Origin: Deinococcales bacterium | GTDB lineage: Bacteria; Deinococcota; Deinococci; Deinococcales; JAAFIG01 | Assembly (NCBI GenBank): GCA_031414595.1 | Contig: JANNVX010000001.1 | Location: forward strand, 1 to 64,000 | Reading direction: 5' to 3' | Length of the DNA: 64,000 nucleotides | Part shown: piece after piece, positions 1-64,000 of the stretch | How positions within the stretch are numbered: position 1 is the stretch's first letter | Layout of the letters: each line of letters opens with the position of its first letter | Translations under genes and position numbers: made by a program | Notes under the pieces: model-generated | Database searches by the model: none | What the model was told of the DNA's origin: nothing | What the model saw: the letters and a program-made list of their open reading frames with translations, nothing else

Positions 1-136
1 TATGCCACTAAACGAAAAGTCGCAGATGACTTCAAGGATTCGATGCGTATTGTGTTTGATAAGGTCATGCCGCAATGGAATTATGTGGCTAAACCGACTT
101 GAGGTGTAAATCGGGAAGTTATTTACGGACAAATCC
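1..136 (+). mobile_element. 3' end of an ISAzo13-family insertion sequence (transposase C-terminus 1..102 plus right terminal region)
   Basis: Frame 1 reads YATKRKVADDFKDSMRIVFDKVMPQWNYVAKPT*, matching the Y..G/K.KV....I.FD...P.WNY...P tail of ISAzo13 transposases. It is followed by GTTATTTACGGACAAATCC then TTA, consistent with a terminal IR and a 3-bp target. Confidence 0.7.
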
Positions 137-155
137 TTAGAAAAATGACAAATCC

Positions 156-587
156 TCAAGTCAAAAAAAACTCTCGAGGTAAACCAAATTTTTGCCCAAG
201 CTGCATCGCCAGTGATTTTCCAATTTCACGTTCGCCAGACAGAATTTTGCTGATATGACTTTGGGTGATGTTCATTTGTGCAGCCAATTCTGTTTGGGTG
301 AGTTGATGCTGCTGCATTAAGAATTGTAAGGTTTGCACTGGATTATTCGTTTCGGGTTTTGGTTCATGTACTGTTTCCCACTCGAGCAAATACGAAGCAA
401 TTAACTCAAAAAGCGGGGTGAAGACACTGTTCTCAAGTGTTTCACCTCGAGTATCTATTTGGTCAGTGACGTGATTCATGACTTCAAGCAGCGCTTCGTA
501 TTCTTGTTCGTTGCTTGGGCGTTTGATTTGAGCTTGTTGGCTAAAAACCGTCCATGCTTGGGTAATATTTTGGGCAGATGAAATCAT
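156..587 (-). CDS. higA: HigA-family antitoxin (XRE HTH)
   Basis: C-terminal HTH LQFLMQQHQLTQTELA...SHISKILSGEREI; coupled downstream of HigB. Confidence 0.85.
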   Translation of the reverse strand: MISSAQNITQAWTVFSQQAQIKRPSNEQEYEALLEVMNHVTDQIDTRGETLENSVFTPLFELIASYLLEWETVHEPKPETNNPVQTLQFLMQQHQLTQTELAAQMNITQSHISKILSGEREIGKSLAMQLGQKFGLPREFFLT

Positions 588-877
588 TATCGTCTCCTTT
601 TATTCCAATTGTCGTATTCAAGATGGGTCAGTACAGCTTTGATAAAGGCAACTTGAGTTGGAAAGTGAATGGCAACCACAATCCGATATTTATTCCCACC
701 AACATCAAAAATAACGTATGGGTTTGTCCAATCTACACTGCCAAAAGTGGTTTTGAGGTCTGCGAAGTTTTGAAAATTTGCTTTCTGCATTAGTTTCAAC
801 CATTCACGCATAGGTTCTTCGGCTTGTGGATGGATTTCCCAGAAAGCTCGAAGTGTTTTTGGTGCAATCACATTCAC
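587..877 (-). CDS. higB: HigB-family mRNA interferase toxin
   Basis: MNVIAPKTLRAFW...VIFDVGGNKYRIV...LTHLEYD; GTG start at 877 preferred. Confidence 0.88.
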   Translation of the reverse strand: MNVIAPKTLRAFWEIHPQAEEPMREWLKLMQKANFQNFADLKTTFGSVDWTNPYVIFDVGGNKYRIVVAIHFPTQVAFIKAVLTHLEYDNWNKRRR

Positions 878-886
878 AAATAACAT

Positions 887-903
887 TATGACATAAAGTC
901 ATA
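887..903. promoter_or_regulatory. Putative higBA operator TATGAC-N5-GTCATA overlapping the -10 element
   Basis: Perfect 6-bp inverted repeat immediately upstream of higB. Confidence 0.55.
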
Positions 904-1000
904 CTTTTTTGAAACCCCTAATACGGGCATGAGTCTCAAGTTCAGGGCAAAAAAGTAAGAACACAAATTCTGTGGTTATTGTCTAACAAAAACCATTTCG

Positions 1001-1954
1001 CTAAGCCACACGCTCAGATTCTCGAGCAGCAAGGGCTTCTAAGGCACTTTTAGCAGGCGAAGGCACTAAGCATTCTAAGGCTGCTATCGCATTGTTGGCA
1101 CGGCGGCGCATCTCGAGACGGGCTTCGTCATCGGTTTTGGCAGCCAAGACCAGTTCACGCATTCGTTGCACATCGCCATTAACGGTGGCGCGGCGCTCGA
1201 GAATATCACGGGCTTCTTGGTTGTTATTTTCCAGTAAGTACAGCACAGGCAGGGTGGCTTTGCCTTCGCGTAAATCGCCGCCAATCGGTTTACCTAGGGT
1301 ACGCTCATCAGACATTAAATCGAGGATGTCATCTTGGATTTGAAAGGCTCTGCCGTACTCGAGTCCGTAGGTCTCTAAGGCATTTTGGGTACTGAGGTCA
1401 GCTTTGGCAAGCATGGCTACCCCTTTAGTCGCCGCCGCCGCTAAGGAAGCCGTTTTACCCGTGATAATACTGAAATAATTGGGAATGCTGTATGTGCCTA
1501 GGGCAGCCACTTGAAATTGCAACACCTCACCTTCGCAGATGGTGCGTGAGGTGTTGCCGATTAAGCGCACAAAGTCACCTGCGTCTGAACCAAAATCGGC
1601 AAGTAGCATCATCAGACGACTGAGCAAATAATCGCCGCTCATCACAGAAACAACATTACCGTAATGCTTAAAAGCCGCTTCTTTGCCGCGTCTGGTGTCG
1701 GCATCGTCTATCAGGTCGTCGTGCAGCAAACTGGCACTGTGCAGCAGTTCGATGACGGCGGCGTAATCCACTTCTCGAGGGTCGTTCAGATGCAGGGCTT
1801 GGCTGGTCAAAAAAACCAGTTGCGGACGGGCGCGTTTACCGCCCGCATCGAGTAAATCCTCGCCAATTAGTTCAATAAATTCCACTTCGGATTTGACGAG
1901 TTCTCGCAGTCGTAACTCGAGGGCATCCATTTGAAGTTTCACCAGTGGGTTCAT
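1001..1954 (-). CDS. Polyprenyl diphosphate synthase (IspB/HepT-like)
   Basis: GGKRARP, HDDLIDDADTRRG, FQIQDDILD, GKPIGGDLREGK motifs. Confidence 0.92.
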   Translation of the reverse strand: MNPLVKLQMDALELRLRELVKSEVEFIELIGEDLLDAGGKRARPQLVFLTSQALHLNDPREVDYAAVIELLHSASLLHDDLIDDADTRRGKEAAFKHYGNVVSVMSGDYLLSRLMMLLADFGSDAGDFVRLIGNTSRTICEGEVLQFQVAALGTYSIPNYFSIITGKTASLAAAATKGVAMLAKADLSTQNALETYGLEYGRAFQIQDDILDLMSDERTLGKPIGGDLREGKATLPVLYLLENNNQEARDILERRATVNGDVQRMRELVLAAKTDDEARLEMRRRANNAIAALECLVPSPAKSALEALAARESERVA

Positions 1955-2050
1955 TGCCAACTCCAATAGCTTGCCATGCGCCCCAAGCCTTTGTGAAACT
2001 ATACACGCCCTGCTCGGGACGAATGCCGTTTGTTTACAGCACAGTATTTT

Positions 2051-3196
2051 TTACATACTCGTCCATTTTTGGTTAGAATTTGCACTCTGTACCGTGCGTT
2101 CAATAAATTTTACGCCCCTCGCGCCGTCATCTAAAGTCGGGTAATCGCCTTCAAGCACACTTAATTCGCGGTTCTCGAGTTTGGCATGAATCGCTTCAGC
2201 AGCCCCGACATAGACATTGGCAAAGGCTTCCAAAAAGGCTTCTGGATGTCCGGCGGGGATACGGCTGGCTTTTTGGGCGGCGGCACAGAGGTAATCTGAA
2301 CCTCGAGTCAGAATTTGACGCGGTGCGCCAAGTGGGTTGTACTCGAGGTAATTCGGGTTTTCTTGATGCCATTCAATCCCGCCTTGAGTCCCAAAAACCC
2401 GTAAGCGCACATCGTTTTCGCCACCAATTTGAATTTGGCTGGCAATCATCACGCCTTTTGCTCCGCCCTGAAAACGCATCAGCAAATTGCCATCGTCGTC
2501 GAGTTGTCTACCTTCAACAAAAGTCGTCAGGTCGGCACAAATACTCTCGAGTTCTAGCCCTGTCACGGTTGCCATCAGATTTTCGGCATGAGAACCAATG
2601 TCGCCAATACAGCCAGCCGCGCCGCTTCGGGCTGGGTCAGTGCGCCAATCGGCTTGTTTTTGTCCAGATTCCTCAAGTTTGGTGGCAAGCCAACCTTGGT
2701 TGTACTCAACAATGACTTTACGAACTGTACCAAGTTGCCCAGACCGCACCATCTCCCGAGCTTGTTTGACCATTGGATAGCCCGTGTAATTGTAAGTCAC
2801 AGCAAAAACCACACCCGATTTTTTGACGGTCTCGAGTAAACTTGCGGCTTGTTCGGAGGTATGCACAAGAGGTTTATCGCAAATCACATGGATGCCAGCC
2901 GCCGCAAATGCCTTAGCCACAGGAAAATGAACATGGTTTGGGGTGACAATACTGACCACATCAATTCGCTGGTCGGCTGGCAATGCCAATTCAGACTCGA
3001 GCATCTCTTGCCAAGTGCCGTAGTTTCGCGCTAAGCCCAAATCCCGCCCAGACAAAATCGCTTTTTCAGGGTTACTCGAGAGTGCGCCTGCCACAAGTTC
3101 ATACATCCCATCCAGTGCCATAACTTTACGGTGAACCGCGCCGATAAAGGCATCACGTCCACCACCAACCATTCCGTACCTGAGTTTACGCTTCAT
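2051..3196 (-). CDS. Gfo/Idh/MocA family oxidoreductase
   Basis: GMVGGG..AFIG, TPNHVH, CDKP, GDIGSH motifs. Confidence 0.92.
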
Positions 3197-4201
3197 TTAT
3201 TTCTCCTTCTCGAAAGCACTGTCAAAGGCTCGAGATGATGGTTTGAAATCAAGTTTTTTGCAGTAGGCAGCGCTTTCGGTTGCGCCGTGAATCCTGTCCA
3301 TGCGGCTGTCTTCCCATTCGACACTTAAGGGACCTGCATAAGCAATATCGTTTAGGGCAACAATAATCTCTTCAAAGTTAATATCGCCGCGTCCGACACT
3401 GCGAAAATCCCAGTAGCGTCTCGAGTCTCCAAAATTAGTATGCCCACCAAAAACACCGGCTTGCCCCGTGCCATGTCCCCACCAGACATCTTTCATATGG
3501 ACATGGAAAATTCGTTTATGGAAGGTGCGAATAAACTGCACATAATCCACGCCCTGATAACCCAAATGGCTTGGGTCGTAATTAAAACCAAAGCGTTTGT
3601 GTTGTTTTAAGGCTTCTAAAGCGCGTTCGGCACTGGCGGTGTCAAAAGCAATTTCGGTTGGGTGTACCTCGAGTGCAAAATTAATGTCGTGTTCTTCAAA
3701 AACATCTAAAATCGGTTTCCAGCGTTTGGCAAAATCCTTAAAACCATTGTCCCAATAGGCTTGGCTGGTGGGCGGAAAGGCATAAAGGCTATGCCAGATG
3801 CTCGAGCCAGTAAAACCATTGACCGTTTTTACCCCAAATTTGGCTGCTGCCCTTGCCGTATCCGCCATCTCAAGCGCGGCACGCTGGCGCACACCTTCGG
3901 GTTTACCATCACCCCAAACATGAGCGGGTAAAATAGCTTTATGGCGTTCGTCTATCAGGTCGCAAACGGCTTGTCCGACCAGATGGGCTGATATTGCATG
4001 GCACTCGAGACCATGTTTTTTCAGCAAGGCTTTTTTATCTTTGATGTAATTTTTTGACGTAAGTGCTGCTTGGACATCAAAATGATCGCCCCAACAGGCA
4101 AGCTCCAAACCATCGTAGCCCATGCTTTTTGCCAAAGGTGCAAGTTCCGAAAGTGGTAAATCTGCCCATTGACCCGTGAATAAGGTAACACTTCTTGCCA
4201 T
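3197..4201 (-). CDS. Sugar phosphate isomerase/epimerase (xylose isomerase-like TIM barrel)
   Basis: FALEVHP, NYDPSH, HVHMKD, SVEWE metal-binding motifs. Confidence 0.9.
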
Positions 4202-4246
4202 ATAACCTCCAAGTGATTCTTTGGAGATTATAGCTTGTGAATGGGT

Positions 4247-6103
4247 TTACTCGCCGCCGCCACCTTTATACATTTCTTCGATTAACCCCGCATAGGTTTT
4301 TAAGATACTGGCGCGTTTGACTTTTAAGGTCGGGGTCACATCACCGTCTTCTTGGGCTAGTTTTTTAGGTAAAATTCTAAATTTTTTAACCTGTTCGGCT
4401 CGAGCCAAGGTTTTATTAACGGTTTCGATTTCAGATTCAATCAGTTTGACCACTTCTTCGTTCTGCACAAGGTCAGTGTAGGTGGTGAAGGGGATTTTTC
4501 GACGCTGCGCCCATTCGGAAACACTGTCTTCATCCAAAATTATAATTGCACTTAAGAATTTTTTGGCATCGCCAACCAGCACCGAATCGTTGATATAACT
4601 GCTGGCTTTGAGCTTATTTTCGATAAAGGCTGGAGCGATATTTTTACCCGCCGCCGTGATAAAAATATCTTTTTTGCGTCCAGTGATGGTTAAATTGCCT
4701 TTTTCGTCGAGTTCGCCAATATCGCCAGAATGCAACCAGCCGTCACGCACAGCTTCTTGGGTGGCTTTTTCGTCCTTGTGATAGCCCAAGAAAATATGGT
4801 CGCCACGCTGAAGAATTTCGCCGTCTTCAGCAATTTTAATTTCGATTCCGGGCAATGCCTGACCAACTGTGCCGAGCTTAAACGGAAAACCCTGATGAAT
4901 CGTGGCGGCTGCTGCCCCTTCGGTTTGTCCGTAACCTTCGCGGATTTGTACCCCAAGCCCATGAAAAAATTCAAGGACACTCGGGGCAATCGGGGCAGAA
5001 CCCGATAAAACAAATCTGGCTCGGTCTAACCCTAATTTTTGTTTTAAGCTGCGTAATACCCCAAGGTAAGCGATATTACTCGCCACACTGGGGCTGCGAG
5101 ACTCGAGTTTTGCCCTTGCCATTTCTCGCCCTCGAGCCGTTGCCCACCTAAACGCCACCCGTTTAAGCACATCGGCGCGAATCATTCGGGTTTCGACTCC
5201 ACTCATCATTTTTTCCCAGATGCGCGGCACAGCAAAGAAAATCGTTGGACGGATTTCATATAAGTTTTGCAGCACCATATCGGGGCTTTCGACAAAATTG
5301 ACCACAAAACCATAACGACTAGGGAAAGCCACACTGAGCATTCGTTCGGTGATGTGCGAAAGCGGCAAAAACGACAGCACCTCGTCGGTTTCATACATCG
5401 GGTTCTGATTTGACATGCAGCCAGACGCAAAAACCAAATTCTTATGCGATAAAACCGCGCCTTTGGGTCTGCCGGTTGTACCCGAAGTGTAAATAAACAG
5501 CGCTGGGTCTTCGGGTAAACGGTTGGCAATTCGTGCCTCGAGCGTGGCGGCGTTGCTTGGGTTTTGCAGCCAAGTCTGCCCGATTTGTAAAAATTCCTGC
5601 CAAAAAATCACCATTGGGTCTTTGAAGCGTTGCAAGCCTTTGGAGTCCATAACAACAATCCGCTCGAGTTTTGGGCAACTACTCCTGACCTCGAGAACCT
5701 TATCAAGTTGCTCGATGTTCTCGAGAATCACAAAGCGTGAATCGGAATGCTCCAAAACATACTGCACACCCTCGGCAGCATTGGTCGCATAAATTGCAGC
5801 CGTTACACCCGCCGCCATCATGATTCCTTGGTCGGTAATCACCCACTCTGGGCGATTCTCGCCCAGTAATGCCACACTCTGATTAGGCTCTAAACCCCAA
5901 GCCAGCACTGCCCCAGCCACAGCCCGTGCTTGGGCTTCGTACTGAGTCCAAGAGATGCCCTGCCAAACCCCCAATTCTTTACGGCGCAACGCCACAGCCT
6001 GACCACGGCGCTGCGCCGTTTCTAAAAACATTCTCGAGAGGGTTAGCCCCAAAGCAGGCACAGGAACAGCCGAATGTACTACCGAAACAACAGGTTGAGT
6101 CAT
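4247..6103 (-). CDS. Long-chain fatty acid-CoA ligase (AMP-dependent synthetase)
   Basis: YTSGTTGRPKG, EGYGQTE, GWLHSGDIG, TGRKKD; start moved to MTQPVV. Confidence 0.92.
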   Translation of the reverse strand: MTQPVVSVVHSAVPVPALGLTLSRMFLETAQRRGQAVALRRKELGVWQGISWTQYEAQARAVAGAVLAWGLEPNQSVALLGENRPEWVITDQGIMMAAGVTAAIYATNAAEGVQYVLEHSDSRFVILENIEQLDKVLEVRSSCPKLERIVVMDSKGLQRFKDPMVIFWQEFLQIGQTWLQNPSNAATLEARIANRLPEDPALFIYTSGTTGRPKGAVLSHKNLVFASGCMSNQNPMYETDEVLSFLPLSHITERMLSVAFPSRYGFVVNFVESPDMVLQNLYEIRPTIFFAVPRIWEKMMSGVETRMIRADVLKRVAFRWATARGREMARAKLESRSPSVASNIAYLGVLRSLKQKLGLDRARFVLSGSAPIAPSVLEFFHGLGVQIREGYGQTEGAAAATIHQGFPFKLGTVGQALPGIEIKIAEDGEILQRGDHIFLGYHKDEKATQEAVRDGWLHSGDIGELDEKGNLTITGRKKDIFITAAGKNIAPAFIENKLKASSYINDSVLVGDAKKFLSAIIILDEDSVSEWAQRRKIPFTTYTDLVQNEEVVKLIESEIETVNKTLARAEQVKKFRILPKKLAQEDGDVTPTLKVKRASILKTYAGLIEEMYKGGGGE

Positions 6104-6223
6104 GATGCTCTGATTGTATCTCGAGAATTGGCGCAGTGCAATTTTCAGCAAGAGACCCCTAGTCGGAACGTATGCTGGCACGGTATTGTCTTAAGCACTT
6201 AAACAAGGTGTAAAGAATTATCT

Positions 6224-7126
6224 ATGGGGTTTTGTGTGAAGCAATTGATTGGTATCTGGCGTTTGTTGCGTTTTAATGATTATGCGGGAGCAGTGGTTTT
6301 TACCACTTGTCTGGGTGTAGCGGCGGCAGGTGGTCAGTTTGGTTGGAAAATGATTCTGGTCTTGGTGGCAAATTGGTTGGCGGTTGGTTTTGCTTTTATG
6401 TACAACGATGTCGAAGATGCCCCCGATGATGCCAGAGACCCCAAGAAAGTAAATCGCAACCCTGTCACGGCTGGTTTATTGTCAAGTGGGCAAGCCAACT
6501 TTGCTTCGTTTTTGGTGGCTGGAATTGGTTTTTTGTTGTTTTTACCACTTGGCATGACCGTCACGGTACTGGGTGGGATTTGTATTATTTTAGGGTTCTT
6601 GTATTCGTACCGCCCTTTGCGCTTTAAGGGCATTGCGGTGCTGGATGTGGTCAGCCATATGATTATGCTCTCGAGTTTACAGTTATTATGTGGTTATTTT
6701 GTTTTTGCTGAAACACTCAACACCGCCTATATTGCTCCGCTTTTATCCATGACCGCCGCCAGTGCTTACGGGCAAATTTTTAATCAAGTCCGTGACTTTG
6801 AAGGCGACCAAGTGGCAGGACTTAAAAATACGGCTGGTTTACTTGGCAAGCCAAGCGCCCAAGTGCTGATGCAAGGTTTACTGGCTTTGGCAGTCGCGGC
6901 GGGTGCATATGCGCTGATTATTGATCAAATTGCCCCTTGGTGGGTCTTTGCTTTTGGTTTGGCACTACTTTTCATTATCATTATCCCCGGTGTGGTACGC
7001 GGAATTCGCAACCGCAACTTTCAACAAGCCCATGCACCTGTCATTTACGCCCTGCCATATGTTGGTACAGCCATGATGGCAGCTTGGTTTCTTGTCCCGT
7101 GGCTTGTACCAGCCTTGCGCTCATAG
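6224..7126 (+). CDS. UbiA-family prenyltransferase
   Basis: Multi-TM protein with NDVEDAPDD...RNP and NQVRDFEGD aspartate-rich motifs; true start may be GTG 6236. Confidence 0.85.
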   Translation: MGFCVKQLIGIWRLLRFNDYAGAVVFTTCLGVAAAGGQFGWKMILVLVANWLAVGFAFMYNDVEDAPDDARDPKKVNRNPVTAGLLSSGQANFASFLVAGIGFLLFLPLGMTVTVLGGICIILGFLYSYRPLRFKGIAVLDVVSHMIMLSSLQLLCGYFVFAETLNTAYIAPLLSMTAASAYGQIFNQVRDFEGDQVAGLKNTAGLLGKPSAQVLMQGLLALAVAAGAYALIIDQIAPWWVFAFGLALLFIIIIPGVVRGIRNRNFQQAHAPVIYALPYVGTAMMAAWFLVPWLVPALRS

Positions 7127-7702
7127 TTGCTCGAGCCTGTGCAGTGCCTCCTCGAGCGCTTTGGCATGGCTTTCTTGTGTGCCTTCTGGCAGAATTGGTG
7201 TGCCGTACCTAAAGACATAGCGTTTAGCCCCAAACCAATTTGGCTCGAGATGAATTCCTACTGGTATAACAGGGACTTTGGCTTTTAAGGCAATTAAGGA
7301 TGTACCGCCTTTAACTTCTTGTCCGCCGCGTGTGCCTTGTGGAAAAATGACCAGCAATTGATTATTTTTGAGTAATCGCAAGGCGGTTTTTATGGCAGTC
7401 AAATCCATTTTACCGCGTTCTACCGAAAAAGCATTACCGGCTAACATGTACCAACGAAGCGGTTGATGCAAAAAAGATTCGGCTTTGGACATGTAATGGA
7501 CACGGCGCTTGGTCGGTTGCGCCACGCCAAATGGGTCTATGGCAGTGATGTGATTGGCGGCAATAATCGCTGCACTGGACTTGGGGATTTGTTCTGCGCC
7601 AATATATCGTGTACCAAGTAACCGAAAATAAACGCCCCAAATGGCTTTGATGATGTCAAAAGCCAGCGGCGTGTTGGATAAGTCAGGGTTTTTGTCGTTC
7701 AT
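7121..7702 (-). CDS. plsC: 1-acyl-sn-glycerol-3-phosphate acyltransferase
   Basis: NHITAID and FPQGTR motifs; next to cmk. Confidence 0.85.
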   Translation of the reverse strand: MNDKNPDLSNTPLAFDIIKAIWGVYFRLLGTRYIGAEQIPKSSAAIIAANHITAIDPFGVAQPTKRRVHYMSKAESFLHQPLRWYMLAGNAFSVERGKMDLTAIKTALRLLKNNQLLVIFPQGTRGGQEVKGGTSLIALKAKVPVIPVGIHLEPNWFGAKRYVFRYGTPILPEGTQESHAKALEEALHRLEQL

Positions 7703-7752
7703 AACTGCCTTGGGGTCAAGAGAGAGGAAAGAAGAAGAACTTGAATTATATT

Positions 7753-8403
7753 TTATCCTATTTTGCTTTGAATGATGATAAGGGCTTGTTGTACCGTTTG
7801 CTCGAGACTGAGTTGACTCGAGTCAAGAAGAATTGCGTCTTGTGCTGGAGCACTGTTAATCGCATCCATTGCATCTCTGGTTTCTATACTGGCTTGAACT
7901 TCGGCTAGGCTGCGGCTGCGTTCAGTCACTCGGCGTTTAGCCCGCACTAAACTGTTGGCAGTTAAAAAAATCTTGACGCTTGCACCCGGAAAAACATTTG
8001 TTCCCATATCGCGTCCTTCGGCAACAAACGGTGGTGTAATCAGTCGAATATGGGTATTGACCCACAGCCGAATTTGTGGATGTTGGGCAACCACGCTGAC
8101 CAGTGCATCCACTTGACTCGAGTGGCACAGGGCAGTCACATCGGTCTGATTTAAGAAAACAGCATTGCCTTCTGCACGGGCTTCAAAACGCAAGTCGTGT
8201 TTTTGCAGCATCTCGAGTAAGGCAGCTTGGCGCATGGCATCGGTGTTTGTTTCAAGAGCCGCCAAAGCCACCAAGCGGTACAGCAGACCGCTCGAGATAA
8301 AGGGTACACCTAAAGCCAGTGCGATACCTTTTGCAACACTGGACTTGCCACTGGCAGCCAAACCATCCAAGGTGATGATTGTAGAAGAAGATAATGAAAC
8401 CAC
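7753..8403 (-). CDS. cmk: Cytidylate kinase
   Basis: ITLDGLAASGKSS, SSGLLYR, VAEGRDMGT; GTG 8403 lies 7 nt after TATACT. Confidence 0.92.
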   Translation of the reverse strand: MVSLSSSTIITLDGLAASGKSSVAKGIALALGVPFISSGLLYRLVALAALETNTDAMRQAALLEMLQKHDLRFEARAEGNAVFLNQTDVTALCHSSQVDALVSVVAQHPQIRLWVNTHIRLITPPFVAEGRDMGTNVFPGASVKIFLTANSLVRAKRRVTERSRSLAEVQASIETRDAMDAINSAPAQDAILLDSSQLSLEQTVQQALIIIQSKIG

Positions 8404-8452
8404 GCCCAAGAGTATAAAACCCCCAATTATGCACTTGGTAAGACCAAAGGTA

Positions 8453-8734
8453 TCACGCACTTGGTAAGACCACAGGAGTCTCGAGGACTGTAAAACCCCA
8501 AACTCTGGTTTTGACATTTTCTAAATTCAAATCGGCTTGGCGCACGGTTTGCAATAATTCAGCGCGGCTCGAGACTTGCAGCAGTAAAACCCTTGGGTCT
8601 TCGGTATTTTGCAGGAGTTGCGTACCGGTCACACCTGCCACACCGACAAAAAGGCGTTCAAGGTGGTGTAGGGCATCTAAAGCGGCGGTATTGGCAAGCT
8701 CTGGCAAGGTCACTTCAAGAAATAACACGTACAC
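8453..8734 (-). CDS. Small hypothetical protein (possible ABM/dimeric alpha-beta barrel)
   Basis: 93-aa ORF coupled to the Crp gene; ends TRVWGFTV. Confidence 0.6.
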   Translation of the reverse strand: MYVLFLEVTLPELANTAALDALHHLERLFVGVAGVTGTQLLQNTEDPRVLLLQVSSRAELLQTVRQADLNLENVKTRVWGFTVLETPVVLPSA

Positions 8735-8736
8735 AT

Positions 8737-9432
8737 CTACTCATCCTCGGCAATGAACTTCTCGAGTTTTTGGGTATTGACAATAAACGGCACTCGAGTT
8801 CTGCCAATTGCTCCTTCGCGTTTCAAACGGTTCAGGCTGTGCGAAACGGTTTCGCGGGTTGCACCAATCATCCGCGATAAATCTTCTTGGGTCAGTTTCA
8901 GGTTGATTCGCACCCCATCTGTGCCAGACTTGCCAAATTCTAAGGCAAAACGGTACAACAAACTGGCTAACCTCGCCGGAGCGCTGTAGGCACTGGCTTC
9001 AGCTTGCCAAGACTGAGTTTCAAAAAGGCGTTGCGCCATAATCTGAATAAATTTGAGTGCCAAGGCGGGGCGTTCTCTGATTAAATTCTCGAGTTCAGAA
9101 ATCGGTAAACTAATCAGTACCGTATCCTCTATGGCTTCGGCTTGATGCGGACGCTTCTCGGCAGGGGTTAAAAGTAATTCGCCAAACGCCCCGTACTGCC
9201 CAACTACCCCGAGAATTGCTTCTTTGCCATTAGGAAATAATTTAGAAATTTTAACCAAACCATTGCGTACAAAATAAATCGCATCCGCCAAGTCATCCAT
9301 ATGATAAATCACATCACCCGCCGAAAAACGACGATACGGTGTGGTCTTAGAAAGGGTTGCTAAATCCTCGAGTTCCCAGTCCTCGAAAAGACTGGTACTC
9401 TTTAAGTGCCAAACAAGACTAGGGAATTCCAC
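8737..9432 (-). CDS. Crp/Fnr family transcriptional regulator
   Basis: cNMP domain (GLVKISK...FGE) and HTH TQEDLSRMIGATRETVS. Confidence 0.93.
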   Translation of the reverse strand: MEFPSLVWHLKSTSLFEDWELEDLATLSKTTPYRRFSAGDVIYHMDDLADAIYFVRNGLVKISKLFPNGKEAILGVVGQYGAFGELLLTPAEKRPHQAEAIEDTVLISLPISELENLIRERPALALKFIQIMAQRLFETQSWQAEASAYSAPARLASLLYRFALEFGKSGTDGVRINLKLTQEDLSRMIGATRETVSHSLNRLKREGAIGRTRVPFIVNTQKLEKFIAEDE

Positions 9433-9538
9433 AGCGACAGTCTACAACTTAAGATGTGCTTTGCGCTTGAAAAAGCAATTGTAAGTTGGACTTCAATAAG
9501 AGAATTCTAGGTATTTTATGCCAAATGCTCGAGACGGC

Positions 9539-10033
9539 TTAAAGCGGCAAATACCATAACAAATCCAAAGCTGGTGGCTTAAAACCTTGTTGGCGAATCA
9601 GCAGTGCAATTTGGGCTGTGTGCCGAACCTCATGCTGCATCACATGCCAAAGTAAACCTTCGACAGTTCGTTCTTCTTCAACAATTCTCGAGAGTTCGCC
9701 AGTCTCTAATCTCTCGAGAAACCCCAAGGTACTCGCTTCTACATTTTTCCAGTAAGATAAAATCGTCTCGAGCGGCGTATCGGCAAAAAACACACCATCT
9801 TGCAGTAGGGCTTCTGGCAAATCCGATTTCCACACGGGTGTATCACGCAAAATATCCTCATGAATCCAAGAATCTTCAACTGCCGCAATGTGCATCAGTA
9901 AATCCTTAATGCAGTGAAAACGCTCGGCGGGAATCATGTTTTTGGATAAGACTTCATCGGGCAAGCTCTCGAGAACAGCCCATAAATCGCGTCTGGCTCG
10001 GGTTAAATATCGGTAAAAAGTTTGTATATTCAT
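9539..10033 (-). CDS. DinB family protein
   Basis: LLMHIAAVE...HEVRHTAQI histidine triad. Confidence 0.85.
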   Translation of the reverse strand: MNIQTFYRYLTRARRDLWAVLESLPDEVLSKNMIPAERFHCIKDLLMHIAAVEDSWIHEDILRDTPVWKSDLPEALLQDGVFFADTPLETILSYWKNVEASTLGFLERLETGELSRIVEEERTVEGLLWHVMQHEVRHTAQIALLIRQQGFKPPALDLLWYLPL

Positions 10034-10040
10034 ATGCGCC

Positions 10041-10469
10041 TCAATTCAAATCCTCGAGCCACGGGTTAAGCACAGGAACAAAACCCTCGAAATCAGTGGT
10101 GTTTCTTGTTACAACAACCGCATCTAGTACGATTGCTGTTGCCGCAATCCAAGAATCCGAATAGTCCATTGTTTTACCCAGATGTATCGCTCTGCTGGTT
10201 ATTTCTGCCCAGGTAGCCGCGATTTCTCGATCTATAGCAATAATATTCCCAAAATACTCCTGCTCGAGATTTGCCAACCAGTCACGGTAAGTTTTGGCAC
10301 GTTTTGATTTACCTAAAAGTAAAATGCCTTGTTCGATTTCCGCAATGCTAACAACACTAATTAGGCAATTAGAAATTTTTTGATCTGATAACCAATCAAT
10401 CACACCAACATCTGGTTTTGGTTTGGTTTGCTCGGATATAACATTAGTATCAAATACAAAACGTTTCAT
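10041..10469 (-). CDS. vapC: VapC PIN-domain toxin
   Basis: FDTNVISE, SIAEI, DSWIAATA, VTRNTTDF. Confidence 0.92.
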   Translation of the reverse strand: MKRFVFDTNVISEQTKPKPDVGVIDWLSDQKISNCLISVVSIAEIEQGILLLGKSKRAKTYRDWLANLEQEYFGNIIAIDREIAATWAEITSRAIHLGKTMDYSDSWIAATAIVLDAVVVTRNTTDFEGFVPVLNPWLEDLN

Positions 10470-10711
10470 CCGAGTTTCACGGGTTTCACTGGCGAATTAC
10501 GACGATAAATCTTCAACTCACCTTTTGGCGCACCTGCTAACCCCTCAAGTGCCGATTTGCTTTTTTGTTGTAAACGCACATAGTCTGCATGAGACATCAC
10601 CACGGCTGTTTGCTCACCACGTTTAGTTATAACTTGGGCTTCGCCTGCCGCAGCAAGTTCGATGACTTCACTAAATTTTGCTTTTGCTTCTTGCAGTTGC
10701 CAATTTCGCAT
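10466..10711 (-). CDS. Phd/YefM family antitoxin
   Basis: WQLQEAKAKFSEVI...VITKRG; overlaps the vapC start. Confidence 0.9.
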   Translation of the reverse strand: MRNWQLQEAKAKFSEVIELAAAGEAQVITKRGEQTAVVMSHADYVRLQQKSKSALEGLAGAPKGELKIYRRNSPVKPVKLG

Positions 10712-10722
10712 ATCAATCACTC

Positions 10723-10740
10723 CTGACTAGAACTGGTCAG
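10723..10740. promoter_or_regulatory. Putative phd-vapC operator CTGACTAG-AA-CTGGTCAG
   Basis: 8-bp inverted repeat with one mismatch just upstream of the antitoxin RBS. Confidence 0.5.
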
Positions 10741-10792
10741 AGTATATACCCTAACGCTAAAAATCACCAAACAGCCATAAAAGGATTCTGGA

Positions 10793-11692
10793 TTAGAAAA
10801 AACCATCAGCATCCTCGAGAATTGCTTTTATCGAATGCGAGGCAATACCAGTCAGCACAGGATTGGTGTTCATATAGTACGGATATGCAAATGCTGCAAA
10901 ACGCAACGCCACACCAGCCGAACGCAGCCAAGTTGCATCGTCTAACTCGAGGGCATCCCGAAAAATACCTCGAGCGGGTTGGTCAAGTAGCATCCAAGCA
11001 CTGGCATAATCAAAAATTGGGTCGCCTACACCGAGCGCTCCAAAATCCAGTACGGCACTTAAACGCCCTTGATGACAAAGTAAATTCGCGCCGTGCAAAT
11101 CTCCATGTGACCAAACGGGCGTACCTTTCCACGCTGGGGCAAGAAGCACTTTTTGCCAAATCTGCTCGAGTACATCAGGTTGGAACTTTGCGGGTAACAA
11201 CGCTAAATTCTCACGCACACCTGCATCTTCATCCGCAAACGGTTTGCCTCGAGCGGGTGGCGGATTAGCTGGAATTGGAATGCGTTGTAATGCTTGAATC
11301 AAATTGACCAAATCCAACGCCAAGGCTTCTTGGTTCTCGAGTGGTGCGTTGAATAAATCCTGCCCCTCGAGCCAAGCGTAGATACCCCAAGGGAATGGAT
11401 AGGCTTCGGATGGCACTCCTCGAGTCAGCAGTTCTGGGATTTTTATAGGCAAATGCGGCGCGACAAAAGGCAACCATTTGATGTCCTTTTCGAGTGGTGC
11501 AACTGCCCAATCTATCCGAGGTAAACGCACAAGAAATGTATCCCCTAGCCGATACAAAACATTTTCTGTACCCCCTGCACTGAGTAGAAAAATCGGTAAG
11601 TCTACCCATTGTGGGAATTGAGTCTCGAGTAAGTGTTGTACCAAGTTTAGATTGATGTCTGCTTCGTCTGTGTGTAGTTTTTCTACTTGCAT
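10793..11692 (-). CDS. Aminoglycoside phosphotransferase (APH) family protein
   Basis: GTENVLYRLG, HGDLHGANLL, LDFG, GDP motifs. Confidence 0.88.
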   Translation of the reverse strand: MQVEKLHTDEADINLNLVQHLLETQFPQWVDLPIFLLSAGGTENVLYRLGDTFLVRLPRIDWAVAPLEKDIKWLPFVAPHLPIKIPELLTRGVPSEAYPFPWGIYAWLEGQDLFNAPLENQEALALDLVNLIQALQRIPIPANPPPARGKPFADEDAGVRENLALLPAKFQPDVLEQIWQKVLLAPAWKGTPVWSHGDLHGANLLCHQGRLSAVLDFGALGVGDPIFDYASAWMLLDQPARGIFRDALELDDATWLRSAGVALRFAAFAYPYYMNTNPVLTGIASHSIKAILEDADGFF

Positions 11693-11701
11693 TATTTTCC
11701 T

Positions 11702-12181
11702 TTACGCACGGAGTGGAAGCCAAAGCGAATTCTCATCGGGCAGGGCAAACCCTTGGTCTTTTAATGCCAATAAAATCTGTCCCCGATGATGCGCGTCGTG
11801 CATTGCCATGTGCATTAGAAACTGGGCTGGACTCGAGTGTGGCAAATTGCCTTTGCCAACTGCATTTTTGGCGGTCTCGAGAACTACGTTTTTGGTTTGG
11901 ATCATCACAGACTTTATTCGCTCCAAGTTCATTTCCGCGTCAAATTCACCTGTGTCCTCGTCGTAATTCGAGTACAAATCTGGTAATTTCTTCAACTCGC
12001 TTTCCTCGAGACGCATACCCCAGCCTTTGGTGCATTCGACCATGTGTGCAAGGTGCTGTGCCACAGTGTAGCCACCACCGGGCGTACCAGCTTCAAGCAT
12101 ATCTGGAGTCAGATGCTCGAGTAAAACCGCATTGACGGCGTTATTAGTGTTCCAAGCGAATTCGATTTCTGGACTAATCAT
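11702..12181 (-). CDS. DinB family protein
   Basis: QHLAHM...HDAHHRGQI. Confidence 0.85.
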   Translation of the reverse strand: MISPEIEFAWNTNNAVNAVLLEHLTPDMLEAGTPGGGYTVAQHLAHMVECTKGWGMRLEESELKKLPDLYSNYDEDTGEFDAEMNLERIKSVMIQTKNVVLETAKNAVGKGNLPHSSPAQFLMHMAMHDAHHRGQILLALKDQGFALPDENSLWLPLRA

Positions 12182-12257
12182 GCTAAACCTCTTTTTAATC
12201 TAAACAAGAATTTTTAATTGTTGAGTTGCGTGTGAACATATTAACGTTTTGGCTTGA

Positions 12258-13055
12258 TTAAGGCAAATCATCGGCTTGTTGTTTTATCTGCTCGAGAGCA
12301 AATTCAATGAATTCTAAAGTGCGTTTAACATCATCTGGCTCGGCAAGTTTCTTGTAATTCTCGCGTTGAATGGCGTGTTCTTGCCAAGCAATGGCAATTA
12401 AATCATGCCAACGAGCCTCGAGATTCTGGCAACCCCACAGTGCTGCCGAGCGCTTAGATTTGACTTGCGCTGTGGCTAATGTCTCGAGCATCCGACAGTA
12501 CGAAAGAACTACAGATTGCTGATACCAACGGGTGTCTATTTTGGTTGGAGACTCGAGAATTTCTGCTCCCCAGTTTTGCATGACTGCGCTAACCTCGAGT
12601 TTTAATTGATCGGCTACCACAGGTTCAATCAGGGGTTTGGCATCTGCGCCATCCAAAGAAATACCATACTCCCTTGTTGTGTACCGAGTCACCAATGTGT
12701 TGCAATGCGTGTCCAGAATCAGTTCGTGGCTGCCATTATCTAAGTACCAAAGTGGGATGCTGGTATCTGTTTCTTGCAGCACTTTTTGACTGATGTACGA
12801 CCCCTCGAGATGCTGCGCCCAAGCTGAAGGTAACGCATAAATTCTTTTGTGCATGGCTTGTAGTTCGGGCAGTAAATCCGTGGGTAATTCATCTTGTAGG
12901 ACAATTAGAAAGTCAACATCACTGTGCAAATCCCAATCGCCAAGCGCAAACGAACCTTGTAAGTAGGCTGCGATAAGCTCTGAGCCAAGAATCTGTTTGG
13001 CGCTTTGGATTAACTCGAGTAGAACATCGTTTAATTCGGGTACTAAAGTTTTCAT
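12258..13055 (-). CDS. Aminoglycoside adenylyltransferase-like nucleotidyltransferase (DUF4111 type)
   Basis: YLQGSFALG...SDVDF NTase motif; C-terminal VLSYCRML...SKRSAALW. Confidence 0.8.
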   Translation of the reverse strand: MKTLVPELNDVLLELIQSAKQILGSELIAAYLQGSFALGDWDLHSDVDFLIVLQDELPTDLLPELQAMHKRIYALPSAWAQHLEGSYISQKVLQETDTSIPLWYLDNGSHELILDTHCNTLVTRYTTREYGISLDGADAKPLIEPVVADQLKLEVSAVMQNWGAEILESPTKIDTRWYQQSVVLSYCRMLETLATAQVKSKRSAALWGCQNLEARWHDLIAIAWQEHAIQRENYKKLAEPDDVKRTLEFIEFALEQIKQQADDLP

Positions 13056-14278
13056 GATGCTTCCTTTTTTCCTGCTCGAGCGTACATGGGCAGAGTTAGC
13101 GTTAAAATCAGTGCGCCACTAAATAAGGCTAATCGCAGGTTTTTATTGCCCAGCCAACCAACCATTGGTCCGCCCGCAATTTGCCCAATCGCATCGGCTT
13201 GACCATTTAAGGACAGCACGGTTGCGCGGGTACTAGACTCGAGACGCTGATTAAGCCAAGCCGTTCCAAGTGGGGCTTGAACTTCGCGGCAAGCTCGAGC
13301 CAAGACAAAAGCCAGCATTGCCACCCAAAATCCGTTAGCAAAAGCAAAGACACTGATGCAGACAACAACGATACTCGAGCTAATAAGCAGTGTTCGCGTA
13401 ATTTCTTGAATTGAATTCATGTTGATGCGTTTTGCCCAGAGGGTAAATGGTAATGCCACCAAGTCCACACACAAATCCAGCAGCAAAAAAACCAGCAATT
13501 GTTGTTGTACAGAACTCAGAAAACCAAGCTCGAGTTGCGGTAAGCCAAAACGAATCAAATGCAGTTGCCAGAGCCGATCAAAGGATTCCGAAGCTGCTCC
13601 TGAAACAATGGTAACAAGAAACAATAAACGAATTGTTTTATTCCTAGTCGCAAACCCGATTGCCTCGAGCAAGGTTTTACGCATGGATTGCAAAGCATTT
13701 TCTCGAGTCACTGGTGTTGGTTTGAACTTGGTTTCGGGCATGGCAAACCACAAAAAAGCACTCAATGCCATAAAACCAATCCCGCCAACCACAATCGGGA
13801 TTTGCAAACTTGAATTTGCTAACAGCAAAGCACTAACAATAATTGCCAGACGGAGCGGAAAACGATACAGATTGACCCGAAGCATCAGTTGGTTCGCCTC
13901 GAGTTCACCAATTTCATCTGATAGCCACGCTTGGGTTGCCCCACTGGTAAAGGTGTAACCAATGCCCCACAGCACTTGAGCCGCTAAAACAGCGATAAAA
14001 GCTGGAATCAGACCCTCGAGTATAAAACCAAGCCCGACCAGTGCAAAACCAATCAGCACCGAGATTTTACGCGAAATCGTGTCTGCCACCACGCCTGTCG
14101 GAACTTCAAAGAGTAAAATCGCCAACTCAAGTGCCGTGCCAACCAGCACCAACTCGAGCGGCGAGAGTTTAATAATGGTTGCGTAATACAAAATGTTGGT
14201 ACTGAAAACCAGTCCAAACAAGAAACTCGAGCCGAGGGTCAGGATTAAAAAAACCAATTGTGGTGATAAGCGTTTCAA
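13052..14278 (-). CDS. MFS efflux transporter
   Basis: About 12 TM segments; FEVPTGVVADTISRK and FTSGA.QAW motifs. Confidence 0.9.
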   Translation of the reverse strand: MKRLSPQLVFLILTLGSSFLFGLVFSTNILYYATIIKLSPLELVLVGTALELAILLFEVPTGVVADTISRKISVLIGFALVGLGFILEGLIPAFIAVLAAQVLWGIGYTFTSGATQAWLSDEIGELEANQLMLRVNLYRFPLRLAIIVSALLLANSSLQIPIVVGGIGFMALSAFLWFAMPETKFKPTPVTRENALQSMRKTLLEAIGFATRNKTIRLLFLVTIVSGAASESFDRLWQLHLIRFGLPQLELGFLSSVQQQLLVFLLLDLCVDLVALPFTLWAKRINMNSIQEITRTLLISSSIVVVCISVFAFANGFWVAMLAFVLARACREVQAPLGTAWLNQRLESSTRATVLSLNGQADAIGQIAGGPMVGWLGNKNLRLALFSGALILTLTLPMYARAGKKEAS

Positions 14279-14314
14279 TATGTTTCTCCTTAATTAAAAG
14301 GGGTATGGTGAGTC

Positions 14315-14689
14315 ATGGCTGAAACTTTAGAACTCAAACTATCCGAACTCGAGAATTTGCAAGTCAGTAAGCGCTTAGTAGGTGGCAAAGAAATTTTGTT
14401 GTACCGAAGTGATAACACCGTCAGTGCCATCTCGAGCAAGTGTTCGCATTTGAATGTCGCATTGCCAGCCAAAGCCGTCAATGGGATCATTACCTGTGGT
14501 TTCCACGGCGCACAATTTGACGCTAAAACTGGGGCTTGTTTGGTCGGGGCGCTTGGCAAGGACTGGCAGAAATCCACACCATTGGGAATTGGGGCATTGG
14601 CGGCGGCACTGATTCCAAAGAAGAATTCGCCAGACCTCGAGCGGTTTACCGTCGAAATTATTGGTGAAAACATGCGTGTGACGGTCTGA
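14315..14689 (+). CDS. Rieske 2Fe-2S ferredoxin
   Basis: CSH...CGFHGAQFD. Confidence 0.85.
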   Translation: MAETLELKLSELENLQVSKRLVGGKEILLYRSDNTVSAISSKCSHLNVALPAKAVNGIITCGFHGAQFDAKTGACLVGALGKDWQKSTPLGIGALAAALIPKKNSPDLERFTVEIIGENMRVTV

Positions 14690-14690
14690 T

Positions 14691-15077
14691 TCATAACTGG
14701 ATTAGCCCAGCTTTGGTTGGTCTAAAACCACACTTTTGGTAAAACGGCTCGAGGTGGTCTTCAAAATCCGCATGAACCCATTCGCAACCGTGCTGTTTGG
14801 CAAATGCCACCGCTCGAGCCAACAGTTCTTGTCCAATGCCACGGCGTTTGTAATCCTCGTGAACTGAAGGGTCGAGCAAAAACGCATGAACCCCAGCATC
14901 ACCGATGAGTTTTACAAAACCTATCAGTCTCGAGCCATCAAAAGCACAAACGTAACACATCGTAGCCTCGAGTTCAGGTTGAAAATCTATGTTGGAAGGT
15001 TTACCCCATGCCGAAAAGAAAAGCTCATTCAGGGCGGTGTTCTCGAGCGGTGGACTGATTGCGTACTTTATGTTCAT
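14691..15077 (-). CDS. GNAT family acetyltransferase
   Basis: VHEDYKRRGIGQELL, FYQKCGF; ATG 15077 with AGGAG RBS. Confidence 0.88.
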   Translation of the reverse strand: MNIKYAISPPLENTALNELFFSAWGKPSNIDFQPELEATMCYVCAFDGSRLIGFVKLIGDAGVHAFLLDPSVHEDYKRRGIGQELLARAVAFAKQHGCEWVHADFEDHLEPFYQKCGFRPTKAGLIQL

Positions 15078-15110
15078 TTGTCTCCTTACAGAGTTTGCTA
15101 CACTGCTAAA

Positions 15111-15662
15111 ATGATTACCGAAAAGAGACTGAGTACAGAAGAATACTTTGAACTCGAGCAGCGTTCCGAAGTTCGTCATGAATTTGTGGATGGTGTGATG
15201 CACGCAATGGCTGGCGATAAGAAACAAAATAATCGGGTCGTCAGACGATTGGTACGGTTACTTGATGCTGCGGCTGATGCCAAAAACTGCGATGTGTTTT
15301 TTACGGTTGTCAAAATGCAAGTCCCCAATGGAAAATACCGTTATCCAGATGTGGTTGTGACCTGCGAAGAAGATGCCGATGAATACCTGATTAAAGCACC
15401 TTGTGCGGTTTTTGAAGTGCTTTCTGACAGCACAAGAGACGTGGACGAAAACGAAAAGCTCGAGGAGTACCTAAAAATTGCCAGTGTCCAGCGTTATGTG
15501 TTGCTGCGCCAAGATAGGGCTTTAGCGATGGTTTACTCGAGAGACAGGACTGAATGGCGTTTTTCTCTGCTCGAGAACACTGGCGAATTTGAGATTCCAT
15601 GCTTAGGCTTAACGCTTAGGCTCGAGGATATTTACACAGGAATTGTACCGCCAAGAATTTAA
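15111..15662 (+). CDS. Uma2 (DUF820) family endonuclease-like protein
   Basis: LSTEEYFELE...RHEFVDG, YPDVVVTC, EVLSDST, KLEEY; ATG 6 nt after TACACT. Confidence 0.88.
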   Translation: MITEKRLSTEEYFELEQRSEVRHEFVDGVMHAMAGDKKQNNRVVRRLVRLLDAAADAKNCDVFFTVVKMQVPNGKYRYPDVVVTCEEDADEYLIKAPCAVFEVLSDSTRDVDENEKLEEYLKIASVQRYVLLRQDRALAMVYSRDRTEWRFSLLENTGEFEIPCLGLTLRLEDIYTGIVPPRI

Positions 15663-16108
15663 GTGCTTTGAAGCAGCAATTGCCGAATTGCACCGAAATG
15701 ATAGGCAGTGTGGGTTAAAATCGCCACGCCATCAGATAATTTGAGGTTGTTATCCTCTAATTTCTCTAAATCTTTAACCAAGGCGCTATAAGCAATTTGC
15801 AAACCCTCCCGCAAAGCTCGCCACTCGAGTTGGGTTACACCATGCGTTTGCCAACTGGCATCCCAATCGGTTTTGGCTGTCGCGCCATTCATGTAGCCAT
15901 GCAGTGCCACCAGATAAACTCGAGTATGCTCGACATGAGCCGCAATGCTGCGCTGATTTTTAGACTCCACCGAGGCAGCTTCGGCACTGATGTTTTTTAG
16001 GGTCTCGAGCAATCCGCCTTTGGCACGGTCAAGATAAATGCCGCGTGGTTGTACAAAAGTTTCCTCGAGTATTTCTAGGATGTTGCTTTTTAGGGTTTCT
16101 TCAGACAT
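15659..16108 (-). CDS. DinB family protein
   Basis: SIAAHVEH...HTAYHFGAIRQ. Confidence 0.8.
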   Translation of the reverse strand: MSEETLKSNILEILEETFVQPRGIYLDRAKGGLLETLKNISAEAASVESKNQRSIAAHVEHTRVYLVALHGYMNGATAKTDWDASWQTHGVTQLEWRALREGLQIAYSALVKDLEKLEDNNLKLSDGVAILTHTAYHFGAIRQLLLQST

Positions 16109-16931
16109 GAATCTCCTTATCCAAAAAATCCATACGTTTCAATTCCTTAGAAACATACGCCAGTGCTGCTTGCTCGAGTGCTTCTGGGTACGTGGCATTC
16201 CAAGTTGTAGCGGCTTTTTTACCTGCTTTTTGCATCAGTGCCGCCAACTTAAAATGCGCCTGCACAATGCTTTGCGCCGAAAAGTTTGGTAAGTTCATGA
16301 TGTTCTCGAGTTGCTGTTGTTCGTTGCCCTCGAGTAATTCGTTATAGCGCTGGTCGCCAACATCACGCAGCCTGCCACGCCCCAAAGAAAACACCAAAAT
16401 CATCTGCACCATCATATGATGCAGCCGTTGCGAGGCAGACAGAATCTCGCCGCGTTCAATGCTTGGCAGTACCGAAAATAAGCTCCAGAAGTAACAAATT
16501 TCGACATACAGCGCTTTACGAATTTCTTCGGCGCTCGAGGGAACGGCTGGCACGGTTTTCAGGATGTGTTCACGGTCAAATAAAACTTGGCTTCGATGCT
16601 CGGTGATTTTTATATCGGCTATGGTGTCCAGCCAAGTCCCAATGGCAATGATGTCACCGTTTGGGTGCAGCAAAAGTGTACTAATCATGTTGCTGGCAAA
16701 TAACTCATGATGCTTGAGGACTGGATGAAGCTGTTGTAAAATCGCCTCGTAATTGGCTCGAAAATCATCCAAATCTTCTTGATCCAGTGCAATGTGTATA
16801 TCAATGTCAGAATGCCGGTCGCCTTGTCCACGCCCAAGGCTACCCTCGAGCCAGACTGCTTTGACTCGAGTATCGGTTTTTAGTAATGCCGTGATTTGAT
16901 TAGCAAACTCGAGTTGGATATTAGCGTTCAT
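16101..16931 (-). CDS. Nucleotidyltransferase-domain protein (aminoglycoside/lincosamide NTase-like)
   Basis: WLEGSLGRGQGDRHSDIDI. Confidence 0.78.
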   Translation of the reverse strand: MNANIQLEFANQITALLKTDTRVKAVWLEGSLGRGQGDRHSDIDIHIALDQEDLDDFRANYEAILQQLHPVLKHHELFASNMISTLLLHPNGDIIAIGTWLDTIADIKITEHRSQVLFDREHILKTVPAVPSSAEEIRKALYVEICYFWSLFSVLPSIERGEILSASQRLHHMMVQMILVFSLGRGRLRDVGDQRYNELLEGNEQQQLENIMNLPNFSAQSIVQAHFKLAALMQKAGKKAATTWNATYPEALEQAALAYVSKELKRMDFLDKEIHV

Positions 16932-17950
16932 AAAATATTCTCCATTTCCTCAGTCAGCATCGTGGTTTGCAGCGCTCGAGCTTTAGCTTGAATGATTTTT
17001 AGGGATGCTTGCCAATCTTTTTTAATACCAAAAGTGCTAAATGTTCGGCACAACCCTTGAATATCTCGCTCGAGAATCATTTTGGCGGTCGGTTGCTTAA
17101 TGCTGACCACTTGCGGAAAGTCTATGACCACACATTCACCTTGCCACCACAGCAAATTAAAGGTTGAAAAATCGCCGTGAACCCGTCCTGTACTTAAAAT
17201 TCTGGCGTACTGCTCGAGTGACTGGGCAAAGGCAATTTCAGCATCTTCTCGAGAAAGTCTGGCATCGGCTACGCGTTGCGCGACTTCGTTTTCATCGCCA
17301 ATGAATTCCATCAGAATCACGCTGGCTTCATGGGCTAGTGGCTTTGGCACTCGCACACCTGCGTTGTGCAGGGCGTGAAGTTGCTGAAATTCTTCTTGAA
17401 CCCATAAAAAATTCTGGGCAGAAATTCCGGTTTCGGAGCGTTGGTCTATTGCTTTTTGTAAGCGTTTATCGTCTATATTGCGCCCTTCGCGGTAGAGCGC
17501 ATCGTCCTTGAAACCACGCACCCTTGAATCCACATAGAGCTTGGCAGCCACCAGCCCTGTTTGCCCTTCGCAGACATAAACCGTGGCTTCTTTACCGCTT
17601 TTGAGTTGCCACAGCACTTCTTTGATTAGTCCGCGAATAAAAAGTTCCTCGAGTCCAGAATCAATGAATTTTTTGTCATCGTTCTTAAAGTCAATGTCCG
17701 AAGCCGCATGAAGTTGGGCTACCGTGCGCCGCCGAGCGGGTTTACCCTTACCGAGTTTACGCGAACGGTCTTGGAATTCTTCGATTTTATCTAAGTTCTC
17801 GAGGTCTTCCCACCACGGCTCGTCGGTGGTTTCGAGGTTTTCAGGCTCGGGCGCAGTTTCGGCTCGAGAGATTTTATTGATTTTGGTAAGTTCAAAAGTA
17901 TTTGGGACAGTATTTTCTGTCAGCGCAATCAGCGCAGCATGACGCGGCAT
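16928..17950 (-). CDS. RIO1 family atypical kinase/ATPase
   Basis: LKSGKEATVY, AAKLY, GVRVPKP, LMEFIG, VHGDFSTFNLL, IDFPQ. Confidence 0.9.
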   Translation of the reverse strand: MPRHAALIALTENTVPNTFELTKINKISRAETAPEPENLETTDEPWWEDLENLDKIEEFQDRSRKLGKGKPARRRTVAQLHAASDIDFKNDDKKFIDSGLEELFIRGLIKEVLWQLKSGKEATVYVCEGQTGLVAAKLYVDSRVRGFKDDALYREGRNIDDKRLQKAIDQRSETGISAQNFLWVQEEFQQLHALHNAGVRVPKPLAHEASVILMEFIGDENEVAQRVADARLSREDAEIAFAQSLEQYARILSTGRVHGDFSTFNLLWWQGECVVIDFPQVVSIKQPTAKMILERDIQGLCRTFSTFGIKKDWQASLKIIQAKARALQTTMLTEEMENIL

Positions 17951-18018
17951 CAGAGAACCACCAAATGGTGTTTAGGTTGACAGTACAAAGGTGATGCTGC
18001 AAAGAATTTGGGAATCAC
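17950..18018 (-). CDS. Putative 22-aa leader peptide MIPKFFAASPLYCQPKHHLVVL
   Basis: AGGAG 5 nt before GTG; its TGA overlaps the RIO ATG (TGATG). Confidence 0.4.
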   Translation of the reverse strand: MIPKFFAASPLYCQPKHHLVVL

Positions 18019-18106
18019 GGTTACTCCTAAAAGTAGGGAAAACAAAGCTATTACTGGTTCGAGACACGGTTCTCTCGAGTCGGACAATGGTTTGGTTGTG
18101 ATTCAT
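17972..18106 (-). CDS. Putative 44-aa leader peptide MNHNQTIVRLERTVSRTSNSFVFPTFRSNRDSQILCSITFVLST
   Basis: Perfect AGGAGG 8 nt upstream of the ATG; below the ORF-track cutoff. Confidence 0.45.
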   Translation of the reverse strand: MNHNQTIVRLERTVSRTSNSFVFPTFRSNRDSQILCSITFVLST

Positions 18107-18183
18107 ATACAGCACCTCCTTTGGCTTGAATGCAAAATCTTAGCACGTTTTTTTGCTTGGTGTGGCATCGGCTAAATGGCGTA

Positions 18184-19152
18184 TCAATTTTTAATGATTA
18201 ACTTACCCTTGGCATGACCTAAACCAAGGTAGGTGAGCGCTTCTGGCAACTCGAGCAACCCATATTCTTTTTCAATCACGGGCTTGACTGCACCCGTCTC
18301 GAGCAATTTTACAAGGTACTTTAAGTCGTCAGTGTTTGGTTTGACTAATAAATTCAAGAATTTTTGTTGCCCTGTCATACCCATTACCGAGCCTAAAAAC
18401 AACATTTGTAGGATGTTGCCGATTGCACCGCCAGCCATCACATAGCGCCCTTGGGGTTTTAGCAGTGGCTTGAACTCGAGGAACGAACGATAAGCCGCCA
18501 CATCAAAAATTAAGTCAAAACGCTGCGTAAGTTTGGTCGGGTCTTGTTTGCTGTAATCCAGCACATGGTCTGCCCCGATTTCGCGCACCATCTCGAGTTT
18601 AGTAGTGCTGCACACCGCCGTGACTTCTGCGCCGAGTGCTTTGGCAATCTGCACCGCATATGTTCCCACGCCACCCGAAGCACCGTTAATTAAAACCTTC
18701 TGCCCTGCGCTTAATAGCCCTAAGTCACGCAGTCCTTGCAGCGCAGTGGTGGCTGCATTTGGAATCGCAGCGACTTGTTCAAAACTTAAACTGCTTGGTT
18801 TATGCACCAGTGCCTTAGCGTCCACACACACAAATTCGGCAAATGCCCCAAATCCATACTCGGCAAGGTTGGCAAAGACTTCATCACCGATTTCAAAAGT
18901 TGTGACATTCTGACCAACAGCGCGGACAATACCCGCCATATCCGAGCCTAAAATAGTGTGTTTGGGCTTAAAAAATCCGTAAGCGGCGCGTACCAAAAAT
19001 GGTGTACCTGTCAGCAAATGGTAATCGCCAGAATTAACCGAAGCGGCTTTAATTTCAATCAATACCTGATGGTCTTTGGGGATAGGTTGCTCGAGTTCGC
19101 TCAGGGTTAAAACCGAAGGTGAACCGTATTGGGTGTAGGTCATGGCTTTCAT
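18184..19152 (-). CDS. NAD(P)-dependent alcohol dehydrogenase / quinone oxidoreductase (MDR family)
   Basis: YGSPSVL, VLINGASGGVGTYAVQIAK, GHAKGK. Confidence 0.9.
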   Translation of the reverse strand: MKAMTYTQYGSPSVLTLSELEQPIPKDHQVLIEIKAASVNSGDYHLLTGTPFLVRAAYGFFKPKHTILGSDMAGIVRAVGQNVTTFEIGDEVFANLAEYGFGAFAEFVCVDAKALVHKPSSLSFEQVAAIPNAATTALQGLRDLGLLSAGQKVLINGASGGVGTYAVQIAKALGAEVTAVCSTTKLEMVREIGADHVLDYSKQDPTKLTQRFDLIFDVAAYRSFLEFKPLLKPQGRYVMAGGAIGNILQMLFLGSVMGMTGQQKFLNLLVKPNTDDLKYLVKLLETGAVKPVIEKEYGLLELPEALTYLGLGHAKGKLIIKN

Positions 19153-19769
19153 GTTGTTGCTCCTTGCTTAAATCCTTTAACAAGTAACCAAATCGGGAAA
19201 ACAATTTCAAATAACGCACCGGGTAAGAACAGCACTTGGCTACTTGGCATACCAATCAACTCGAGAATGACGCTCAGGCTTAGAAAGCAATAGCCAAGTA
19301 TTCCAAGTACCGCCAACCAAACGGGTACAAGTTTTGTGGACAGTAACAAAAAACAAAGCATGAGGCTACCAACCCCTAAAAAAATCATGGCGGTGTTAAA
19401 ACTAAGGTCATGCGCGGCTCGAGCAGTAGCTAAGGCATTGGGTAAATCAAAGTGACTACCAAGTTGGGTAATCAGCAAAACAGCCATTGTACCAACCGAT
19501 AATAAAACGCTTTCGATCAACCGAAACCCTAAGTAAGCCGTCGCAATCACCAAACTATGCCGATGCAGAGCGCTAAAGAGCAGTACGCCAATTAAAAATA
19601 CCCCAATCGAATTGATGACCTCTAAAAACGCGCCAATAAAAACCTGATTTTTCATAGCTGTAAATGCAGTTGCCGAAGCTAGTGCAGACTCGAGTAAGCT
19701 GTTTGCCACCAGAAAACTGGTGGTGGTAACTAAAAATAAAACTGCTGCGATTCTAAGTTGAGTGTTCAT
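19149..19769 (-). CDS. DUF4386-like membrane protein
   Basis: Multi-TM; FRLIE...VPVWLAVLG...FEIVFPIWLLVKGF. Confidence 0.72.
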   Translation of the reverse strand: MNTQLRIAAVLFLVTTTSFLVANSLLESALASATAFTAMKNQVFIGAFLEVINSIGVFLIGVLLFSALHRHSLVIATAYLGFRLIESVLLSVGTMAVLLITQLGSHFDLPNALATARAAHDLSFNTAMIFLGVGSLMLCFLLLSTKLVPVWLAVLGILGYCFLSLSVILELIGMPSSQVLFLPGALFEIVFPIWLLVKGFKQGATT

Positions 19770-20488
19770 AAAAGTCCTTCTTTTGAAATGGTTCGAGTTT
19801 TTCTAAAACTTTGAATTAAAAGCCAGACACAAAGTGATAATTCGCCAACGGCAGCAAGTAATGCCACCAGCAGGACAAAAATATCTTTGTAGTCGTTGTA
19901 ATTAGGCAGCCCAAAACGGACAAAAGTATCGGCGGTATAGGCAATTCCAGCCAGTACCAATAAAAAACCAATGGCTCGAGGGACGTGGTTAGTGGTCAGA
20001 ATCAAATAGCCAAGGGTCAGTAAATGAAACCCAAAAAACAACAAACCAATCAGCCAGCCAAGCTGGAATGAGTCGTAAGACATCAGGGCTTGAACTTCTA
20101 TTTGTTGTGTCGTGAAGGCTGTATTTGTATTTTGTAAAATGAGTAGCATCTGATACAAGTGCAAAATTGCCACCGCAAAAATAGCCGTGTAGACCAAGCG
20201 AAAATAAGCTGCCAATAACGATAAATTGTCATTAAGTTGTTTCATGTACAGGTAGAGCGCCCATGTCACCAGCACATCGCAGACCAGAACAACAAAAAAA
20301 CCAATCATTCCAAAGCGAAAAAGTGTTGGATTCTCGAGAATCTTGGCAGCTGTTTTAGCGGCATCGGTCGGGATAATCAGTCCTTCGACAACAACAAAAT
20401 TAGAAAAAACAGCGGCAAAGAACATCAGCAGTAAGCCAAGTCCAGCGACTCGAGCCATGAGTGGTGATTGTGGTGATAATGAATTCAT
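19766..20488 (-). CDS. DUF4386-like membrane protein
   Basis: ARVAGLGLL...DAAKTA..I..NPTLFR...GELSLCVWLL. Confidence 0.78.
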   Translation of the reverse strand: MNSLSPQSPLMARVAGLGLLLMFFAAVFSNFVVVEGLIIPTDAAKTAAKILENPTLFRFGMIGFFVVLVCDVLVTWALYLYMKQLNDNLSLLAAYFRLVYTAIFAVAILHLYQMLLILQNTNTAFTTQQIEVQALMSYDSFQLGWLIGLLFFGFHLLTLGYLILTTNHVPRAIGFLLVLAGIAYTADTFVRFGLPNYNDYKDIFVLLVALLAAVGELSLCVWLLIQSFRKTRTISKEGLL

Positions 20489-20679
20489 TTTTAACTCCGT
20501 TTGGCAATAAAGGACTGTTCTACTGGCTTAATTCCAGTAAATTCGTCAGGAGGGGATTCTCGAGGCAATCAAAAGTACGGTGTATGGTTTTTTACATTTG
20601 AATCTCCAGTCTTTTATTTTGGGCAATACTCGAGTTGGCGTTCAGGGTGAATCTGACGCTATGACCGACTTTGATTTTT

Positions 20680-20895
20680 TTACTCAGGGTAGTGAAAGAC
20701 ATCCTCGAGTTTGACTCTAAAAATCCTTGCAATTTGAAAAGCAATCTCGAGCGAAGGGGAGTATTTGCCTTGTTCAATGGCAATAATCGTTTGGCGGGTC
20801 ATGCCAATGCGGTCGGCTAAGTCGGCTTGGGTCATCTCGTTTTTTGCAAAGCGCAAGGCTCGAATTGAATTGGTGATTTGCGTGGTTTTTAGCAC
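20680..20895 (-). CDS. XRE-family HTH transcriptional regulator
   Basis: NSIRALRF..EMTQADLADRIGMTRQTIIAIEQGKYSPSLE; GTG overlaps the upstream gene end. Confidence 0.9.
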   Translation of the reverse strand: MLKTTQITNSIRALRFAKNEMTQADLADRIGMTRQTIIAIEQGKYSPSLEIAFQIARIFRVKLEDVFHYPE

Positions 20896-21314
20896 GGGTA
20901 GAACCCTTTTTTGTAATAAATTATTTTGACCACAGAGGTAATAATTGCCGAACCGACAAAGGCGAGGTACATGGTGTGGGCAATCCAAAAATGATTGAGT
21001 TTTAGCATTGCCATAATCACCACCGCCATACCCCCAATGGTCACAAGGAACTGTCCACTGTGTTCAGCTTCTTTAATGATTTCTTGGTCTCGAGCATCAC
21101 GTTTTTTGCCTTTTGGAGCGGTTGCTGCAATCAGTATTTCGCCAAAGATGGTGCTGATAATAGCGCTACCAATTGCAAGGAGCATCGGGCTGACATAAGC
21201 AATTTCGGTCAGTGGGGTACTCGAGCTTTGGCTGGTTAGCCAAATACAGTAGGCAATAAAGGCAATAATCGCAGTGCTTAAGAAAACCCAAGTCCACTTT
21301 TCTTCGTGTGTCAT
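20889..21314 (-). CDS. Membrane protein (DUF2178-like)
   Basis: 4 TM segments with a RDARDQEI loop; GGAGG RBS; precedes the XRE gene. Confidence 0.7.
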   Translation of the reverse strand: MTHEEKWTWVFLSTAIIAFIAYCIWLTSQSSSTPLTEIAYVSPMLLAIGSAIISTIFGEILIAATAPKGKKRDARDQEIIKEAEHSGQFLVTIGGMAVVIMAMLKLNHFWIAHTMYLAFVGSAIITSVVKIIYYKKGFYPC

Positions 21315-21327
21315 TTTCCTCCAATCA

Positions 21328-21394
21328 ATGTAAAAAATCTTTGACATGCTTTAATGTAAACTAATTCAGACAAAATGTCAAATATCTTTAACAT
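21328..21394. promoter_or_regulatory. Three ATGT(A/C)AA...ACA(T/A) operator-like imperfect palindromes
   Basis: 21328-21347 ATGTAAAAAATCTTTGACAT, 21354-21373 (degenerate), 21375-21394 ATGTCAAATATCTTTAACAT. Confidence 0.6.
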
Positions 21395-21439
21395 TGCTAA
21401 AAGCGTAAAATCCATCTGAGGATTGGCGACACCATCTGT

Positions 21440-22672
21440 TTAGAATTCGACGCTGTAGCCAGTGCCATCTTCGGAGCGCAGAATTTTACCGTTAATGTCC
21501 CACTGAAAGCCTTTACTGGACGCACTAAATGGGTCTATCGGCATTTTATCAAAGTACCTGCCCTCGAGAACCCCAAGGTTGGCTGGGGGTACGCCTTCGG
21601 TCAGGGCAGATGTGGCATGGAGCGCCAAACTGACTTGGGTGGCACGGTAGGCTTGGGTCAGTTTACAGGCTCTGGTTGCCAGTCCGTAAGGCGGTATCCA
21701 ACTTCTAAGTAGCGCATTACCGACACTATTCGCCGCTAATGGATTGGTATTTAGAAAAGCTGGGTCGGTCGGGCTTTGGGCATCTTTGGCTTCTGGGCAG
21801 TTGCCAGCCCGTTTTAAGATTCCCTCGAGCCAAAGCGTGTAGGTCTCGAGGGTTTTACCTGTTTGCAGCGAATAAGCACTGGGCATAAAACGCACAATTG
21901 GCGAACTGACATTGATTCGCAGGGTTTGCCCTGCGGTTTTGCCTGTGGCAGCATCGAGTGCCAACCTAAAAAAACGCCGTTCTGATTTTAGGCTCTCCTC
22001 GAGCGACAAGGGGTTTGGGGCTTGGGCTTGGAGTTCTTTAAGGATATTACGCCAAGTTTGATCATCGAAATTACTTTGGCGCATTGCGCCGCGCATTTGG
22101 GTTAAGACCAATTGCCCAAGGCTATCGCCCACGTCTAACTCGAGCAGCGAGCCTTTGGCATTACGAATTAGGTTCGCGGCTTTCCAGACCAAGAAATAAT
22201 CCTGCCAAGCCGATTTCGCGTCCCCGCTTTGTAAATATAAATTGGCTCGAAGCAAAACCAGTTCACTAAGTTGATGCCATGCTTTAACATCGCGGGGTAA
22301 GGCAGCCACATTGACCGCATCAAAATCGGCGTATTGTGGGTCTCTGGCACGACTGAGCGAATTAACCTTAGCAATACCGCTTTCAAAAGTTGCTATGGCA
22401 TCTAAATTACCGCTTGTCAAACGTGCCGCCTCGGACTGAATCCAATTACCAGGTTGTAAAAAAATCCGTGGTTCAATGCCTCGTAAATTCATTTTGGCGG
22501 CGGCTTCAGAAAAAAGTGCTAGTGCATTGGTATTTGTGGGAATTGTCTCCAGTTTCGGTTCTAAATTAACTCGAGGTGGACTGGCTTGGTCTGGAGCAAA
22601 TAACGGCAAACCAAAGTTAAAACCAAGCAGCAAGACCAACACAAAACCAACACCAATCAAAAATGGACGCAT
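21440..22672 (-). CDS. Hypothetical membrane-anchored/exported protein
   Basis: N-terminal hydrophobic helix; 410 aa; C-terminal P.DPF motif. Confidence 0.7.
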   Translation of the reverse strand: MRPFLIGVGFVLVLLLGFNFGLPLFAPDQASPPRVNLEPKLETIPTNTNALALFSEAAAKMNLRGIEPRIFLQPGNWIQSEAARLTSGNLDAIATFESGIAKVNSLSRARDPQYADFDAVNVAALPRDVKAWHQLSELVLLRANLYLQSGDAKSAWQDYFLVWKAANLIRNAKGSLLELDVGDSLGQLVLTQMRGAMRQSNFDDQTWRNILKELQAQAPNPLSLEESLKSERRFFRLALDAATGKTAGQTLRINVSSPIVRFMPSAYSLQTGKTLETYTLWLEGILKRAGNCPEAKDAQSPTDPAFLNTNPLAANSVGNALLRSWIPPYGLATRACKLTQAYRATQVSLALHATSALTEGVPPANLGVLEGRYFDKMPIDPFSASSKGFQWDINGKILRSEDGTGYSVEF

Positions 22673-22761
22673 GATAATGCCAAGTCTACCGCACCGACTC
22701 GAGGGCGGAGTGGTAAGAATGCCTATCGCAACTCGAGGCAGAAAAAGGCATAATGGAACGG

Positions 22762-25700
22762 ATGTCTGTCACCACGTTATCGCGTTATCAAGTGGTCAAG
22801 GAACTCGGCGCGGGAGCAATGGGTCGGGTCTCTTTGGCGTTGGATACAGCAACCGGCGAATTGGTGGCACTCAAACGTTTACACGAAATGGTGGCTTTGC
22901 AAGGTGGCGCTCGCTTGCGGCGTGAATCCAAGGCTTTAGAACGAATTAATGACCCCAATGTGGTTAAGGTGCTGGGTTACGGCGAAGATGAAGGCATTCC
23001 GTACTTGGTGATGGAATACGTCCGAGGCACAGATTTAACCCAGTTTGTAACTGAAAAACCGACCATAGACCGAATTGTGCAAGTCTTTATCGGCATTTGC
23101 AACGCACTGGCAGCCGTGCATGGACAAGGTATTATTCATAGGGACTTAAAACCAGACAATATCCGTGTAACCCTTGAAGGCGACGCTAAACTGATGGACT
23201 TTGGTTTGGCAAAATCCTTAGAAGGCACGGTTGCCTTGACTCGAGCCGGTGCAGTGGTTGGTACGGTCTTGTATATGGCACCCGAGCAGTGCAGGGGCGC
23301 TCAACTCGATTACCGTGCCGACTTGTACGCGCTGGGTGCAGTTTTATTTTGGGCTTTAACGGGCAGACCACCATTTACTGGCGACGGGCTTGCCCAAGTG
23401 ATTATGCAGCACATTCAAGCCCCACCGCCCAGACCGAGCAGCATCAATCCAAGTATCCCCGCGCCACTTGAACAGATCGTCTTAAAACTGATGGAAAAAA
23501 ATCCTGCCGAGCGCCCACCCAGTGCTTTAGCAGTCCGTGACCTTTTAATTGGTTTGTCGAATCAAACCATGGAAATTAACCTTTCAACCGAAGTGGCTCG
23601 AGCCGATGCGCTCCTTATTGCTCCGCTCATTGGGCGCGATGCCGAAATCGGTTTGCTGATGCCGCTTTTAGAAGAACCCGAACCAGTTTATGGGGTGTAT
23701 GCAATTACAGGTGATGTTGGCACAGGAAAAACTCGGTTAATCAAAGCCTTTTCAGAAACCGCCAGAGGCGCTGGAACACGTTTTGCCCCCGGAGAAGCCA
23801 TTCCAGACGACCCAACCCCTTTTGGCGCAATCTCGAGAATGATTGGCAACTTGCAAAAAAGCAATAAGAACTTTGTCGAGAACCTACCCGAGAACATCAA
23901 AGGCGAATTGGCACGGATTGTGCCGAGTCTAGGCAGTGCTGCCCCAAGCGACCCGAACCTTCCAGCCGATGTTGCCAGGTTACGCTTATTTGAAGCCTTT
24001 AGCGAATTCTTAGAACGGGTTTCTGAGATTACCGTGGTGGTTCTCGAGAATTTGCACTGGGCAGACGACAGCACCTTAGCAGCCCTTGCCCATGCCACTC
24101 GAGCCGTACAGAAACCACGTTTATTGGTCACATATCGGCTGGAGGATTTACCCGAAGGTCAAACCCTGCCCAAAGGCTTAGCCCGTCCGAGAACCCTGAT
24201 TAACCTTAAACCAATGTCGGACAACGACATGCGTGAACTCTTAAAATCATGGTTGGATGGCGACCTTGACAGCACTTTAGAAACCGAATTGGTCAATCAT
24301 GCGGCTGGCAACCCTTGGGTTCTCGAGGAACGCTTAAAAGCAATGCTTGAATCTGGGGCAATTTATCGTCAGAACGGGGTCTACCAATGGCAGCACTCGA
24401 TGCAGAGCTTGCCCGAGAGCCTGAACGATTTGCTCGCCCACCGCATCGAAGCCTTAAAACCAGATAGCCTCGAATTTGCCCGTGCTGCCAGTGTGCTTGG
24501 CAGGGCATGGCAGTACGAAGATGTACGGCAACTGCTTGAATGGGGCGATGACACTGCCCTCGATGCCTTAGAAAGCCTGACTCGAGCCAGACTCGTCACC
24601 GAAATCCCCGGTAGCAACGGCGAAGGTTTTAGATTTACCCACCCGCTCTATAGCGAAATTCTACTTGACGGTATCATCAGCCTCAAACGCCGTCGTCTGC
24701 ACAAAAAAGCCGCCATCCTGCTCGAGAACCGCGCCAGTCCAGTCGAACTTGCCAATCATCATTTTTATGCCGAGCAGTTTGAACAAGCCCTAACAAAAGC
24801 CGTTGAAGGTGGCTTAATTGCCCAGAGCAGCTTTGCGTACCCGCAAGCCGAACGCGCCTACCGTTTGGCACTTGAAGCCAATGCCAAATTAGCAACCGAA
24901 TCGCTCAAGGCTTTTGAAGCCCGTTTGCACTTGGGTGAAGTATTGAGCCACTCGGGACGCAACGACGAAGCCATTGCTTTCTGGCAATATGTGATAGACA
25001 ACGCGGCTACACTCGAGGGCAGCCAGAGCGTATTGGCTCAAACCCGCTTAAAATTTGGCAATGTGCTGCGTTTTTCGGGTTCGGTGGACAAAGCCCGCGA
25101 TATTATTGGGCAGTACGGTATAGACGACCCGTTTTATGAAGAACTGGAAATCGAAGCCAGTCATATCCACCGCTTAAAAAAAGATTTTATGACCGCCAAA
25201 CACCACGGACTCGAGGCGTTACGTGCCAGTAAACTTGCCCAAAATCCGCGTGGAACAGCACGGGCATTACTTGCTTTATCGCAACTCGAGGTGGCGTTGG
25301 GGAATTTAAGCCGAGCCACCAACCTTGCAAAAATTGCCACCACGATTGTCGAAACCACCGATGATGATTACCTAAAAACAATGGCATGGAATGACCTTGG
25401 CAGCCGTTACTACATGTTAGACCAACAAAAAGAACTGCTTTTTGCTTGGAATAAAGCCAGTGAATACGCCCAAAAAACAGGGGATGTTCGCTCGAGAATT
25501 GTGATTCAAACCAATCTGGCGCTCTCGATTGCTTCCGAAGAAGACTTTGAAGAAGCCAGAACCCGTTTCAAAGCCACCCGAGAAATGGCACTCCGAGCGG
25601 GGCTGTACGCCCAAGAAAAAACAATTCTCTATAACCTTGCCGAAACAGAATATGCGCTTGGCAACCTCGAAGTCGCCAGAGAACACTTTCAAGATGTCAA

Positions 25701-26169
25701 AAATAACGCTTATGAAAATGCTTCTAAAATTTGGGAATCCCGCATTACCTTAGAACTCGGCGATGGTTTTGTCTTTGAATTGCCCGAACTCGAAGGGCGT
25801 TTTGCCACCGAAAACAGGCGTTTACTCGAGGTGCTGTACGCCCTGTCCTTTGGCGATTACGAAAAAGCCTATGAAGACACCAGTCAAAGCAACACCGAAC
25901 AAGATTGGTTCTGGAATTTGTCCCGGGTTCATGCAGCTTGGCGATTAGGACACGACACCAGTCAAGCCTTGGCTGCACTGCGCCAACCTCCAGCCGAAAC
26001 CAAATTAGCTCCACATTTGCGATTAGCCTATCTTGATTTTGTACAACAACTCCTGCTCGAGAACACACCTGAACGAATCAAAACGCTGCGAATTCTCGCC
26101 GATAAATACCGAACTTCCAGTGTTGGCTTACTGGCGCGTGATGTACTTTTGACCTTACCAGAGGGCTAA
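22762..26169 (+). CDS. Ser/Thr protein kinase fused to a P-loop AAA/STAND-like ATPase and TPR-like repeats
   Basis: LGAGAMG, VALK, HRDLKPDN, DFG, YMAPE; LIGRDAE, GDVGTGKT, LENLHWAD, GNP, FTHPL. Confidence 0.9.
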   Translation: MSVTTLSRYQVVKELGAGAMGRVSLALDTATGELVALKRLHEMVALQGGARLRRESKALERINDPNVVKVLGYGEDEGIPYLVMEYVRGTDLTQFVTEKPTIDRIVQVFIGICNALAAVHGQGIIHRDLKPDNIRVTLEGDAKLMDFGLAKSLEGTVALTRAGAVVGTVLYMAPEQCRGAQLDYRADLYALGAVLFWALTGRPPFTGDGLAQVIMQHIQAPPPRPSSINPSIPAPLEQIVLKLMEKNPAERPPSALAVRDLLIGLSNQTMEINLSTEVARADALLIAPLIGRDAEIGLLMPLLEEPEPVYGVYAITGDVGTGKTRLIKAFSETARGAGTRFAPGEAIPDDPTPFGAISRMIGNLQKSNKNFVENLPENIKGELARIVPSLGSAAPSDPNLPADVARLRLFEAFSEFLERVSEITVVVLENLHWADDSTLAALAHATRAVQKPRLLVTYRLEDLPEGQTLPKGLARPRTLINLKPMSDNDMRELLKSWLDGDLDSTLETELVNHAAGNPWVLEERLKAMLESGAIYRQNGVYQWQHSMQSLPESLNDLLAHRIEALKPDSLEFARAASVLGRAWQYEDVRQLLEWGDDTALDALESLTRARLVTEIPGSNGEGFRFTHPLYSEILLDGIISLKRRRLHKKAAILLENRASPVELANHHFYAEQFEQALTKAVEGGLIAQSSFAYPQAERAYRLALEANAKLATESLKAFEARLHLGEVLSHSGRNDEAIAFWQYVIDNAATLEGSQSVLAQTRLKFGNVLRFSGSVDKARDIIGQYGIDDPFYEELEIEASHIHRLKKDFMTAKHHGLEALRASKLAQNPRGTARALLALSQLEVALGNLSRATNLAKIATTIVETTDDDYLKTMAWNDLGSRYYMLDQQKELLFAWNKASEYAQKTGDVRSRIVIQTNLALSIASEEDFEEARTRFKATREMALRAGLYAQEKTILYNLAETEYALGNLEVAREHFQDVKNNAYENASKIWESRITLELGDGFVFELPELEGRFATENRRLLEVLYALSFGDYEKAYEDTSQSNTEQDWFWNLSRVHAAWRLGHDTSQALAALRQPPAETKLAPHLRLAYLDFVQQLLLENTPERIKTLRILADKYRTSSVGLLARDVLLTLPEG

Positions 26170-26236
26170 TGTAGGTTTTGTAACGCTTTTGTGACGCTTG
26201 TGATGTAGAATGACCTTGTATATTCAAGGAGGCTTT

Positions 26237-26920
26237 ATGAAAATGAAAGTTATGTTGGGTTTGGTCGCCGTTTCGTTACTCGCTTCGTGTGGTTTGATTA
26301 AAACCCCACCAATTGTTTTACAAGACACCACCAAAACACCCAACCCTACCGTTGGCGGTGGAGCGCTTGGAATTGATGGTAAGGGTGCGCCGCTTGACCT
26401 CTCTAAAGGCGGTATCGCGCTTCAAGGCACAAAAAATGGGGTTGTGATTGCATCAGGTACATTTGCTGATGTCACAGACCAACAAGTTAAAGACAATATT
26501 GCCCGTTTAGCTGAATGGGGCTACACCCAAACCATGCCAACCGCAACTTTGAGCGGTGCAAATTGCCCCGCCAGCTTTGCCATGACCAATGCCAGCTTTA
26601 CAGCCACAATCAGCGACGCAGGTGGGACTGCTGGAGCAACCCGCAGCGCTTCAGCCACAACCAGTGTTGCTTCGGTTAGCTTTGCTGCACAATCAGCTGG
26701 AGGCTGTACCTACAATGCCACCGTCAATGGCGCGGCGGCAGCAGTTACAGGGATTTTAACAGGAACAGGACTCGCAACCCTTGGTCAAATTATCATCAAT
26801 GGTGGCGCTAATACTGCCAGCCTGACAGGTACATACACCACCCCAGACACATTGGCTGGTCGCACCCTAACCATCAACTTTGGTGGCTCGAGTTCGTATG
26901 TGATTGCCACAATCCTCTAA
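26237..26920 (+). CDS. Lipoprotein, hypothetical (T/A/G/S-rich)
   Basis: AGGAGG RBS; lipobox LLASC. Confidence 0.8.
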   Translation: MKMKVMLGLVAVSLLASCGLIKTPPIVLQDTTKTPNPTVGGGALGIDGKGAPLDLSKGGIALQGTKNGVVIASGTFADVTDQQVKDNIARLAEWGYTQTMPTATLSGANCPASFAMTNASFTATISDAGGTAGATRSASATTSVASVSFAAQSAGGCTYNATVNGAAAAVTGILTGTGLATLGQIIINGGANTASLTGTYTTPDTLAGRTLTINFGGSSSYVIATIL

Positions 26921-26929
26921 ATTTAGCCT

Positions 26930-26963
26930 AAAAAAAGACAAGCCAATTGGCTTGTCTTTTTTT
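26930..26963. terminator. Bidirectional intrinsic terminator
   Basis: AAAAAAAGACAAGCCAATTGGCTTGTCTTTTTTT perfect palindrome. Confidence 0.85.
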
Positions 26964-27044
26964 ATTCTTGGTGCAGTTTTTAGGCTTCTCGAGCCGCCAA
27001 AAATTCCTTACTCAAGATATTCAAATCGGTTAAACTTTATTGCA

Positions 27045-27875
27045 ATGCAGACATTCTTGTTTGGCGAGGACATACCCAGTGTTAAAGAGTTATCGCCACC
27101 ACTTAAATGGGCTGGTGGCAAACGTTGGCTTGTGCCACAATTGCGCGAGGTTTGGGCGCACCATGCCCACCGTCGTTTGGTAGAACCTTTTTCGGGCGGA
27201 TTAGCCATTGCTTTAGGTTTGATGCCTAAAGATGCACTCTTAAACGACATTAACCCGCATCTCATCAACTTCTATCACTGGTTACAAAAAGGATTAAAGC
27301 TCGAGTTAAAACCACAACACGACGAAACTTATTTTTACCAAAAACGGCAACGGTTTAACGATTTGGTGCTGACTAAGCAAGAAACAAGCCAAGAAGCCGC
27401 CGAGCTTTTCTATTATTTGAATCGCACCTGCTTTAATGGGTTATGTCGTTTTAACAAAAGTGGCGGCTTCAATGTGCCGTTTGGCAAATACACAACCATT
27501 AACTACGCAACTGACTTCCTCGAGTACCGAAGTCTCGTGCAGTCTTGGAATTTCACCATCGGAGACTTCGAGAAAATCACCCTTGAGCCTGATGATTTTG
27601 TCTATGCCGACCCGCCATACGATGTTGAATTCACCACCTATAGTGCTGGTGGCTTCACATGGGATGACCAAATTCGGGTTGCCAGATGGTTAGCCGCTCA
27701 TACAGGGGTAGTCATCACTTCTAATCAAGCCACACCAAGAATTATTGACCTTTACACCCAACTTGGTTTTCAAATAAAAACACTCGAAGCACCACGCCGC
27801 ATCTCATCATCTGGCGACAGAACCCCAGCCCTTGAAATGCTGGCGTATAGGAACACAATATGGAACGAGAAATAG
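27045..27875 (+). CDS. dam: Dam-family DNA adenine methyltransferase (alpha class)
   Basis: PLKWAGGK, EPFSGG, NDIN, NGLCRFNKSGGFNVPFGKY, YADPPY. Confidence 0.88.
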   Translation: MQTFLFGEDIPSVKELSPPLKWAGGKRWLVPQLREVWAHHAHRRLVEPFSGGLAIALGLMPKDALLNDINPHLINFYHWLQKGLKLELKPQHDETYFYQKRQRFNDLVLTKQETSQEAAELFYYLNRTCFNGLCRFNKSGGFNVPFGKYTTINYATDFLEYRSLVQSWNFTIGDFEKITLEPDDFVYADPPYDVEFTTYSAGGFTWDDQIRVARWLAAHTGVVITSNQATPRIIDLYTQLGFQIKTLEAPRRISSSGDRTPALEMLAYRNTIWNEK

Positions 27876-28483
27876 CACTGGCACGCTTTGCAGAACTGAT
27901 TGGGCAGGATTTACGACCACTTGCCCAGACCTACGAAGTGACCTTTATTGCAAAAAACGGCAAAATTAACAAAGGTTGGGCTGGTCATGTTGCCGAGCGT
28001 TATTTAGGGCTGCCACTGAACTCATCTCGAGCGCCTAATTTTGGCTCGTGGGAACTTAAAGTTGTGCCGTTTAAGTACCTCAAAAATGGGCTGCTTGTTC
28101 CCAAAGAAACAATGGCAATCACGATGCTTGACCCGTTTGAAGTGGCAGGAAAAACATTTACCGAAAGCCACCTTTACACAAAACTGAGAAAGCAAATTAT
28201 TCTTGCCCGAATTTTTGTAGACCAAGCCGAAACGACTTCTTTGGTTTATGGAGTAAAAGCCTTTGATTTAGGCGACACCGAGTTATTTCAAACCGTTGAA
28301 GCAGATTACAACCTGATTCGTGAGGCAATCCTTGACGGCGTTCCCTTGACTGGAAGCATGGGCAAACTGATTCAACCCAGAACCAAAGGACAAGGTGGTG
28401 CAGCCCCAAAAACTCGAGCTTTTTATGCAAGAAAAGAATTTTTAACTTCGGTCTTTAGGGGTAAGTACGATTTAGCGGTCTAA
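27860..28483 (+). CDS. MutH/Sau3AI-like endonuclease
   Basis: NKGWAGHVAERYLG, PNF..WELK, PKETMAIT, IQPRTKG, TRAFYARK; overlaps the methylase stop. Confidence 0.78.
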   Translation: MEREIALARFAELIGQDLRPLAQTYEVTFIAKNGKINKGWAGHVAERYLGLPLNSSRAPNFGSWELKVVPFKYLKNGLLVPKETMAITMLDPFEVAGKTFTESHLYTKLRKQIILARIFVDQAETTSLVYGVKAFDLGDTELFQTVEADYNLIREAILDGVPLTGSMGKLIQPRTKGQGGAAPKTRAFYARKEFLTSVFRGKYDLAV

Positions 28484-28485
28484 AT

Positions 28486-28848
28486 TTAGAAGATTGGTTC
28501 GTCTTTGATGGTGGCAACTTCTAGTGGCAACTGTACAGCCAGCCAATGCGGTAAATTCATCGTTAGTTCTTTTACAGGTAAGTCTAATAGTGGTAAGTGA
28601 AAACCGTACTGATGACCTTCTGGTAAGCAGTACAGCGCAGCAATACGCAATTGACAAACCATTTCAGAATCGTTGGAAAGCCAGAAATCTATGTCATCAT
28701 TAATTTGATAATCTAATGTTTCTTTGTCGTACCAGACACCAACAGAAGCCAAATGAGTTTTCAATGGATGCTCATTTAAGTTTAGAGCCTGAACTTGGGT
28801 TGGATTGAGACCATTTGTAAAAGCAACTTGAATTTGCGTTTCAGACAT
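28486..28848 (-). CDS. Hypothetical protein (120 aa)
   Basis: GAGGTG RBS before MSETQIQ; AT-rich. Confidence 0.6.
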   Translation of the reverse strand: MSETQIQVAFTNGLNPTQVQALNLNEHPLKTHLASVGVWYDKETLDYQINDDIDFWLSNDSEMVCQLRIAALYCLPEGHQYGFHLPLLDLPVKELTMNLPHWLAVQLPLEVATIKDEPIF

Positions 28849-28939
28849 AATTACACCTCTAAAGCAGTATAGCATAATTATTACCAAAAAACCATAAACA
28901 GAAGTTTTTATTTTTGCAAATAAACGAATGTTGAGTTTC

Positions 28940-28979
28940 CCATTTTTTAAACTTTGACCGAAGCAGCCATGTTTTTCAT
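28940..28979 (-). pseudogene. AbiEii toxin N-terminal remnant
   Basis: ATGA-coupled to abiEi; reads MKNMAASVKV*, with LKN in a shifted frame (AbiEii proteins typically start ..N.AASV.ARL.N). Confidence 0.55.
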
Positions 28980-29584
28980 GCCAGTACCGTTTCGGTATAA
29001 GAACGCATTTTTTGTTCGACCAAGCAGACTTTGGCGGCGGCAAAAAGTTTTTTTAAGTCACGGTCGGAATGGTTTAAGTAGCTTTTTAAGGCTTCAAGAA
29101 AAATACTTCGTTCAATCCGGTGACTTAAATGCAGCACGTCAGCTAAAGTTTTTTCTTTGGAATAAATCCGAATTTGTCCGCCACCAACAGCATAGGTTTG
29201 GATACCATACTCAAATTGTTGAGGCGAAAAATAGTACAAAGCAAGCGGGGGATACTCGAGTTTAGGACGACGAGCTTTATTGGCAATGGCTAAGTGAATT
29301 TCAGATGGTACAACCGTCCCTAACTGATAAAAAGCCAAAGCTGAAAGGCAACAAATCACCGCCTTGGGAATTCGCAGCATCACCTCGAGCAAATGGTCTT
29401 GGTCTGTACCAGCACTACCAACCAAGCGGTACACACCGTACTGAGTGCGTTCCAACAAACCAAGTTTGGTGTAGTAAGAAAGCCAATGGGCTGGCAAATC
29501 AGTCCCTTGAATCATTTTGGTGGACACCAAACCGTGATGCTGAGCAAATAGGCTCGAAAGGGCTTGTGGTAGAACAGTATTCAT
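28976..29584 (-). CDS. abiEi: Type IV TA antitoxin AbiEi family
   Basis: GLLERTQYGVYRL, AVICCLSALAFYQL, IRIYSKEKTLAD. Confidence 0.85.
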   Translation of the reverse strand: MNTVLPQALSSLFAQHHGLVSTKMIQGTDLPAHWLSYYTKLGLLERTQYGVYRLVGSAGTDQDHLLEVMLRIPKAVICCLSALAFYQLGTVVPSEIHLAIANKARRPKLEYPPLALYYFSPQQFEYGIQTYAVGGGQIRIYSKEKTLADVLHLSHRIERSIFLEALKSYLNHSDRDLKKLFAAAKVCLVEQKMRSYTETVLA

Positions 29585-29625
29585 AAAGTGTCGGTAGTTT
29601 ACCATAATTACCGACACTTTATGAA
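29580..29625. promoter_or_regulatory. Long inverted repeat, putative AbiEi operator
   Basis: TTCATAAAGTGTCGGTA-N12-TACCGACACTTTATGAA, 17-bp perfect arms overlapping the abiEi start. Confidence 0.7.
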
Positions 29626-29636
29626 ATTATTAGAAT

Positions 29637-30227
29637 TTAGGCTTCTCGAGCCGCCGCTATAAAAGCCCTGATTTTACTCGCATCTTTAATTCCAGCCGTA
29701 CTTTCTACGCCACTCGAGACATCTACACCCCAAGGCTTAAGTTGCTGCACAGCCTGTCTAACATTGTCTGGATTTAAGCCGCCCGCCAGTAGCCAACGCC
29801 GATTTTTAAGGTGTGAAGTGTCCACTGCCCTCCAATCAAAGACTTGTCCAGACCCCGCCTCAAGACCGTCCAAGAGCAGGGTTTGGGCTGGTGGCATGAC
29901 CATTTGCAGTTGGTAGGAAACAGCCCGAATGACTGGGAAGTGCTGCTCGAGACGGGTCACAAATTCATCGGTTTCTGAGCCGTGTAGCTGTACTGCACTC
30001 AGTTGCACTTGCCGAGCAGTTTGCACTATCTCCTCGAGTGAAACATTTCTAAAAACCCCAATTCTCGAGACCAAGCCACTGATTTGACTCGAGATTCGTG
30101 CCGCATTGACTGGCAAAATATAGCGTTTGGTGTTTGGCACAAAAATAAAACCAATCGCATCTGCCCCAGCTTCTTCACATGCCAGTGCATCCTCAAACCT
30201 TGTGATGCCACAAATTTTTATTCGCAT
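29637..30227 (-). CDS. trpF: Phosphoribosylanthranilate isomerase
   Basis: IKICGIT, VQLHGSE, GSGQVFDW, LAGGL, GVDVSSGVE. Confidence 0.95.
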   Translation of the reverse strand: MRIKICGITRFEDALACEEAGADAIGFIFVPNTKRYILPVNAARISSQISGLVSRIGVFRNVSLEEIVQTARQVQLSAVQLHGSETDEFVTRLEQHFPVIRAVSYQLQMVMPPAQTLLLDGLEAGSGQVFDWRAVDTSHLKNRRWLLAGGLNPDNVRQAVQQLKPWGVDVSSGVESTAGIKDASKIRAFIAAAREA

Positions 30228-30331
30228 GGCTCGAGTTTAGCATTCTAAGTATCTCACGCTGGAATGAGAGAATTGACGTTTTTCTGGAAATTCTAAAATG
30301 AAAGCGTGAGATACGTTGCCCTTACTCCTTT

Positions 30332-30461
30332 TCTTGACCACATACGCGCACCTGTCTTGCACCTAAAACATGACCCCTAAAGCAGCACCTTCTTGACCCC
30401 TAAAGCAGCACCTATCGGGCTTGGGTCGCTTCGGGCTTGGTGCGCTTCGGGCGTGGTCGCT
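30332..30461. repeat. Composite tandem repeats (about 23-bp TCTTGA...GCACCT units, then three about 16-bp TCGGGCTTGGGTCGCT units)
   Basis: Read directly; first unit matches the repeat at 38608-38676. Confidence 0.75.
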
Positions 30462-30741
30462 TGGTCCGAAATGGTTTAGGAAAAAAACTCTAAAACATTT
30501 CAGGGTTGTACTTAACAGCGAAGCACCCCATGGCACGTTTGGTTTATGACACAAGTGAAACACCTGACAAAAGCCTGACTAAACACTGTAGTTTTGGCTT
30601 CTAAAATCAGTATGCTTCTGGTTTTTTGTTTCACTGAACAACAAAAAAACCTGACTCGAAATTGACAAAGGCAAGTTACATTCATTCCGAAAGCGGCAAA
30701 ATCAACATTGCTGTAGTAGTAAAACCTTCGGAGGTAAGACC

Positions 30742-32250
30742 ATGAATCGTAGACAAGTGATTAAATCAAGCGTTTTGGCTGGTGTAGCCAGTGCATTGGC
30801 AAGCCAAACTGCCCAAGCCCAAAGCAATGACCCAGCCATCATCAATAAAGCCCGTAATGTCATTTTGTTTGCTTATGACGGCTTTGGCTGGGATGATTAT
30901 GCGATTGCCCAGTTTTATGCCCGTCGGGTTTTGGGTCGCCCACTCGCCCTCGAGCGCTTGCTCAAAACCAGCCCAAACGGGCTTCAGAACACCAACAGCC
31001 TGACTGCTTTTGTGACCGAATCATCAGCCGCCGGCAATGCTTGGAGTACAGGTGTCAAAACCGTCAATGGTGGCGTAGCAATGCACATTGATGGCACAAA
31101 ACTGACTCCAATTTTTGCTTCGGCAAAACAAATGGGTAAAGCTGTCGGTTTAGTGACCACAGCCACCGTGACCCATGCCACTCCAGCCACTTTTATCATC
31201 AATAACCCAGACCGCAATGCCGAAGAATTGATCGCCGAGCAGTACCTCGAGTTTGGCGCAGATGTTTACCTCGGTGGTGGAAGCCGCTTCTTTGACGCTG
31301 CTGTGCGCCGTGACAAAAAAGACCTTTATGCTGCCTTTGCTGCCAAAGGCTATGGCGTGGTCAAAACCAAAGCCGAACTGATGAATTCAAACGCTTCAAA
31401 ATTACTCGGTATTTTCTCGAGCAGCCATGTGCCTTATGAAATTGATCGTCGTTTCCAAAGCGTAGACGCACCAAGCCTAAACGACATGACCAAAAAAGCC
31501 TTGCCGATTCTGGCAGCCAGCAAAAACGGTTTTGTATTGCAAGTCGAGGCGGCTCGGATTGACCACGCTGGACACTTAAACGACGCGGCTGCCCTGATGT
31601 GGGACATCATCGCCGCTGACGAAGCCCTCGAGACGCTGATGGCATTTGTAGACCAGAACCCAGATACAATCTTGATTCTTGGGTCTGACCACGCTTGTGG
31701 CAATGGCGCACTATATGGCGCTGGTGGAACTTACCGCGCCTCGAGTAAGGGTATTGATTTGCTGGCAAACCAAAAAGGTAGCCTCGAGTTAATCCAAGCC
31801 CGTCTTGGTGCAACCCCAACCGTTGATCAAGTCAGCGAAATCTACCGCACCGTTAAAGGCATGGCAATCACTCCAGTCCAAGCCCAAATCGTGGTGGATG
31901 CAATCACTAAGCGTGTCTTTTTGCCTGACAGCGTGCGCTACAGTGTTCAACCCAGCAATACGCTGGCTTGGGTGATGAACCAAACTGACATCGCCAATCC
32001 AGACCGCCCAAACATTGGTTTTCACTCGGGTCAGCACACCGCTACCCCAACGATGTTTGCAGTTTACGGTAAGAACCTAGGCACAGCCCGTATTGGTTTA
32101 GTAGACAATACTTATACCTACACCCTGATGGCTCGTTTACTCGGTATTCGCCTCAAAAACCCAGTCATGAGCGAACAAGAAGCCTTGGCAATTCTTGCCC
32201 CCAAGACCCTGACCGCCATTTATCATCCGGCCGATATTATCGCTGGCTAA
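30742..32250 (+). CDS. phoA: Alkaline phosphatase with Tat signal
   Basis: MNRRQVIK; NVILFAYDG, VTESSAAG, THATPA, VEAARIDHAGH, SDH, HT. Confidence 0.9.
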   Translation: MNRRQVIKSSVLAGVASALASQTAQAQSNDPAIINKARNVILFAYDGFGWDDYAIAQFYARRVLGRPLALERLLKTSPNGLQNTNSLTAFVTESSAAGNAWSTGVKTVNGGVAMHIDGTKLTPIFASAKQMGKAVGLVTTATVTHATPATFIINNPDRNAEELIAEQYLEFGADVYLGGGSRFFDAAVRRDKKDLYAAFAAKGYGVVKTKAELMNSNASKLLGIFSSSHVPYEIDRRFQSVDAPSLNDMTKKALPILAASKNGFVLQVEAARIDHAGHLNDAAALMWDIIAADEALETLMAFVDQNPDTILILGSDHACGNGALYGAGGTYRASSKGIDLLANQKGSLELIQARLGATPTVDQVSEIYRTVKGMAITPVQAQIVVDAITKRVFLPDSVRYSVQPSNTLAWVMNQTDIANPDRPNIGFHSGQHTATPTMFAVYGKNLGTARIGLVDNTYTYTLMARLLGIRLKNPVMSEQEALAILAPKTLTAIYHPADIIAG

Positions 32251-32267
32251 AAAGCCGTTTTAGTTTG

Positions 32268-32291
32268 AGGGAAGGCATTGCCTTCCCTTTT
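32268..32291 (+). terminator. Hairpin/terminator after the phosphatase gene
   Basis: AGGGAAGGCA-T-TGCCTTCCCT followed by TTT. Confidence 0.6.
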
Positions 32292-32311
32292 AGCATTGAG
32301 GGAGGTCGGTT

Positions 32312-32746
32312 ATGAATCGTAGAGAAGTGCTTGGTGCAGGGGTAGCAATGGCTGTGACCAGCCAAGCCTTGGCGCAAAGTGTGCCTCGGGTTAAAATTAT
32401 AGAACTCGAGAAACTATCAAAAGATTGGGATGACGCAGAATTCAAGTTCCAAGGCGAAGCCTGTGTTCTGGTGCGTGTGCCTGCGCCAAAGCAAACCAAT
32501 GCTCGGTTGTTTGAGCATCAAAAAGTGTTTTACAGTGCCTACAGCCGCACTTGTACCCACAATGGTTGCATTTCCCAGTTGCCCAATGGTTTACGGCAAC
32601 TCGAGTGTGGATGTCACGGCAGTGCTTTTAACGCCTTGGATGGTAGCGTGATAATGGGTCCTGCCAGTCGTGCTTTACGGGCTGTCAAACTCGAGGTTGA
32701 AGCGGGTAACTTTTATGCTGTAGCATGGCTGATTGATCAAAAATAA
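32312..32746 (+). CDS. Tat-exported Rieske 2Fe-2S protein
   Basis: MNRREVL; CTHNGC...CGCHGSAF; GPA. Confidence 0.87.
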   Translation: MNRREVLGAGVAMAVTSQALAQSVPRVKIIELEKLSKDWDDAEFKFQGEACVLVRVPAPKQTNARLFEHQKVFYSAYSRTCTHNGCISQLPNGLRQLECGCHGSAFNALDGSVIMGPASRALRAVKLEVEAGNFYAVAWLIDQK

Positions 32747-32890
32747 ACTCTTACTTTGCGTAGATGGTGTATCACGCCCAAATGTGCTATCCAACAAGAA
32801 AACTGATGGTCGCACCATGAGGACTTTAATAGATTTTAAGGCATGACAAGGGTGTTGGTTGCCCTTGTCGTTTTCGTTACAATACTTTCC

Positions 32891-33007
32891 ATGCTCAATG
32901 CCAAACTTGAGGAAGTCCAACAAGCTGAAAATCAGAGTGTGTTGTCAGAACACCCAGACCTCGAGTACGCCAATGCTTTTGTTTTGTCGTTGTATGGGAA
33001 TGTCTGA
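32891..33007 (+). CDS. Putative 38-aa leaderless small protein MLNAKLEEVQQAENQSVLSEHPDLEYANAFVLSLYGNV
   Basis: TACAAT 7 nt before the ATG; TGA overlaps the next ATG (TGATG). Confidence 0.5.
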   Translation: MLNAKLEEVQQAENQSVLSEHPDLEYANAFVLSLYGNV

Positions 33008-34347
33008 TGCAAAATCAATTATTAAAAACCATTCAAACCCTGCAAGGCGAAATTTACTTGGTTGGCGGCTCAGTCCGTGACACGATGCTGGGTTTGCCTG
33101 TTAAAGATGCCGATTATATTGTCACGGGGATTGATTTTTTAACCCTAAGAACCAATCTCGAGACTTGGGCGCGAGTAGATGTGGTCGGGGCAAGTTTTGG
33201 AGTCTTAAAAGTCACCTACAATGACCTCACTGTAGACGTGGCATTACCACGCACCGAACGCAGTACAGGGATTCATCACCGAGATTTTGAAGTCACCTTT
33301 AACCCAAGTCTGCCTGTTGAAGCCGACCTCGCAAGGCGTGATTTTACGGTCAATGCCATGGCGGTGCGTTTGCGTGACCAAGTGCTGATAGACCCTTTTA
33401 ACGGTCAATCTGACCTCAAGCAGAAAAAATTGTGTGCAGTTGGTAACGCCACCGAGCGTTTTTCCGAAGACCCATTGCGGATGTTGCGCTTAGCCCGATT
33501 TGTGGCAAAACTTGGTTTTACCGTGGATGCCCAAACCCTAAACGCCACTCGAGAACTTGCCCCTTTGGTCTCGAGTGTTGCACCCGAACGAATTCAAAAC
33601 GAATTACTGGGTTTACTGAACTGCCAAAATAATCTACTCCCTGCGCTGCGTTTACTGCGTGACACGGGTTTACTCGAGCAAATCATGCCAGAGTACACGG
33701 TCTGTTTTGGGTTTGACCAACAAAATCCGTATCACCATTTAAGTTTAGATGAACACATGTTCCAAACCGTGGTTTTTGCGGCTGAGTCCAGTGCCGAAGT
33801 CAAACTGGCAGCTTTGCTACATGACATTGGTAAACCTGCCACCCAAGTTTTTAGCGATGATGGTGTGGCACATTATTATCACCATGAAACTCGAGGGGCG
33901 GACATTACAAAAAGTATTTTACTGCGCTTGAAATGCTCGAACGACCTGCTTGAGATGGTGGTTAAATTGGTGCGTCATCACATGCGCCCACCGATTCCAA
34001 GCAGCCACAAAGCCCTTAGAAAATTTGTCAATGACCTTGGGATTTATGCCGCATCTGCCCTCGAGTTACGCCGTGCAGACCGCTTGGCGCATGCCCCAGA
34101 ACTGACGTGGAACGCGGATTTTTGGATCAAAGAAACCATGCGGCGTTGTGCGGATTTTCCACCAGACCTAGAAACTTTTGACGAACGCGAATTAGCTGTC
34201 AGTGGCTTAGAATTGATAGACCGTTTTGGTTTGGTTGGCTCGCAGATTGGTGCGGCTAAAAAAGCGGCTGCCAACGCGATTATTGAAGGTGACTTGGAGA
34301 ATGAAAAAACGGCAATTTTAGCTTGGCTCGAGACGAATCGTTTCTAA
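33007..34347 (+). CDS. tRNA nucleotidyltransferase (CCA/poly(A) polymerase family) with HD domain
   Basis: YLVGGSVRD..KDAD, RRDFTVNAM, EDPLRMLR, APERI, LLHDIGK. Confidence 0.92.
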   Translation: MQNQLLKTIQTLQGEIYLVGGSVRDTMLGLPVKDADYIVTGIDFLTLRTNLETWARVDVVGASFGVLKVTYNDLTVDVALPRTERSTGIHHRDFEVTFNPSLPVEADLARRDFTVNAMAVRLRDQVLIDPFNGQSDLKQKKLCAVGNATERFSEDPLRMLRLARFVAKLGFTVDAQTLNATRELAPLVSSVAPERIQNELLGLLNCQNNLLPALRLLRDTGLLEQIMPEYTVCFGFDQQNPYHHLSLDEHMFQTVVFAAESSAEVKLAALLHDIGKPATQVFSDDGVAHYYHHETRGADITKSILLRLKCSNDLLEMVVKLVRHHMRPPIPSSHKALRKFVNDLGIYAASALELRRADRLAHAPELTWNADFWIKETMRRCADFPPDLETFDERELAVSGLELIDRFGLVGSQIGAAKKAAANAIIEGDLENEKTAILAWLETNRF

Positions 34348-34381
34348 GCCTAGGGTACATACTGTCATTTTGCCAAAAATC

Positions 34382-34406
34382 GTAGGGATGAGGCATGCCT
34401 CATCCC
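34382..34406. repeat. REP-like palindrome
   Basis: GTAGGGATGAGGCATGCCTCATCCC between convergent genes. Confidence 0.5.
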
Positions 34407-34421
34407 ATGATTGTTAAAACT

Positions 34422-35375
34422 TTAGAATTGGAAAGCGGCTGGCACAAATTCGTAGCCGCCAAAGTTGCGTCTGCGGATGTAGCCGACCCCCGGGAATGGG
34501 AAGTGATAACCCGTGACCAGCATTCTTTCGGCGGCTACTCGACGGAATAAACTGGCTCGAGTCTTAACTGCCATTGGCTTGTCGGTGTCAAAGCCGAGGT
34601 AAGCACTTGGGTAGTTAAGGCTGAGTAAAAAGTGTCCGGCTGCGTCGCCCATAATCATCATTTGGGCTGTACCACTCGAGACCAAGACACTTTGATGCCC
34701 GAGGGTGTGTCCAGGTGAACCTACGGTGCTAAGTCCGGGGACGATTTCCACACCATCACGAATTAATTTCAGTTTTTCGCTTTGCGAGACGATATTTTTA
34801 GTAATTCCAGCCCCAACTACGCCTGTAGCGGGTTTGGTCCAGAAGGTGTGTTCGGTTTCGCCAGCAATAATTTGGGCTTTCGGGAAAATCGCTTGGGTTT
34901 GAGCGTTGGTCAAACCGTTGATATGGTCGCCGTGGAAGTGTGTCAGGTAAACCGTGTCAATGTCTTCGGGCTTATAACCAGCCAGTGCTAAGTGGTTCAG
35001 TAAACGCCCCGTTGGAGCGTTGGCGTTGACACCATTACCAGAGTCAATCAGGACTTTGTTTTTGCCAGTGTCCACCAACACAGGATGGAAATTATTACGA
35101 ACTGCTGCCACATCAATATAATTGGCTTTTAGGGTGGCTTTGAATTCGTCTTGCAATTCTGGATTCGCGCCCCAGTTGGGTAGCAATGCCGCAGGGTTGC
35201 CTTGTCCATCGGACAGCACCACGACTGTAAATTCCCCAACCTTAATGCGGTTAAAACCCGCACCGTTTGGAATCACTAGGTTGCTTTGTGCGTTGCTCAC
35301 GCTTACCCCACCAATGGTTGCGACTGCGCTTGCCAAGCCAAGTGTTTTTAATGCCTCACGTCTCGAGATGCCCAT
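34422..35375 (-). CDS. MBL-fold metallo-hydrolase with Tat signal
   Basis: SRREALK; THFHGDH, PGHTLGH, GD, YHFPFPG. Confidence 0.9.
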   Translation of the reverse strand: MGISRREALKTLGLASAVATIGGVSVSNAQSNLVIPNGAGFNRIKVGEFTVVVLSDGQGNPAALLPNWGANPELQDEFKATLKANYIDVAAVRNNFHPVLVDTGKNKVLIDSGNGVNANAPTGRLLNHLALAGYKPEDIDTVYLTHFHGDHINGLTNAQTQAIFPKAQIIAGETEHTFWTKPATGVVGAGITKNIVSQSEKLKLIRDGVEIVPGLSTVGSPGHTLGHQSVLVSSGTAQMMIMGDAAGHFLLSLNYPSAYLGFDTDKPMAVKTRASLFRRVAAERMLVTGYHFPFPGVGYIRRRNFGGYEFVPAAFQF

Positions 35376-35470
35376 AATTAGCTCCTTTTGTTTCCTCTAA
35401 GAAGCTACTTGAGATAGACTTATTGTACAGCTTTACAGAATACCTCAAACCTGTGTATCACCTTACAAAA

Positions 35471-36025
35471 TTATGGTCTCGAGTCAAGAATTGGTAATTG
35501 CTGCATAACTGCAATTTCAATTTTGGGTTGCCCATGACTAAAAGCCGCTACGCGCCCATGTGGTTTTCCACCAGCCCGTAAAATCATCTTCTCGAGCGAG
35601 GCAATTGTGCCGCCACTGGCAACCACATCCAGCACAATCGTAACGTTTTTACCGCGCAAGTTAGCAGCGTGTCGTAAATCCAACCACAGGGTTTCGCCCA
35701 CCCCTAAAGTCATGCTTTGGACATCTTGAATAATCGGGTCGTGCATGTACGGACGACGGCGTTTACGCGCCACTTCATACGGTAAGTTCATCATTTCGGC
35801 TAAAGAATGCACATAAGGAATACTCGAGGTTTCGCAAGTAAACAGCACTTGAGTCCCTTCAGGAATCAGCGCAACCGTAGCCGCCGCAGCCGCTCGAGCC
35901 AATTGAGTATCGCCCAGAAATTCCACCAAGGGCAATCGGGTGGTTGGCGTTGGACGCACCAAGGGCAATTCACGACTCAAGTCCCCAATGATGAGGGTGA
36001 AGGTTTCGGTCGGTGTGGCAGTCAT
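35471..36025 (-). CDS. Adenine phosphoribosyltransferase homolog (degenerate PRPP motif)
   Basis: ARKRRRPYM; VLDVVASGGT instead of IDDV..TGGT. Confidence 0.8.
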   Translation of the reverse strand: MTATPTETFTLIIGDLSRELPLVRPTPTTRLPLVEFLGDTQLARAAAAATVALIPEGTQVLFTCETSSIPYVHSLAEMMNLPYEVARKRRRPYMHDPIIQDVQSMTLGVGETLWLDLRHAANLRGKNVTIVLDVVASGGTIASLEKMILRAGGKPHGRVAAFSHGQPKIEIAVMQQLPILDSRP

Positions 36026-36086
36026 GATGAACTCCTTTTTGAGCTTTGAAATATATGTCTCGAGCTTGCAAAAACTGCTCTGTGCC

Positions 36087-36620
36087 TCACTCTAAATACA
36101 ACGGTAAATGCCCAAGAGCAATCACGTCGTCTCGAGGGTCGCCTTCGGTAAAAACCGCCAAAGTAGCATCCACTGAACCGCCAATATCGGTGATTAGGGC
36201 GCTTAAACTGCGGAGTGTGCCGCCGGTACTAACAACATCATCTATGACAGCAACACGCTTATTTTTTATTTTTGGAATGTCAAAACCGTCAATCACCAAA
36301 AGTTGTGGTTTGCCTGTGGTAATGCTCAGCACTTCTCGAGTCACAGGTTGGTGCATATAGGGTTTCTGGGTTTTACGCGCCACGATATACGGAATACCAA
36401 GGATTCTCGAGATGACATGGGCAAGGGTCACGGCTTTGACTTCTGGTGTGACCAGCACCTCAATACCTTTGGGCAGCAGGGCAGCCAAGGCTTTGCCAGC
36501 TTCTTCGGTCAGTTCGGTATCGCCAAGTAAATTAAGCAATGCCACCGACACGCCGGGGGCGACGCTAATGACTGGGAGTTCACGATGCAATGAGCCAATT
36601 TGAACAGGATGGGTTTTCAC
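36087..36620 (-). CDS. apt: Adenine phosphoribosyltransferase
   Basis: [20 protein letters not shown]. Confidence 0.8.
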
Positions 36621-36679
36621 GATTTTGTATTGTACCGCGTTTGACTCGAAAACGCTTTAGTCGCGTAATCGCATTCGCT

Positions 36680-37621
36680 TTAGTCGCGTAATTTCTTGGC
36701 GGCTTCAATTAGGGCTGGCATAATCGCATGTAAATCACCAATGATTCCGTAATCAGCCACCTTAAAAATCGGCGCTTCGGCATCTTTATTGATTGCCACG
36801 ATGTTCTTGGATTTTCCCATGCCCGATAAGTGCTGCACCGCCCCAGAGACACCAACGGCAATGTAGGCGTTTGGCTGTACCGTTTTGCCAGTCTGCCCGA
36901 CTTGTTCGCCGTAAGGTCGCCACCCTGCGTCCACGGCGGCTCGAGTAGCACCAACCCCCGCCCCAAGCACATCGGCAAGGCTTTCGATTAAAGCAAAGTT
37001 CTCTGGTGAACCCAGTCCGCGCCCGCCCGTCACCACCAGACTGGCTTCGGTTAGGGCAACTCGAGATGTTTTCTCGACGGTGCGCCCCAAGACAGTGACT
37101 CCACTGGCAGTTAGCTCGAGTTTAACTTCAAAAATTTCGCCCGCGCTGCTGTTTGCTTCCGCCACCACTTGGGTGTTGGGTTTAACGCTGCACACCACAA
37201 TCGGAGCAATTGCCTCGAGGGTTTCTGTGACCCGAGCCAGATAAGCATAATGCTGAATTTGCAAACCGCCTTCGATATTGGTGAGTACAGTCGCATCCTC
37301 GAGATACGGAGCATCTAAGCGCACAGCTACCCGAGGCGCGATTTCACGTCCGCCTCGAGAACCTGCCATCAGTACCAAAGTCGCTTCGGCTTGTTCGCTC
37401 AGGTCGCTCACAGCTTGCGCCATATTTTTTGCACCGACTAGCAGTGCATCTTCGCAAACCAGCACTTGACTGGCATACTGGGCGGCTTGGAGTGCCACAC
37501 CGCCAGCCCCAGTCCCAAGCAGCACCGCCGTTACACTGTCCTCGAGTCGTTGGGCTGCCCCTAGAATCTCGAGCGCACTTTTTTTAAGTTTTGTATCAAA
37601 TTCGCAAACAACTAAAATCAT
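36680..37621 (-). CDS. etfA: Electron transfer flavoprotein alpha subunit
   Basis: [33 protein letters not shown]. Confidence 0.95.
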
Positions 37622-37636
37622 GTCGGTCTCCTTTTT

Positions 37637-37685
37637 AGCTTCTAGTCTTTAGCTAATAACTAGCAGCTAGTAGCTACTAGCTCTA
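37637..37685. repeat. Seven degenerate heptamer tandem repeats (AGCTANT-like)
   Basis: agcttct agtcttt agctaat aactagc agctagt agctact agctcta. Confidence 0.6.
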
Positions 37686-38435
37686 AATCACTTTGGCTTC
37701 TTCGTGTAGCAACCTAATCAATTCATTTGCTGCCGTTACTGGGTCTTTGCCGTCAAGCAATTTATTTAAGCGTGGGCGTTCTTGAATTTCTTGGGAAACA
37801 ATTCGCACTTTGCTGTTGGTAATGCCGTACTGCTCGGGGGTGGTTTTGCGAATTTCTTTTTTCTTGGCTTTCATGATGTTTGGTAAAGTCGGGTAACGCG
37901 GTTCATTCAGCCCTTGTTGGGTGGTGATAATCGCAGGTAATGCCAGTTCAAGGCTTTCTTTGCCATCGTCGGTGTCATGGGTGGCTTTGGCGATACCATC
38001 GGCAAGGGTCAGTTCGGTTGTCCATGTAATCTGATTCCAGCCCAAGGCTTCGGCTAAGGCTGCACCAAGGGCTTGCGAGTCGGTATCGGCGTGTTGCCCA
38101 CCAACAAAAACCAAGTCTGGGGCTTCCTCGAGAACCACGGCTTTGAGGATTTGGGCTTGCGAAACCACATCAAGCAGCAAATCGGTTTCGATATGAACGG
38201 CTCGCTCGAGTCCCATGGCGAGACTGCGGCGAATTGCATCTTCAAAACGGGTATTGCCAAGGGCGACCGCAACCGTGTTTGCACCGCCTTCGTTGATACG
38301 AAGAGCCTGTTCGACCCCGTATTCATCCATGCCGTCGAGCGCCATGGTTGCCCCGTCTAGGTCAACTTTGCCTAAAGCGGCTTTGACTTTGGCTTCTGCA
38401 TCTGGAACTTGTCTGATTAAGCAAAGAATTTTCAT
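37683..38435 (-). CDS. etfB: Electron transfer flavoprotein beta subunit
   Basis: QVPD, DEYGVEQAL, NEPRYPTL..IMKAKKK. Confidence 0.95.
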   Translation of the reverse strand: MKILCLIRQVPDAEAKVKAALGKVDLDGATMALDGMDEYGVEQALRINEGGANTVAVALGNTRFEDAIRRSLAMGLERAVHIETDLLLDVVSQAQILKAVVLEEAPDLVFVGGQHADTDSQALGAALAEALGWNQITWTTELTLADGIAKATHDTDDGKESLELALPAIITTQQGLNEPRYPTLPNIMKAKKKEIRKTTPEQYGITNSKVRIVSQEIQERPRLNKLLDGKDPVTAANELIRLLHEEAKVI

Positions 38436-38570
38436 TCTGTCTCTCCTTTTGGGACTATATTTATACTCGGTCTAAAAATAATACAAATAAAACCACCTCG
38501 AAATTGTCCCACAAAAAATTCGCAGTGTCTTTTCAGAGTGTACTCGAGACCAAAGAACTATTGAAAAAAC

Positions 38571-38602
38571 AAAAAGGTGAAGTCAACAACCTTCACCTTT
38601 TT
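38571..38602. terminator. Intrinsic terminator
   Basis: AAAAAGGTGAAG-N8-CTTCACCTTTTT. Confidence 0.75.
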
Positions 38603-38607
38603 GCCTC

Positions 38608-38676
38608 GTCTTGAACCCATACATGCACTTGTCTTGAACCCATACGCGCACCTGTCTTGAACCCATACGCGCACCT
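38608..38676. repeat. Three tandem 23-bp repeats GTCTTGAACCCATACGCGCACCT
   Basis: Copies 2 and 3 identical, copy 1 with three changes; no spacers. Confidence 0.85.
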
Positions 38677-38703
38677 GACGGGCGGGTTCGCAACCCTATG
38701 CTT

Positions 38704-39420
38704 TTATCGTGGGATTTGTAATTTCTGACCAACTTTAATTAAGTCTGGGTTGCTGACACCACTGGCTTTAGCAATATCATCAATGTGGTCTAAGTCACCA
38801 AAGTATTTCTGGGAAATCGCACTTAAGGTTTCGCCCGGTTTAACAATGTGGTATTCATCTGGCAAATTGACATAAGCTGGCTTCTTGGCTTCTTCGGCTT
38901 TAACGGCTTCGACGGCTTTTGCTTTGGCGTTCTCGACAATCTCGAGTTCATCGGACATGACACGGTTTGCACCATTTTCTTGGGCAAGTTTAACTGCCAA
39001 GTTAAATTCGTGTTGTGAATCCACCGCCCCACGCAAGACCACACCGTCACCGCTTTGCAGTACAGCAATCGGGTTGTTGTTCAGTTCGGGGTCGGCTTGG
39101 AAGGCAGCAAAGACATTCTTTGCCAGCGCATTGCGCTCAAGGGCTTCTTGAATTGTGGCTTCGTCCACGCTTTCAATTGCACTGGCTTGGGCTTCAGCCG
39201 CAGCCAAAACAGTTACATTAGAAACATCCACACTCTTGATGCCGTTAATACCAATAGGCAATTTAGAAAGCAAATTTTTCATTGAATCATTTGCCACTAC
39301 ACCGTTCCAGTAAACCATCCCGCCACGCTCTGTGAAGGTGATGGATTGATTGGCTAAGAAAGGAAATTTCTTCATTTCATCTTTGATGCTGTCAGTTGCG
39401 CTTTTACCAAATGGCCACAT
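38704..39420 (-). CDS. BON and LysM domain protein
   Basis: VVLRGAVDS; HIVKPGETLSAIS...NPDLIKVGQKLQIP. Confidence 0.87.
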   Translation of the reverse strand: MWPFGKSATDSIKDEMKKFPFLANQSITFTERGGMVYWNGVVANDSMKNLLSKLPIGINGIKSVDVSNVTVLAAAEAQASAIESVDEATIQEALERNALAKNVFAAFQADPELNNNPIAVLQSGDGVVLRGAVDSQHEFNLAVKLAQENGANRVMSDELEIVENAKAKAVEAVKAEEAKKPAYVNLPDEYHIVKPGETLSAISQKYFGDLDHIDDIAKASGVSNPDLIKVGQKLQIPR

Positions 39421-39510
39421 AATGTTCCTCCTGAAGGTTTATTACAACTACACTATAGCGCTTTTTGTCAGCTTTTCACCATCAACTTTGGGTTAGGTAA
39501 AACAATTGGC

Positions 39511-39957
39511 TCAACCCATTTTAATAAACATTTGTGGTTCTATTCCGACCATTCGTGCCATCAACCAAACCTGACCTTTATGGTGTGCTTCGTGCTGAAT
39601 CATAAAATCCACCAAGGAAGCCACGGGCATTTCACGACCGCCAAAGGCTGGCACAACCACCCCAAACGCCTCGTCGGACATTGCGCCAAGCATGGCTTGG
39701 GTGTCGAACAAGGTAGATTTCAGACGTTCAATCGCCCCCGAGAAATCGGCACTTGGTTCAATTGGGTCTGGTTTCACACCCTGCATCATTTTGCCCATGC
39801 GAATACTCGAGCCAGACAAATGATCGGCAAGTCTGGTAAAGGTCATACCACTTTCCCAAGCCTTAAAGTCGGCTTGTTCAGCAGGAATCTTCTCGAGAAG
39901 TTCAATCAAGGCGGCGCGGTGCATGGTGAAACTGCGGGCAAAGTTTTTTCCAGTCAT
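39511..39957 (-). CDS. DinB family protein
   Basis: LADHL...HEAHHKGQ. Confidence 0.85.
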   Translation of the reverse strand: MTGKNFARSFTMHRAALIELLEKIPAEQADFKAWESGMTFTRLADHLSGSSIRMGKMMQGVKPDPIEPSADFSGAIERLKSTLFDTQAMLGAMSDEAFGVVVPAFGGREMPVASLVDFMIQHEAHHKGQVWLMARMVGIEPQMFIKMG

Positions 39958-40021
39958 AGGATTTTATTCTACGTGTTTTCTCAAAGACACACGCCCTGTG
40001 ATTCTCGAGTAGAGTGGTTTT

Positions 40022-40324
40022 GTGTTTGAACGAATTTTGCCCATAGAAGCCGATGCCCGTCTTAAGTCTGGGGCTGTGTTGATAGATGTCCGCGAACAAG
40101 ACGAGTGGGACGCGGTGCATGTGCCGAGTGCAACTTTAATTCCTTTATCCGAATTTCAGACTCGATACACCGAAATGCCCAAAGAAAAAGAGATTGTGCT
40201 GATTTGCGCTGGTGGTATTCGTAGCGCCCAAGCCGCCCAATTTGCTGCCCAGAACGGCTATACCGTGGTTAATCTCGAGGGTGGGATTAAGGCATGGATG
40301 GCGGATGGTTTACCCGTGGAATAG
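40022..40324 (+). CDS. Rhodanese-like sulfurtransferase
   Basis: LIDVRE..EW..HVP, CAGGIRS, LEGGIKAW. Confidence 0.9.
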   Translation: MFERILPIEADARLKSGAVLIDVREQDEWDAVHVPSATLIPLSEFQTRYTEMPKEKEIVLICAGGIRSAQAAQFAAQNGYTVVNLEGGIKAWMADGLPVE

Positions 40325-40331
40325 GAGAAAT

Positions 40332-40691
40332 ATGAGCGAGGCAATTGCAGAACCAAGTGTAACAATGCAAGCTGTTTTACCCACCGAAGAACAAATTCTC
40401 GAGGCAATGAAAGTCGTTAAAGACCCCGAAATCCCAGTCAATGTGGTGGATTTAGGCTTAGTTTACAGGGTTGTGGTTTCAGATTCTGGTCTGGTGGATG
40501 TTGAAATGACCCTGACTTCGGTCGGTTGCCCTGTACAGGACATGATTCGTGCCGATGTTGAGCTTGCTCTGATGCGCCTTGAGGGAGTTGAGGCAGTGAC
40601 AGTGGATTTTGTCTGGACTCCGCCGTGGACACCAAGCAAAATGTCCGAGGATGGTAAACGCCAAATGCGGATGTTTGGTTTTAATATGTAG
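40332..40691 (+). CDS. Metal-sulfur cluster assembly factor (DUF59/SufT-like)
   Basis: DPEIPVNVVDLGLVY, TLTSVGCP, WTPPW. Confidence 0.9.
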   Translation: MSEAIAEPSVTMQAVLPTEEQILEAMKVVKDPEIPVNVVDLGLVYRVVVSDSGLVDVEMTLTSVGCPVQDMIRADVELALMRLEGVEAVTVDFVWTPPWTPSKMSEDGKRQMRMFGFNM

Positions 40692-40695
40692 ATAT

Positions 40696-40728
40696 AAAAA
40701 AAACCACTCGTAACGGGTGGTTTTTTTT
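40696..40728. terminator. Bidirectional terminator
   Basis: A8-CCACTCG-TAA-CGGGTGG-T8 between convergent genes. Confidence 0.85.
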
Positions 40729-40740
40729 ACATTCTAAACT

Positions 40741-41757
40741 TTATAAAATGTCGTCACGGATACAGGCTTTAAAATGCCCCGGAGCAACCTCTTTTAATTC
40801 TGGGACGGTGTGTTCGCATTCAGTAATCTTGTAACGGCAACGGGTGCGAAAGACACAACCACTTGGCGGGTTAATGGGCGAAGGAATATCGCCCTCGAGA
40901 ATAATCCGTTCGCGTTTAATGGTTGGGTCTGGGATTGGCGCGGCACTTAAAAGCGCTTCGGTGTACGGGTGCTTAGGATTGGTGTACAACTCGCGGCTTG
41001 GGGCAACTTCCATGATTTTACCAAGGTACATCACGGCAACGCGGTCACAGATGTACTCAACCACACCAAGGTCGTGAGCAATAAACAGAACAGTTAAATC
41101 AAGGTCGCGTTGCAAATCCTCGAGCAGATTGACCACTTGGGCTTGAATCGAAACGTCAAGCGCCGAGACTGGTTCGTCTGCCACAATAAACTTAGGGTCT
41201 ACTGCCAAAGCACGAGCAATACCAATACGTTGACGTTGACCACCGCTAAATTCATGTGGATAACGACGCATGTGGTCTGGGCTAAGTCCGACGCGGCGCA
41301 ACAGGTCGGCTACGCGGTCAACCCGAGCCTGCCCTCTGGCAAGGTTATGAATCAGCAGTGCTTCGCCGATAATGTCACCAACGGTCATGCGTGGGTTCAA
41401 GCTGGCAAACGGGTCTTGGAAAATAATTTGCATCTGTTTGCGATACTCACGCATCTCGGTTTTGGATAACTTCACCACATCCACGCCATTGAATTTCACT
41501 TCACCCGAAGTTGGTTCAATTAGGCGCAGCAAAGCACGTCCGGCTGTGGTTTTACCCGAGCCAGATTCGCCGACCAAACCAAGCACTTCGCCTTTGGCAA
41601 TCTTAAAGCTGATGTCGCTAACAGCTTTCACGTTTGCCACAACTCGGGATAACAAACCGCCGCGAATCGGAAAGTATTTGACTAAATTATTGACCTCGAG
41701 CAAAGGCATTTCTTGGGTAGCGCTCGAAGGATTTTTTTCTAAAGCTGGTGCGGTCAT
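40741..41757 (-). CDS. oppF: Oligopeptide ABC transporter ATP-binding protein
   Basis: [34 protein letters not shown]. Confidence 0.93.
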
Positions 41758-41758
41758 C

Positions 41759-42772
41759 TTAAAGCTCCTTCCAACGGATACAACGACTCATATGCCCACT
41801 ACCCGTGTCCTCGAGTGCAGGAATGGCTTCTTTGCAAGCATCAATGGCATATTTACAACGCGGATGAAAGGCACAACCACTGGGTAAGTACAAGGGGTTT
41901 GGCACATTGCCCGGAATCGCCTCGAGCCGCTTTTGATCCATAATCGCATGGTCTACCCGTGGGATACTGTGCAGTAAGCCCATGGTATAGGGGTGCTTAG
42001 GGCGTTTGAAAATCTCGACCACATCGCCTTCTTCGACCACCCGCCCACCGTACATCACCACCACACGGTCTGCCATTTCTGCCACCACACCAAGGTTATG
42101 GGTGATAAACAAAATACTCATACCGATTTCGCGTTGTAATTTACGCATCAAATCCAGAATCTGGGCTTGAATCGTGACATCTAAAGCTGTGGTAGGTTCA
42201 TCAGCAATTAAAAGCGCAGGGTTACAACTTAATGCCATGGCAATCATCACCCGTTGGCGCATACCACCCGACATCTGATGCGGATAATTGGTCACCCGAC
42301 GGCGCGGCTCTGGAATACCGACCAACTCGAGCATGGTAATGGCAACTTCCATGGCTTCTTTTTTGGTTTTGCCTTGATGCAGCACCACCGCTTCGGCAAT
42401 CTGGTCGCCGACCGTGTAGACAGGGTTTAAGCTGGTCATCGGTTCTTGGAAAATCATCGAGACTTCGTTGCCGCGAATTTTTCGCATTTCGGCTTCGGAA
42501 ACCTTGGTTAAGTCTTTGGCTACCCCGTCCCGACCCCTGAAAATCACTGTGCCATCCACAATTTTACCCGGAGGGCTAGGGATAAGGCGCATGATGCTCA
42601 GGCTCGTGACGCTTTTACCACTGCCAGACTCACCAACCACCGCCAAGGTCTCGCCTTTTTGAATATGGAACGTTACACCGTCAACACTTTTAACAGTGCC
42701 TTCGTCGGTGTAAAAATAGGTCTTGAGGTTATTCACCTCGACCAGCGTTTCGCTGCTGGAAATATGTGCCAT
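41759..42772 (-). CDS. oppD: Oligopeptide ABC transporter ATP-binding protein
   Basis: [24 protein letters not shown]. Confidence 0.93.
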
Positions 42773-42869
42773 AGATAGAGTCCTCCAAAAAGAATGTAGC
42801 GATTATAACATTACAGGTGCTTTGGTGTTGCTCGAGAGGTCAGCTTTTGGCGCTTGCGTACCGTCAGCT

Positions 42870-44018
42870 TTATTGACGCTTACGGGGGTCAAGTGCGTCA
42901 CGTAGACCGTCACCTAAGAACTGCCAACACAAAACTGCCAAGACGATAAAAAATCCAGGTATCAGAATCCATGGTCGGTCAGTGATGCTCGAGAAAGAAC
43001 CCTCTTGCGCTTGAGCAATCAATGATCCCCAACTTGAGTATGGTTCACGAACACCACGCCCCAAAAACGACAAGCCAGATTCTGCAATGATTGCACCCGG
43101 AATTCCTAAAGATAGTCCCACAATCAGCAGAGAAAAAGTGATTGGTAGCATATGGATGCCAATGATTCGAGCTTCTTTCGCGCCTAAACTGGTAGCAGCT
43201 TGCACCATGTCCGATTCGCGTAAGGCACTGATTTGTGAACGGACTGTTCGCGCCAAACCACCCCAGCCGATTGCACCAAGCAGGAAAATAATCCCATAAA
43301 AAACAAGTATTGGATCTAGAGACTGAGGCAACAAAGCTGTTAAAGTCAAAAGCAAGAAAAGCCCCGGGATTGCCCCAATAATCTCCACCAAACGCATGAT
43401 GATATTATCCACCCAGCCACCATAATAGCCTGCAAGTCCACCAAAAATAAGACCAAGCAGCGTGGAAAGAGTCACGGCGAAAATACCAATGGTCAGTGAA
43501 ACACCCGCACCATACCAAAGCCGAGTAAATAAATCACGCCCGTACAAGTCTGCACCCAATAAAAAGATATTACATGGCTGGTCTACCCCAAATAAACGAA
43601 CCGTCATTGGGATGACAAAAAATAGTTTATAGGGCTGGTCGGGACGGTTATGAAAAAACTTAACGGGGCATTTTTGGGTTTTATCATCGGTAAAGACTTG
43701 TTGAAATGTATTGGGGTCATTGGTACGCTTAGTTGGGTAAACAAATGGTAAACTTAGACCTCCGTTTTCATCAAAAAAATGAACTCGGATAGGTGGATGA
43801 AATTTAGTTACATTGGTGGTGCTGTACTCAGACAAACCGTATGGGCTGATAAATGGTGCAAAAATTGCGCCAATATACAAAGCAAATAAAATAATGCCGC
43901 CGAAAACCGCAAATTGATGCTTGCGAAATTGCTCCCAAACTACCTGAGAGCGAGACTTTGAGGTAGCTGCCATACCTTGCATGGCATCTATACTGACAGG
44001 CGCTGAAGAAGCACTCAT
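42870..44018 (-). CDS. oppC: Oligopeptide ABC transporter permease
   Basis: LGADLYGRD, ESGLSFLG, GDGLRDALDP. Confidence 0.92.
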   Translation of the reverse strand: MSASSAPVSIDAMQGMAATSKSRSQVVWEQFRKHQFAVFGGIILFALYIGAIFAPFISPYGLSEYSTTNVTKFHPPIRVHFFDENGGLSLPFVYPTKRTNDPNTFQQVFTDDKTQKCPVKFFHNRPDQPYKLFFVIPMTVRLFGVDQPCNIFLLGADLYGRDLFTRLWYGAGVSLTIGIFAVTLSTLLGLIFGGLAGYYGGWVDNIIMRLVEIIGAIPGLFLLLTLTALLPQSLDPILVFYGIIFLLGAIGWGGLARTVRSQISALRESDMVQAATSLGAKEARIIGIHMLPITFSLLIVGLSLGIPGAIIAESGLSFLGRGVREPYSSWGSLIAQAQEGSFSSITDRPWILIPGFFIVLAVLCWQFLGDGLRDALDPRKRQ

Positions 44019-45001
44019 CAGAAGTACCGAATCCTTGGATCAACCACAGCCAGCAAGAAATCGGAAACCAAATTACCAATCACCAAAAGCACCAAAGATA
44101 CCGCCCCTATGCTCAAAAGCACATATATATCTTGAGAATTAAGGGCATCCAAGAAAACAGGAGTTAAACCAGGCCAATTAAAAACCACTTCAATAAAACC
44201 CGCCCCACCTAAAATGGCGGGCAGCAAACCACCTATTCCAGCAATAAACGGGGTCAAGGCATTGCGAAGGGTATGCTTGTAAATTACGGTGCGCTCGGGT
44301 AAGCCTTTGGCACGGGCTGTTCGCACAAAGTCTTGACTGAGAAACTCGAGCATTTGGGCGCGAAAAGTGCGCGATAAACCAGCAATATCGCCAATCAAAA
44401 GTGCCAGCATCGGTGCGAGTGCATGCCAAAGCACATCCAAAATTCGCCCAACAAAACTAAAAGTGTCGTGGTTTTCTGAAGTCATTCCACCAACAGGTAA
44501 CAACAGCGAACCTGTTTGTAGTTTATACGTGACCAAAGCAAAAATGATTAAAAGCGCCAGAAAGAATGAAGGGAATCCAATAAAAAAGTATGACACTAAA
44601 CTCAGCACTTTGTCGCCGAGCGAATACTGTCGGACTGCTCCGTAAATCCCAATTGGAATAGCAATTAAGTACAGCAAAAACAATTCTCCAAAAACAAGCA
44701 AGGCAGAGTTGCCAATTTTGGGGGCAATCAGATCCCAAACAGGAACATTGCTATCAAAAGAAACACCTAAATTACCTTGTAAAAAATTACCCAACCAGCG
44801 CACATATTGTTCGGGCAAGGACTTGTCCAAGCCAAACTGACGCTCAAGGCGCTCGATAGTGGCGGGTGTGGTTCTTGGGTCTAATTTTCTGGCATCTAAA
44901 AAATCGCCTGGAGCTGCCTGAATGACCAAGAAAGTTAGCATGGTAGCGCCAATGAACACTGGAATCAGGTTGATAAACCGACGCATAATGAATCCAAGCA
45001 T
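44018..45001 (-). CDS. oppB: Oligopeptide ABC transporter permease
   Basis: APGD, GNLG.SF, RTARAKGL, DPRIR. Confidence 0.92.
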   Translation of the reverse strand: MLGFIMRRFINLIPVFIGATMLTFLVIQAAPGDFLDARKLDPRTTPATIERLERQFGLDKSLPEQYVRWLGNFLQGNLGVSFDSNVPVWDLIAPKIGNSALLVFGELFLLYLIAIPIGIYGAVRQYSLGDKVLSLVSYFFIGFPSFFLALLIIFALVTYKLQTGSLLLPVGGMTSENHDTFSFVGRILDVLWHALAPMLALLIGDIAGLSRTFRAQMLEFLSQDFVRTARAKGLPERTVIYKHTLRNALTPFIAGIGGLLPAILGGAGFIEVVFNWPGLTPVFLDALNSQDIYVLLSIGAVSLVLLVIGNLVSDFLLAVVDPRIRYF

Positions 45002-45082
45002 AAGTTCCTCTTTTTATAAACGAAGGGGCTTTAAGGGCAAGGGGCGGGAATCTATCCCGCCCCTTGGGTACAAATGCTTAGA

Positions 45083-46831
45083 TTATTGGGCAATCCAAGT
45101 CATTGAGATTTCTCGAGTACCATTGATTGAGTTTTGCAAAGCATTTGGGAATTCACCACGGGTGCGTGAAGTCCAAGCAGCGTGGGTATTGGGTGAAACC
45201 AAGTAGACCCATGCTTGGTATTGCGATTCGATGTCTTGAACTTGTTTGGTAATTGTAACGCGCTTAGCAAAGTCAAGTTCTTGTTGACCACGTGAGTACA
45301 ACGCACCAGCTTGGGTTTCCCAAGGCTCGAGGCACTTGCCACTCTTGTTAAAAGCGTGGAGGTTTGTTCCGCAAGGTACGACGTTGCTACCCAATGGGTA
45401 AATTACGCCGCCACCGGAAAGACCAAGCAAAATCGCATCGAATTTGCGGTTATCGCCATCTTCGAGCAGTTGGGCAACAAGGCTGTTGAAGTCAATTGGT
45501 TTGAAATTAACTTTTACACCAGCCAGTTTTGCACCATCAGCAAAGATTTTTGCCATTTGTTCGCGTTGAATGTTACCAGCGTTGGTGGTGATGTCAAATT
45601 CGAGGACTTTGCCTTCACGGTTGACCAAGTAACCTTCGGAATTCTTTTTGCTGAAACCCACTTTCTCGAGCAGACCCTTAGCAGCTTCGAGGTTATAGTC
45701 ATACTTTTTAGCTGTGCCAGAAACCCAAGCCGTAAATGGCAAGTAGACACTGGTGTAAGCAGGCTGTGCCAAGCTACCGAAGACAATATCCACCATTGCA
45801 GCACGATTAGATAAGTGGCTCATGGCACGACGGAAGTTAGGATCGCGGAAGATTTTTTGCTTGAACGGATCGGCTTTACGATTCCAGTTAAAAACAATCC
45901 AGCTACTCGAGGCGGCTGCGCCAATATTTGGACGCAAATTTGCCTTGAGTCCGCCACCATCAATGGCACGTTTGACTTGTGAGAGTTGATCGGCATTGGC
46001 TGGAGCAAAGACATCGAGTGAACCACCCAAGAAAGCAGCTAACGAAGCCGCAGTGTTACCAACAATAGCAATGCTGCGTCCTTCGGCGTAGGGTAATTCT
46101 CCACCAGCCGAATCTTTATTCCAGTCACCAAAGAATTCATTCTTTTCAAAAGTTGCCCGTTCGCCGGGGCGGTACGAAGCAAATTTCCAGGCACCGCTCT
46201 GCACAACTTGAGCAGCAGGTGTGGAGAGTGTCCACATGGCTTTAATACCGGCTGCACCTTTGCTGGCATAGACAGGTCCAAAAACATGGTTTGGAAATGG
46301 ATCATAGGCTAAAATTTCGATGGCATCGGCAGCGACTTTAGGAAACTTAGCGCGAATGGTATCGCCATCTACTTTTTCAATAACAACTGGCTTGTCATCA
46401 ATAAAAAAGCTGTCGTAGCCGTTGTCGCCAACGTCTTCATCGGTGGTGATCTTAAAGGTGGTAATAAAATCATCAGCTGTAATTGCTTTGCCATCTGACC
46501 ATTTCATGCCTTTACGCAAGTTCATCGTCCAGACCAATTTATCTGACGAAACAGTGTATGAAGCTGCCATGTACGGCACATAGTCACCAGTGGAGGCATC
46601 AAACTTAAACATTCCTGCTTCGGCTGTGATGGTTTCTGGGATATTACCTGCTTCGGCTGTGGTAAACGGGTTTAAGGTCTTGTAATCCGAGATTGCTGAA
46701 CCACGGTATGTCCCACCACGTTTAGCTTCCGCTGGCGCTGTGTTTGACCACTTTGCCGGAAATACAAACGCTTGGGCTGCGGCGCTGCTGCCCAACGCCA
46801 ATGCAGCCACTGCTACTATTGCTTTCTTCAT
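45083..46831 (-). CDS. oppA: ABC transporter substrate-binding protein (family 5)
   Basis: Signal peptide; LRKGMKWSDGKAITADD. Confidence 0.9.
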   Translation of the reverse strand: MKKAIVAVAALALGSSAAAQAFVFPAKWSNTAPAEAKRGGTYRGSAISDYKTLNPFTTAEAGNIPETITAEAGMFKFDASTGDYVPYMAASYTVSSDKLVWTMNLRKGMKWSDGKAITADDFITTFKITTDEDVGDNGYDSFFIDDKPVVIEKVDGDTIRAKFPKVAADAIEILAYDPFPNHVFGPVYASKGAAGIKAMWTLSTPAAQVVQSGAWKFASYRPGERATFEKNEFFGDWNKDSAGGELPYAEGRSIAIVGNTAASLAAFLGGSLDVFAPANADQLSQVKRAIDGGGLKANLRPNIGAAASSSWIVFNWNRKADPFKQKIFRDPNFRRAMSHLSNRAAMVDIVFGSLAQPAYTSVYLPFTAWVSGTAKKYDYNLEAAKGLLEKVGFSKKNSEGYLVNREGKVLEFDITTNAGNIQREQMAKIFADGAKLAGVKVNFKPIDFNSLVAQLLEDGDNRKFDAILLGLSGGGVIYPLGSNVVPCGTNLHAFNKSGKCLEPWETQAGALYSRGQQELDFAKRVTITKQVQDIESQYQAWVYLVSPNTHAAWTSRTRGEFPNALQNSINGTREISMTWIAQ

Positions 46832-47071
46832 GCCATCCTCCTAGGTGTAGCTATACCAAAAACCCGAATTGAGTGTCTTGGTTCTCCAAGCATTTGCTTT
46901 GAGTTGTGCTAACACCGCTAACATATCAGGCAAAGTAACCAACGTCAAGCCATTTGGCTTAAGCCATTTTAACGTATATGACGCGCCAAAACGCATTTGT
47001 TGACACAGCCTTGACACAAAAAAGGAGTCTCGAGAAATTTCGAGACCCTGTTGTATTGCAAGTTCAGTGTG

Positions 47072-47308
47072 TTATAAACGAATTAGATTCAGTGCAATTG
47101 CCAGTAAAATAAAGGCTGCTCCGCCATAAACGGTTAAGGTCACAAGACCACCCGAAGCGCCACGTCCGCTCATAAAGTCTGATGCGCCGCCACCACCCAT
47201 TGTCGAAGTTAAACCACCTTGTTTGGGTTCTTGGAGCAGCACAAAATAGATTAAACTGGCGGCAACCAGCACGAAAATCAGTAAAAGTATCCAAAAAATA
47301 ATTGTCAT
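47072..47308 (-). CDS. secG: Preprotein translocase subunit SecG
   Basis: VLLQEPKQGGL...GGG; two TM segments. Confidence 0.9.
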   Translation of the reverse strand: MTIIFWILLLIFVLVAASLIYFVLLQEPKQGGLTSTMGGGGASDFMSGRGASGGLVTLTVYGGAAFILLAIALNLIRL

Positions 47309-47317
47309 AAGTTCCTT

Positions 47318-47399
47318 TGGTGCCGAAGGGGGGACTCGAACCCCCACGGTTTCCCGTCCGATTTTGAGTCGGGTGCGTCTACCATTCCGCCACTTCGGC
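47318..47399 (-). tRNA. tRNA-Leu(CAA)
   Basis: GCCGAAG acceptor stem, CTCAAAA anticodon loop, long variable arm, TTCGAGT T-loop, encoded CCA. Confidence 0.95.
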
Positions 47400-47458
47400 T
47401 TTCCCGTTTGCTTGGCAGCCGCAGGAGTGTATCACCTGTTTGGCTTTTCGGCAAGAGG

Positions 47459-48577
47459 TTAGAACCCCATGGCTTTCAGGTACTCGAGTAACGGCGCACT
47501 GTTTGTAAAAAAGGCAATCAACGCCCCAAGTGCCAGCCAAGGTCCAAACGGAATCATACTTTCGCCGCCGCGTAATTTGTGAATAATGCCGATTACTGCC
47601 CCAAGCAAAACCGCCACTGCCAAACCAAAAATTGCTCCAGTCCAACCGATAAATGCACCTGCGGCTGCCCAGAGTTTGACATCACCAAAACCCATGGCAG
47701 TTGGGTCAAGTTCTTCTTCGGGGATTTCAGGGCTGCTATCTGGAACATTGCGTAATTCAAGACTCCACCAGTACACCCCTGCCAATAATGCCATCGCACC
47801 AGCCGCTTGTAAGGCATTGGAAACGGCTGGTAAAAGCGCCCCGCTCGAGGCTTGAACAATAAAAGACAATAAGACTCCACCAAGGGTTATAAAATCGGGC
47901 ATTGGAAGCACTTTTTTAGCAATTAAATTGGCAAAAACCAAAACCAGACCCGCGATTAAACCCGCCACAATCCCGAACCAAGCCCCAATCAGCATTGCTA
48001 GGTGAATGTTGGCAAAACCTATCGGGTAATCCGGATGACGCGGTTCTCTAAAGCGCCGCAGCACCCAAGACCCAAAAGCAATGATACTCGAGATTAAACC
48101 CGCCCCAATCAGTGCGCCCTCAAGCGAAGCAGCAAATGTATTTGTCAAAAGCCCCACAAGTAAGCCAATACCGATGACTGGAATAGTCAGGGAATCTGGT
48201 AACTCGAGGGTCGCAAAGTCAATCGCACTACCCGCCAAAAAACAAGTGAACATCACCCATAAACCCAGCACCAAAATCGGATTCTCGAGCAGCCCGACTT
48301 TCCAAGCGATTGCCAAATAACCTAGAGCGCTGACAGCTTCGATGAAAGGATAACGGCTCGAGATGGGATTCTGGCAATAACGGCATTTACCACCCAAAGC
48401 TACCCATGAAAAAATTGGCACAAGGTCAAGCACCCCAAGCCGATGCGAGCAATTTGGGCAAGCTGAAGGCGGAAAGGCAATGCTTTTTTTAATCGGTATA
48501 CGGTAAATGAGAACGTTGGTAAAAGACCCAATCAGCGCCCCAAGTGTCGCTGCAATGATAAGAACAAAGGATTCCAT
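47459..48577 (-). CDS. pilD: Prepilin peptidase
   Basis: GSFTNV.IYR.P, two CxxC motifs, MGFGDVKL, PFGPWL. Confidence 0.92.
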   Translation of the reverse strand: MESFVLIIAATLGALIGSFTNVLIYRIPIKKSIAFPPSACPNCSHRLGVLDLVPIFSWVALGGKCRYCQNPISSRYPFIEAVSALGYLAIAWKVGLLENPILVLGLWVMFTCFLAGSAIDFATLELPDSLTIPVIGIGLLVGLLTNTFAASLEGALIGAGLISSIIAFGSWVLRRFREPRHPDYPIGFANIHLAMLIGAWFGIVAGLIAGLVLVFANLIAKKVLPMPDFITLGGVLLSFIVQASSGALLPAVSNALQAAGAMALLAGVYWWSLELRNVPDSSPEIPEEELDPTAMGFGDVKLWAAAGAFIGWTGAIFGLAVAVLLGAVIGIIHKLRGGESMIPFGPWLALGALIAFFTNSAPLLEYLKAMGF

Positions 48578-48590
48578 TGTGTGTATCGTA

Positions 48591-48663
48591 CTATGAGCTA
48601 TGAGCCAAAAGTAGCTATGGGCTATGAGGAAAATCAAAAGCCTCATAGCTCAAAGCCCAAAAG
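48591..48663. repeat. Heptamer repeats (CTATGAG) with an inverted counterpart
   Basis: ctatgag ctatgag ccaaaag...gctatgagg / cctcatagc. Confidence 0.55.
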
Positions 48664-48701
48664 CACATTTGCCGTTCAGGTGCTTGGTTTACAATACCCC
48701 A

Positions 48702-50018
48702 ATGAAACTCGAACGTCTTTTTCTTCCCGCCGTAGCTGTGGTTGGTGCTGGTGTTTTTGGTTACGCCCAACTTTTTTCTAGTAATGGCAATGATGTCTTA
48801 AATAGTCCAAATGGCAAAGCCTTCCTAGAAACCTTGGATGTTCTCGAGAAGAATCATTTGACCCCAGTCAACCGCGAAAAACTGCTTGAGGGAGCAATTT
48901 CGGGGATGCTATACGCCCTTGATGATGAGTTTACTTATTATATTCCCCCTGCCGAAGCCAGCACAGGACGCGAAGACCTGCAAGGCGAATTTTTCGGCAT
49001 TGGTGTCGGCATTAACCCTGCCAATAAGGACGGGACTGGGGTTCTGGTCGAAACGGTTTACCGAGGTTCGCCAGCCGCCCAAGCTGGACTGCAAGCCAAC
49101 GATGTTTTACTAACCGCCAACGGTAAGGATTTAACCAAATTACCTCTTGACCAAGCAGTACGTTTGATTCGTGGACCGAACGGTTCAACGGTTAAACTCG
49201 AGATTCTACGCAACGGGGCAAGAATCACGATCACCGCAACTCGAGCCAAAATCGTTAAAGTCAATGTCGAAAGCACCGTCTTGGCGGGGAATATTGGTTA
49301 TTTAGCGATTTCTGATTTTGCCAATCAAAAAGTCACCGAGCAATTACAAGCCCAATTAAAAACCTTGCAAAGTAAAGGCATTAAAGCCCTAGTTTTTGAC
49401 CTTCGCAATAACCCCGGTGGACTGGTTTCCCAAGCCGAAGGCGTGGCGGACACCTTTCTCGAGAAGGGCGATATTTTTATTACTCGGGATCGAAACAAAA
49501 AAGTGACCGTCGAATACAGCGCTAAACGCCAAGGCACAGACTTTAAGTTACCCGTGGTGGTGCTGGTCAACGGCTCGAGTGCCAGTGCTTCGGAAATTGT
49601 GGCGGCTGCCTTGCAAGAACTGGGACGCGCTAAAGTCGTGGGCGAAAAAACCTATGGTAAGGGTGTGGCAAACATCCCCACGCCACTTTCCAATAACGGA
49701 CAAGTCAATGTGGCTTTTAAGGAATGGCTGACCCCAAAGCGCAACAGTTTATACAAACGCGGAGTAACTCCAGATGCGATAGTTGCCGATACCCGTTATG
49801 GCAATATCTTAGCTCTCGAGGGAATTGGCGCTAAGCCGGGCAGCAGCATCGAAGTTAAAGTCAATGGCAAAACGATTAAATTAGTTGCCGATAAAACAGG
49901 TAAATTTGTGCATCAAGACACGCCGCCACGCAACAAAAACTCGAGTATTCAAGGCGAAGCCCTTGTGACCTTGGATAATGATGCACAGCTTAAAAAAGCC
50001 CTCGAGATGCTTAAGTAA
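48702..50018 (+). CDS. S41 carboxy-terminal processing protease (CtpA-like)
   Basis: PDZ domain, DLRNNPGG, SASASE, TYGKG. Confidence 0.92.
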   Translation: MKLERLFLPAVAVVGAGVFGYAQLFSSNGNDVLNSPNGKAFLETLDVLEKNHLTPVNREKLLEGAISGMLYALDDEFTYYIPPAEASTGREDLQGEFFGIGVGINPANKDGTGVLVETVYRGSPAAQAGLQANDVLLTANGKDLTKLPLDQAVRLIRGPNGSTVKLEILRNGARITITATRAKIVKVNVESTVLAGNIGYLAISDFANQKVTEQLQAQLKTLQSKGIKALVFDLRNNPGGLVSQAEGVADTFLEKGDIFITRDRNKKVTVEYSAKRQGTDFKLPVVVLVNGSSASASEIVAAALQELGRAKVVGEKTYGKGVANIPTPLSNNGQVNVAFKEWLTPKRNSLYKRGVTPDAIVADTRYGNILALEGIGAKPGSSIEVKVNGKTIKLVADKTGKFVHQDTPPRNKNSSIQGEALVTLDNDAQLKKALEMLK

Positions 50019-50046
50019 AATAGGGCGGGACATACCCCGCCCGTTT

Positions 50047-51390
50047 TTACACGGCTGCGTCAATCGCTTTACAAGCCGCGTCCAGTGCCTCGAGACCTAG
50101 GTCTAATTCGTCCCTTGTGGTATTCAGTGGCGGTGTGACCATCGCAATGTTGAATTTCCCAAAACTGAAGACTCCGCGTTTACGAAGCTCCAAAAAGAAG
50201 TTCTTCATGATTCCAGGTCCGTCGCCGTGCCATGCCACCAAAGGTTCTCGGGTGTCTTTGTCCTTAACAAATTCTAGCGCCCAGAACGCGCCGATGCCTC
50301 GTGCTTCGCCAAGCGTATGGTAGCGATTCTCGAGTTCTTTTAAGCCAGTTCGTAGCCAGCCCTCGAGTTGGGCAACGTGTTCTTCGATGCCGTCTTCTTG
50401 GTAAGCCTTGATTGCGGCTAAACCAGCCGCACAGCAGAGCGGATGCCCCGCATAAGTGTGTCCGACAGGTAAGGCTTTAATGTCAAAATACTGAGCCAAT
50501 CCTTCGCGCACTAACACCCCGCCAAGTGGAATGTAGGCGCTGGTGACACCTTTGGCAAAAACGATCATGTCGGGTGTGACCCCAAGCGTATGGCAAGCAA
50601 AGGATTTACCAGTGCGCCAAAAACCAGTCATGACTTCATCAAAAATCAGCAAGATGCCATGCTGGGTGCAAATTCGCCGCAGACCCTCGAGATACCCCTT
50701 GGGGTACATAATCACACCATTAGAACCCACGATTGGCTCGAGCAGAATCGCCGCGACATTGCGTGGATTTTCGTGCATCAGGGTGCGTTCTAGGTGTTCA
50801 AGCGCCCGAGCCGTTTCTTCGTGTGGGTCTTGGGTATAAAACGGTGAGCGGTACGGGTAAGGGGCAAAGAAATGCACAATTCCGGGTGACAAAGCTGGTT
50901 CGTTACCAAAGCGCCTATCCTCGCCGGTTAATTGCATGGCGACACCTGTGCTGCCGTGGTAACTTCGGTAGGTGGCTAAGACCTTAAAACGCCCAGTGAT
51001 TGCCCTTGCCATCCGCACCGCGTCATCATTGGCTTCTGCTCCGCCCGTGGTAAAAAATGCCCTGCCACCCTCACTCCATGGGGTCAATTTAATAATCGCT
51101 TCACCAAGTTCAGCCCGTTTATCTTGAAAGTATCCAGTTGGGCTGTAACAAAGGGTGGCGGCTTGGTCTTGAATCGCTTTGACCACCCTTGGATGCCCAT
51201 GTCCTAGGTTGGTGCTGACCAAACCAGAACTTAAATCAAGGTACTTATTGCCGTCCTCATCAAAGAAAAAACGACCCTCGCCGCGTGTCACCACAGGGGC
51301 ATTGATTGTGCCTTGGGCAACCCAACTCGAGAGAACATACTTCTTATGTTGGGCTTGATGCTGCTCTTGACGACTGGCTGTTTGCGTCAT
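50047..51390 (-). CDS. Class III aminotransferase
   Basis: GAEAND, SYHG, DEVMTGF, AKG, GHTYAGHP. Confidence 0.92.
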   Translation of the reverse strand: MTQTASRQEQHQAQHKKYVLSSWVAQGTINAPVVTRGEGRFFFDEDGNKYLDLSSGLVSTNLGHGHPRVVKAIQDQAATLCYSPTGYFQDKRAELGEAIIKLTPWSEGGRAFFTTGGAEANDDAVRMARAITGRFKVLATYRSYHGSTGVAMQLTGEDRRFGNEPALSPGIVHFFAPYPYRSPFYTQDPHEETARALEHLERTLMHENPRNVAAILLEPIVGSNGVIMYPKGYLEGLRRICTQHGILLIFDEVMTGFWRTGKSFACHTLGVTPDMIVFAKGVTSAYIPLGGVLVREGLAQYFDIKALPVGHTYAGHPLCCAAGLAAIKAYQEDGIEEHVAQLEGWLRTGLKELENRYHTLGEARGIGAFWALEFVKDKDTREPLVAWHGDGPGIMKNFFLELRKRGVFSFGKFNIAMVTPPLNTTRDELDLGLEALDAACKAIDAAV

Positions 51391-51541
51391 AAATCACCTC
51401 GGTAGTGGCATTACGAACCTCACGGTGTTTCGATTTTAATGCCTTGTGCAACCATTCTACCGCAAAAGGGTAAGGGAATAAGTCACATGGCGAGTTATTC
51501 GGCTATGAGGTAGACGTTATTCTCGAGAATCCCTAAACTCG

Positions 51542-53647
51542 CTAACGCCCTTCTAGCTCAGCGTTCTTGGCTTCGGTGGCTGCATCAGTCGAATCATAGG
51601 CTCTGATAATCCGCCCGACAAGCGGATGACGCACTACATCGGACTCGTTAAAGTAGGCAAAATGAATCCCATCTATATCTTTTAAGATGCGTTGGGCTTC
51701 GGTCAAACCGCTTTTTTGATGGCGCGGCAAATCCACTTGGGTAATATCGCCAGTAATCACGACTTTACTCGAGAAACCCATGCGGGTTAAAAACATTTTC
51801 ATTTGCTCTGGGGTGGTGTTCTGGGCTTCGTCTAAAATGATAAAGGCATCATTGAGTGTGTTATGGGTGACAATAAAATCATCGGTCACATATAAATGGT
51901 CAGTAGCAGCAACTCGGATACACTGGGTTTCTTCAAGACCAAGAGATTCAATGTTTTTGATGTGGCGCATCGGTGTTCCACCACCCGTCTCTTGGTACTT
52001 CTCGAGTTTACGGATTAAACGAAAAGGTGCGAGGTCTTTTGGTAATCGAATATCCACAATAAAGGCATCGTTTCGGTGTGGGATTTCTTGTCCTCGCGCC
52101 AAACCCGGTTTGCGTCCAGCCGCCACTCGAGTTCGGGTATATGCTACCCCGCCCAAAGAACGCACCAAGAAAATCACATCATCACGTAAACGTTGCGAGA
52201 TGGTGGTGTACTGAATTCGGCAAGTTCGGGCAGTTTGCGTGACGGGTCCACCATCGGTGTCGAGTAAACCTTGCAGTACCGCTAAGCGCGTGGCGGCATT
52301 GTTGTACTTATAAACATTGGGAATAAATTTGGTTTTTGAACCTGTGCCATTCAAACCTAGTTCTCGTAAAGTCACCGTCACAGGGTTAGGAATGCGTAAC
52401 CCACCGCGTCCACCTTCGGTGTGGCGCAACACATAATCCACCCCGCTTTTATAAACCAATTCGATTTTTGGTAAAACATTTTCTAAGGCAGTCACCAGTT
52501 CGGGGTCGTTACTCGAGAAAGATGGCGTGGTTTTACCTGTAATACAACCATCACCTAACAGCAACCCAAGTGCATATGGGTCAAGTGGAGTATTTTGGGT
52601 TGGGAATTCCACGGGTTGTACCATCGGAATTTCGTAGCGGTATTGGTGAAATTGTTTTAACTGCCCCTGCATCTGGTTTAACTCGAGAACCCGCCCACCA
52701 GTTGCACGGGATTTATCTTTGGTGGTGAATACATGCCAAAGATGCTCAGCGCAACAAACAGTGCTGCTTCCATCGGTCATGGTAACTCGAAAGACCTCTT
52801 TTTGCCCTTGAGGATAGACCCCTAGCACTTGGGTGACTTGACCATTTGCACCAATCACAAAATCCCCAGTTTCAAGTTGACCGATGCTCTGCCAACCCAA
52901 TGGGGTTAAAACTTGACTCGAGAGCGGCTGCGCCCTACCCCGCATAAATCCGAGCGGTGCTACCTCAATACTTCCACTTGACAAGTAACTTTCAAAGCGC
53001 TCAGCATCTATCATGTCAAACAGCGCATCGTAGAGTGGTCGCAAATATGGGTCTATCTTGGCTTGTAAGTCGCCCGGTAAAAACCCGAGTTTTTCGCCAG
53101 CTTCTACCGCAGGGCGGGTTAGGATAATCCGTTTGACTTTTTTGGCTTTGAAGGCTGCGACTGCCATTGCCACCGCCAAGAAACTTTTTCCGGTGCCGGC
53201 TGGACCGATGCCAAAAGTAATGTCCGAGGCGTTAATGGCTTCGATATAACGCTGTTGCCCTTTGGTTTTGGCACGTAAACGCTTGGGTAACTCGAGTCCG
53301 CCAAGGTTAATCCCCGCCCCTTCTTCGGTGTGAATACGTTCGCCGCCGTTTGCCAGTTCTAAGCCACGTTCGATGTCATCCATGCCCAAGTCTCCGCCTT
53401 GTCGGTATAAGGAAAGTAGGTCGCGCAGTAAATTCTCGGCAGTTTCAACTGCCTTTTTATCCCCCTCGAGGCGAATACTGTCGCCTCGAGCCAGAATCCT
53501 TGCCTCGAGTTTTTCACGCATTCGTTTTAAGTGCTTGTCGTTCTCGCCAAATAAAGCCAGCGCTTCTGACGGATTTTGCAAGCGAATACTGACCACGCCC
53601 TGATTTTCTGCGATTTCCGAAGTTTGACCACCTGTAAACTGTTTCAA
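51542..53647 (-). CDS. phoH: PhoH family ATPase containing an intein (start codon uncertain)
   Basis: [28 protein letters not shown]|intein|[14 protein letters not shown]. Confidence 0.93.
51860..52933 (-). mobile_element. 358-aa intein with LAGLIDADG homing endonuclease (class 3 signature)
   Basis: Starts AQPL, ends [23 protein letters not shown] and LQGLLDTDG. Confidence 0.9.
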
Positions 53648-53780
53648 TATGCTTTTTATTTTACCTCGAGTAAGGCAAAAGCAGCTAGTGGCAAACTGGC
53701 GTATGCCATTGTTACCTTTCCAGTCTCGAGTTTGCTTTGCTGCTGGGTGGTATTCTGGGGTGCTTACAAAAGGAGAATTT

Positions 53781-55076
53781 ATGGCATTCAAAAAAATAGT
53801 TGTTCCAGCAGGCGAAAAAATTACAATGCAGGATGGAGTTCTGAGCGTTCCTAATAATCCGATTGTGCCTTTTATTGAGGGTGATGGTACAGGCGCAGAT
53901 ATTTGGGCAGCTTCGGTGCGGGTTTTAGATGCCGCCGTAGAAAAGGCTTACGGTGGTTCTAAAAAAATTGCTTGGATGGAAGTCTACGCTGGTGACAAAG
54001 CCAACGAGGTTTACGAAGAAATTGTTTGGTTGCCCGAAGAAACCAACGATGCCATCCGTGAGTATTTGGTCGGGATTAAAGGACCACTGACCACCCCAGT
54101 CGGTGGTGGTATTCGCAGTATTAACGTAGCCCTGCGTCAAATTCTCGATTTATACGCTTGCCTTCGTCCTGTGCAGTATTTTGATGGTGTGCCAAGCCCA
54201 GTTAAACAACCAGAACTGGTAGACATGGTGATTTTTAGGGAAAATACCGAAGATATTTACGCTGGTATCGAATTCCAAGCTGGAACACCTGAAGTTAAAA
54301 AACTCTTAACTTTTTTACAAGTTGAGATGAATGTCAAAAACATTCGTTTCCCAGACTCCTCGAGCTTAGGGATTAAACCTGTGTCTAAAGAAGGCACTGA
54401 ACGCCTTGTTCGGGCTGCCCTCGAGTACACGATTGCCAATAAACGTAAGAATGTAACTTTGGTTCACAAAGGCAACATCATGAAATTTACCGAAGGTTCG
54501 TTTAAGAACTGGGGCTATGAACTTGCCGAGCGTGAATTTGGTGAGCATTTCTACACCTGGGCGCAATGGGAGCGCACCAAGGCGGCGAGTGGCGAACCCG
54601 CCGCCAATGCCGAACAAGATGCTGCCCTAAAATCTGGTAAAATCCTGGTTAAGGATTCAATTGCCGATGCGTTTTTGCAACAAATTCTGCTTCGCCCCGC
54701 CGAGTACGATGTGGTCGCAACCCTGAACTTAAATGGCGATTACTTATCCGATGCCTTGGCTGCCCAAGTTGGCGGGATTGGGATTGCCCCCGGTGCAAAT
54801 ATCAATTACCAAACCGGTCACGCGGTCTTTGAAGCCACCCACGGCACAGCCCCAAAGTACGCTGGGCAAGATAAGGTCAACCCCTCGAGTGTGATTTTAT
54901 CGGGCGAAATGATGCTTAGATTCTTTGGTTGGACCGAAGCGGCTGATTTAATCGTCTCAGGCTTAAAGAAAACCATTGACCAAAAAACCGTGACCTATGA
55001 CTTTCACCGTTTAATGGAAGGTGCAACCCTGCTTAAATGCTCTGAGTTTGCGACAGCGTTAATTAAAAATATGTAA
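53781..55076 (+). CDS. icd: NADP-dependent isocitrate dehydrogenase
   Basis: [42 protein letters not shown]. Confidence 0.97.
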
Positions 55077-55138
55077 TTCCCGATTTATGTTGCAGGGGCG
55101 AGATGTTCGCCCCTGTATTGTACAAACCAAAGTTTAGC

Positions 55139-55891
55139 TCAAGCCAGCCCATAAACGTCTCGAGCATTGGCACTGGTGATGCCTTCAATTTCTGCAAACT
55201 CAAGATGGCGGACAATCGCCAGTGTCTCGAGGGTGTGGCGCACATACTCAGGGCGGTTGGGTTTGCCCCGAAACGGAATCGGTGCAAGGTACGGCGCATC
55301 GGTTTCGACCAGCAAACGATTTTCTGGCACAAGACCAGCTGCATCGCGGATTTTCTGGGCGGTTTTATAGGTCAGGTTGCCTGCAAAAGACACATAAAAC
55401 CCAAGTTCTAATCCCGTCTCGAGCAGTTCGGTGTCGCCAGCAAAACAATGCAGAATGCCTTTTGTCCAAGCGGCATTGCGAAGAATTGCGGCACAGTCGG
55501 CAAAGGCAGTTCTTCTATTATCCTTATCTCGGCAGTGAATCACAATCGGTTTCTCGAGCCGCCGCGCTAAGTCCAGTTGCCATTCCAGACTCGAGACCTG
55601 ATTTTTTGGTGTAGCAGCATCCCAGTAGTAATCCATGCCGCTTTCACCAATGCCCACAACTTTTTTATGCCGTGCCAATTGCTCAAGAATACTGACTGTT
55701 TGGGGTGAAAACATGTTCGCATCGGTAGGATGAAGTCCAACTGTGGCATAAACATTAGAAAATTGTTCAGTTAATGCAAGACAGCTTTTGGCACGTTCTG
55801 GGTTAAAGCCAATCGCAATTAAAAACTCGAGTTCGGCAGCGCTCTGTTCTGGGTTTGGTACAGCGTCCAAGTGGCAATGCGTGTCTATCAT
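55139..55891 (-). CDS. tatD: TatD family DNase
   Basis: IDTHCH, GLHP, IGESG.DY, IHCRD, HCF, ETDAPY. Confidence 0.93.
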   Translation of the reverse strand: MIDTHCHLDAVPNPEQSAAELEFLIAIGFNPERAKSCLALTEQFSNVYATVGLHPTDANMFSPQTVSILEQLARHKKVVGIGESGMDYYWDAATPKNQVSSLEWQLDLARRLEKPIVIHCRDKDNRRTAFADCAAILRNAAWTKGILHCFAGDTELLETGLELGFYVSFAGNLTYKTAQKIRDAAGLVPENRLLVETDAPYLAPIPFRGKPNRPEYVRHTLETLAIVRHLEFAEIEGITSANARDVYGLA

Positions 55892-55913
55892 GGACGCACC
55901 GTGGTTATGCGCG

Positions 55914-56918
55914 TCATGGACGCACCGTGATGTCTTGAAAGTGCTGCCAATCTGACCAGCCTTTGATTGGTAAAGTAATTTGTACCTGCCAAGTGACTTT
56001 GTTGTCATGGGCGCTAAAGGTTGTGGCGGCATCTGGTGGGATTGGTATTTCCACCGCAAATTCAAGTTTTTCACCTGCCCGCAATGACCGCGCTTCGGAT
56101 ACTGAAATCACTTGTTGCAAAATCGGCACGGTGTGGGTACTGCGGTTTGTACCGCTTCCAGTCGCGTAAAATTCGTTTTGTACCAATTTAACCTCGATTT
56201 TTTCTAAGTTCACCTCGGCTTTAACGGTGGTGGAAAAGCGAATTTGAATACTTTGACCGGGTTGGACTTGGGTCGGTTCGATCTCGAGGTTGACCGTGCC
56301 TAGTCGGGCTTGAGCGAGGTTATTGCGAAGCAACGAATAGCCAATAAAGCCAAAAACCCCTAGGAAAATCGCGCCAAATAAAATCGCAAAAATAATCGGT
56401 GGTTGAGCAGCACTAAAAACAAAAAACCCAATACCAGAAAAAACAATCATAAAGATACAAATAGCCACCACACCAATAAAACTGTTGTTTCCCGAAACCG
56501 GTTTGCCGTATGCCACTGGTGCGCTATAGCTCGGTCCAAAGTCAACACTTGGCATGTTCGGCACTGCGCCAAAAATAAAATCGGTTTCGGCTTTGGTTTT
56601 ACCAAACATCCCGCCCGACTCTGCCCGAACATACCAGTCTAAGTTGGTGTTTGTGCCTCGGTAGGTAAACGGACCATCGGGCATCGGGAAACTAAAAGGG
56701 ACTTCACTGATTCCCGCCCCCCACGTCTCGGCGATGGTCACTTCGGCTCGAGACCCATGATCGCCGTGTCCACGTCCATGCGCCCGCCATTCACGAATCA
56801 GTTGAATTTTGCCACGTCCACCGTCGGGGTCGTGAATTGTGACGATGCCAGAAACCGTGTCACCAGCCAAATACACGCCGTCGGGACGGTCAAGTCGAAT
56901 CTCGAGCTTAAAACTCAT
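55914..56918 (-). CDS. Membrane protein with two arrestin/SpoOM-like beta-sandwich domains
   Basis: Two similar beta-rich halves (PDGPFTY.G...DW / PDAATTF...VTW) flanking two TM helices. Confidence 0.6.
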   Translation of the reverse strand: MSFKLEIRLDRPDGVYLAGDTVSGIVTIHDPDGGRGKIQLIREWRAHGRGHGDHGSRAEVTIAETWGAGISEVPFSFPMPDGPFTYRGTNTNLDWYVRAESGGMFGKTKAETDFIFGAVPNMPSVDFGPSYSAPVAYGKPVSGNNSFIGVVAICIFMIVFSGIGFFVFSAAQPPIIFAILFGAIFLGVFGFIGYSLLRNNLAQARLGTVNLEIEPTQVQPGQSIQIRFSTTVKAEVNLEKIEVKLVQNEFYATGSGTNRSTHTVPILQQVISVSEARSLRAGEKLEFAVEIPIPPDAATTFSAHDNKVTWQVQITLPIKGWSDWQHFQDITVRP

Positions 56919-57511
56919 AAGGACTCCTTTGATAATTTCTGGTACTCATCGTACAACGGCCCTTCAATTGTGCGTAAGTCATCACCGAATTGCTCTAGAA
57001 GTTGCTCGAGTTTTTGTTGTGGGATGTGTGGTATCTGACCTTCAGAACGCCGCGCCCACTCGAGTCGTTTTTCGATGACTGCTTCGAGTTTTTCTAAGGT
57101 TAAACCTGTTAAGTGCAGAACTTCCACCCTAAAACCAGCCTGCTCGAGTTCATAGGTATGATTTTCATGCGAGGCAATCACCCATGTCTTGGCGCGTTGC
57201 CAAATAAATCGGCGGGTCGAGCGCGGTAAGCGCTGGGCTTCGTCTAAGAAAATAATGTTCGCACGGGTGATGCTTGGCTGCCGACCAAATTCTGGCAAGT
57301 GAATATACGGTGCATCTGGGGTTTTTTGATGCAGTGCAAGTAAATGGGTGGTTTTACCGCGTCCTTTTTCACCAAGAATTAAAATGGCTTTTTTTGGCTC
57401 GAGTAAAAATTCTGGCATTTGCACTGCTAAATCAGCCCGTTCTTCTTGGTTGGGTTCAGAGAACGGATTCCAACGCAAATTCAAAGTGGCATAAGCTCGA
57501 GTTGGTAACAC
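56915..57511 (-). CDS. Small P-loop ATPase
   Basis: LRWNPF, GEKGRGKTT, IFLDEAQR. Confidence 0.75.
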   Translation of the reverse strand: MLPTRAYATLNLRWNPFSEPNQEERADLAVQMPEFLLEPKKAILILGEKGRGKTTHLLALHQKTPDAPYIHLPEFGRQPSITRANIIFLDEAQRLPRSTRRFIWQRAKTWVIASHENHTYELEQAGFRVEVLHLTGLTLEKLEAVIEKRLEWARRSEGQIPHIPQQKLEQLLEQFGDDLRTIEGPLYDEYQKLSKESL

Positions 57512-57534
57512 AGGCTTAAGTGTAAACTACAGCC

Positions 57535-58437
57535 ATGACCATTGGCGCAACCGGAATCGGCACAGAAAGCATCAACCAGCACACCAAGGACTTAGACTTA
57601 TTGGAAACCGCTGCCTTGGTACATCTACTGGTTTTTGATCAAGAAAACGCAGTTAAGGCGGTTTTAGAAGCCTCGAGCCAAATTGCCAAAGCCGTGGATT
57701 TGGCTGCCGCACGTTTAGCCCAAGGCGGGCGTTTACTCTATGCTGGCGCGGGGACAAGTGGGCGCTTAGCCTATTTAGACTCGAGCGAATTAACCCCGAC
57801 CTTTGGTTGGTCAAGGGAACGCGCCGTGGTGGTTATGGCGGGTGGCAAAAGCGCAGTTTTTCAAGCCGCCGAAGGTGCAGAAGACGATTTTGCAATGGGT
57901 AAAGCCGATTTATTAGCCCTAAAACCGACAAATACGGATGTGCTGATTGGCATTGCTGCCAGTGGTGGCACGCCATATGTGCTTGGGGCATTAGAAGCCG
58001 CCAAAGAATCTGGGGTGCTGCGAATTGCCTTATCAAACAATCCAAATACCAAAATTCTCGAGTTTTCGGATGTGCCGATTCTTTTGGACACTGGTGCAGA
58101 AGTGATTTCGGGCAGCACCCGCTTAAAGGCTGGAACGGCTCAAAAAATCGCTTTGAATACTTTATCCAGTGGCATCATGGTGCGTTTACATAAGGTCTAC
58201 GGCAATTTAATGGTGGATTTACAAGCCACAAACATCAAGCTCGTGGCTCGAGCCATTCGTTTGACTCGGCTGGCGACGAGCGTGACCGACGACATGGCAG
58301 AAGCGGCTTTAAGCCAAGCTGGTTGGAATGTCAAAACTGCGATTGTGATGCTCAAAAAACACGTATCCGCCGAGGCTGCGCTGGCGCTGCTCGAGACCTG
58401 CCAAGGCAATGTTCGTTTGGCATTGAAGTCGTCTTAG
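57535..58437 (+). CDS. murQ: N-acetylmuramic acid 6-phosphate etherase
   Basis: GAGTSGRL, EGAEDD, GSTRLKAGTAQK, YGNLMVD. Confidence 0.95.
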   Translation: MTIGATGIGTESINQHTKDLDLLETAALVHLLVFDQENAVKAVLEASSQIAKAVDLAAARLAQGGRLLYAGAGTSGRLAYLDSSELTPTFGWSRERAVVVMAGGKSAVFQAAEGAEDDFAMGKADLLALKPTNTDVLIGIAASGGTPYVLGALEAAKESGVLRIALSNNPNTKILEFSDVPILLDTGAEVISGSTRLKAGTAQKIALNTLSSGIMVRLHKVYGNLMVDLQATNIKLVARAIRLTRLATSVTDDMAEAALSQAGWNVKTAIVMLKKHVSAEAALALLETCQGNVRLALKSS

Positions 58438-58662
58438 GTAACACTCCGCACAGCTAAAAACTGCATTGACCACCGAGACTGGCGCACCACCACTTTCAAA
58501 ACCCCCAAGTGTAACAGCGTACTCTTCAATGTCATCATTGGCATTGTCACCAAGCGCATTAGATTCCTCGAGCAGAACCGCCGCTTCGTTGTTGGGGCTA
58601 GGGCAAGCGGTGAGAAAAGCTGCACAGGATAGAGCCAAAGTCAAGCAAATAATTTTTTTCAT
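58309..58662 (-). CDS. Putative lipoprotein, probably truncated
   Basis: AGGAG RBS and lipobox FLTAC; 3' end runs 129 nt into murQ. Confidence 0.45.
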   Translation of the reverse strand: MKKIICLTLALSCAAFLTACPSPNNEAAVLLEESNALGDNANDDIEEYAVTLGGFESGGAPVSVVNAVFSCAECYLRRLQCQTNIALAGLEQRQRSLGGYVFFEHHNRSFDIPTSLA

Positions 58663-58674
58663 GGATTACTCCTT

Positions 58675-59034
58675 TTATTTACGAGTCAGGGTTTCTGAGC
58701 CACGAAAGTCCCCCGGTTCACAACGCGCCCAAGTTCCCTCGAGTACCCGCCCGCGAACCTCGTAGGCAGTCACACCACAATCAAAGCCAACCACCAGCAC
58801 ACCATTTTGTACAAAACCAATGGCATTGGTGACACTCGAGCCAACCCGGTAAATCAGGCGGTAATTGCGATTGTTTTCAGAAATAACGACTGTGCCAGTG
58901 TAACTTCCCGAACCAGCCGAACCTGGATTGCTACCACGCACCGTGTACTCACCCGCCAAAGAGTTCTGCGAAACACCAACGCTGCAACCAAATACCAAAA
59001 ATGCGACTGCCACTGCTGCCAAAATCTTTTTCAT
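58675..59034 (-). CDS. Putative lipoprotein
   Basis: AGGAG RBS; signal ending VFGC; beta-rich G.Y.V.G.NPG...Y.G.V. Confidence 0.7.
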   Translation of the reverse strand: MKKILAAVAVAFLVFGCSVGVSQNSLAGEYTVRGSNPGSAGSGSYTGTVVISENNRNYRLIYRVGSSVTNAIGFVQNGVLVVGFDCGVTAYEVRGRVLEGTWARCEPGDFRGSETLTRK

Positions 59035-59129
59035 AAGACCCTCCTTAGAACAAGGTCATCTTAGAAAAAATGGTGTGATGTCAGCGTTACGTCTGGGTTT
59101 GCAAAAAAGTGTGTTTAGAAGAGATTTAC

Positions 59130-60203
59130 TTAAAGCGGGAAAATTCTATTCGCCCATTGCTTGGGGTCGGTGGCTTCGGCACGAACTCGCATTTCCCAGT
59201 GCAAATGTGGTCCAGTGCTAAAACCAGAGTTGCCCACTTTGCCAATCAGTTGCCCTTTTTTAACCCGTTGCCCAACTTTGACCAAAATCTGGCTCTGATG
59301 AAAGTATAAACTGACCACCCCAGCCCCGTGGTTAATGCCACTCAGTCCACCACGAATCGGGTAGAACCCTGCCACTTCAACAATACCGTCGTTGCTGGCG
59401 TAAATCGGGTCATTCATTTTCCCTGCTAGGTCTAGTCCATAATGATAATTGACCAAATCATCTTTTTTGTAAAACCGAGCTTGGGCAAAAGGACTGGTAA
59501 AGACCTGCGGACGCGGATAGACAAAGGGCTTATTCCATAAACGGGTTGTACTTTCCGATTTTTTGTGGGCAGCATTAAGGATACTACGTTCTCGAGCGCG
59601 GTTTTCTTCGGTCAGGGTGGACAGCACCGATTGGCTCATAAAGACGTTCTGCACCGCTTGTGGGTCTGGTAATAACTTGATACTCGAGTTAATCACCTCG
59701 CCGCCAAGGTTGGCTTGAATCGGAATCACCTTGGGTTTTTCGCCCAGCAGTTCACGTCCTATTCCCACCCAGTCTTTGTCATCTAGGGTCATAACCAACT
59801 CTTCTTTTCCCCAATAAACAACGGGTCTACCCGCAATCACACCCTTGAGCCGAATCAGCACAGGGTCGCCCGGAATCGCCGCTTCGCGGTGAGTTAGGCT
59901 CGAGCCAACCCCGATACCTTTGATGGTGACAAGTTTCCAACGGCTCGAGCTAGGTGCAGTAACCCGTAATGAGCTAGGCGCGGGTGGAGTCTGGCTCATT
60001 ACGGCTCGGTCTGGGACTTCTAATTTTTGCCCAAGACGAATTTCGTTACTGCCAAGGTTATTTAAGCGCTTTAATTCGTCCACTGTAATGCCGTAAGTTC
60101 GAGCAATGCTAAAGAGCGTATCGCCAGACTGGACAGTGTAGGTGCTTGCCAAGGCGACAACACTTGAAACCAAAAGAAGCACAGCCAGCCAAGGTTTTTT
60201 CAC
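59130..60203 (-). CDS. LysM plus M23 metallopeptidase
   Basis: YTVQSGDTLFSIA; HYGLD, HQS, STGPHLHWE. Confidence 0.92.
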   Translation of the reverse strand: MKKPWLAVLLLVSSVVALASTYTVQSGDTLFSIARTYGITVDELKRLNNLGSNEIRLGQKLEVPDRAVMSQTPPAPSSLRVTAPSSSRWKLVTIKGIGVGSSLTHREAAIPGDPVLIRLKGVIAGRPVVYWGKEELVMTLDDKDWVGIGRELLGEKPKVIPIQANLGGEVINSSIKLLPDPQAVQNVFMSQSVLSTLTEENRARERSILNAAHKKSESTTRLWNKPFVYPRPQVFTSPFAQARFYKKDDLVNYHYGLDLAGKMNDPIYASNDGIVEVAGFYPIRGGLSGINHGAGVVSLYFHQSQILVKVGQRVKKGQLIGKVGNSGFSTGPHLHWEMRVRAEATDPKQWANRIFPL

Positions 60204-60225
60204 GTCAACAGTCTAACCTGTGCAA

Positions 60226-62133
60226 TCAGTTAAAAACTCGAGAAGCCACCACTTTAGGGCTGGCGGCTAAGCCTTTCCAAACTTCTGGGGTCTCGAGCAA
60301 TTCGAGTTTGGCGAGTTCTTTAGCCGCCGAGATATTCACACCCCAAGTTCGGTAACTCTGAGATTTTACTGGATTGGCTGCTTCTGGGTTGATATCTGAG
60401 CTAAACCAACCCCTAAAACCTGTTTGCAAGACCATCCACTGTTCACTCGAGTCCTTAAAAGTGATTTTTAAGCTGTAATCACAGCCGCTATTGCGACAAT
60501 ACCAAGGGTTTAGACTGGTGTCTGGAACGATAGAAGCAAGGTCGGCTGGGTTTTTTGGGTCTATGACACGGCGTAAATTACCTGTGTAGTTAATTGGTTC
60601 GTAAATCTGGGTCGTGTCTGGATTATAAGTAATGGTGTCTTGGTAACTGAGTTTGGGTTTGGCGACATCTTCGGTAAAGGTGTCCGCAATACTGGCAAGG
60701 TTGGCGCTGATAACAATGCTTCGGACTGGCACATCTCGAGTGATTGGTAAACCATTGTCTAAACCGTACAGTCCCTTATTGGTGGTTTTGGTTTCGACTG
60801 GCACAAGACTCGAGTCTAGGCTGTCCCAACGGCTGTAGCCAGTTGGCGAATTGGGATTAAGAAATACCCGTCCGCTGTTGTAAGTGCGTTGGTTATTGCT
60901 AATGGTGGTTGTGCCTTCAAAGTAGTGTTGGATTAAACTGGCGTTAAAATCCGAGAACATCGTGTACTTATCACCAGCCGCTTGGTCGCCCGCGCCAGAC
61001 TGCATTGGGTCTTGTTTAATACAACGTAATTGCACATCAAATTGCCGCCCCATTGGGAAATTATCGGTGGCACAATTTTTGAAGGTACTGGCAGAACTCG
61101 GTACAGTTGGCGCGAGAAATTGGTTTTTTTGTTGGTCATAGCCCCAACTCGAGCCTTTTAAGCTGCCGCCAATATAGGGGTAATTACCAGCCACATAACC
61201 ATCGTTGGCATGGGGCATTCCAAAAGCATGACCCGCCTCGTGAACAAAAATACCCGCGTAGGCATAATCGCCTGTGCCAAGGTTGCCGCCGCCTAAACCA
61301 CCACCGGGGCTGCTGTACTGCCCTGCTTGGTTTGCCATCAATAACGGAGCATAATAATGGCTGCTGAGCGAATCATCACCATTGGCATTTCGGATTGCAC
61401 TTAAGGTATTTAGAATGGCACTCATGACTGCAAAACCATCGCCTTGTTGTTCTTTGTACAGCACTTTTTGGGCAGCTCGTCCTTCTCGCGGAGCAACCAC
61501 GATGTATGACCAAACCACTTTTTGGGCGGCATGGTTCTGAATTTGCAAATTGGCTATCGGGTGCTTGGCAAAGTATTCGTCTTTGGTGGCTTGATTGGCT
61601 GTAGCAGTTTGACTTAGAGGCACAGCCGTTTCGTTCAAGCCAAATAAATAAAATGGCAAGGTCTGGATTGTAAATTCACTTGGTGCGCCAACCCGAACCG
61701 CTTGGGAGGCAGAAAACTGCCCACCAGACCGAACCCGCAATTCTAGCCCCGGTTGAACCCAAGTTTTCTCGAGCCGAGCCGAATACGCTGTGCTGCTGTA
61801 CGCCACGCCAGCCGATTCTGTTTTGGGCAAAGCACTGGGCGGCTCGAGGGCAACCTCAGCTATTTTTTGACCAGCCACCAAGGCTTCTAGGACTGGATTT
61901 TTTAGCTCTTGACTGGGGTCAAAACCCAGCAGCACCAAGGCTTCGCGGTTTCCCACCAAATGGAGGTTGTACTTGGCTAATTTTTCGCCAGCCCAGCTTT
62001 TACCTTGTGGTGGTACAACATGAGTTTGGGCTAACTCGAGTTGGCTAATGATTGGGACTATAGCTGTTTGGGCAAGGGGGCTACAAGCAACAAAAGCAAA
62101 AGCGCTCAGGGATAAAACGATGGATTTGAACAT
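60226..62133 (-). CDS. M66 family metalloprotease lipoprotein
   Basis: Lipobox FVAC; AQTHVVP, LVGNREAL, HEAGHAFGMPH, DPMQSG. Confidence 0.82.
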   Translation of the reverse strand: MFKSIVLSLSAFAFVACSPLAQTAIVPIISQLELAQTHVVPPQGKSWAGEKLAKYNLHLVGNREALVLLGFDPSQELKNPVLEALVAGQKIAEVALEPPSALPKTESAGVAYSSTAYSARLEKTWVQPGLELRVRSGGQFSASQAVRVGAPSEFTIQTLPFYLFGLNETAVPLSQTATANQATKDEYFAKHPIANLQIQNHAAQKVVWSYIVVAPREGRAAQKVLYKEQQGDGFAVMSAILNTLSAIRNANGDDSLSSHYYAPLLMANQAGQYSSPGGGLGGGNLGTGDYAYAGIFVHEAGHAFGMPHANDGYVAGNYPYIGGSLKGSSWGYDQQKNQFLAPTVPSSASTFKNCATDNFPMGRQFDVQLRCIKQDPMQSGAGDQAAGDKYTMFSDFNASLIQHYFEGTTTISNNQRTYNSGRVFLNPNSPTGYSRWDSLDSSLVPVETKTTNKGLYGLDNGLPITRDVPVRSIVISANLASIADTFTEDVAKPKLSYQDTITYNPDTTQIYEPINYTGNLRRVIDPKNPADLASIVPDTSLNPWYCRNSGCDYSLKITFKDSSEQWMVLQTGFRGWFSSDINPEAANPVKSQSYRTWGVNISAAKELAKLELLETPEVWKGLAASPKVVASRVFN

Positions 62134-62253
62134 GCAAACTGCTCCTAGAAAAACTGATATTCGCACAGTCTAAGCGGCTGTTGGTCTCATGTCTGTGAAA
62201 TTTAACCATTTGCATAGAGGCGAAAAGTTGCTAAACCGCGTATACTGTGCAAT

Positions 62254-64000
62254 GTGAGCCAAACCGATCCGCAACTTCTGGTAGAACTGTACGAGTATAA
62301 GGTGGCTGATATGCTCGAGCGTCGTGACCCACGCGGCGGTAAGCAATCGGTGCGCGAATTGCGCGATGTTTTGAGCAGTACCACCATGAGCAGCCAATTG
62401 ATGCGGCGTTTCCGCACGGCTGATCGCAATTTACGTGAAAAAAGTGCCGCCCCGGTCAGTAACATGCAGGTGATTGAGCCTCAAGGTCTCGAGATTGGGA
62501 TTGGCGAAGGGTTTTTATTGACCGAAGCTGCCCCTGCCAACATCAACGAAGTACCACAAGTGCCAGAATTCTTAGACGAAGAAGGCGAAGTGCTGCGGGT
62601 TTTGGGGATGCGGGTCTGGCGGGCAGAACAAAACGAAGAATTGCTCGAGCAAGGTAAAAAATGGCGTTCAGAAACCAATCGTCCAGTGCTTCGTCTGATT
62701 TATGCGGTGCTGCATAACCTTGACCAGTATGCCGAACAACCGACCTTTGTTTCGGATTTGAATTTATCAAAATTAAAAGTCGCTTCGGCTGTTCCAGACC
62801 CCAATGACAATGTGATTCGACTCTCCGATGGCGAGGCTGTAGACGGCTTAATGAGTTCCTTGCTGCATCATATTGTGGATTTCTCGGTTGAATACCCAAA
62901 AATTCGTTTGCCAGAAACCGAGGTGTTAGCCTACCTACGGCGTTTTGCGATGGCAGTCGCCAACGACCATTTGGCGGGCGAAGCCCCGCCACCAGTTCAA
63001 CCCAGCCCCAGAGAAATCACCAATGCCATAGACCAAGTGCGGCGCGAAAACATGAACCCCGAAGCCAAATCGGAGATGCTTAGTAAATTAAATCGGCAAC
63101 TTGAACAAGCCACCGCTAAGGAACGTGAGCAAGCCCAAGGCTTACAAAACGAACGCAAAATGTTACTGGCAGCCGTGGAAACTTTATTTGGGCATTTGAT
63201 TGAACGCTTACCGGCTCGTTACGGTGGCAAGGACAAAGACATTGTGTACCCTGCTCAGGTCTACGGAGCGCAATCTGAAAGCCGCCGACTCGAGACGATT
63301 CTGCCCGACACCCGCCAATTGGTGCTGCGTTTAACCCGTAGTACCGAACTACAGTTTGGCAACACCAATTTACAACTGATTAACCGCCCAGAAGGTTGGG
63401 TGATTGCCCTTGGTGAAGCCGAATACCCAATTCAAAATGGGGCAGTTATTCCACTCGAGGGTCGTGAAATTCGTATTTTTACCGATACGGCTGGAGCAAC
63501 CCCTTATGTGCTGATGCAGCTTCGAGACCGAGATGGTGGCGGTTTATGGCATTTACTTGCCATTGCCAAATGCACCGCCGTGCTGCTCGACCCAACCTAT
63601 AACTTTATGAACATGCGTTTAATGCGAGCCACGGTTTCTTGGATTAGGGACAGACGCATTGAACCACGCGAATATCACCCCGAGACTGGCACAACCTATG
63701 CCACAGCACCCGAAGAAAACCTCTTAAAATATGCCCGTAATGCTTCCGAAAAAATTTTAGAACGCCTCTTGCGCTCACCGGCTGGCACACTCGAGAAGAG
63801 CTTTGCCACCGCCGCCGAAGTGCTGAACGAAGATGACAGCCCCAGCCGTGCTGATGTGCTGGCAAAAATCTTTGCCCAAGCCATGAACACCCAAACAGGT
63901 GAATTTACCGAAGGATTGGATTTACGTTCACCTGAAGAAGTGATTCTGGTTTCTTACCGAGGCGAACCTGTGACGGTGCGAATCATGGGACGAGCCTTTA
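62254..64000 (+). CDS. Large hypothetical protein, partial (runs off the window; absent from the ORF track)
   Basis: GTG 7 nt after TATACT; frame appears open for at least 582 codons (MSQTDPQLLVELYEYKVADMLERRDPRGGKQ...). Confidence 0.8.
   Translation, partial: MSQTDPQLLVELYEYKVADMLERRDPRGGKQSVRELRDVLSSTTMSSQLMRRFRTADRNLREKSAAPVSNMQVIEPQGLEIGIGEGFLLTEAAPANINEVPQVPEFLDEEGEVLRVLGMRVWRAEQNEELLEQGKKWRSETNRPVLRLIYAVLHNLDQYAEQPTFVSDLNLSKLKVASAVPDPNDNVIRLSDGEAVDGLMSSLLHHIVDFSVEYPKIRLPETEVLAYLRRFAMAVANDHLAGEAPPPVQPSPREITNAIDQVRRENMNPEAKSEMLSKLNRQLEQATAKEREQAQGLQNERKMLLAAVETLFGHLIERLPARYGGKDKDIVYPAQVYGAQSESRRLETILPDTRQLVLRLTRSTELQFGNTNLQLINRPEGWVIALGEAEYPIQNGAVIPLEGREIRIFTDTAGATPYVLMQLRDRDGGGLWHLLAIAKCTAVLLDPTYNFMNMRLMRATVSWIRDRRIEPREYHPETGTTYATAPEENLLKYARNASEKILERLLRSPAGTLEKSFATAAEVLNEDDSPSRADVLAKIFAQAMNTQTGEFTEGLDLRSPEEVILVSYRGEPVTVRIMGRAF

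Follow-up and report, generated by a model that had tools for sequence, protein, structure and literature searches.

Hyper-abundance of the palindrome CTCGAG throughout the genome of an uncultured relative of Deinococcus

The window and its features

The window, a stretch of 64,000 nucleotides from a bacterium of the Deinococcales, contains 305 copies of the hexamer CTCGAG (Table 1). In 100 dinucleotide-preserving shuffles the mean count was 7.52 and the maximum 18, and none of the 100 reached 305, which bears out a preliminary description of this DNA in which the palindrome was called highly iterated. The counts of 18 and seven sites given there for two stretches are exact, as are three of the six intergenic positions (9528, 20559 and 38543); the remaining three were off by one and lie at 40004, 47029 and 51522. 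Counting also confirmed the sparseness of the opp genes, with one site each in oppC (0.87 per kb) and oppB (1.02 per kb) and none in the 5' half of oppA, and the emptiness of the stretch that begins at 28420. The proposed overlap of a site with the -10 element of trpF was not confirmed, because a consensus scan found no minus-strand promoter at 30230-30235.

Table 1. Features of the window
Feature	Position	Strand	Basis and remarks
CTCGAG field, 305 sites, 4.8 per kb	1..64000		Counts and shuffles; local sample of the genome's 23,235 sites
Densest stretch named in the preliminary description, 18 sites, 8.9 per kb; genes for AadA_C-domain protein and MFS transporter	12258..14278	-	Counts, Pfam
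Seven CTCGAG sites, one intergenic at 9528	9481..10320		Counts
Dam-family (D12 class) N6-adenine DNA methyltransferase	26904..27872	+	PF02086 2.9e-43; NCBIfam dam subfamily 1e-56
MutH/Sau3AI-family endonuclease, 207 aa	27860..28480	+	PF02976 1.7e-11; overlaps methyltransferase gene by 13 nt
CTCGAG-free low-GC (37.6%) stretch, two ORFs without a family in Pfam or NCBIfam	28420..29254		Counts, GC, Pfam/NCBIfam
CTCGAG site, 3-8 nt upstream of the start codon of trpF (PRAI)	30230..30235		Position, Pfam
oppC, oppB, oppA low-density patch, 6 sites in 3.96 kb	42873..46831	-	Counts, Pfam

The preliminary description recognised no CTCGAG-specific enzyme in the window, a statement that needs correction to the extent that a Dam-like methyltransferase and a MutH/Sau3AI-like neighbour are present. 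The product of the second gene also matches the NCBIfam models for Sau3AI (8e-15) and MutH (4e-10), both below the cut-offs of those models. The tetranucleotide GATC is avoided in the genome (O/E 0.14) and does not occur between 26210 and 29617; the two genes probably form a GATC restriction-type module. A search of 301 genomes of the phylum recovered the MutH-like gene from only five of them, and from none of nine other members of the host family, so the pair does not explain CTCGAG. Among the loci examined, close relatives of the methyltransferase (at least 45% identity in clustering) occur only in G003, G005, G084 and G108. The methyltransferase is the accessory partner of the MutH-like gene and not the driver of CTCGAG. 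The CTCGAG-free stretch beside the module has the look of a recent acquisition. Of the 45 longest CTCGAG-free stretches of the genome, most have a GC content of 31-41%, and such low-GC islands are probably foreign.

Abundance across the genome

The genome contains 23,235 copies of CTCGAG in 4,488,778 bases, which is 5.18 per kb or approximately one per 190 bp. This is 24 times the zero-order expectation of 972, and a first-order Markov model predicts 534; the hexamers ranking next in frequency are only words that overlap CTCGAG. Coding DNA carries 5.13 sites per kb and intergenic DNA 5.37; in the latter, O/E reaches 28-33 although GC content is only 42-45%. In a crude gene model, a greedy set of open reading frames of at least 100 aa rather than the output of a trained gene caller, codon phases 0, 1 and 2 hold 12,213, 4,021 and 4,302 sites.

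It is highly improbable that the excess arises as a by-product, whether from codon or dipeptide usage, from a family of dispersed repeats or from artefacts of assembly. Phase 0, which encodes Leu-Glu, does account for 59% of coding sites, and in the high-GC, Thermus-like genus g9 we estimate that approximately 0.9 sites per kb could arise from codon usage alone. When synonymous codons were shuffled within genes (five shuffles), however, the three phases were expected to hold 1,330, 413 and 269 sites, and the numbers observed in this comparison (12,245, 4,038 and 4,318) are 9-, 10- and 16-fold higher. The excess thus survives a null preserving protein and codon usage, the kind of test by which the preliminary description would have let it be refuted, and it is confined neither to the Leu-Glu frame nor to genes. 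Bases flanking the sites are near random, with C mildly depleted at -1 and -2 (0.15-0.18), and they form no longer consensus genome-wide; CCTCGAGG is rare, at 178 copies. Every one of 15 counted genomes of the host family is dense, a one-contig genome among them. Compartment densities, the codon shuffle and random flanks together refute the by-product explanation. Since density is equal in coding and intergenic DNA and the excess persists in all phases after shuffling, a genome-wide force creates or keeps CTCGAG, and it acts on DNA rather than on proteins.

Proteins are nevertheless altered. CTC makes up 64.9% of leucine codons before Glu against 7.9% elsewhere, and GAG 70.1% of glutamate codons after Leu against 20.1% elsewhere. 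Leu-Glu is the most over-represented of the 400 dipeptides (20,393 against 9,148 expected, O/E 2.23), while the reverse dipeptide, Glu-Leu, stands at 0.98. The 8,148 Leu-Glu pairs not encoded by CTCGAG come near to the expected total, so that most CTCGAG-encoded pairs are extra; the force has raised the number of Leu-Glu dipeptides in the proteome by approximately 11,000. Genome G247 has 15.3 Leu-Glu per 1000 codons and its congener G191 has 7.2.

Phylogenetic distribution

Outside the host family, density differs sharply between close relatives. In genus g36, G247 and G310 carry 7.0 and 8.6 sites per kb and G191 only 0.30; likewise G190 has 3.6 and G123 0.16. An ICDH tree groups G247 with G191 (100/94) and G190 with G123 (96/90), both pairs lying outside the family clade (100/100). 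High CTCGAG density is found in three or more separate lineages of the Deinococcales, the relatives compared not being independent of one another.

Retention of sites and biased repair

Against phase- and strand-matched hexamers, 355 of 396 sites were kept in the comparison with G005 (277.6 expected) and 1,207 of 1,582 in that with G003 (473.4 expected); a pilot set agreed. Matched hexamers are thus lost 3-4.5 times faster than CTCGAG sites; the relative loss rates, 0.31 and 0.22, by our own calculation correspond to a scaled coefficient of about 2-2.5.

Slow loss is equally expected from motif-specific repair or gene-conversion bias. Under a model proposed by Elhai for HIP1, a CTCGAG methyltransferase would mark sites and a mismatch-processing activity would resolve near-cognate mismatches towards the full site, so that the word would accumulate without benefit to the cell. 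We consider this explanation rather unlikely here. The loss rates and equal compartment densities do fit a conversion bias of that coefficient, and short repair patches could account for the greater number of differing positions at discordant sites (1.65 and 2.16) than at control hexamers (1.37 and 1.73, respectively). Against it, single-step differences between genomes fall on all three half-site positions (108/90/59), so there is no single deamination hot spot; with transition neighbours of the word at 1.06-1.26 of the expected number, T-variants show no depletion; and divergence is flat with distance from CTCGAG, showing no rise.

In favour of methylation-linked repair, the genomes are rich in methyltransferases, G000 having five PF00145, eight PF01555 over the cut-off and one PF02086 gene and several gamma-class genes, and avoidance of other palindromes is strongest in dense genomes (34 hexamer palindromes with O/E below 0.1 in G000, 29 in G247, four in G191). 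Among the C5, N4/N6, D12 and gamma-class groups, however, none is common to every dense genome: PF01555 is missing from G263, a closed genome, PF00145 from G010, and both PF01555 and PF02086 from G190. Different enzymes could share one specificity, as for cyanobacterial CGATCG in the data given in PMC4390886. A search of G000 (genome 94% complete) did not find Vsr, no XhoI-type enzyme or conserved MutH was found, and MutS1 occurs in both dense and sparse genomes. These analyses found no reader or writer protein for CTCGAG. The methylation-coupled repair suggested in the preliminary description was not supported by these tests; its broader claim of a genome-wide force is supported, with HIP1-like behaviour in all frames, in intergenic DNA, in conserved sites and in clade-wide spread.

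Density and spacing of sites

Density stays close to 5 per kb irrespective of local constraint. It is 5.31-5.44 per kb in three intergenic length classes, 4.93-5.73 per kb when 168 genes are divided into four quartiles by protein conservation (Spearman -0.14, P 0.075) and 4.3-6.8 per kb in all family members, whose gene GC ranges from 46% to 61%. A constant repair drive predicts more sites under weak constraint, yet spacers equal conserved genes.

CTCGAG also saturates locally, a site within approximately 60 bp lowering the chance of a second. Leu-Glu is written as CTCGAG with a frequency of 0.25-0.30 when another site lies less than 15 bp away, 0.52-0.58 at 21-60 bp and 0.65-0.70 at 60-360 bp; drive alone would not yield such short-range interference. 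Gaps of 400-1000 bp occur at 0.67-0.86 of the exponential expectation. Other results weigh against a selected, evenly spaced signal. Counts in 1-kb windows have a variance-to-mean ratio of 1.01, and per gene, sites are over-dispersed rather than under-dispersed (Poisson z variance 1.41; 64 site-free genes against 27 expected). New sites arise near lost ones in small excess in G003 (59, 122 and 183 within 30, 60 and 100 bp, against 49.1, 90.2 and 136.2) and at 2, 5 and 10 in G005 (against 1.2, 2.6 and 4.5), by a null that ignores local rate variation.

Density homeostasis favours readings of the uptake-signal and chromosome-organiser kind. In the latter, sites would bind an abundant nucleoid or chromosome-organising protein and be selected for even coverage of the chromosome, to which set-point density and local saturation apply equally. 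A palindrome suits a dimeric DNA-binding protein, and Xu and colleagues have proposed such a role for HIP1 in the account given in PMC5861425. No candidate protein was found, however, and variation between species of one genus would be unusual for a core nucleoid protein; we judge the idea improbable, though the present results do not tell it apart from a role in transformation.

Comparison with known systems

The closest likeness is to HIP1 (GCGATCGC) of cyanobacteria, described in PMC4390886, PMC5861425 and PMC13756078 as a short GC-rich palindrome, hyper-abundant genome-wide. Both words occur in all reading frames and in intergenic DNA, at conserved sites (for HIP1, PMC5861425) and clade-wide with exceptions among close relatives. 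CTCGAG differs in being a 6-mer of another phylum rather than an 8-mer, and in its density of approximately 5,200 copies per Mb against 300-2,700 in Table 2 of PMC4390886. HIP1 is accompanied by DmtA and DmtC, whereas no conserved cognate methyltransferase was found for CTCGAG, which, unlike HIP1, measurably shifts proteome dipeptide content and stands alongside extreme avoidance of most other hexamer palindromes. According to PMC4390886, alternate palindromes of 5-6 nt take the HIP role in particular lineages, such as GCsGC in Cyanothece PCC 7822 and rCCGGy in Oscillatoria PCC 10802, and Elhai reports there that every frequent alternate HIP is accompanied by a methyltransferase of the same specificity; no such enzyme could be assigned to CTCGAG.

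The uptake sequences DUS of Neisseria and USS of Pasteurellaceae are likewise over-represented genome-wide, within and between genes. They shape peptide content and often lie in terminator hairpins; CTCGAG-N-CTCGAG occurs 101 times, in several cases at the tip of a terminator-like hairpin. DUS and USS are 9-12 nt long, lack palindromic symmetry and recur roughly once per kb. We know of no uptake specificity reported for Thermus or Deinococcus, and no uptake receptor for CTCGAG was identified in this analysis.

Very-short-patch repair by Dcm and Vsr at CCWGG in E. coli is a methyltransferase-linked bias that raises its own target word. Here Vsr was not found and T-variants are undepleted, and the 24-fold effect far exceeds the modest shifts of CCWGG. 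GATC, the word of Dam and MutH in enterobacteria, is spaced at approximately 240 bp in E. coli, near the 190 bp of CTCGAG, and the window has a Dam-like/MutH-like pair; this pair is accessory, GATC is avoided, and divergence is independent of distance from CTCGAG.

Interpretation

Our tentatively preferred reading is that CTCGAG may be a 6-bp DNA signal of the HIP kind, maintained by selection and evenly spaced over genes and spacers at approximately 5 per kb. A weak, pervasive, selection-like force would hold the word at this set density, and the benefit would come from a site recurring every few hundred bases, a spacing that would fit a mark read along the whole chromosome. The most likely use would be recognition of the cell's own DNA in natural transformation or recombination, possibly through methylated CTCGAG. 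This is an analogy with recent HIP1 work in another phylum, where methylated HIP1 is reported to raise transformation more than 100-fold and HIP1 abundance to track transformation-machinery genes. Against such use, a 6-bp word carries little information for an uptake system.

No report of this hyper-abundance was found in the literature. The CTCGAG of this uncultured relative of Deinococcus resembles the HIP1 of cyanobacteria, itself still unexplained, but belongs to another phylum and is denser, and it carries the cost of thousands of rewritten protein positions.

Abundance of CTCGAG in the window and the genome

The palindrome CTCGAG occurs 305 times in the window, against a mean of 7.5 and a maximum of 18 in dinucleotide-preserving shuffles, none of 100 reaching the observed count. 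The enrichment set out in the preliminary description is borne out, and its local counts, 18 for 12258-14278 and 7 for 9481-10320, are exact. The sparse patches that it reported were also recovered, with one site each in oppC and oppB and none in the 5' half of oppA or in an 835-bp gap. Three of the six intergenic sites that it named are placed exactly, the other three being one base off. The site reported at trpF lies 3-8 nt upstream of the start; its proposed overlap with the -10 element is unconfirmed, since a consensus scan gave no promoter on the trpF strand.

The excess extends over the whole assembly (G000, 4,488,778 bases in 120 contigs, 47.2% GC, 94% completeness), in which CTCGAG is present 23,235 times (5.18 per kb), against expectations of 972 at zero order and 534 under a first-order Markov model. 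Four public sequencing runs of a single study, all stored as contigs, contain the window's DNA and may be where it came from. Other hexamers fall far below CTCGAG, save words overlapping the motif. The flanking bases are near random, with C mildly depleted at -1 and -2, so that the unit is the hexamer alone. The extension CCTCGAGG is found in 178 copies and the three other palindromic 8-mer extensions in 1,324-1,540, which suggests that this 8-base word is under separate avoidance.

Codon usage and the proteome

By the preliminary description's own criterion, an excess that vanished under a codon- and dipeptide-preserving shuffle would have counted against its reading; the excess does not vanish. 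The gene model was a simple one, without a trained caller: 3,885 ORFs of 100 aa or more that do not overlap and together span 89% of the genome. Coding DNA carries 5.13 sites per kb and intergenic DNA 5.37 (2,689 sites), and coding sites occupy phases 0, 1 and 2 in numbers of 12,213, 4,021 and 4,302. Permuting synonymous codons within each gene, which keeps the protein and a per-gene codon usage itself inflated by the motif, leaves 1,330, 413 and 269 sites by phase against 12,245, 4,038 and 4,318 observed. A 10-fold excess thus survives the preservation of codons and protein, and the abundance of CTCGAG is not due to codon or dipeptide usage.

Codon choice is context-dependent, and protein composition has been altered. 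CTC makes up 64.9% of Leu codons before Glu versus 7.9% elsewhere in G000, and GAG 70.1% of Glu codons after Leu versus 20.1% elsewhere. Of the 400 dipeptides, Leu-Glu shows the strongest over-representation (20,393 observed versus 9,148 expected, O/E 2.23), and the O/E of Glu-Leu is 0.98. Since the 8,148 Leu-Glu pairs spelled without CTCGAG come to about the entire expected total, the majority of the 12,245 motif-encoded pairs look like additions to the proteome. In samples from two species of one genus, Leu-Glu occurs 15.3 times per 1000 codons in the dense genome G247 versus 7.2 in the sparse G191. The motif carries a measurable proteome cost, with about half of Leu-Glu dipeptides attributed to it.

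Conservation and turnover of sites

Site retention was assessed by aligning retrieved portions of related genomes with the entire G000 assembly, with hexamers matched in codon phase and strand as controls. Against G005 (72 kb aligned, 92.9% identity) 355 of 396 sites are kept, where 277.6 would be expected; against G003 (292 kb, 79.2% identity) the figures are 1,207 of 1,582 and 473.4. A 14-kb pilot with five relatives had the same outcome. On a log scale the loss rate of CTCGAG relative to control hexamers is 0.31 for G005 and 0.22 for G003, which by our calculation corresponds to a scaled coefficient of about 2-2.5 if read as a selection-like force. Turnover is balanced in the G005 comparison, with 41 sites specific to G000 and 42 to G005. 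Out to 300 bp, divergence is the same however far a position lies from a shared site, slower change being confined to the six bases. In a codon alignment of isocitrate dehydrogenase (ICDH) there are just 0-7 sites per gene, too few for a test of shared positions.

One-step site differences from G003 are mostly transitions and spread across the three half-site positions (108, 90 and 59), so there is no single deamination hot spot. Where a site is discordant, it differs at more positions than a discordant control does (1.65 versus 1.37 over 83 sites, and 2.16 versus 1.73); the pilot value of 2.37 versus 1.37, from 19 sites, overstated this multi-base turnover. Substitutions within 8 bp of discordant sites are also raised (15.3% versus 10.3%, G005). 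These differences may reflect short repair patches, stepwise selection or a pull of codon usage after site breakage.

Density, spacing and motif-free DNA

The density of CTCGAG resembles a set point. Intergenic segments, divided into three length classes, hold 5.31-5.44 sites per kb despite a GC of 42-45%, and genes in quartiles of protein identity to G003, from 0.63 to 0.99, hold 4.93-5.73 per kb; density and protein identity are related by a Spearman coefficient of -0.14 (P 0.075, 168 genes). Neighbouring sites appear to interfere at short range. Among Leu-Glu pairs whose nearest other site is less than 15 bp away, a share of 0.25-0.30 is spelled CTCGAG; the share rises to 0.45 for distances of 15-21 bp, to 0.52-0.58 for 21-60 bp and to 0.65-0.70 for 60-360 bp. 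Gaps below 20 bp and of 400-1000 bp are both scarcer than exponential expectation. The analysis covered spacings of up to 600 bp and counts in windows of 1-5 kb. Against a clean spacing rule, the variance-to-mean ratio is 1.01 in 1-kb windows, per-gene counts are over-dispersed, a new site arises near a lost one only 1.2-2 times as often as random placement predicts, and divergence is flat around shared sites, as noted above.

These observations bear on the possibility that a bias in repair or conversion creates or keeps the motif, which we rank second among the explanations considered. Such a bias accounts for the maintenance of sites, but as a one-way drive it predicts more sites under weak constraint, where the density is instead equal, and it leaves the short-range interference unexplained.

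Particular spacings stand out in G000. CTCGAG-N-CTCGAG is present in 101 copies versus 17-49 for spacings of 8-14, several of them at the tips of hairpins that resemble terminators and precede T runs (Table). A spacing of 6 is not found in G000, as it would create the avoided GAGCTC; it is present in G190, a genome discussed below.

Of the 45 longest stretches free of the motif, each 1.4 kb or more, most have 31-41% GC; the largest is 4.9 kb at 33% GC. Low-GC stretches of this kind are the trace that a slow resident process would be expected to leave in recently acquired DNA, and they would serve to flag such DNA. The opp patch differs from them, with 2 sites in about 3 kb at a normal GC.

Most other hexamer palindromes are avoided to an extreme degree. 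Over the whole of G000, 34 of the 64 hexamer palindromes have an O/E below 0.1, including GGGCCC (0 copies), TGCGCA (2), CGATCG (3) and GAGCTC (6), and among shorter words GGCC has an O/E of 0.01 and GATC of 0.14. Samples were used for G247, G263, G190 and G191; the number below 0.1 is 29 in the dense G247 versus 4 in its sparse congener G191, and avoidance thus accompanies the CTCGAG excess. A scan of viral contigs for triple sites returned at least 128 stretches, 80 of which were examined. Among the stretches examined, nearly all of the densest loci are on contigs with a GC of 62-74%, in which GAGCTC is also frequent, and the scan is uninformative on phages of this family.

Distribution among relatives

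All 15 genomes counted, out of 19 in the family of G000, belonging to four or five genera with a gene GC of 46%-61%, hold 4.3-6.8 sites per kb. Elsewhere in the phylum the Deinococcus-like genus g7 (100 genomes) reaches at most about 0.3 per kb, which amounts to avoidance. A density of about 0.9 per kb is seen in the Thermus-like genus g9, and one of 1-3.5 per kb, partly explicable by high GC and codon usage, in several further genera. High density reappears in genus g36, in G247 (7.0 per kb) and G310 (8.6 per kb in a genome 58% complete) versus 0.30 in G191, and in G190 (3.6 per kb) versus 0.16 in its relative G123.

A maximum-likelihood tree of ICDH (31 rows, without G259) places all nine family rows in a single clade (100/100) and groups G247 with G191 (100/94) and G190 with G123 (96/90). 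From this gene and the taxonomy labels we infer three origins of CTCGAG density. The pattern suggests that the determinant of the trait can be gained or lost.

Search for a responsible enzyme

G000 is rich in methyltransferases, none of which tracks CTCGAG density among the loci compared. Among the loci listed, no group of C5, N4/N6, D12 or gamma-class methyltransferases is common to all dense genomes: PF00145 was not found in G010, PF01555 was found in neither G190 nor the single-contig G263, and PF02086 comprises several unrelated groups, none found in G190. BLAST clustering of ORFs in the fetched loci, up to 30 per search, gave only patchy groups among the matches listed, and the D12 and HsdM-like groups were set aside for a patchy distribution among those same matches. 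TaqI_C-bearing methyltransferases are a build known among CTCGAG enzymes; the two such candidates that also carry Eco57I (loci L015 and L017) each turned up in 2 of the 12 further genomes of the family and were rejected as the driver.

A further candidate, the HhaI-like C5 methyltransferase L010 (classed by a PDB sequence search), is 75-99.8% identical in the six other genomes of genus g1 examined and 60% identical in G247, other genera having relatives at 25-33% only. Its 433-aa neighbour, an RlmL/Trm14-like RNA methyltransferase, was matched in 8 of the 9 family members and in none of 112 genomes of family f3. The distribution of neither tracks the trait, and both were rejected as the driver. 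No endonuclease gene was seen in the L010 locus.

Elhai (2015, PMC4390886) reports a methyltransferase of matching specificity wherever a highly iterated palindrome (HIP) is frequent, and unrelated enzymes sharing the target CGATCG in cyanobacteria. Unrelated methyltransferases with one target may likewise occur here, since the methods used do not read specificity from sequence.

Mismatch repair and restriction were also considered. The window encodes a Dam-family methyltransferase overlapping a MutH/Sau3AI-like gene (Table), a pair read as an accessory GATC restriction-type module. Five of 301 genomes encode the MutH-like protein, none of nine other family members among them, with sporadic relatives at 54-64% identity in G084, G108 and G161; being accessory, the pair was rejected as a mismatch-repair mark for CTCGAG. 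MutS1 was rejected as the cause because it is found in dense and sparse genomes alike. MutS domain I was matched in 31 of 103 genomes of family f2, with many f2 genera lacking a match, in none of seven of genus g8 (all at least 86% complete), and in nearly all of families f1, f3 and f5. For Vsr (PF03852) there was no match in G000 (94% complete), the control having matched in E. coli, B. subtilis and Caulobacter; the XhoI endonuclease family PF04555 had no match in five genomes, a weak result as its control matched nowhere. Elsewhere in the window, the LAGLIDADG-type insert of a PhoH-like ATPase is probably an intein, judging by its domain arrangement.

Table. Features of the window and of other contigs (C) of G000.
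Feature	Position	Strand	Observation
Accessory island	26210-29617		no GATC; 2.35 CTCGAG per kb; part at 37.6% GC; three family-less ORFs besides the pair below
Dam-family methyltransferase gene	26904-27872	+	profile matches; overlaps next gene
MutH/Sau3AI-like gene	27860-28480	+	207 aa; overlaps Dam-family methyltransferase gene
Gap without CTCGAG	28420-29254		835 bp; 37.6% GC; adjoins accessory restriction-type module
CTCGAG site at trpF	30230
oppC, oppB and 5' half of oppA	within 42873-46831		45-48% GC
PhoH-like ATPase gene	51545-53791	-	749 aa; PhoH match split by LAGLIDADG-type domain
CTCGAG-N-CTCGAG at hairpin tips	C15:86013; C17:46498; C12:19923		examples
Gene order of genus g1 (L010, L227)	C22:27856-30260		CBS/ACT gene, HhaI-like C5 methyltransferase, RlmL/Trm14-like RNA methyltransferase

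Comparison with known systems

The closest likeness is to HIP1, the highly iterated palindrome of cyanobacteria, and its alternate HIPs. In both cases a palindrome lies far above Markov and codon-aware expectation, occupies all reading frames and intergenic DNA, and is clade-wide with exceptions among relatives, as in genus g36 with two dense genomes and one at baseline. Conservation of sites beyond background between relatives is likewise shared, as described for HIP1 by Xu et al. (2018, PMC5861425). No published report of CTCGAG over-representation in this group was found in open-access papers and bioRxiv full text.

Other systems fit less well. DNA uptake sequences are 9-12 nt long, have an orientation and are characterised by preferential uptake through a dedicated receptor; CTCGAG, by contrast, is a 6-bp palindrome without a flanking consensus. 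Very-short-patch repair of the Dcm/Vsr type involves an encoded Vsr endonuclease, for which G000 gave no PF03852 match, and depletes the T-for-C variant of its target, whereas the equivalent variants of CTCGAG are not depleted (TTCGAG 1.20, CTTGAG 1.06, CTCAAG 1.08 and CTCGAA 1.26 relative to expectation). Dam/MutH repair using this word would call for a MutH-type nickase conserved with the trait, and the MutH-like protein of the window is not so conserved. Restriction-modification of the XhoI/PaeR7I type would call for an XhoI-family endonuclease, or a methyltransferase of the Eco57I plus TaqI_C build, that goes with the trait; neither was seen, the result for the endonuclease being weak given the PF04555 control.

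Possible roles and significance

Taken together, the observations fit a HIP-type signal, in which a weak, selection-like force acting across the genome preserves a DNA word with a benefit that saturates locally. Of its possible roles, we rank first that of letting the cell recognise its own DNA during transformation or recombination, mainly by analogy with HIP1 and also on the set-point behaviour of the density. Methylated HIP1 sites raise the efficiency of natural transformation more than 100-fold according to Kamoku and Nielsen (2024), and HIP1 abundance has been reported to track transformation-machinery genes. HIP1 has also been considered a product of methylation-directed repair (Elhai 2015, PMC4390886) and, by Xu et al. 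(2018, PMC5861425), a chromosome-structure signal under selection, with a distribution periodic at 10-90 kb. A role for CTCGAG in binding by a nucleoid protein is ranked third, behind own-DNA recognition and the bias in repair or conversion.

Own-DNA recognition can be drawn as a full mechanism, which in its entirety we consider rather unlikely. A transferable determinant, a reader or a reader-writer pair and no classical orphan methyltransferase, would have entered at least three Deinococcales lineages; the cell would favour CTCGAG-bearing DNA during transformation or recombination, and the genome, proteins included, would then be reshaped to an average spacing of about 190 bp between sites.

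To our knowledge HIP1 has gone unexplained for three decades and is known essentially from one phylum. Deinococcota provide a second, denser case built on a different word, and differences in the trait between close species make the maker or reader of a HIP tractable by comparison. The same comparison tests whether the tie to methyltransferases known in cyanobacteria holds generally. For these genomes, CTCGAG has to be taken into account in modelling codon usage, calling genes and detecting horizontal transfer. If the proposed mechanism is true, a contrast of gene content between G247 and G310 on the one hand and G191 on the other, and between G190 and G123, would expose the determinant, and could show how HIP-type motifs work in general.
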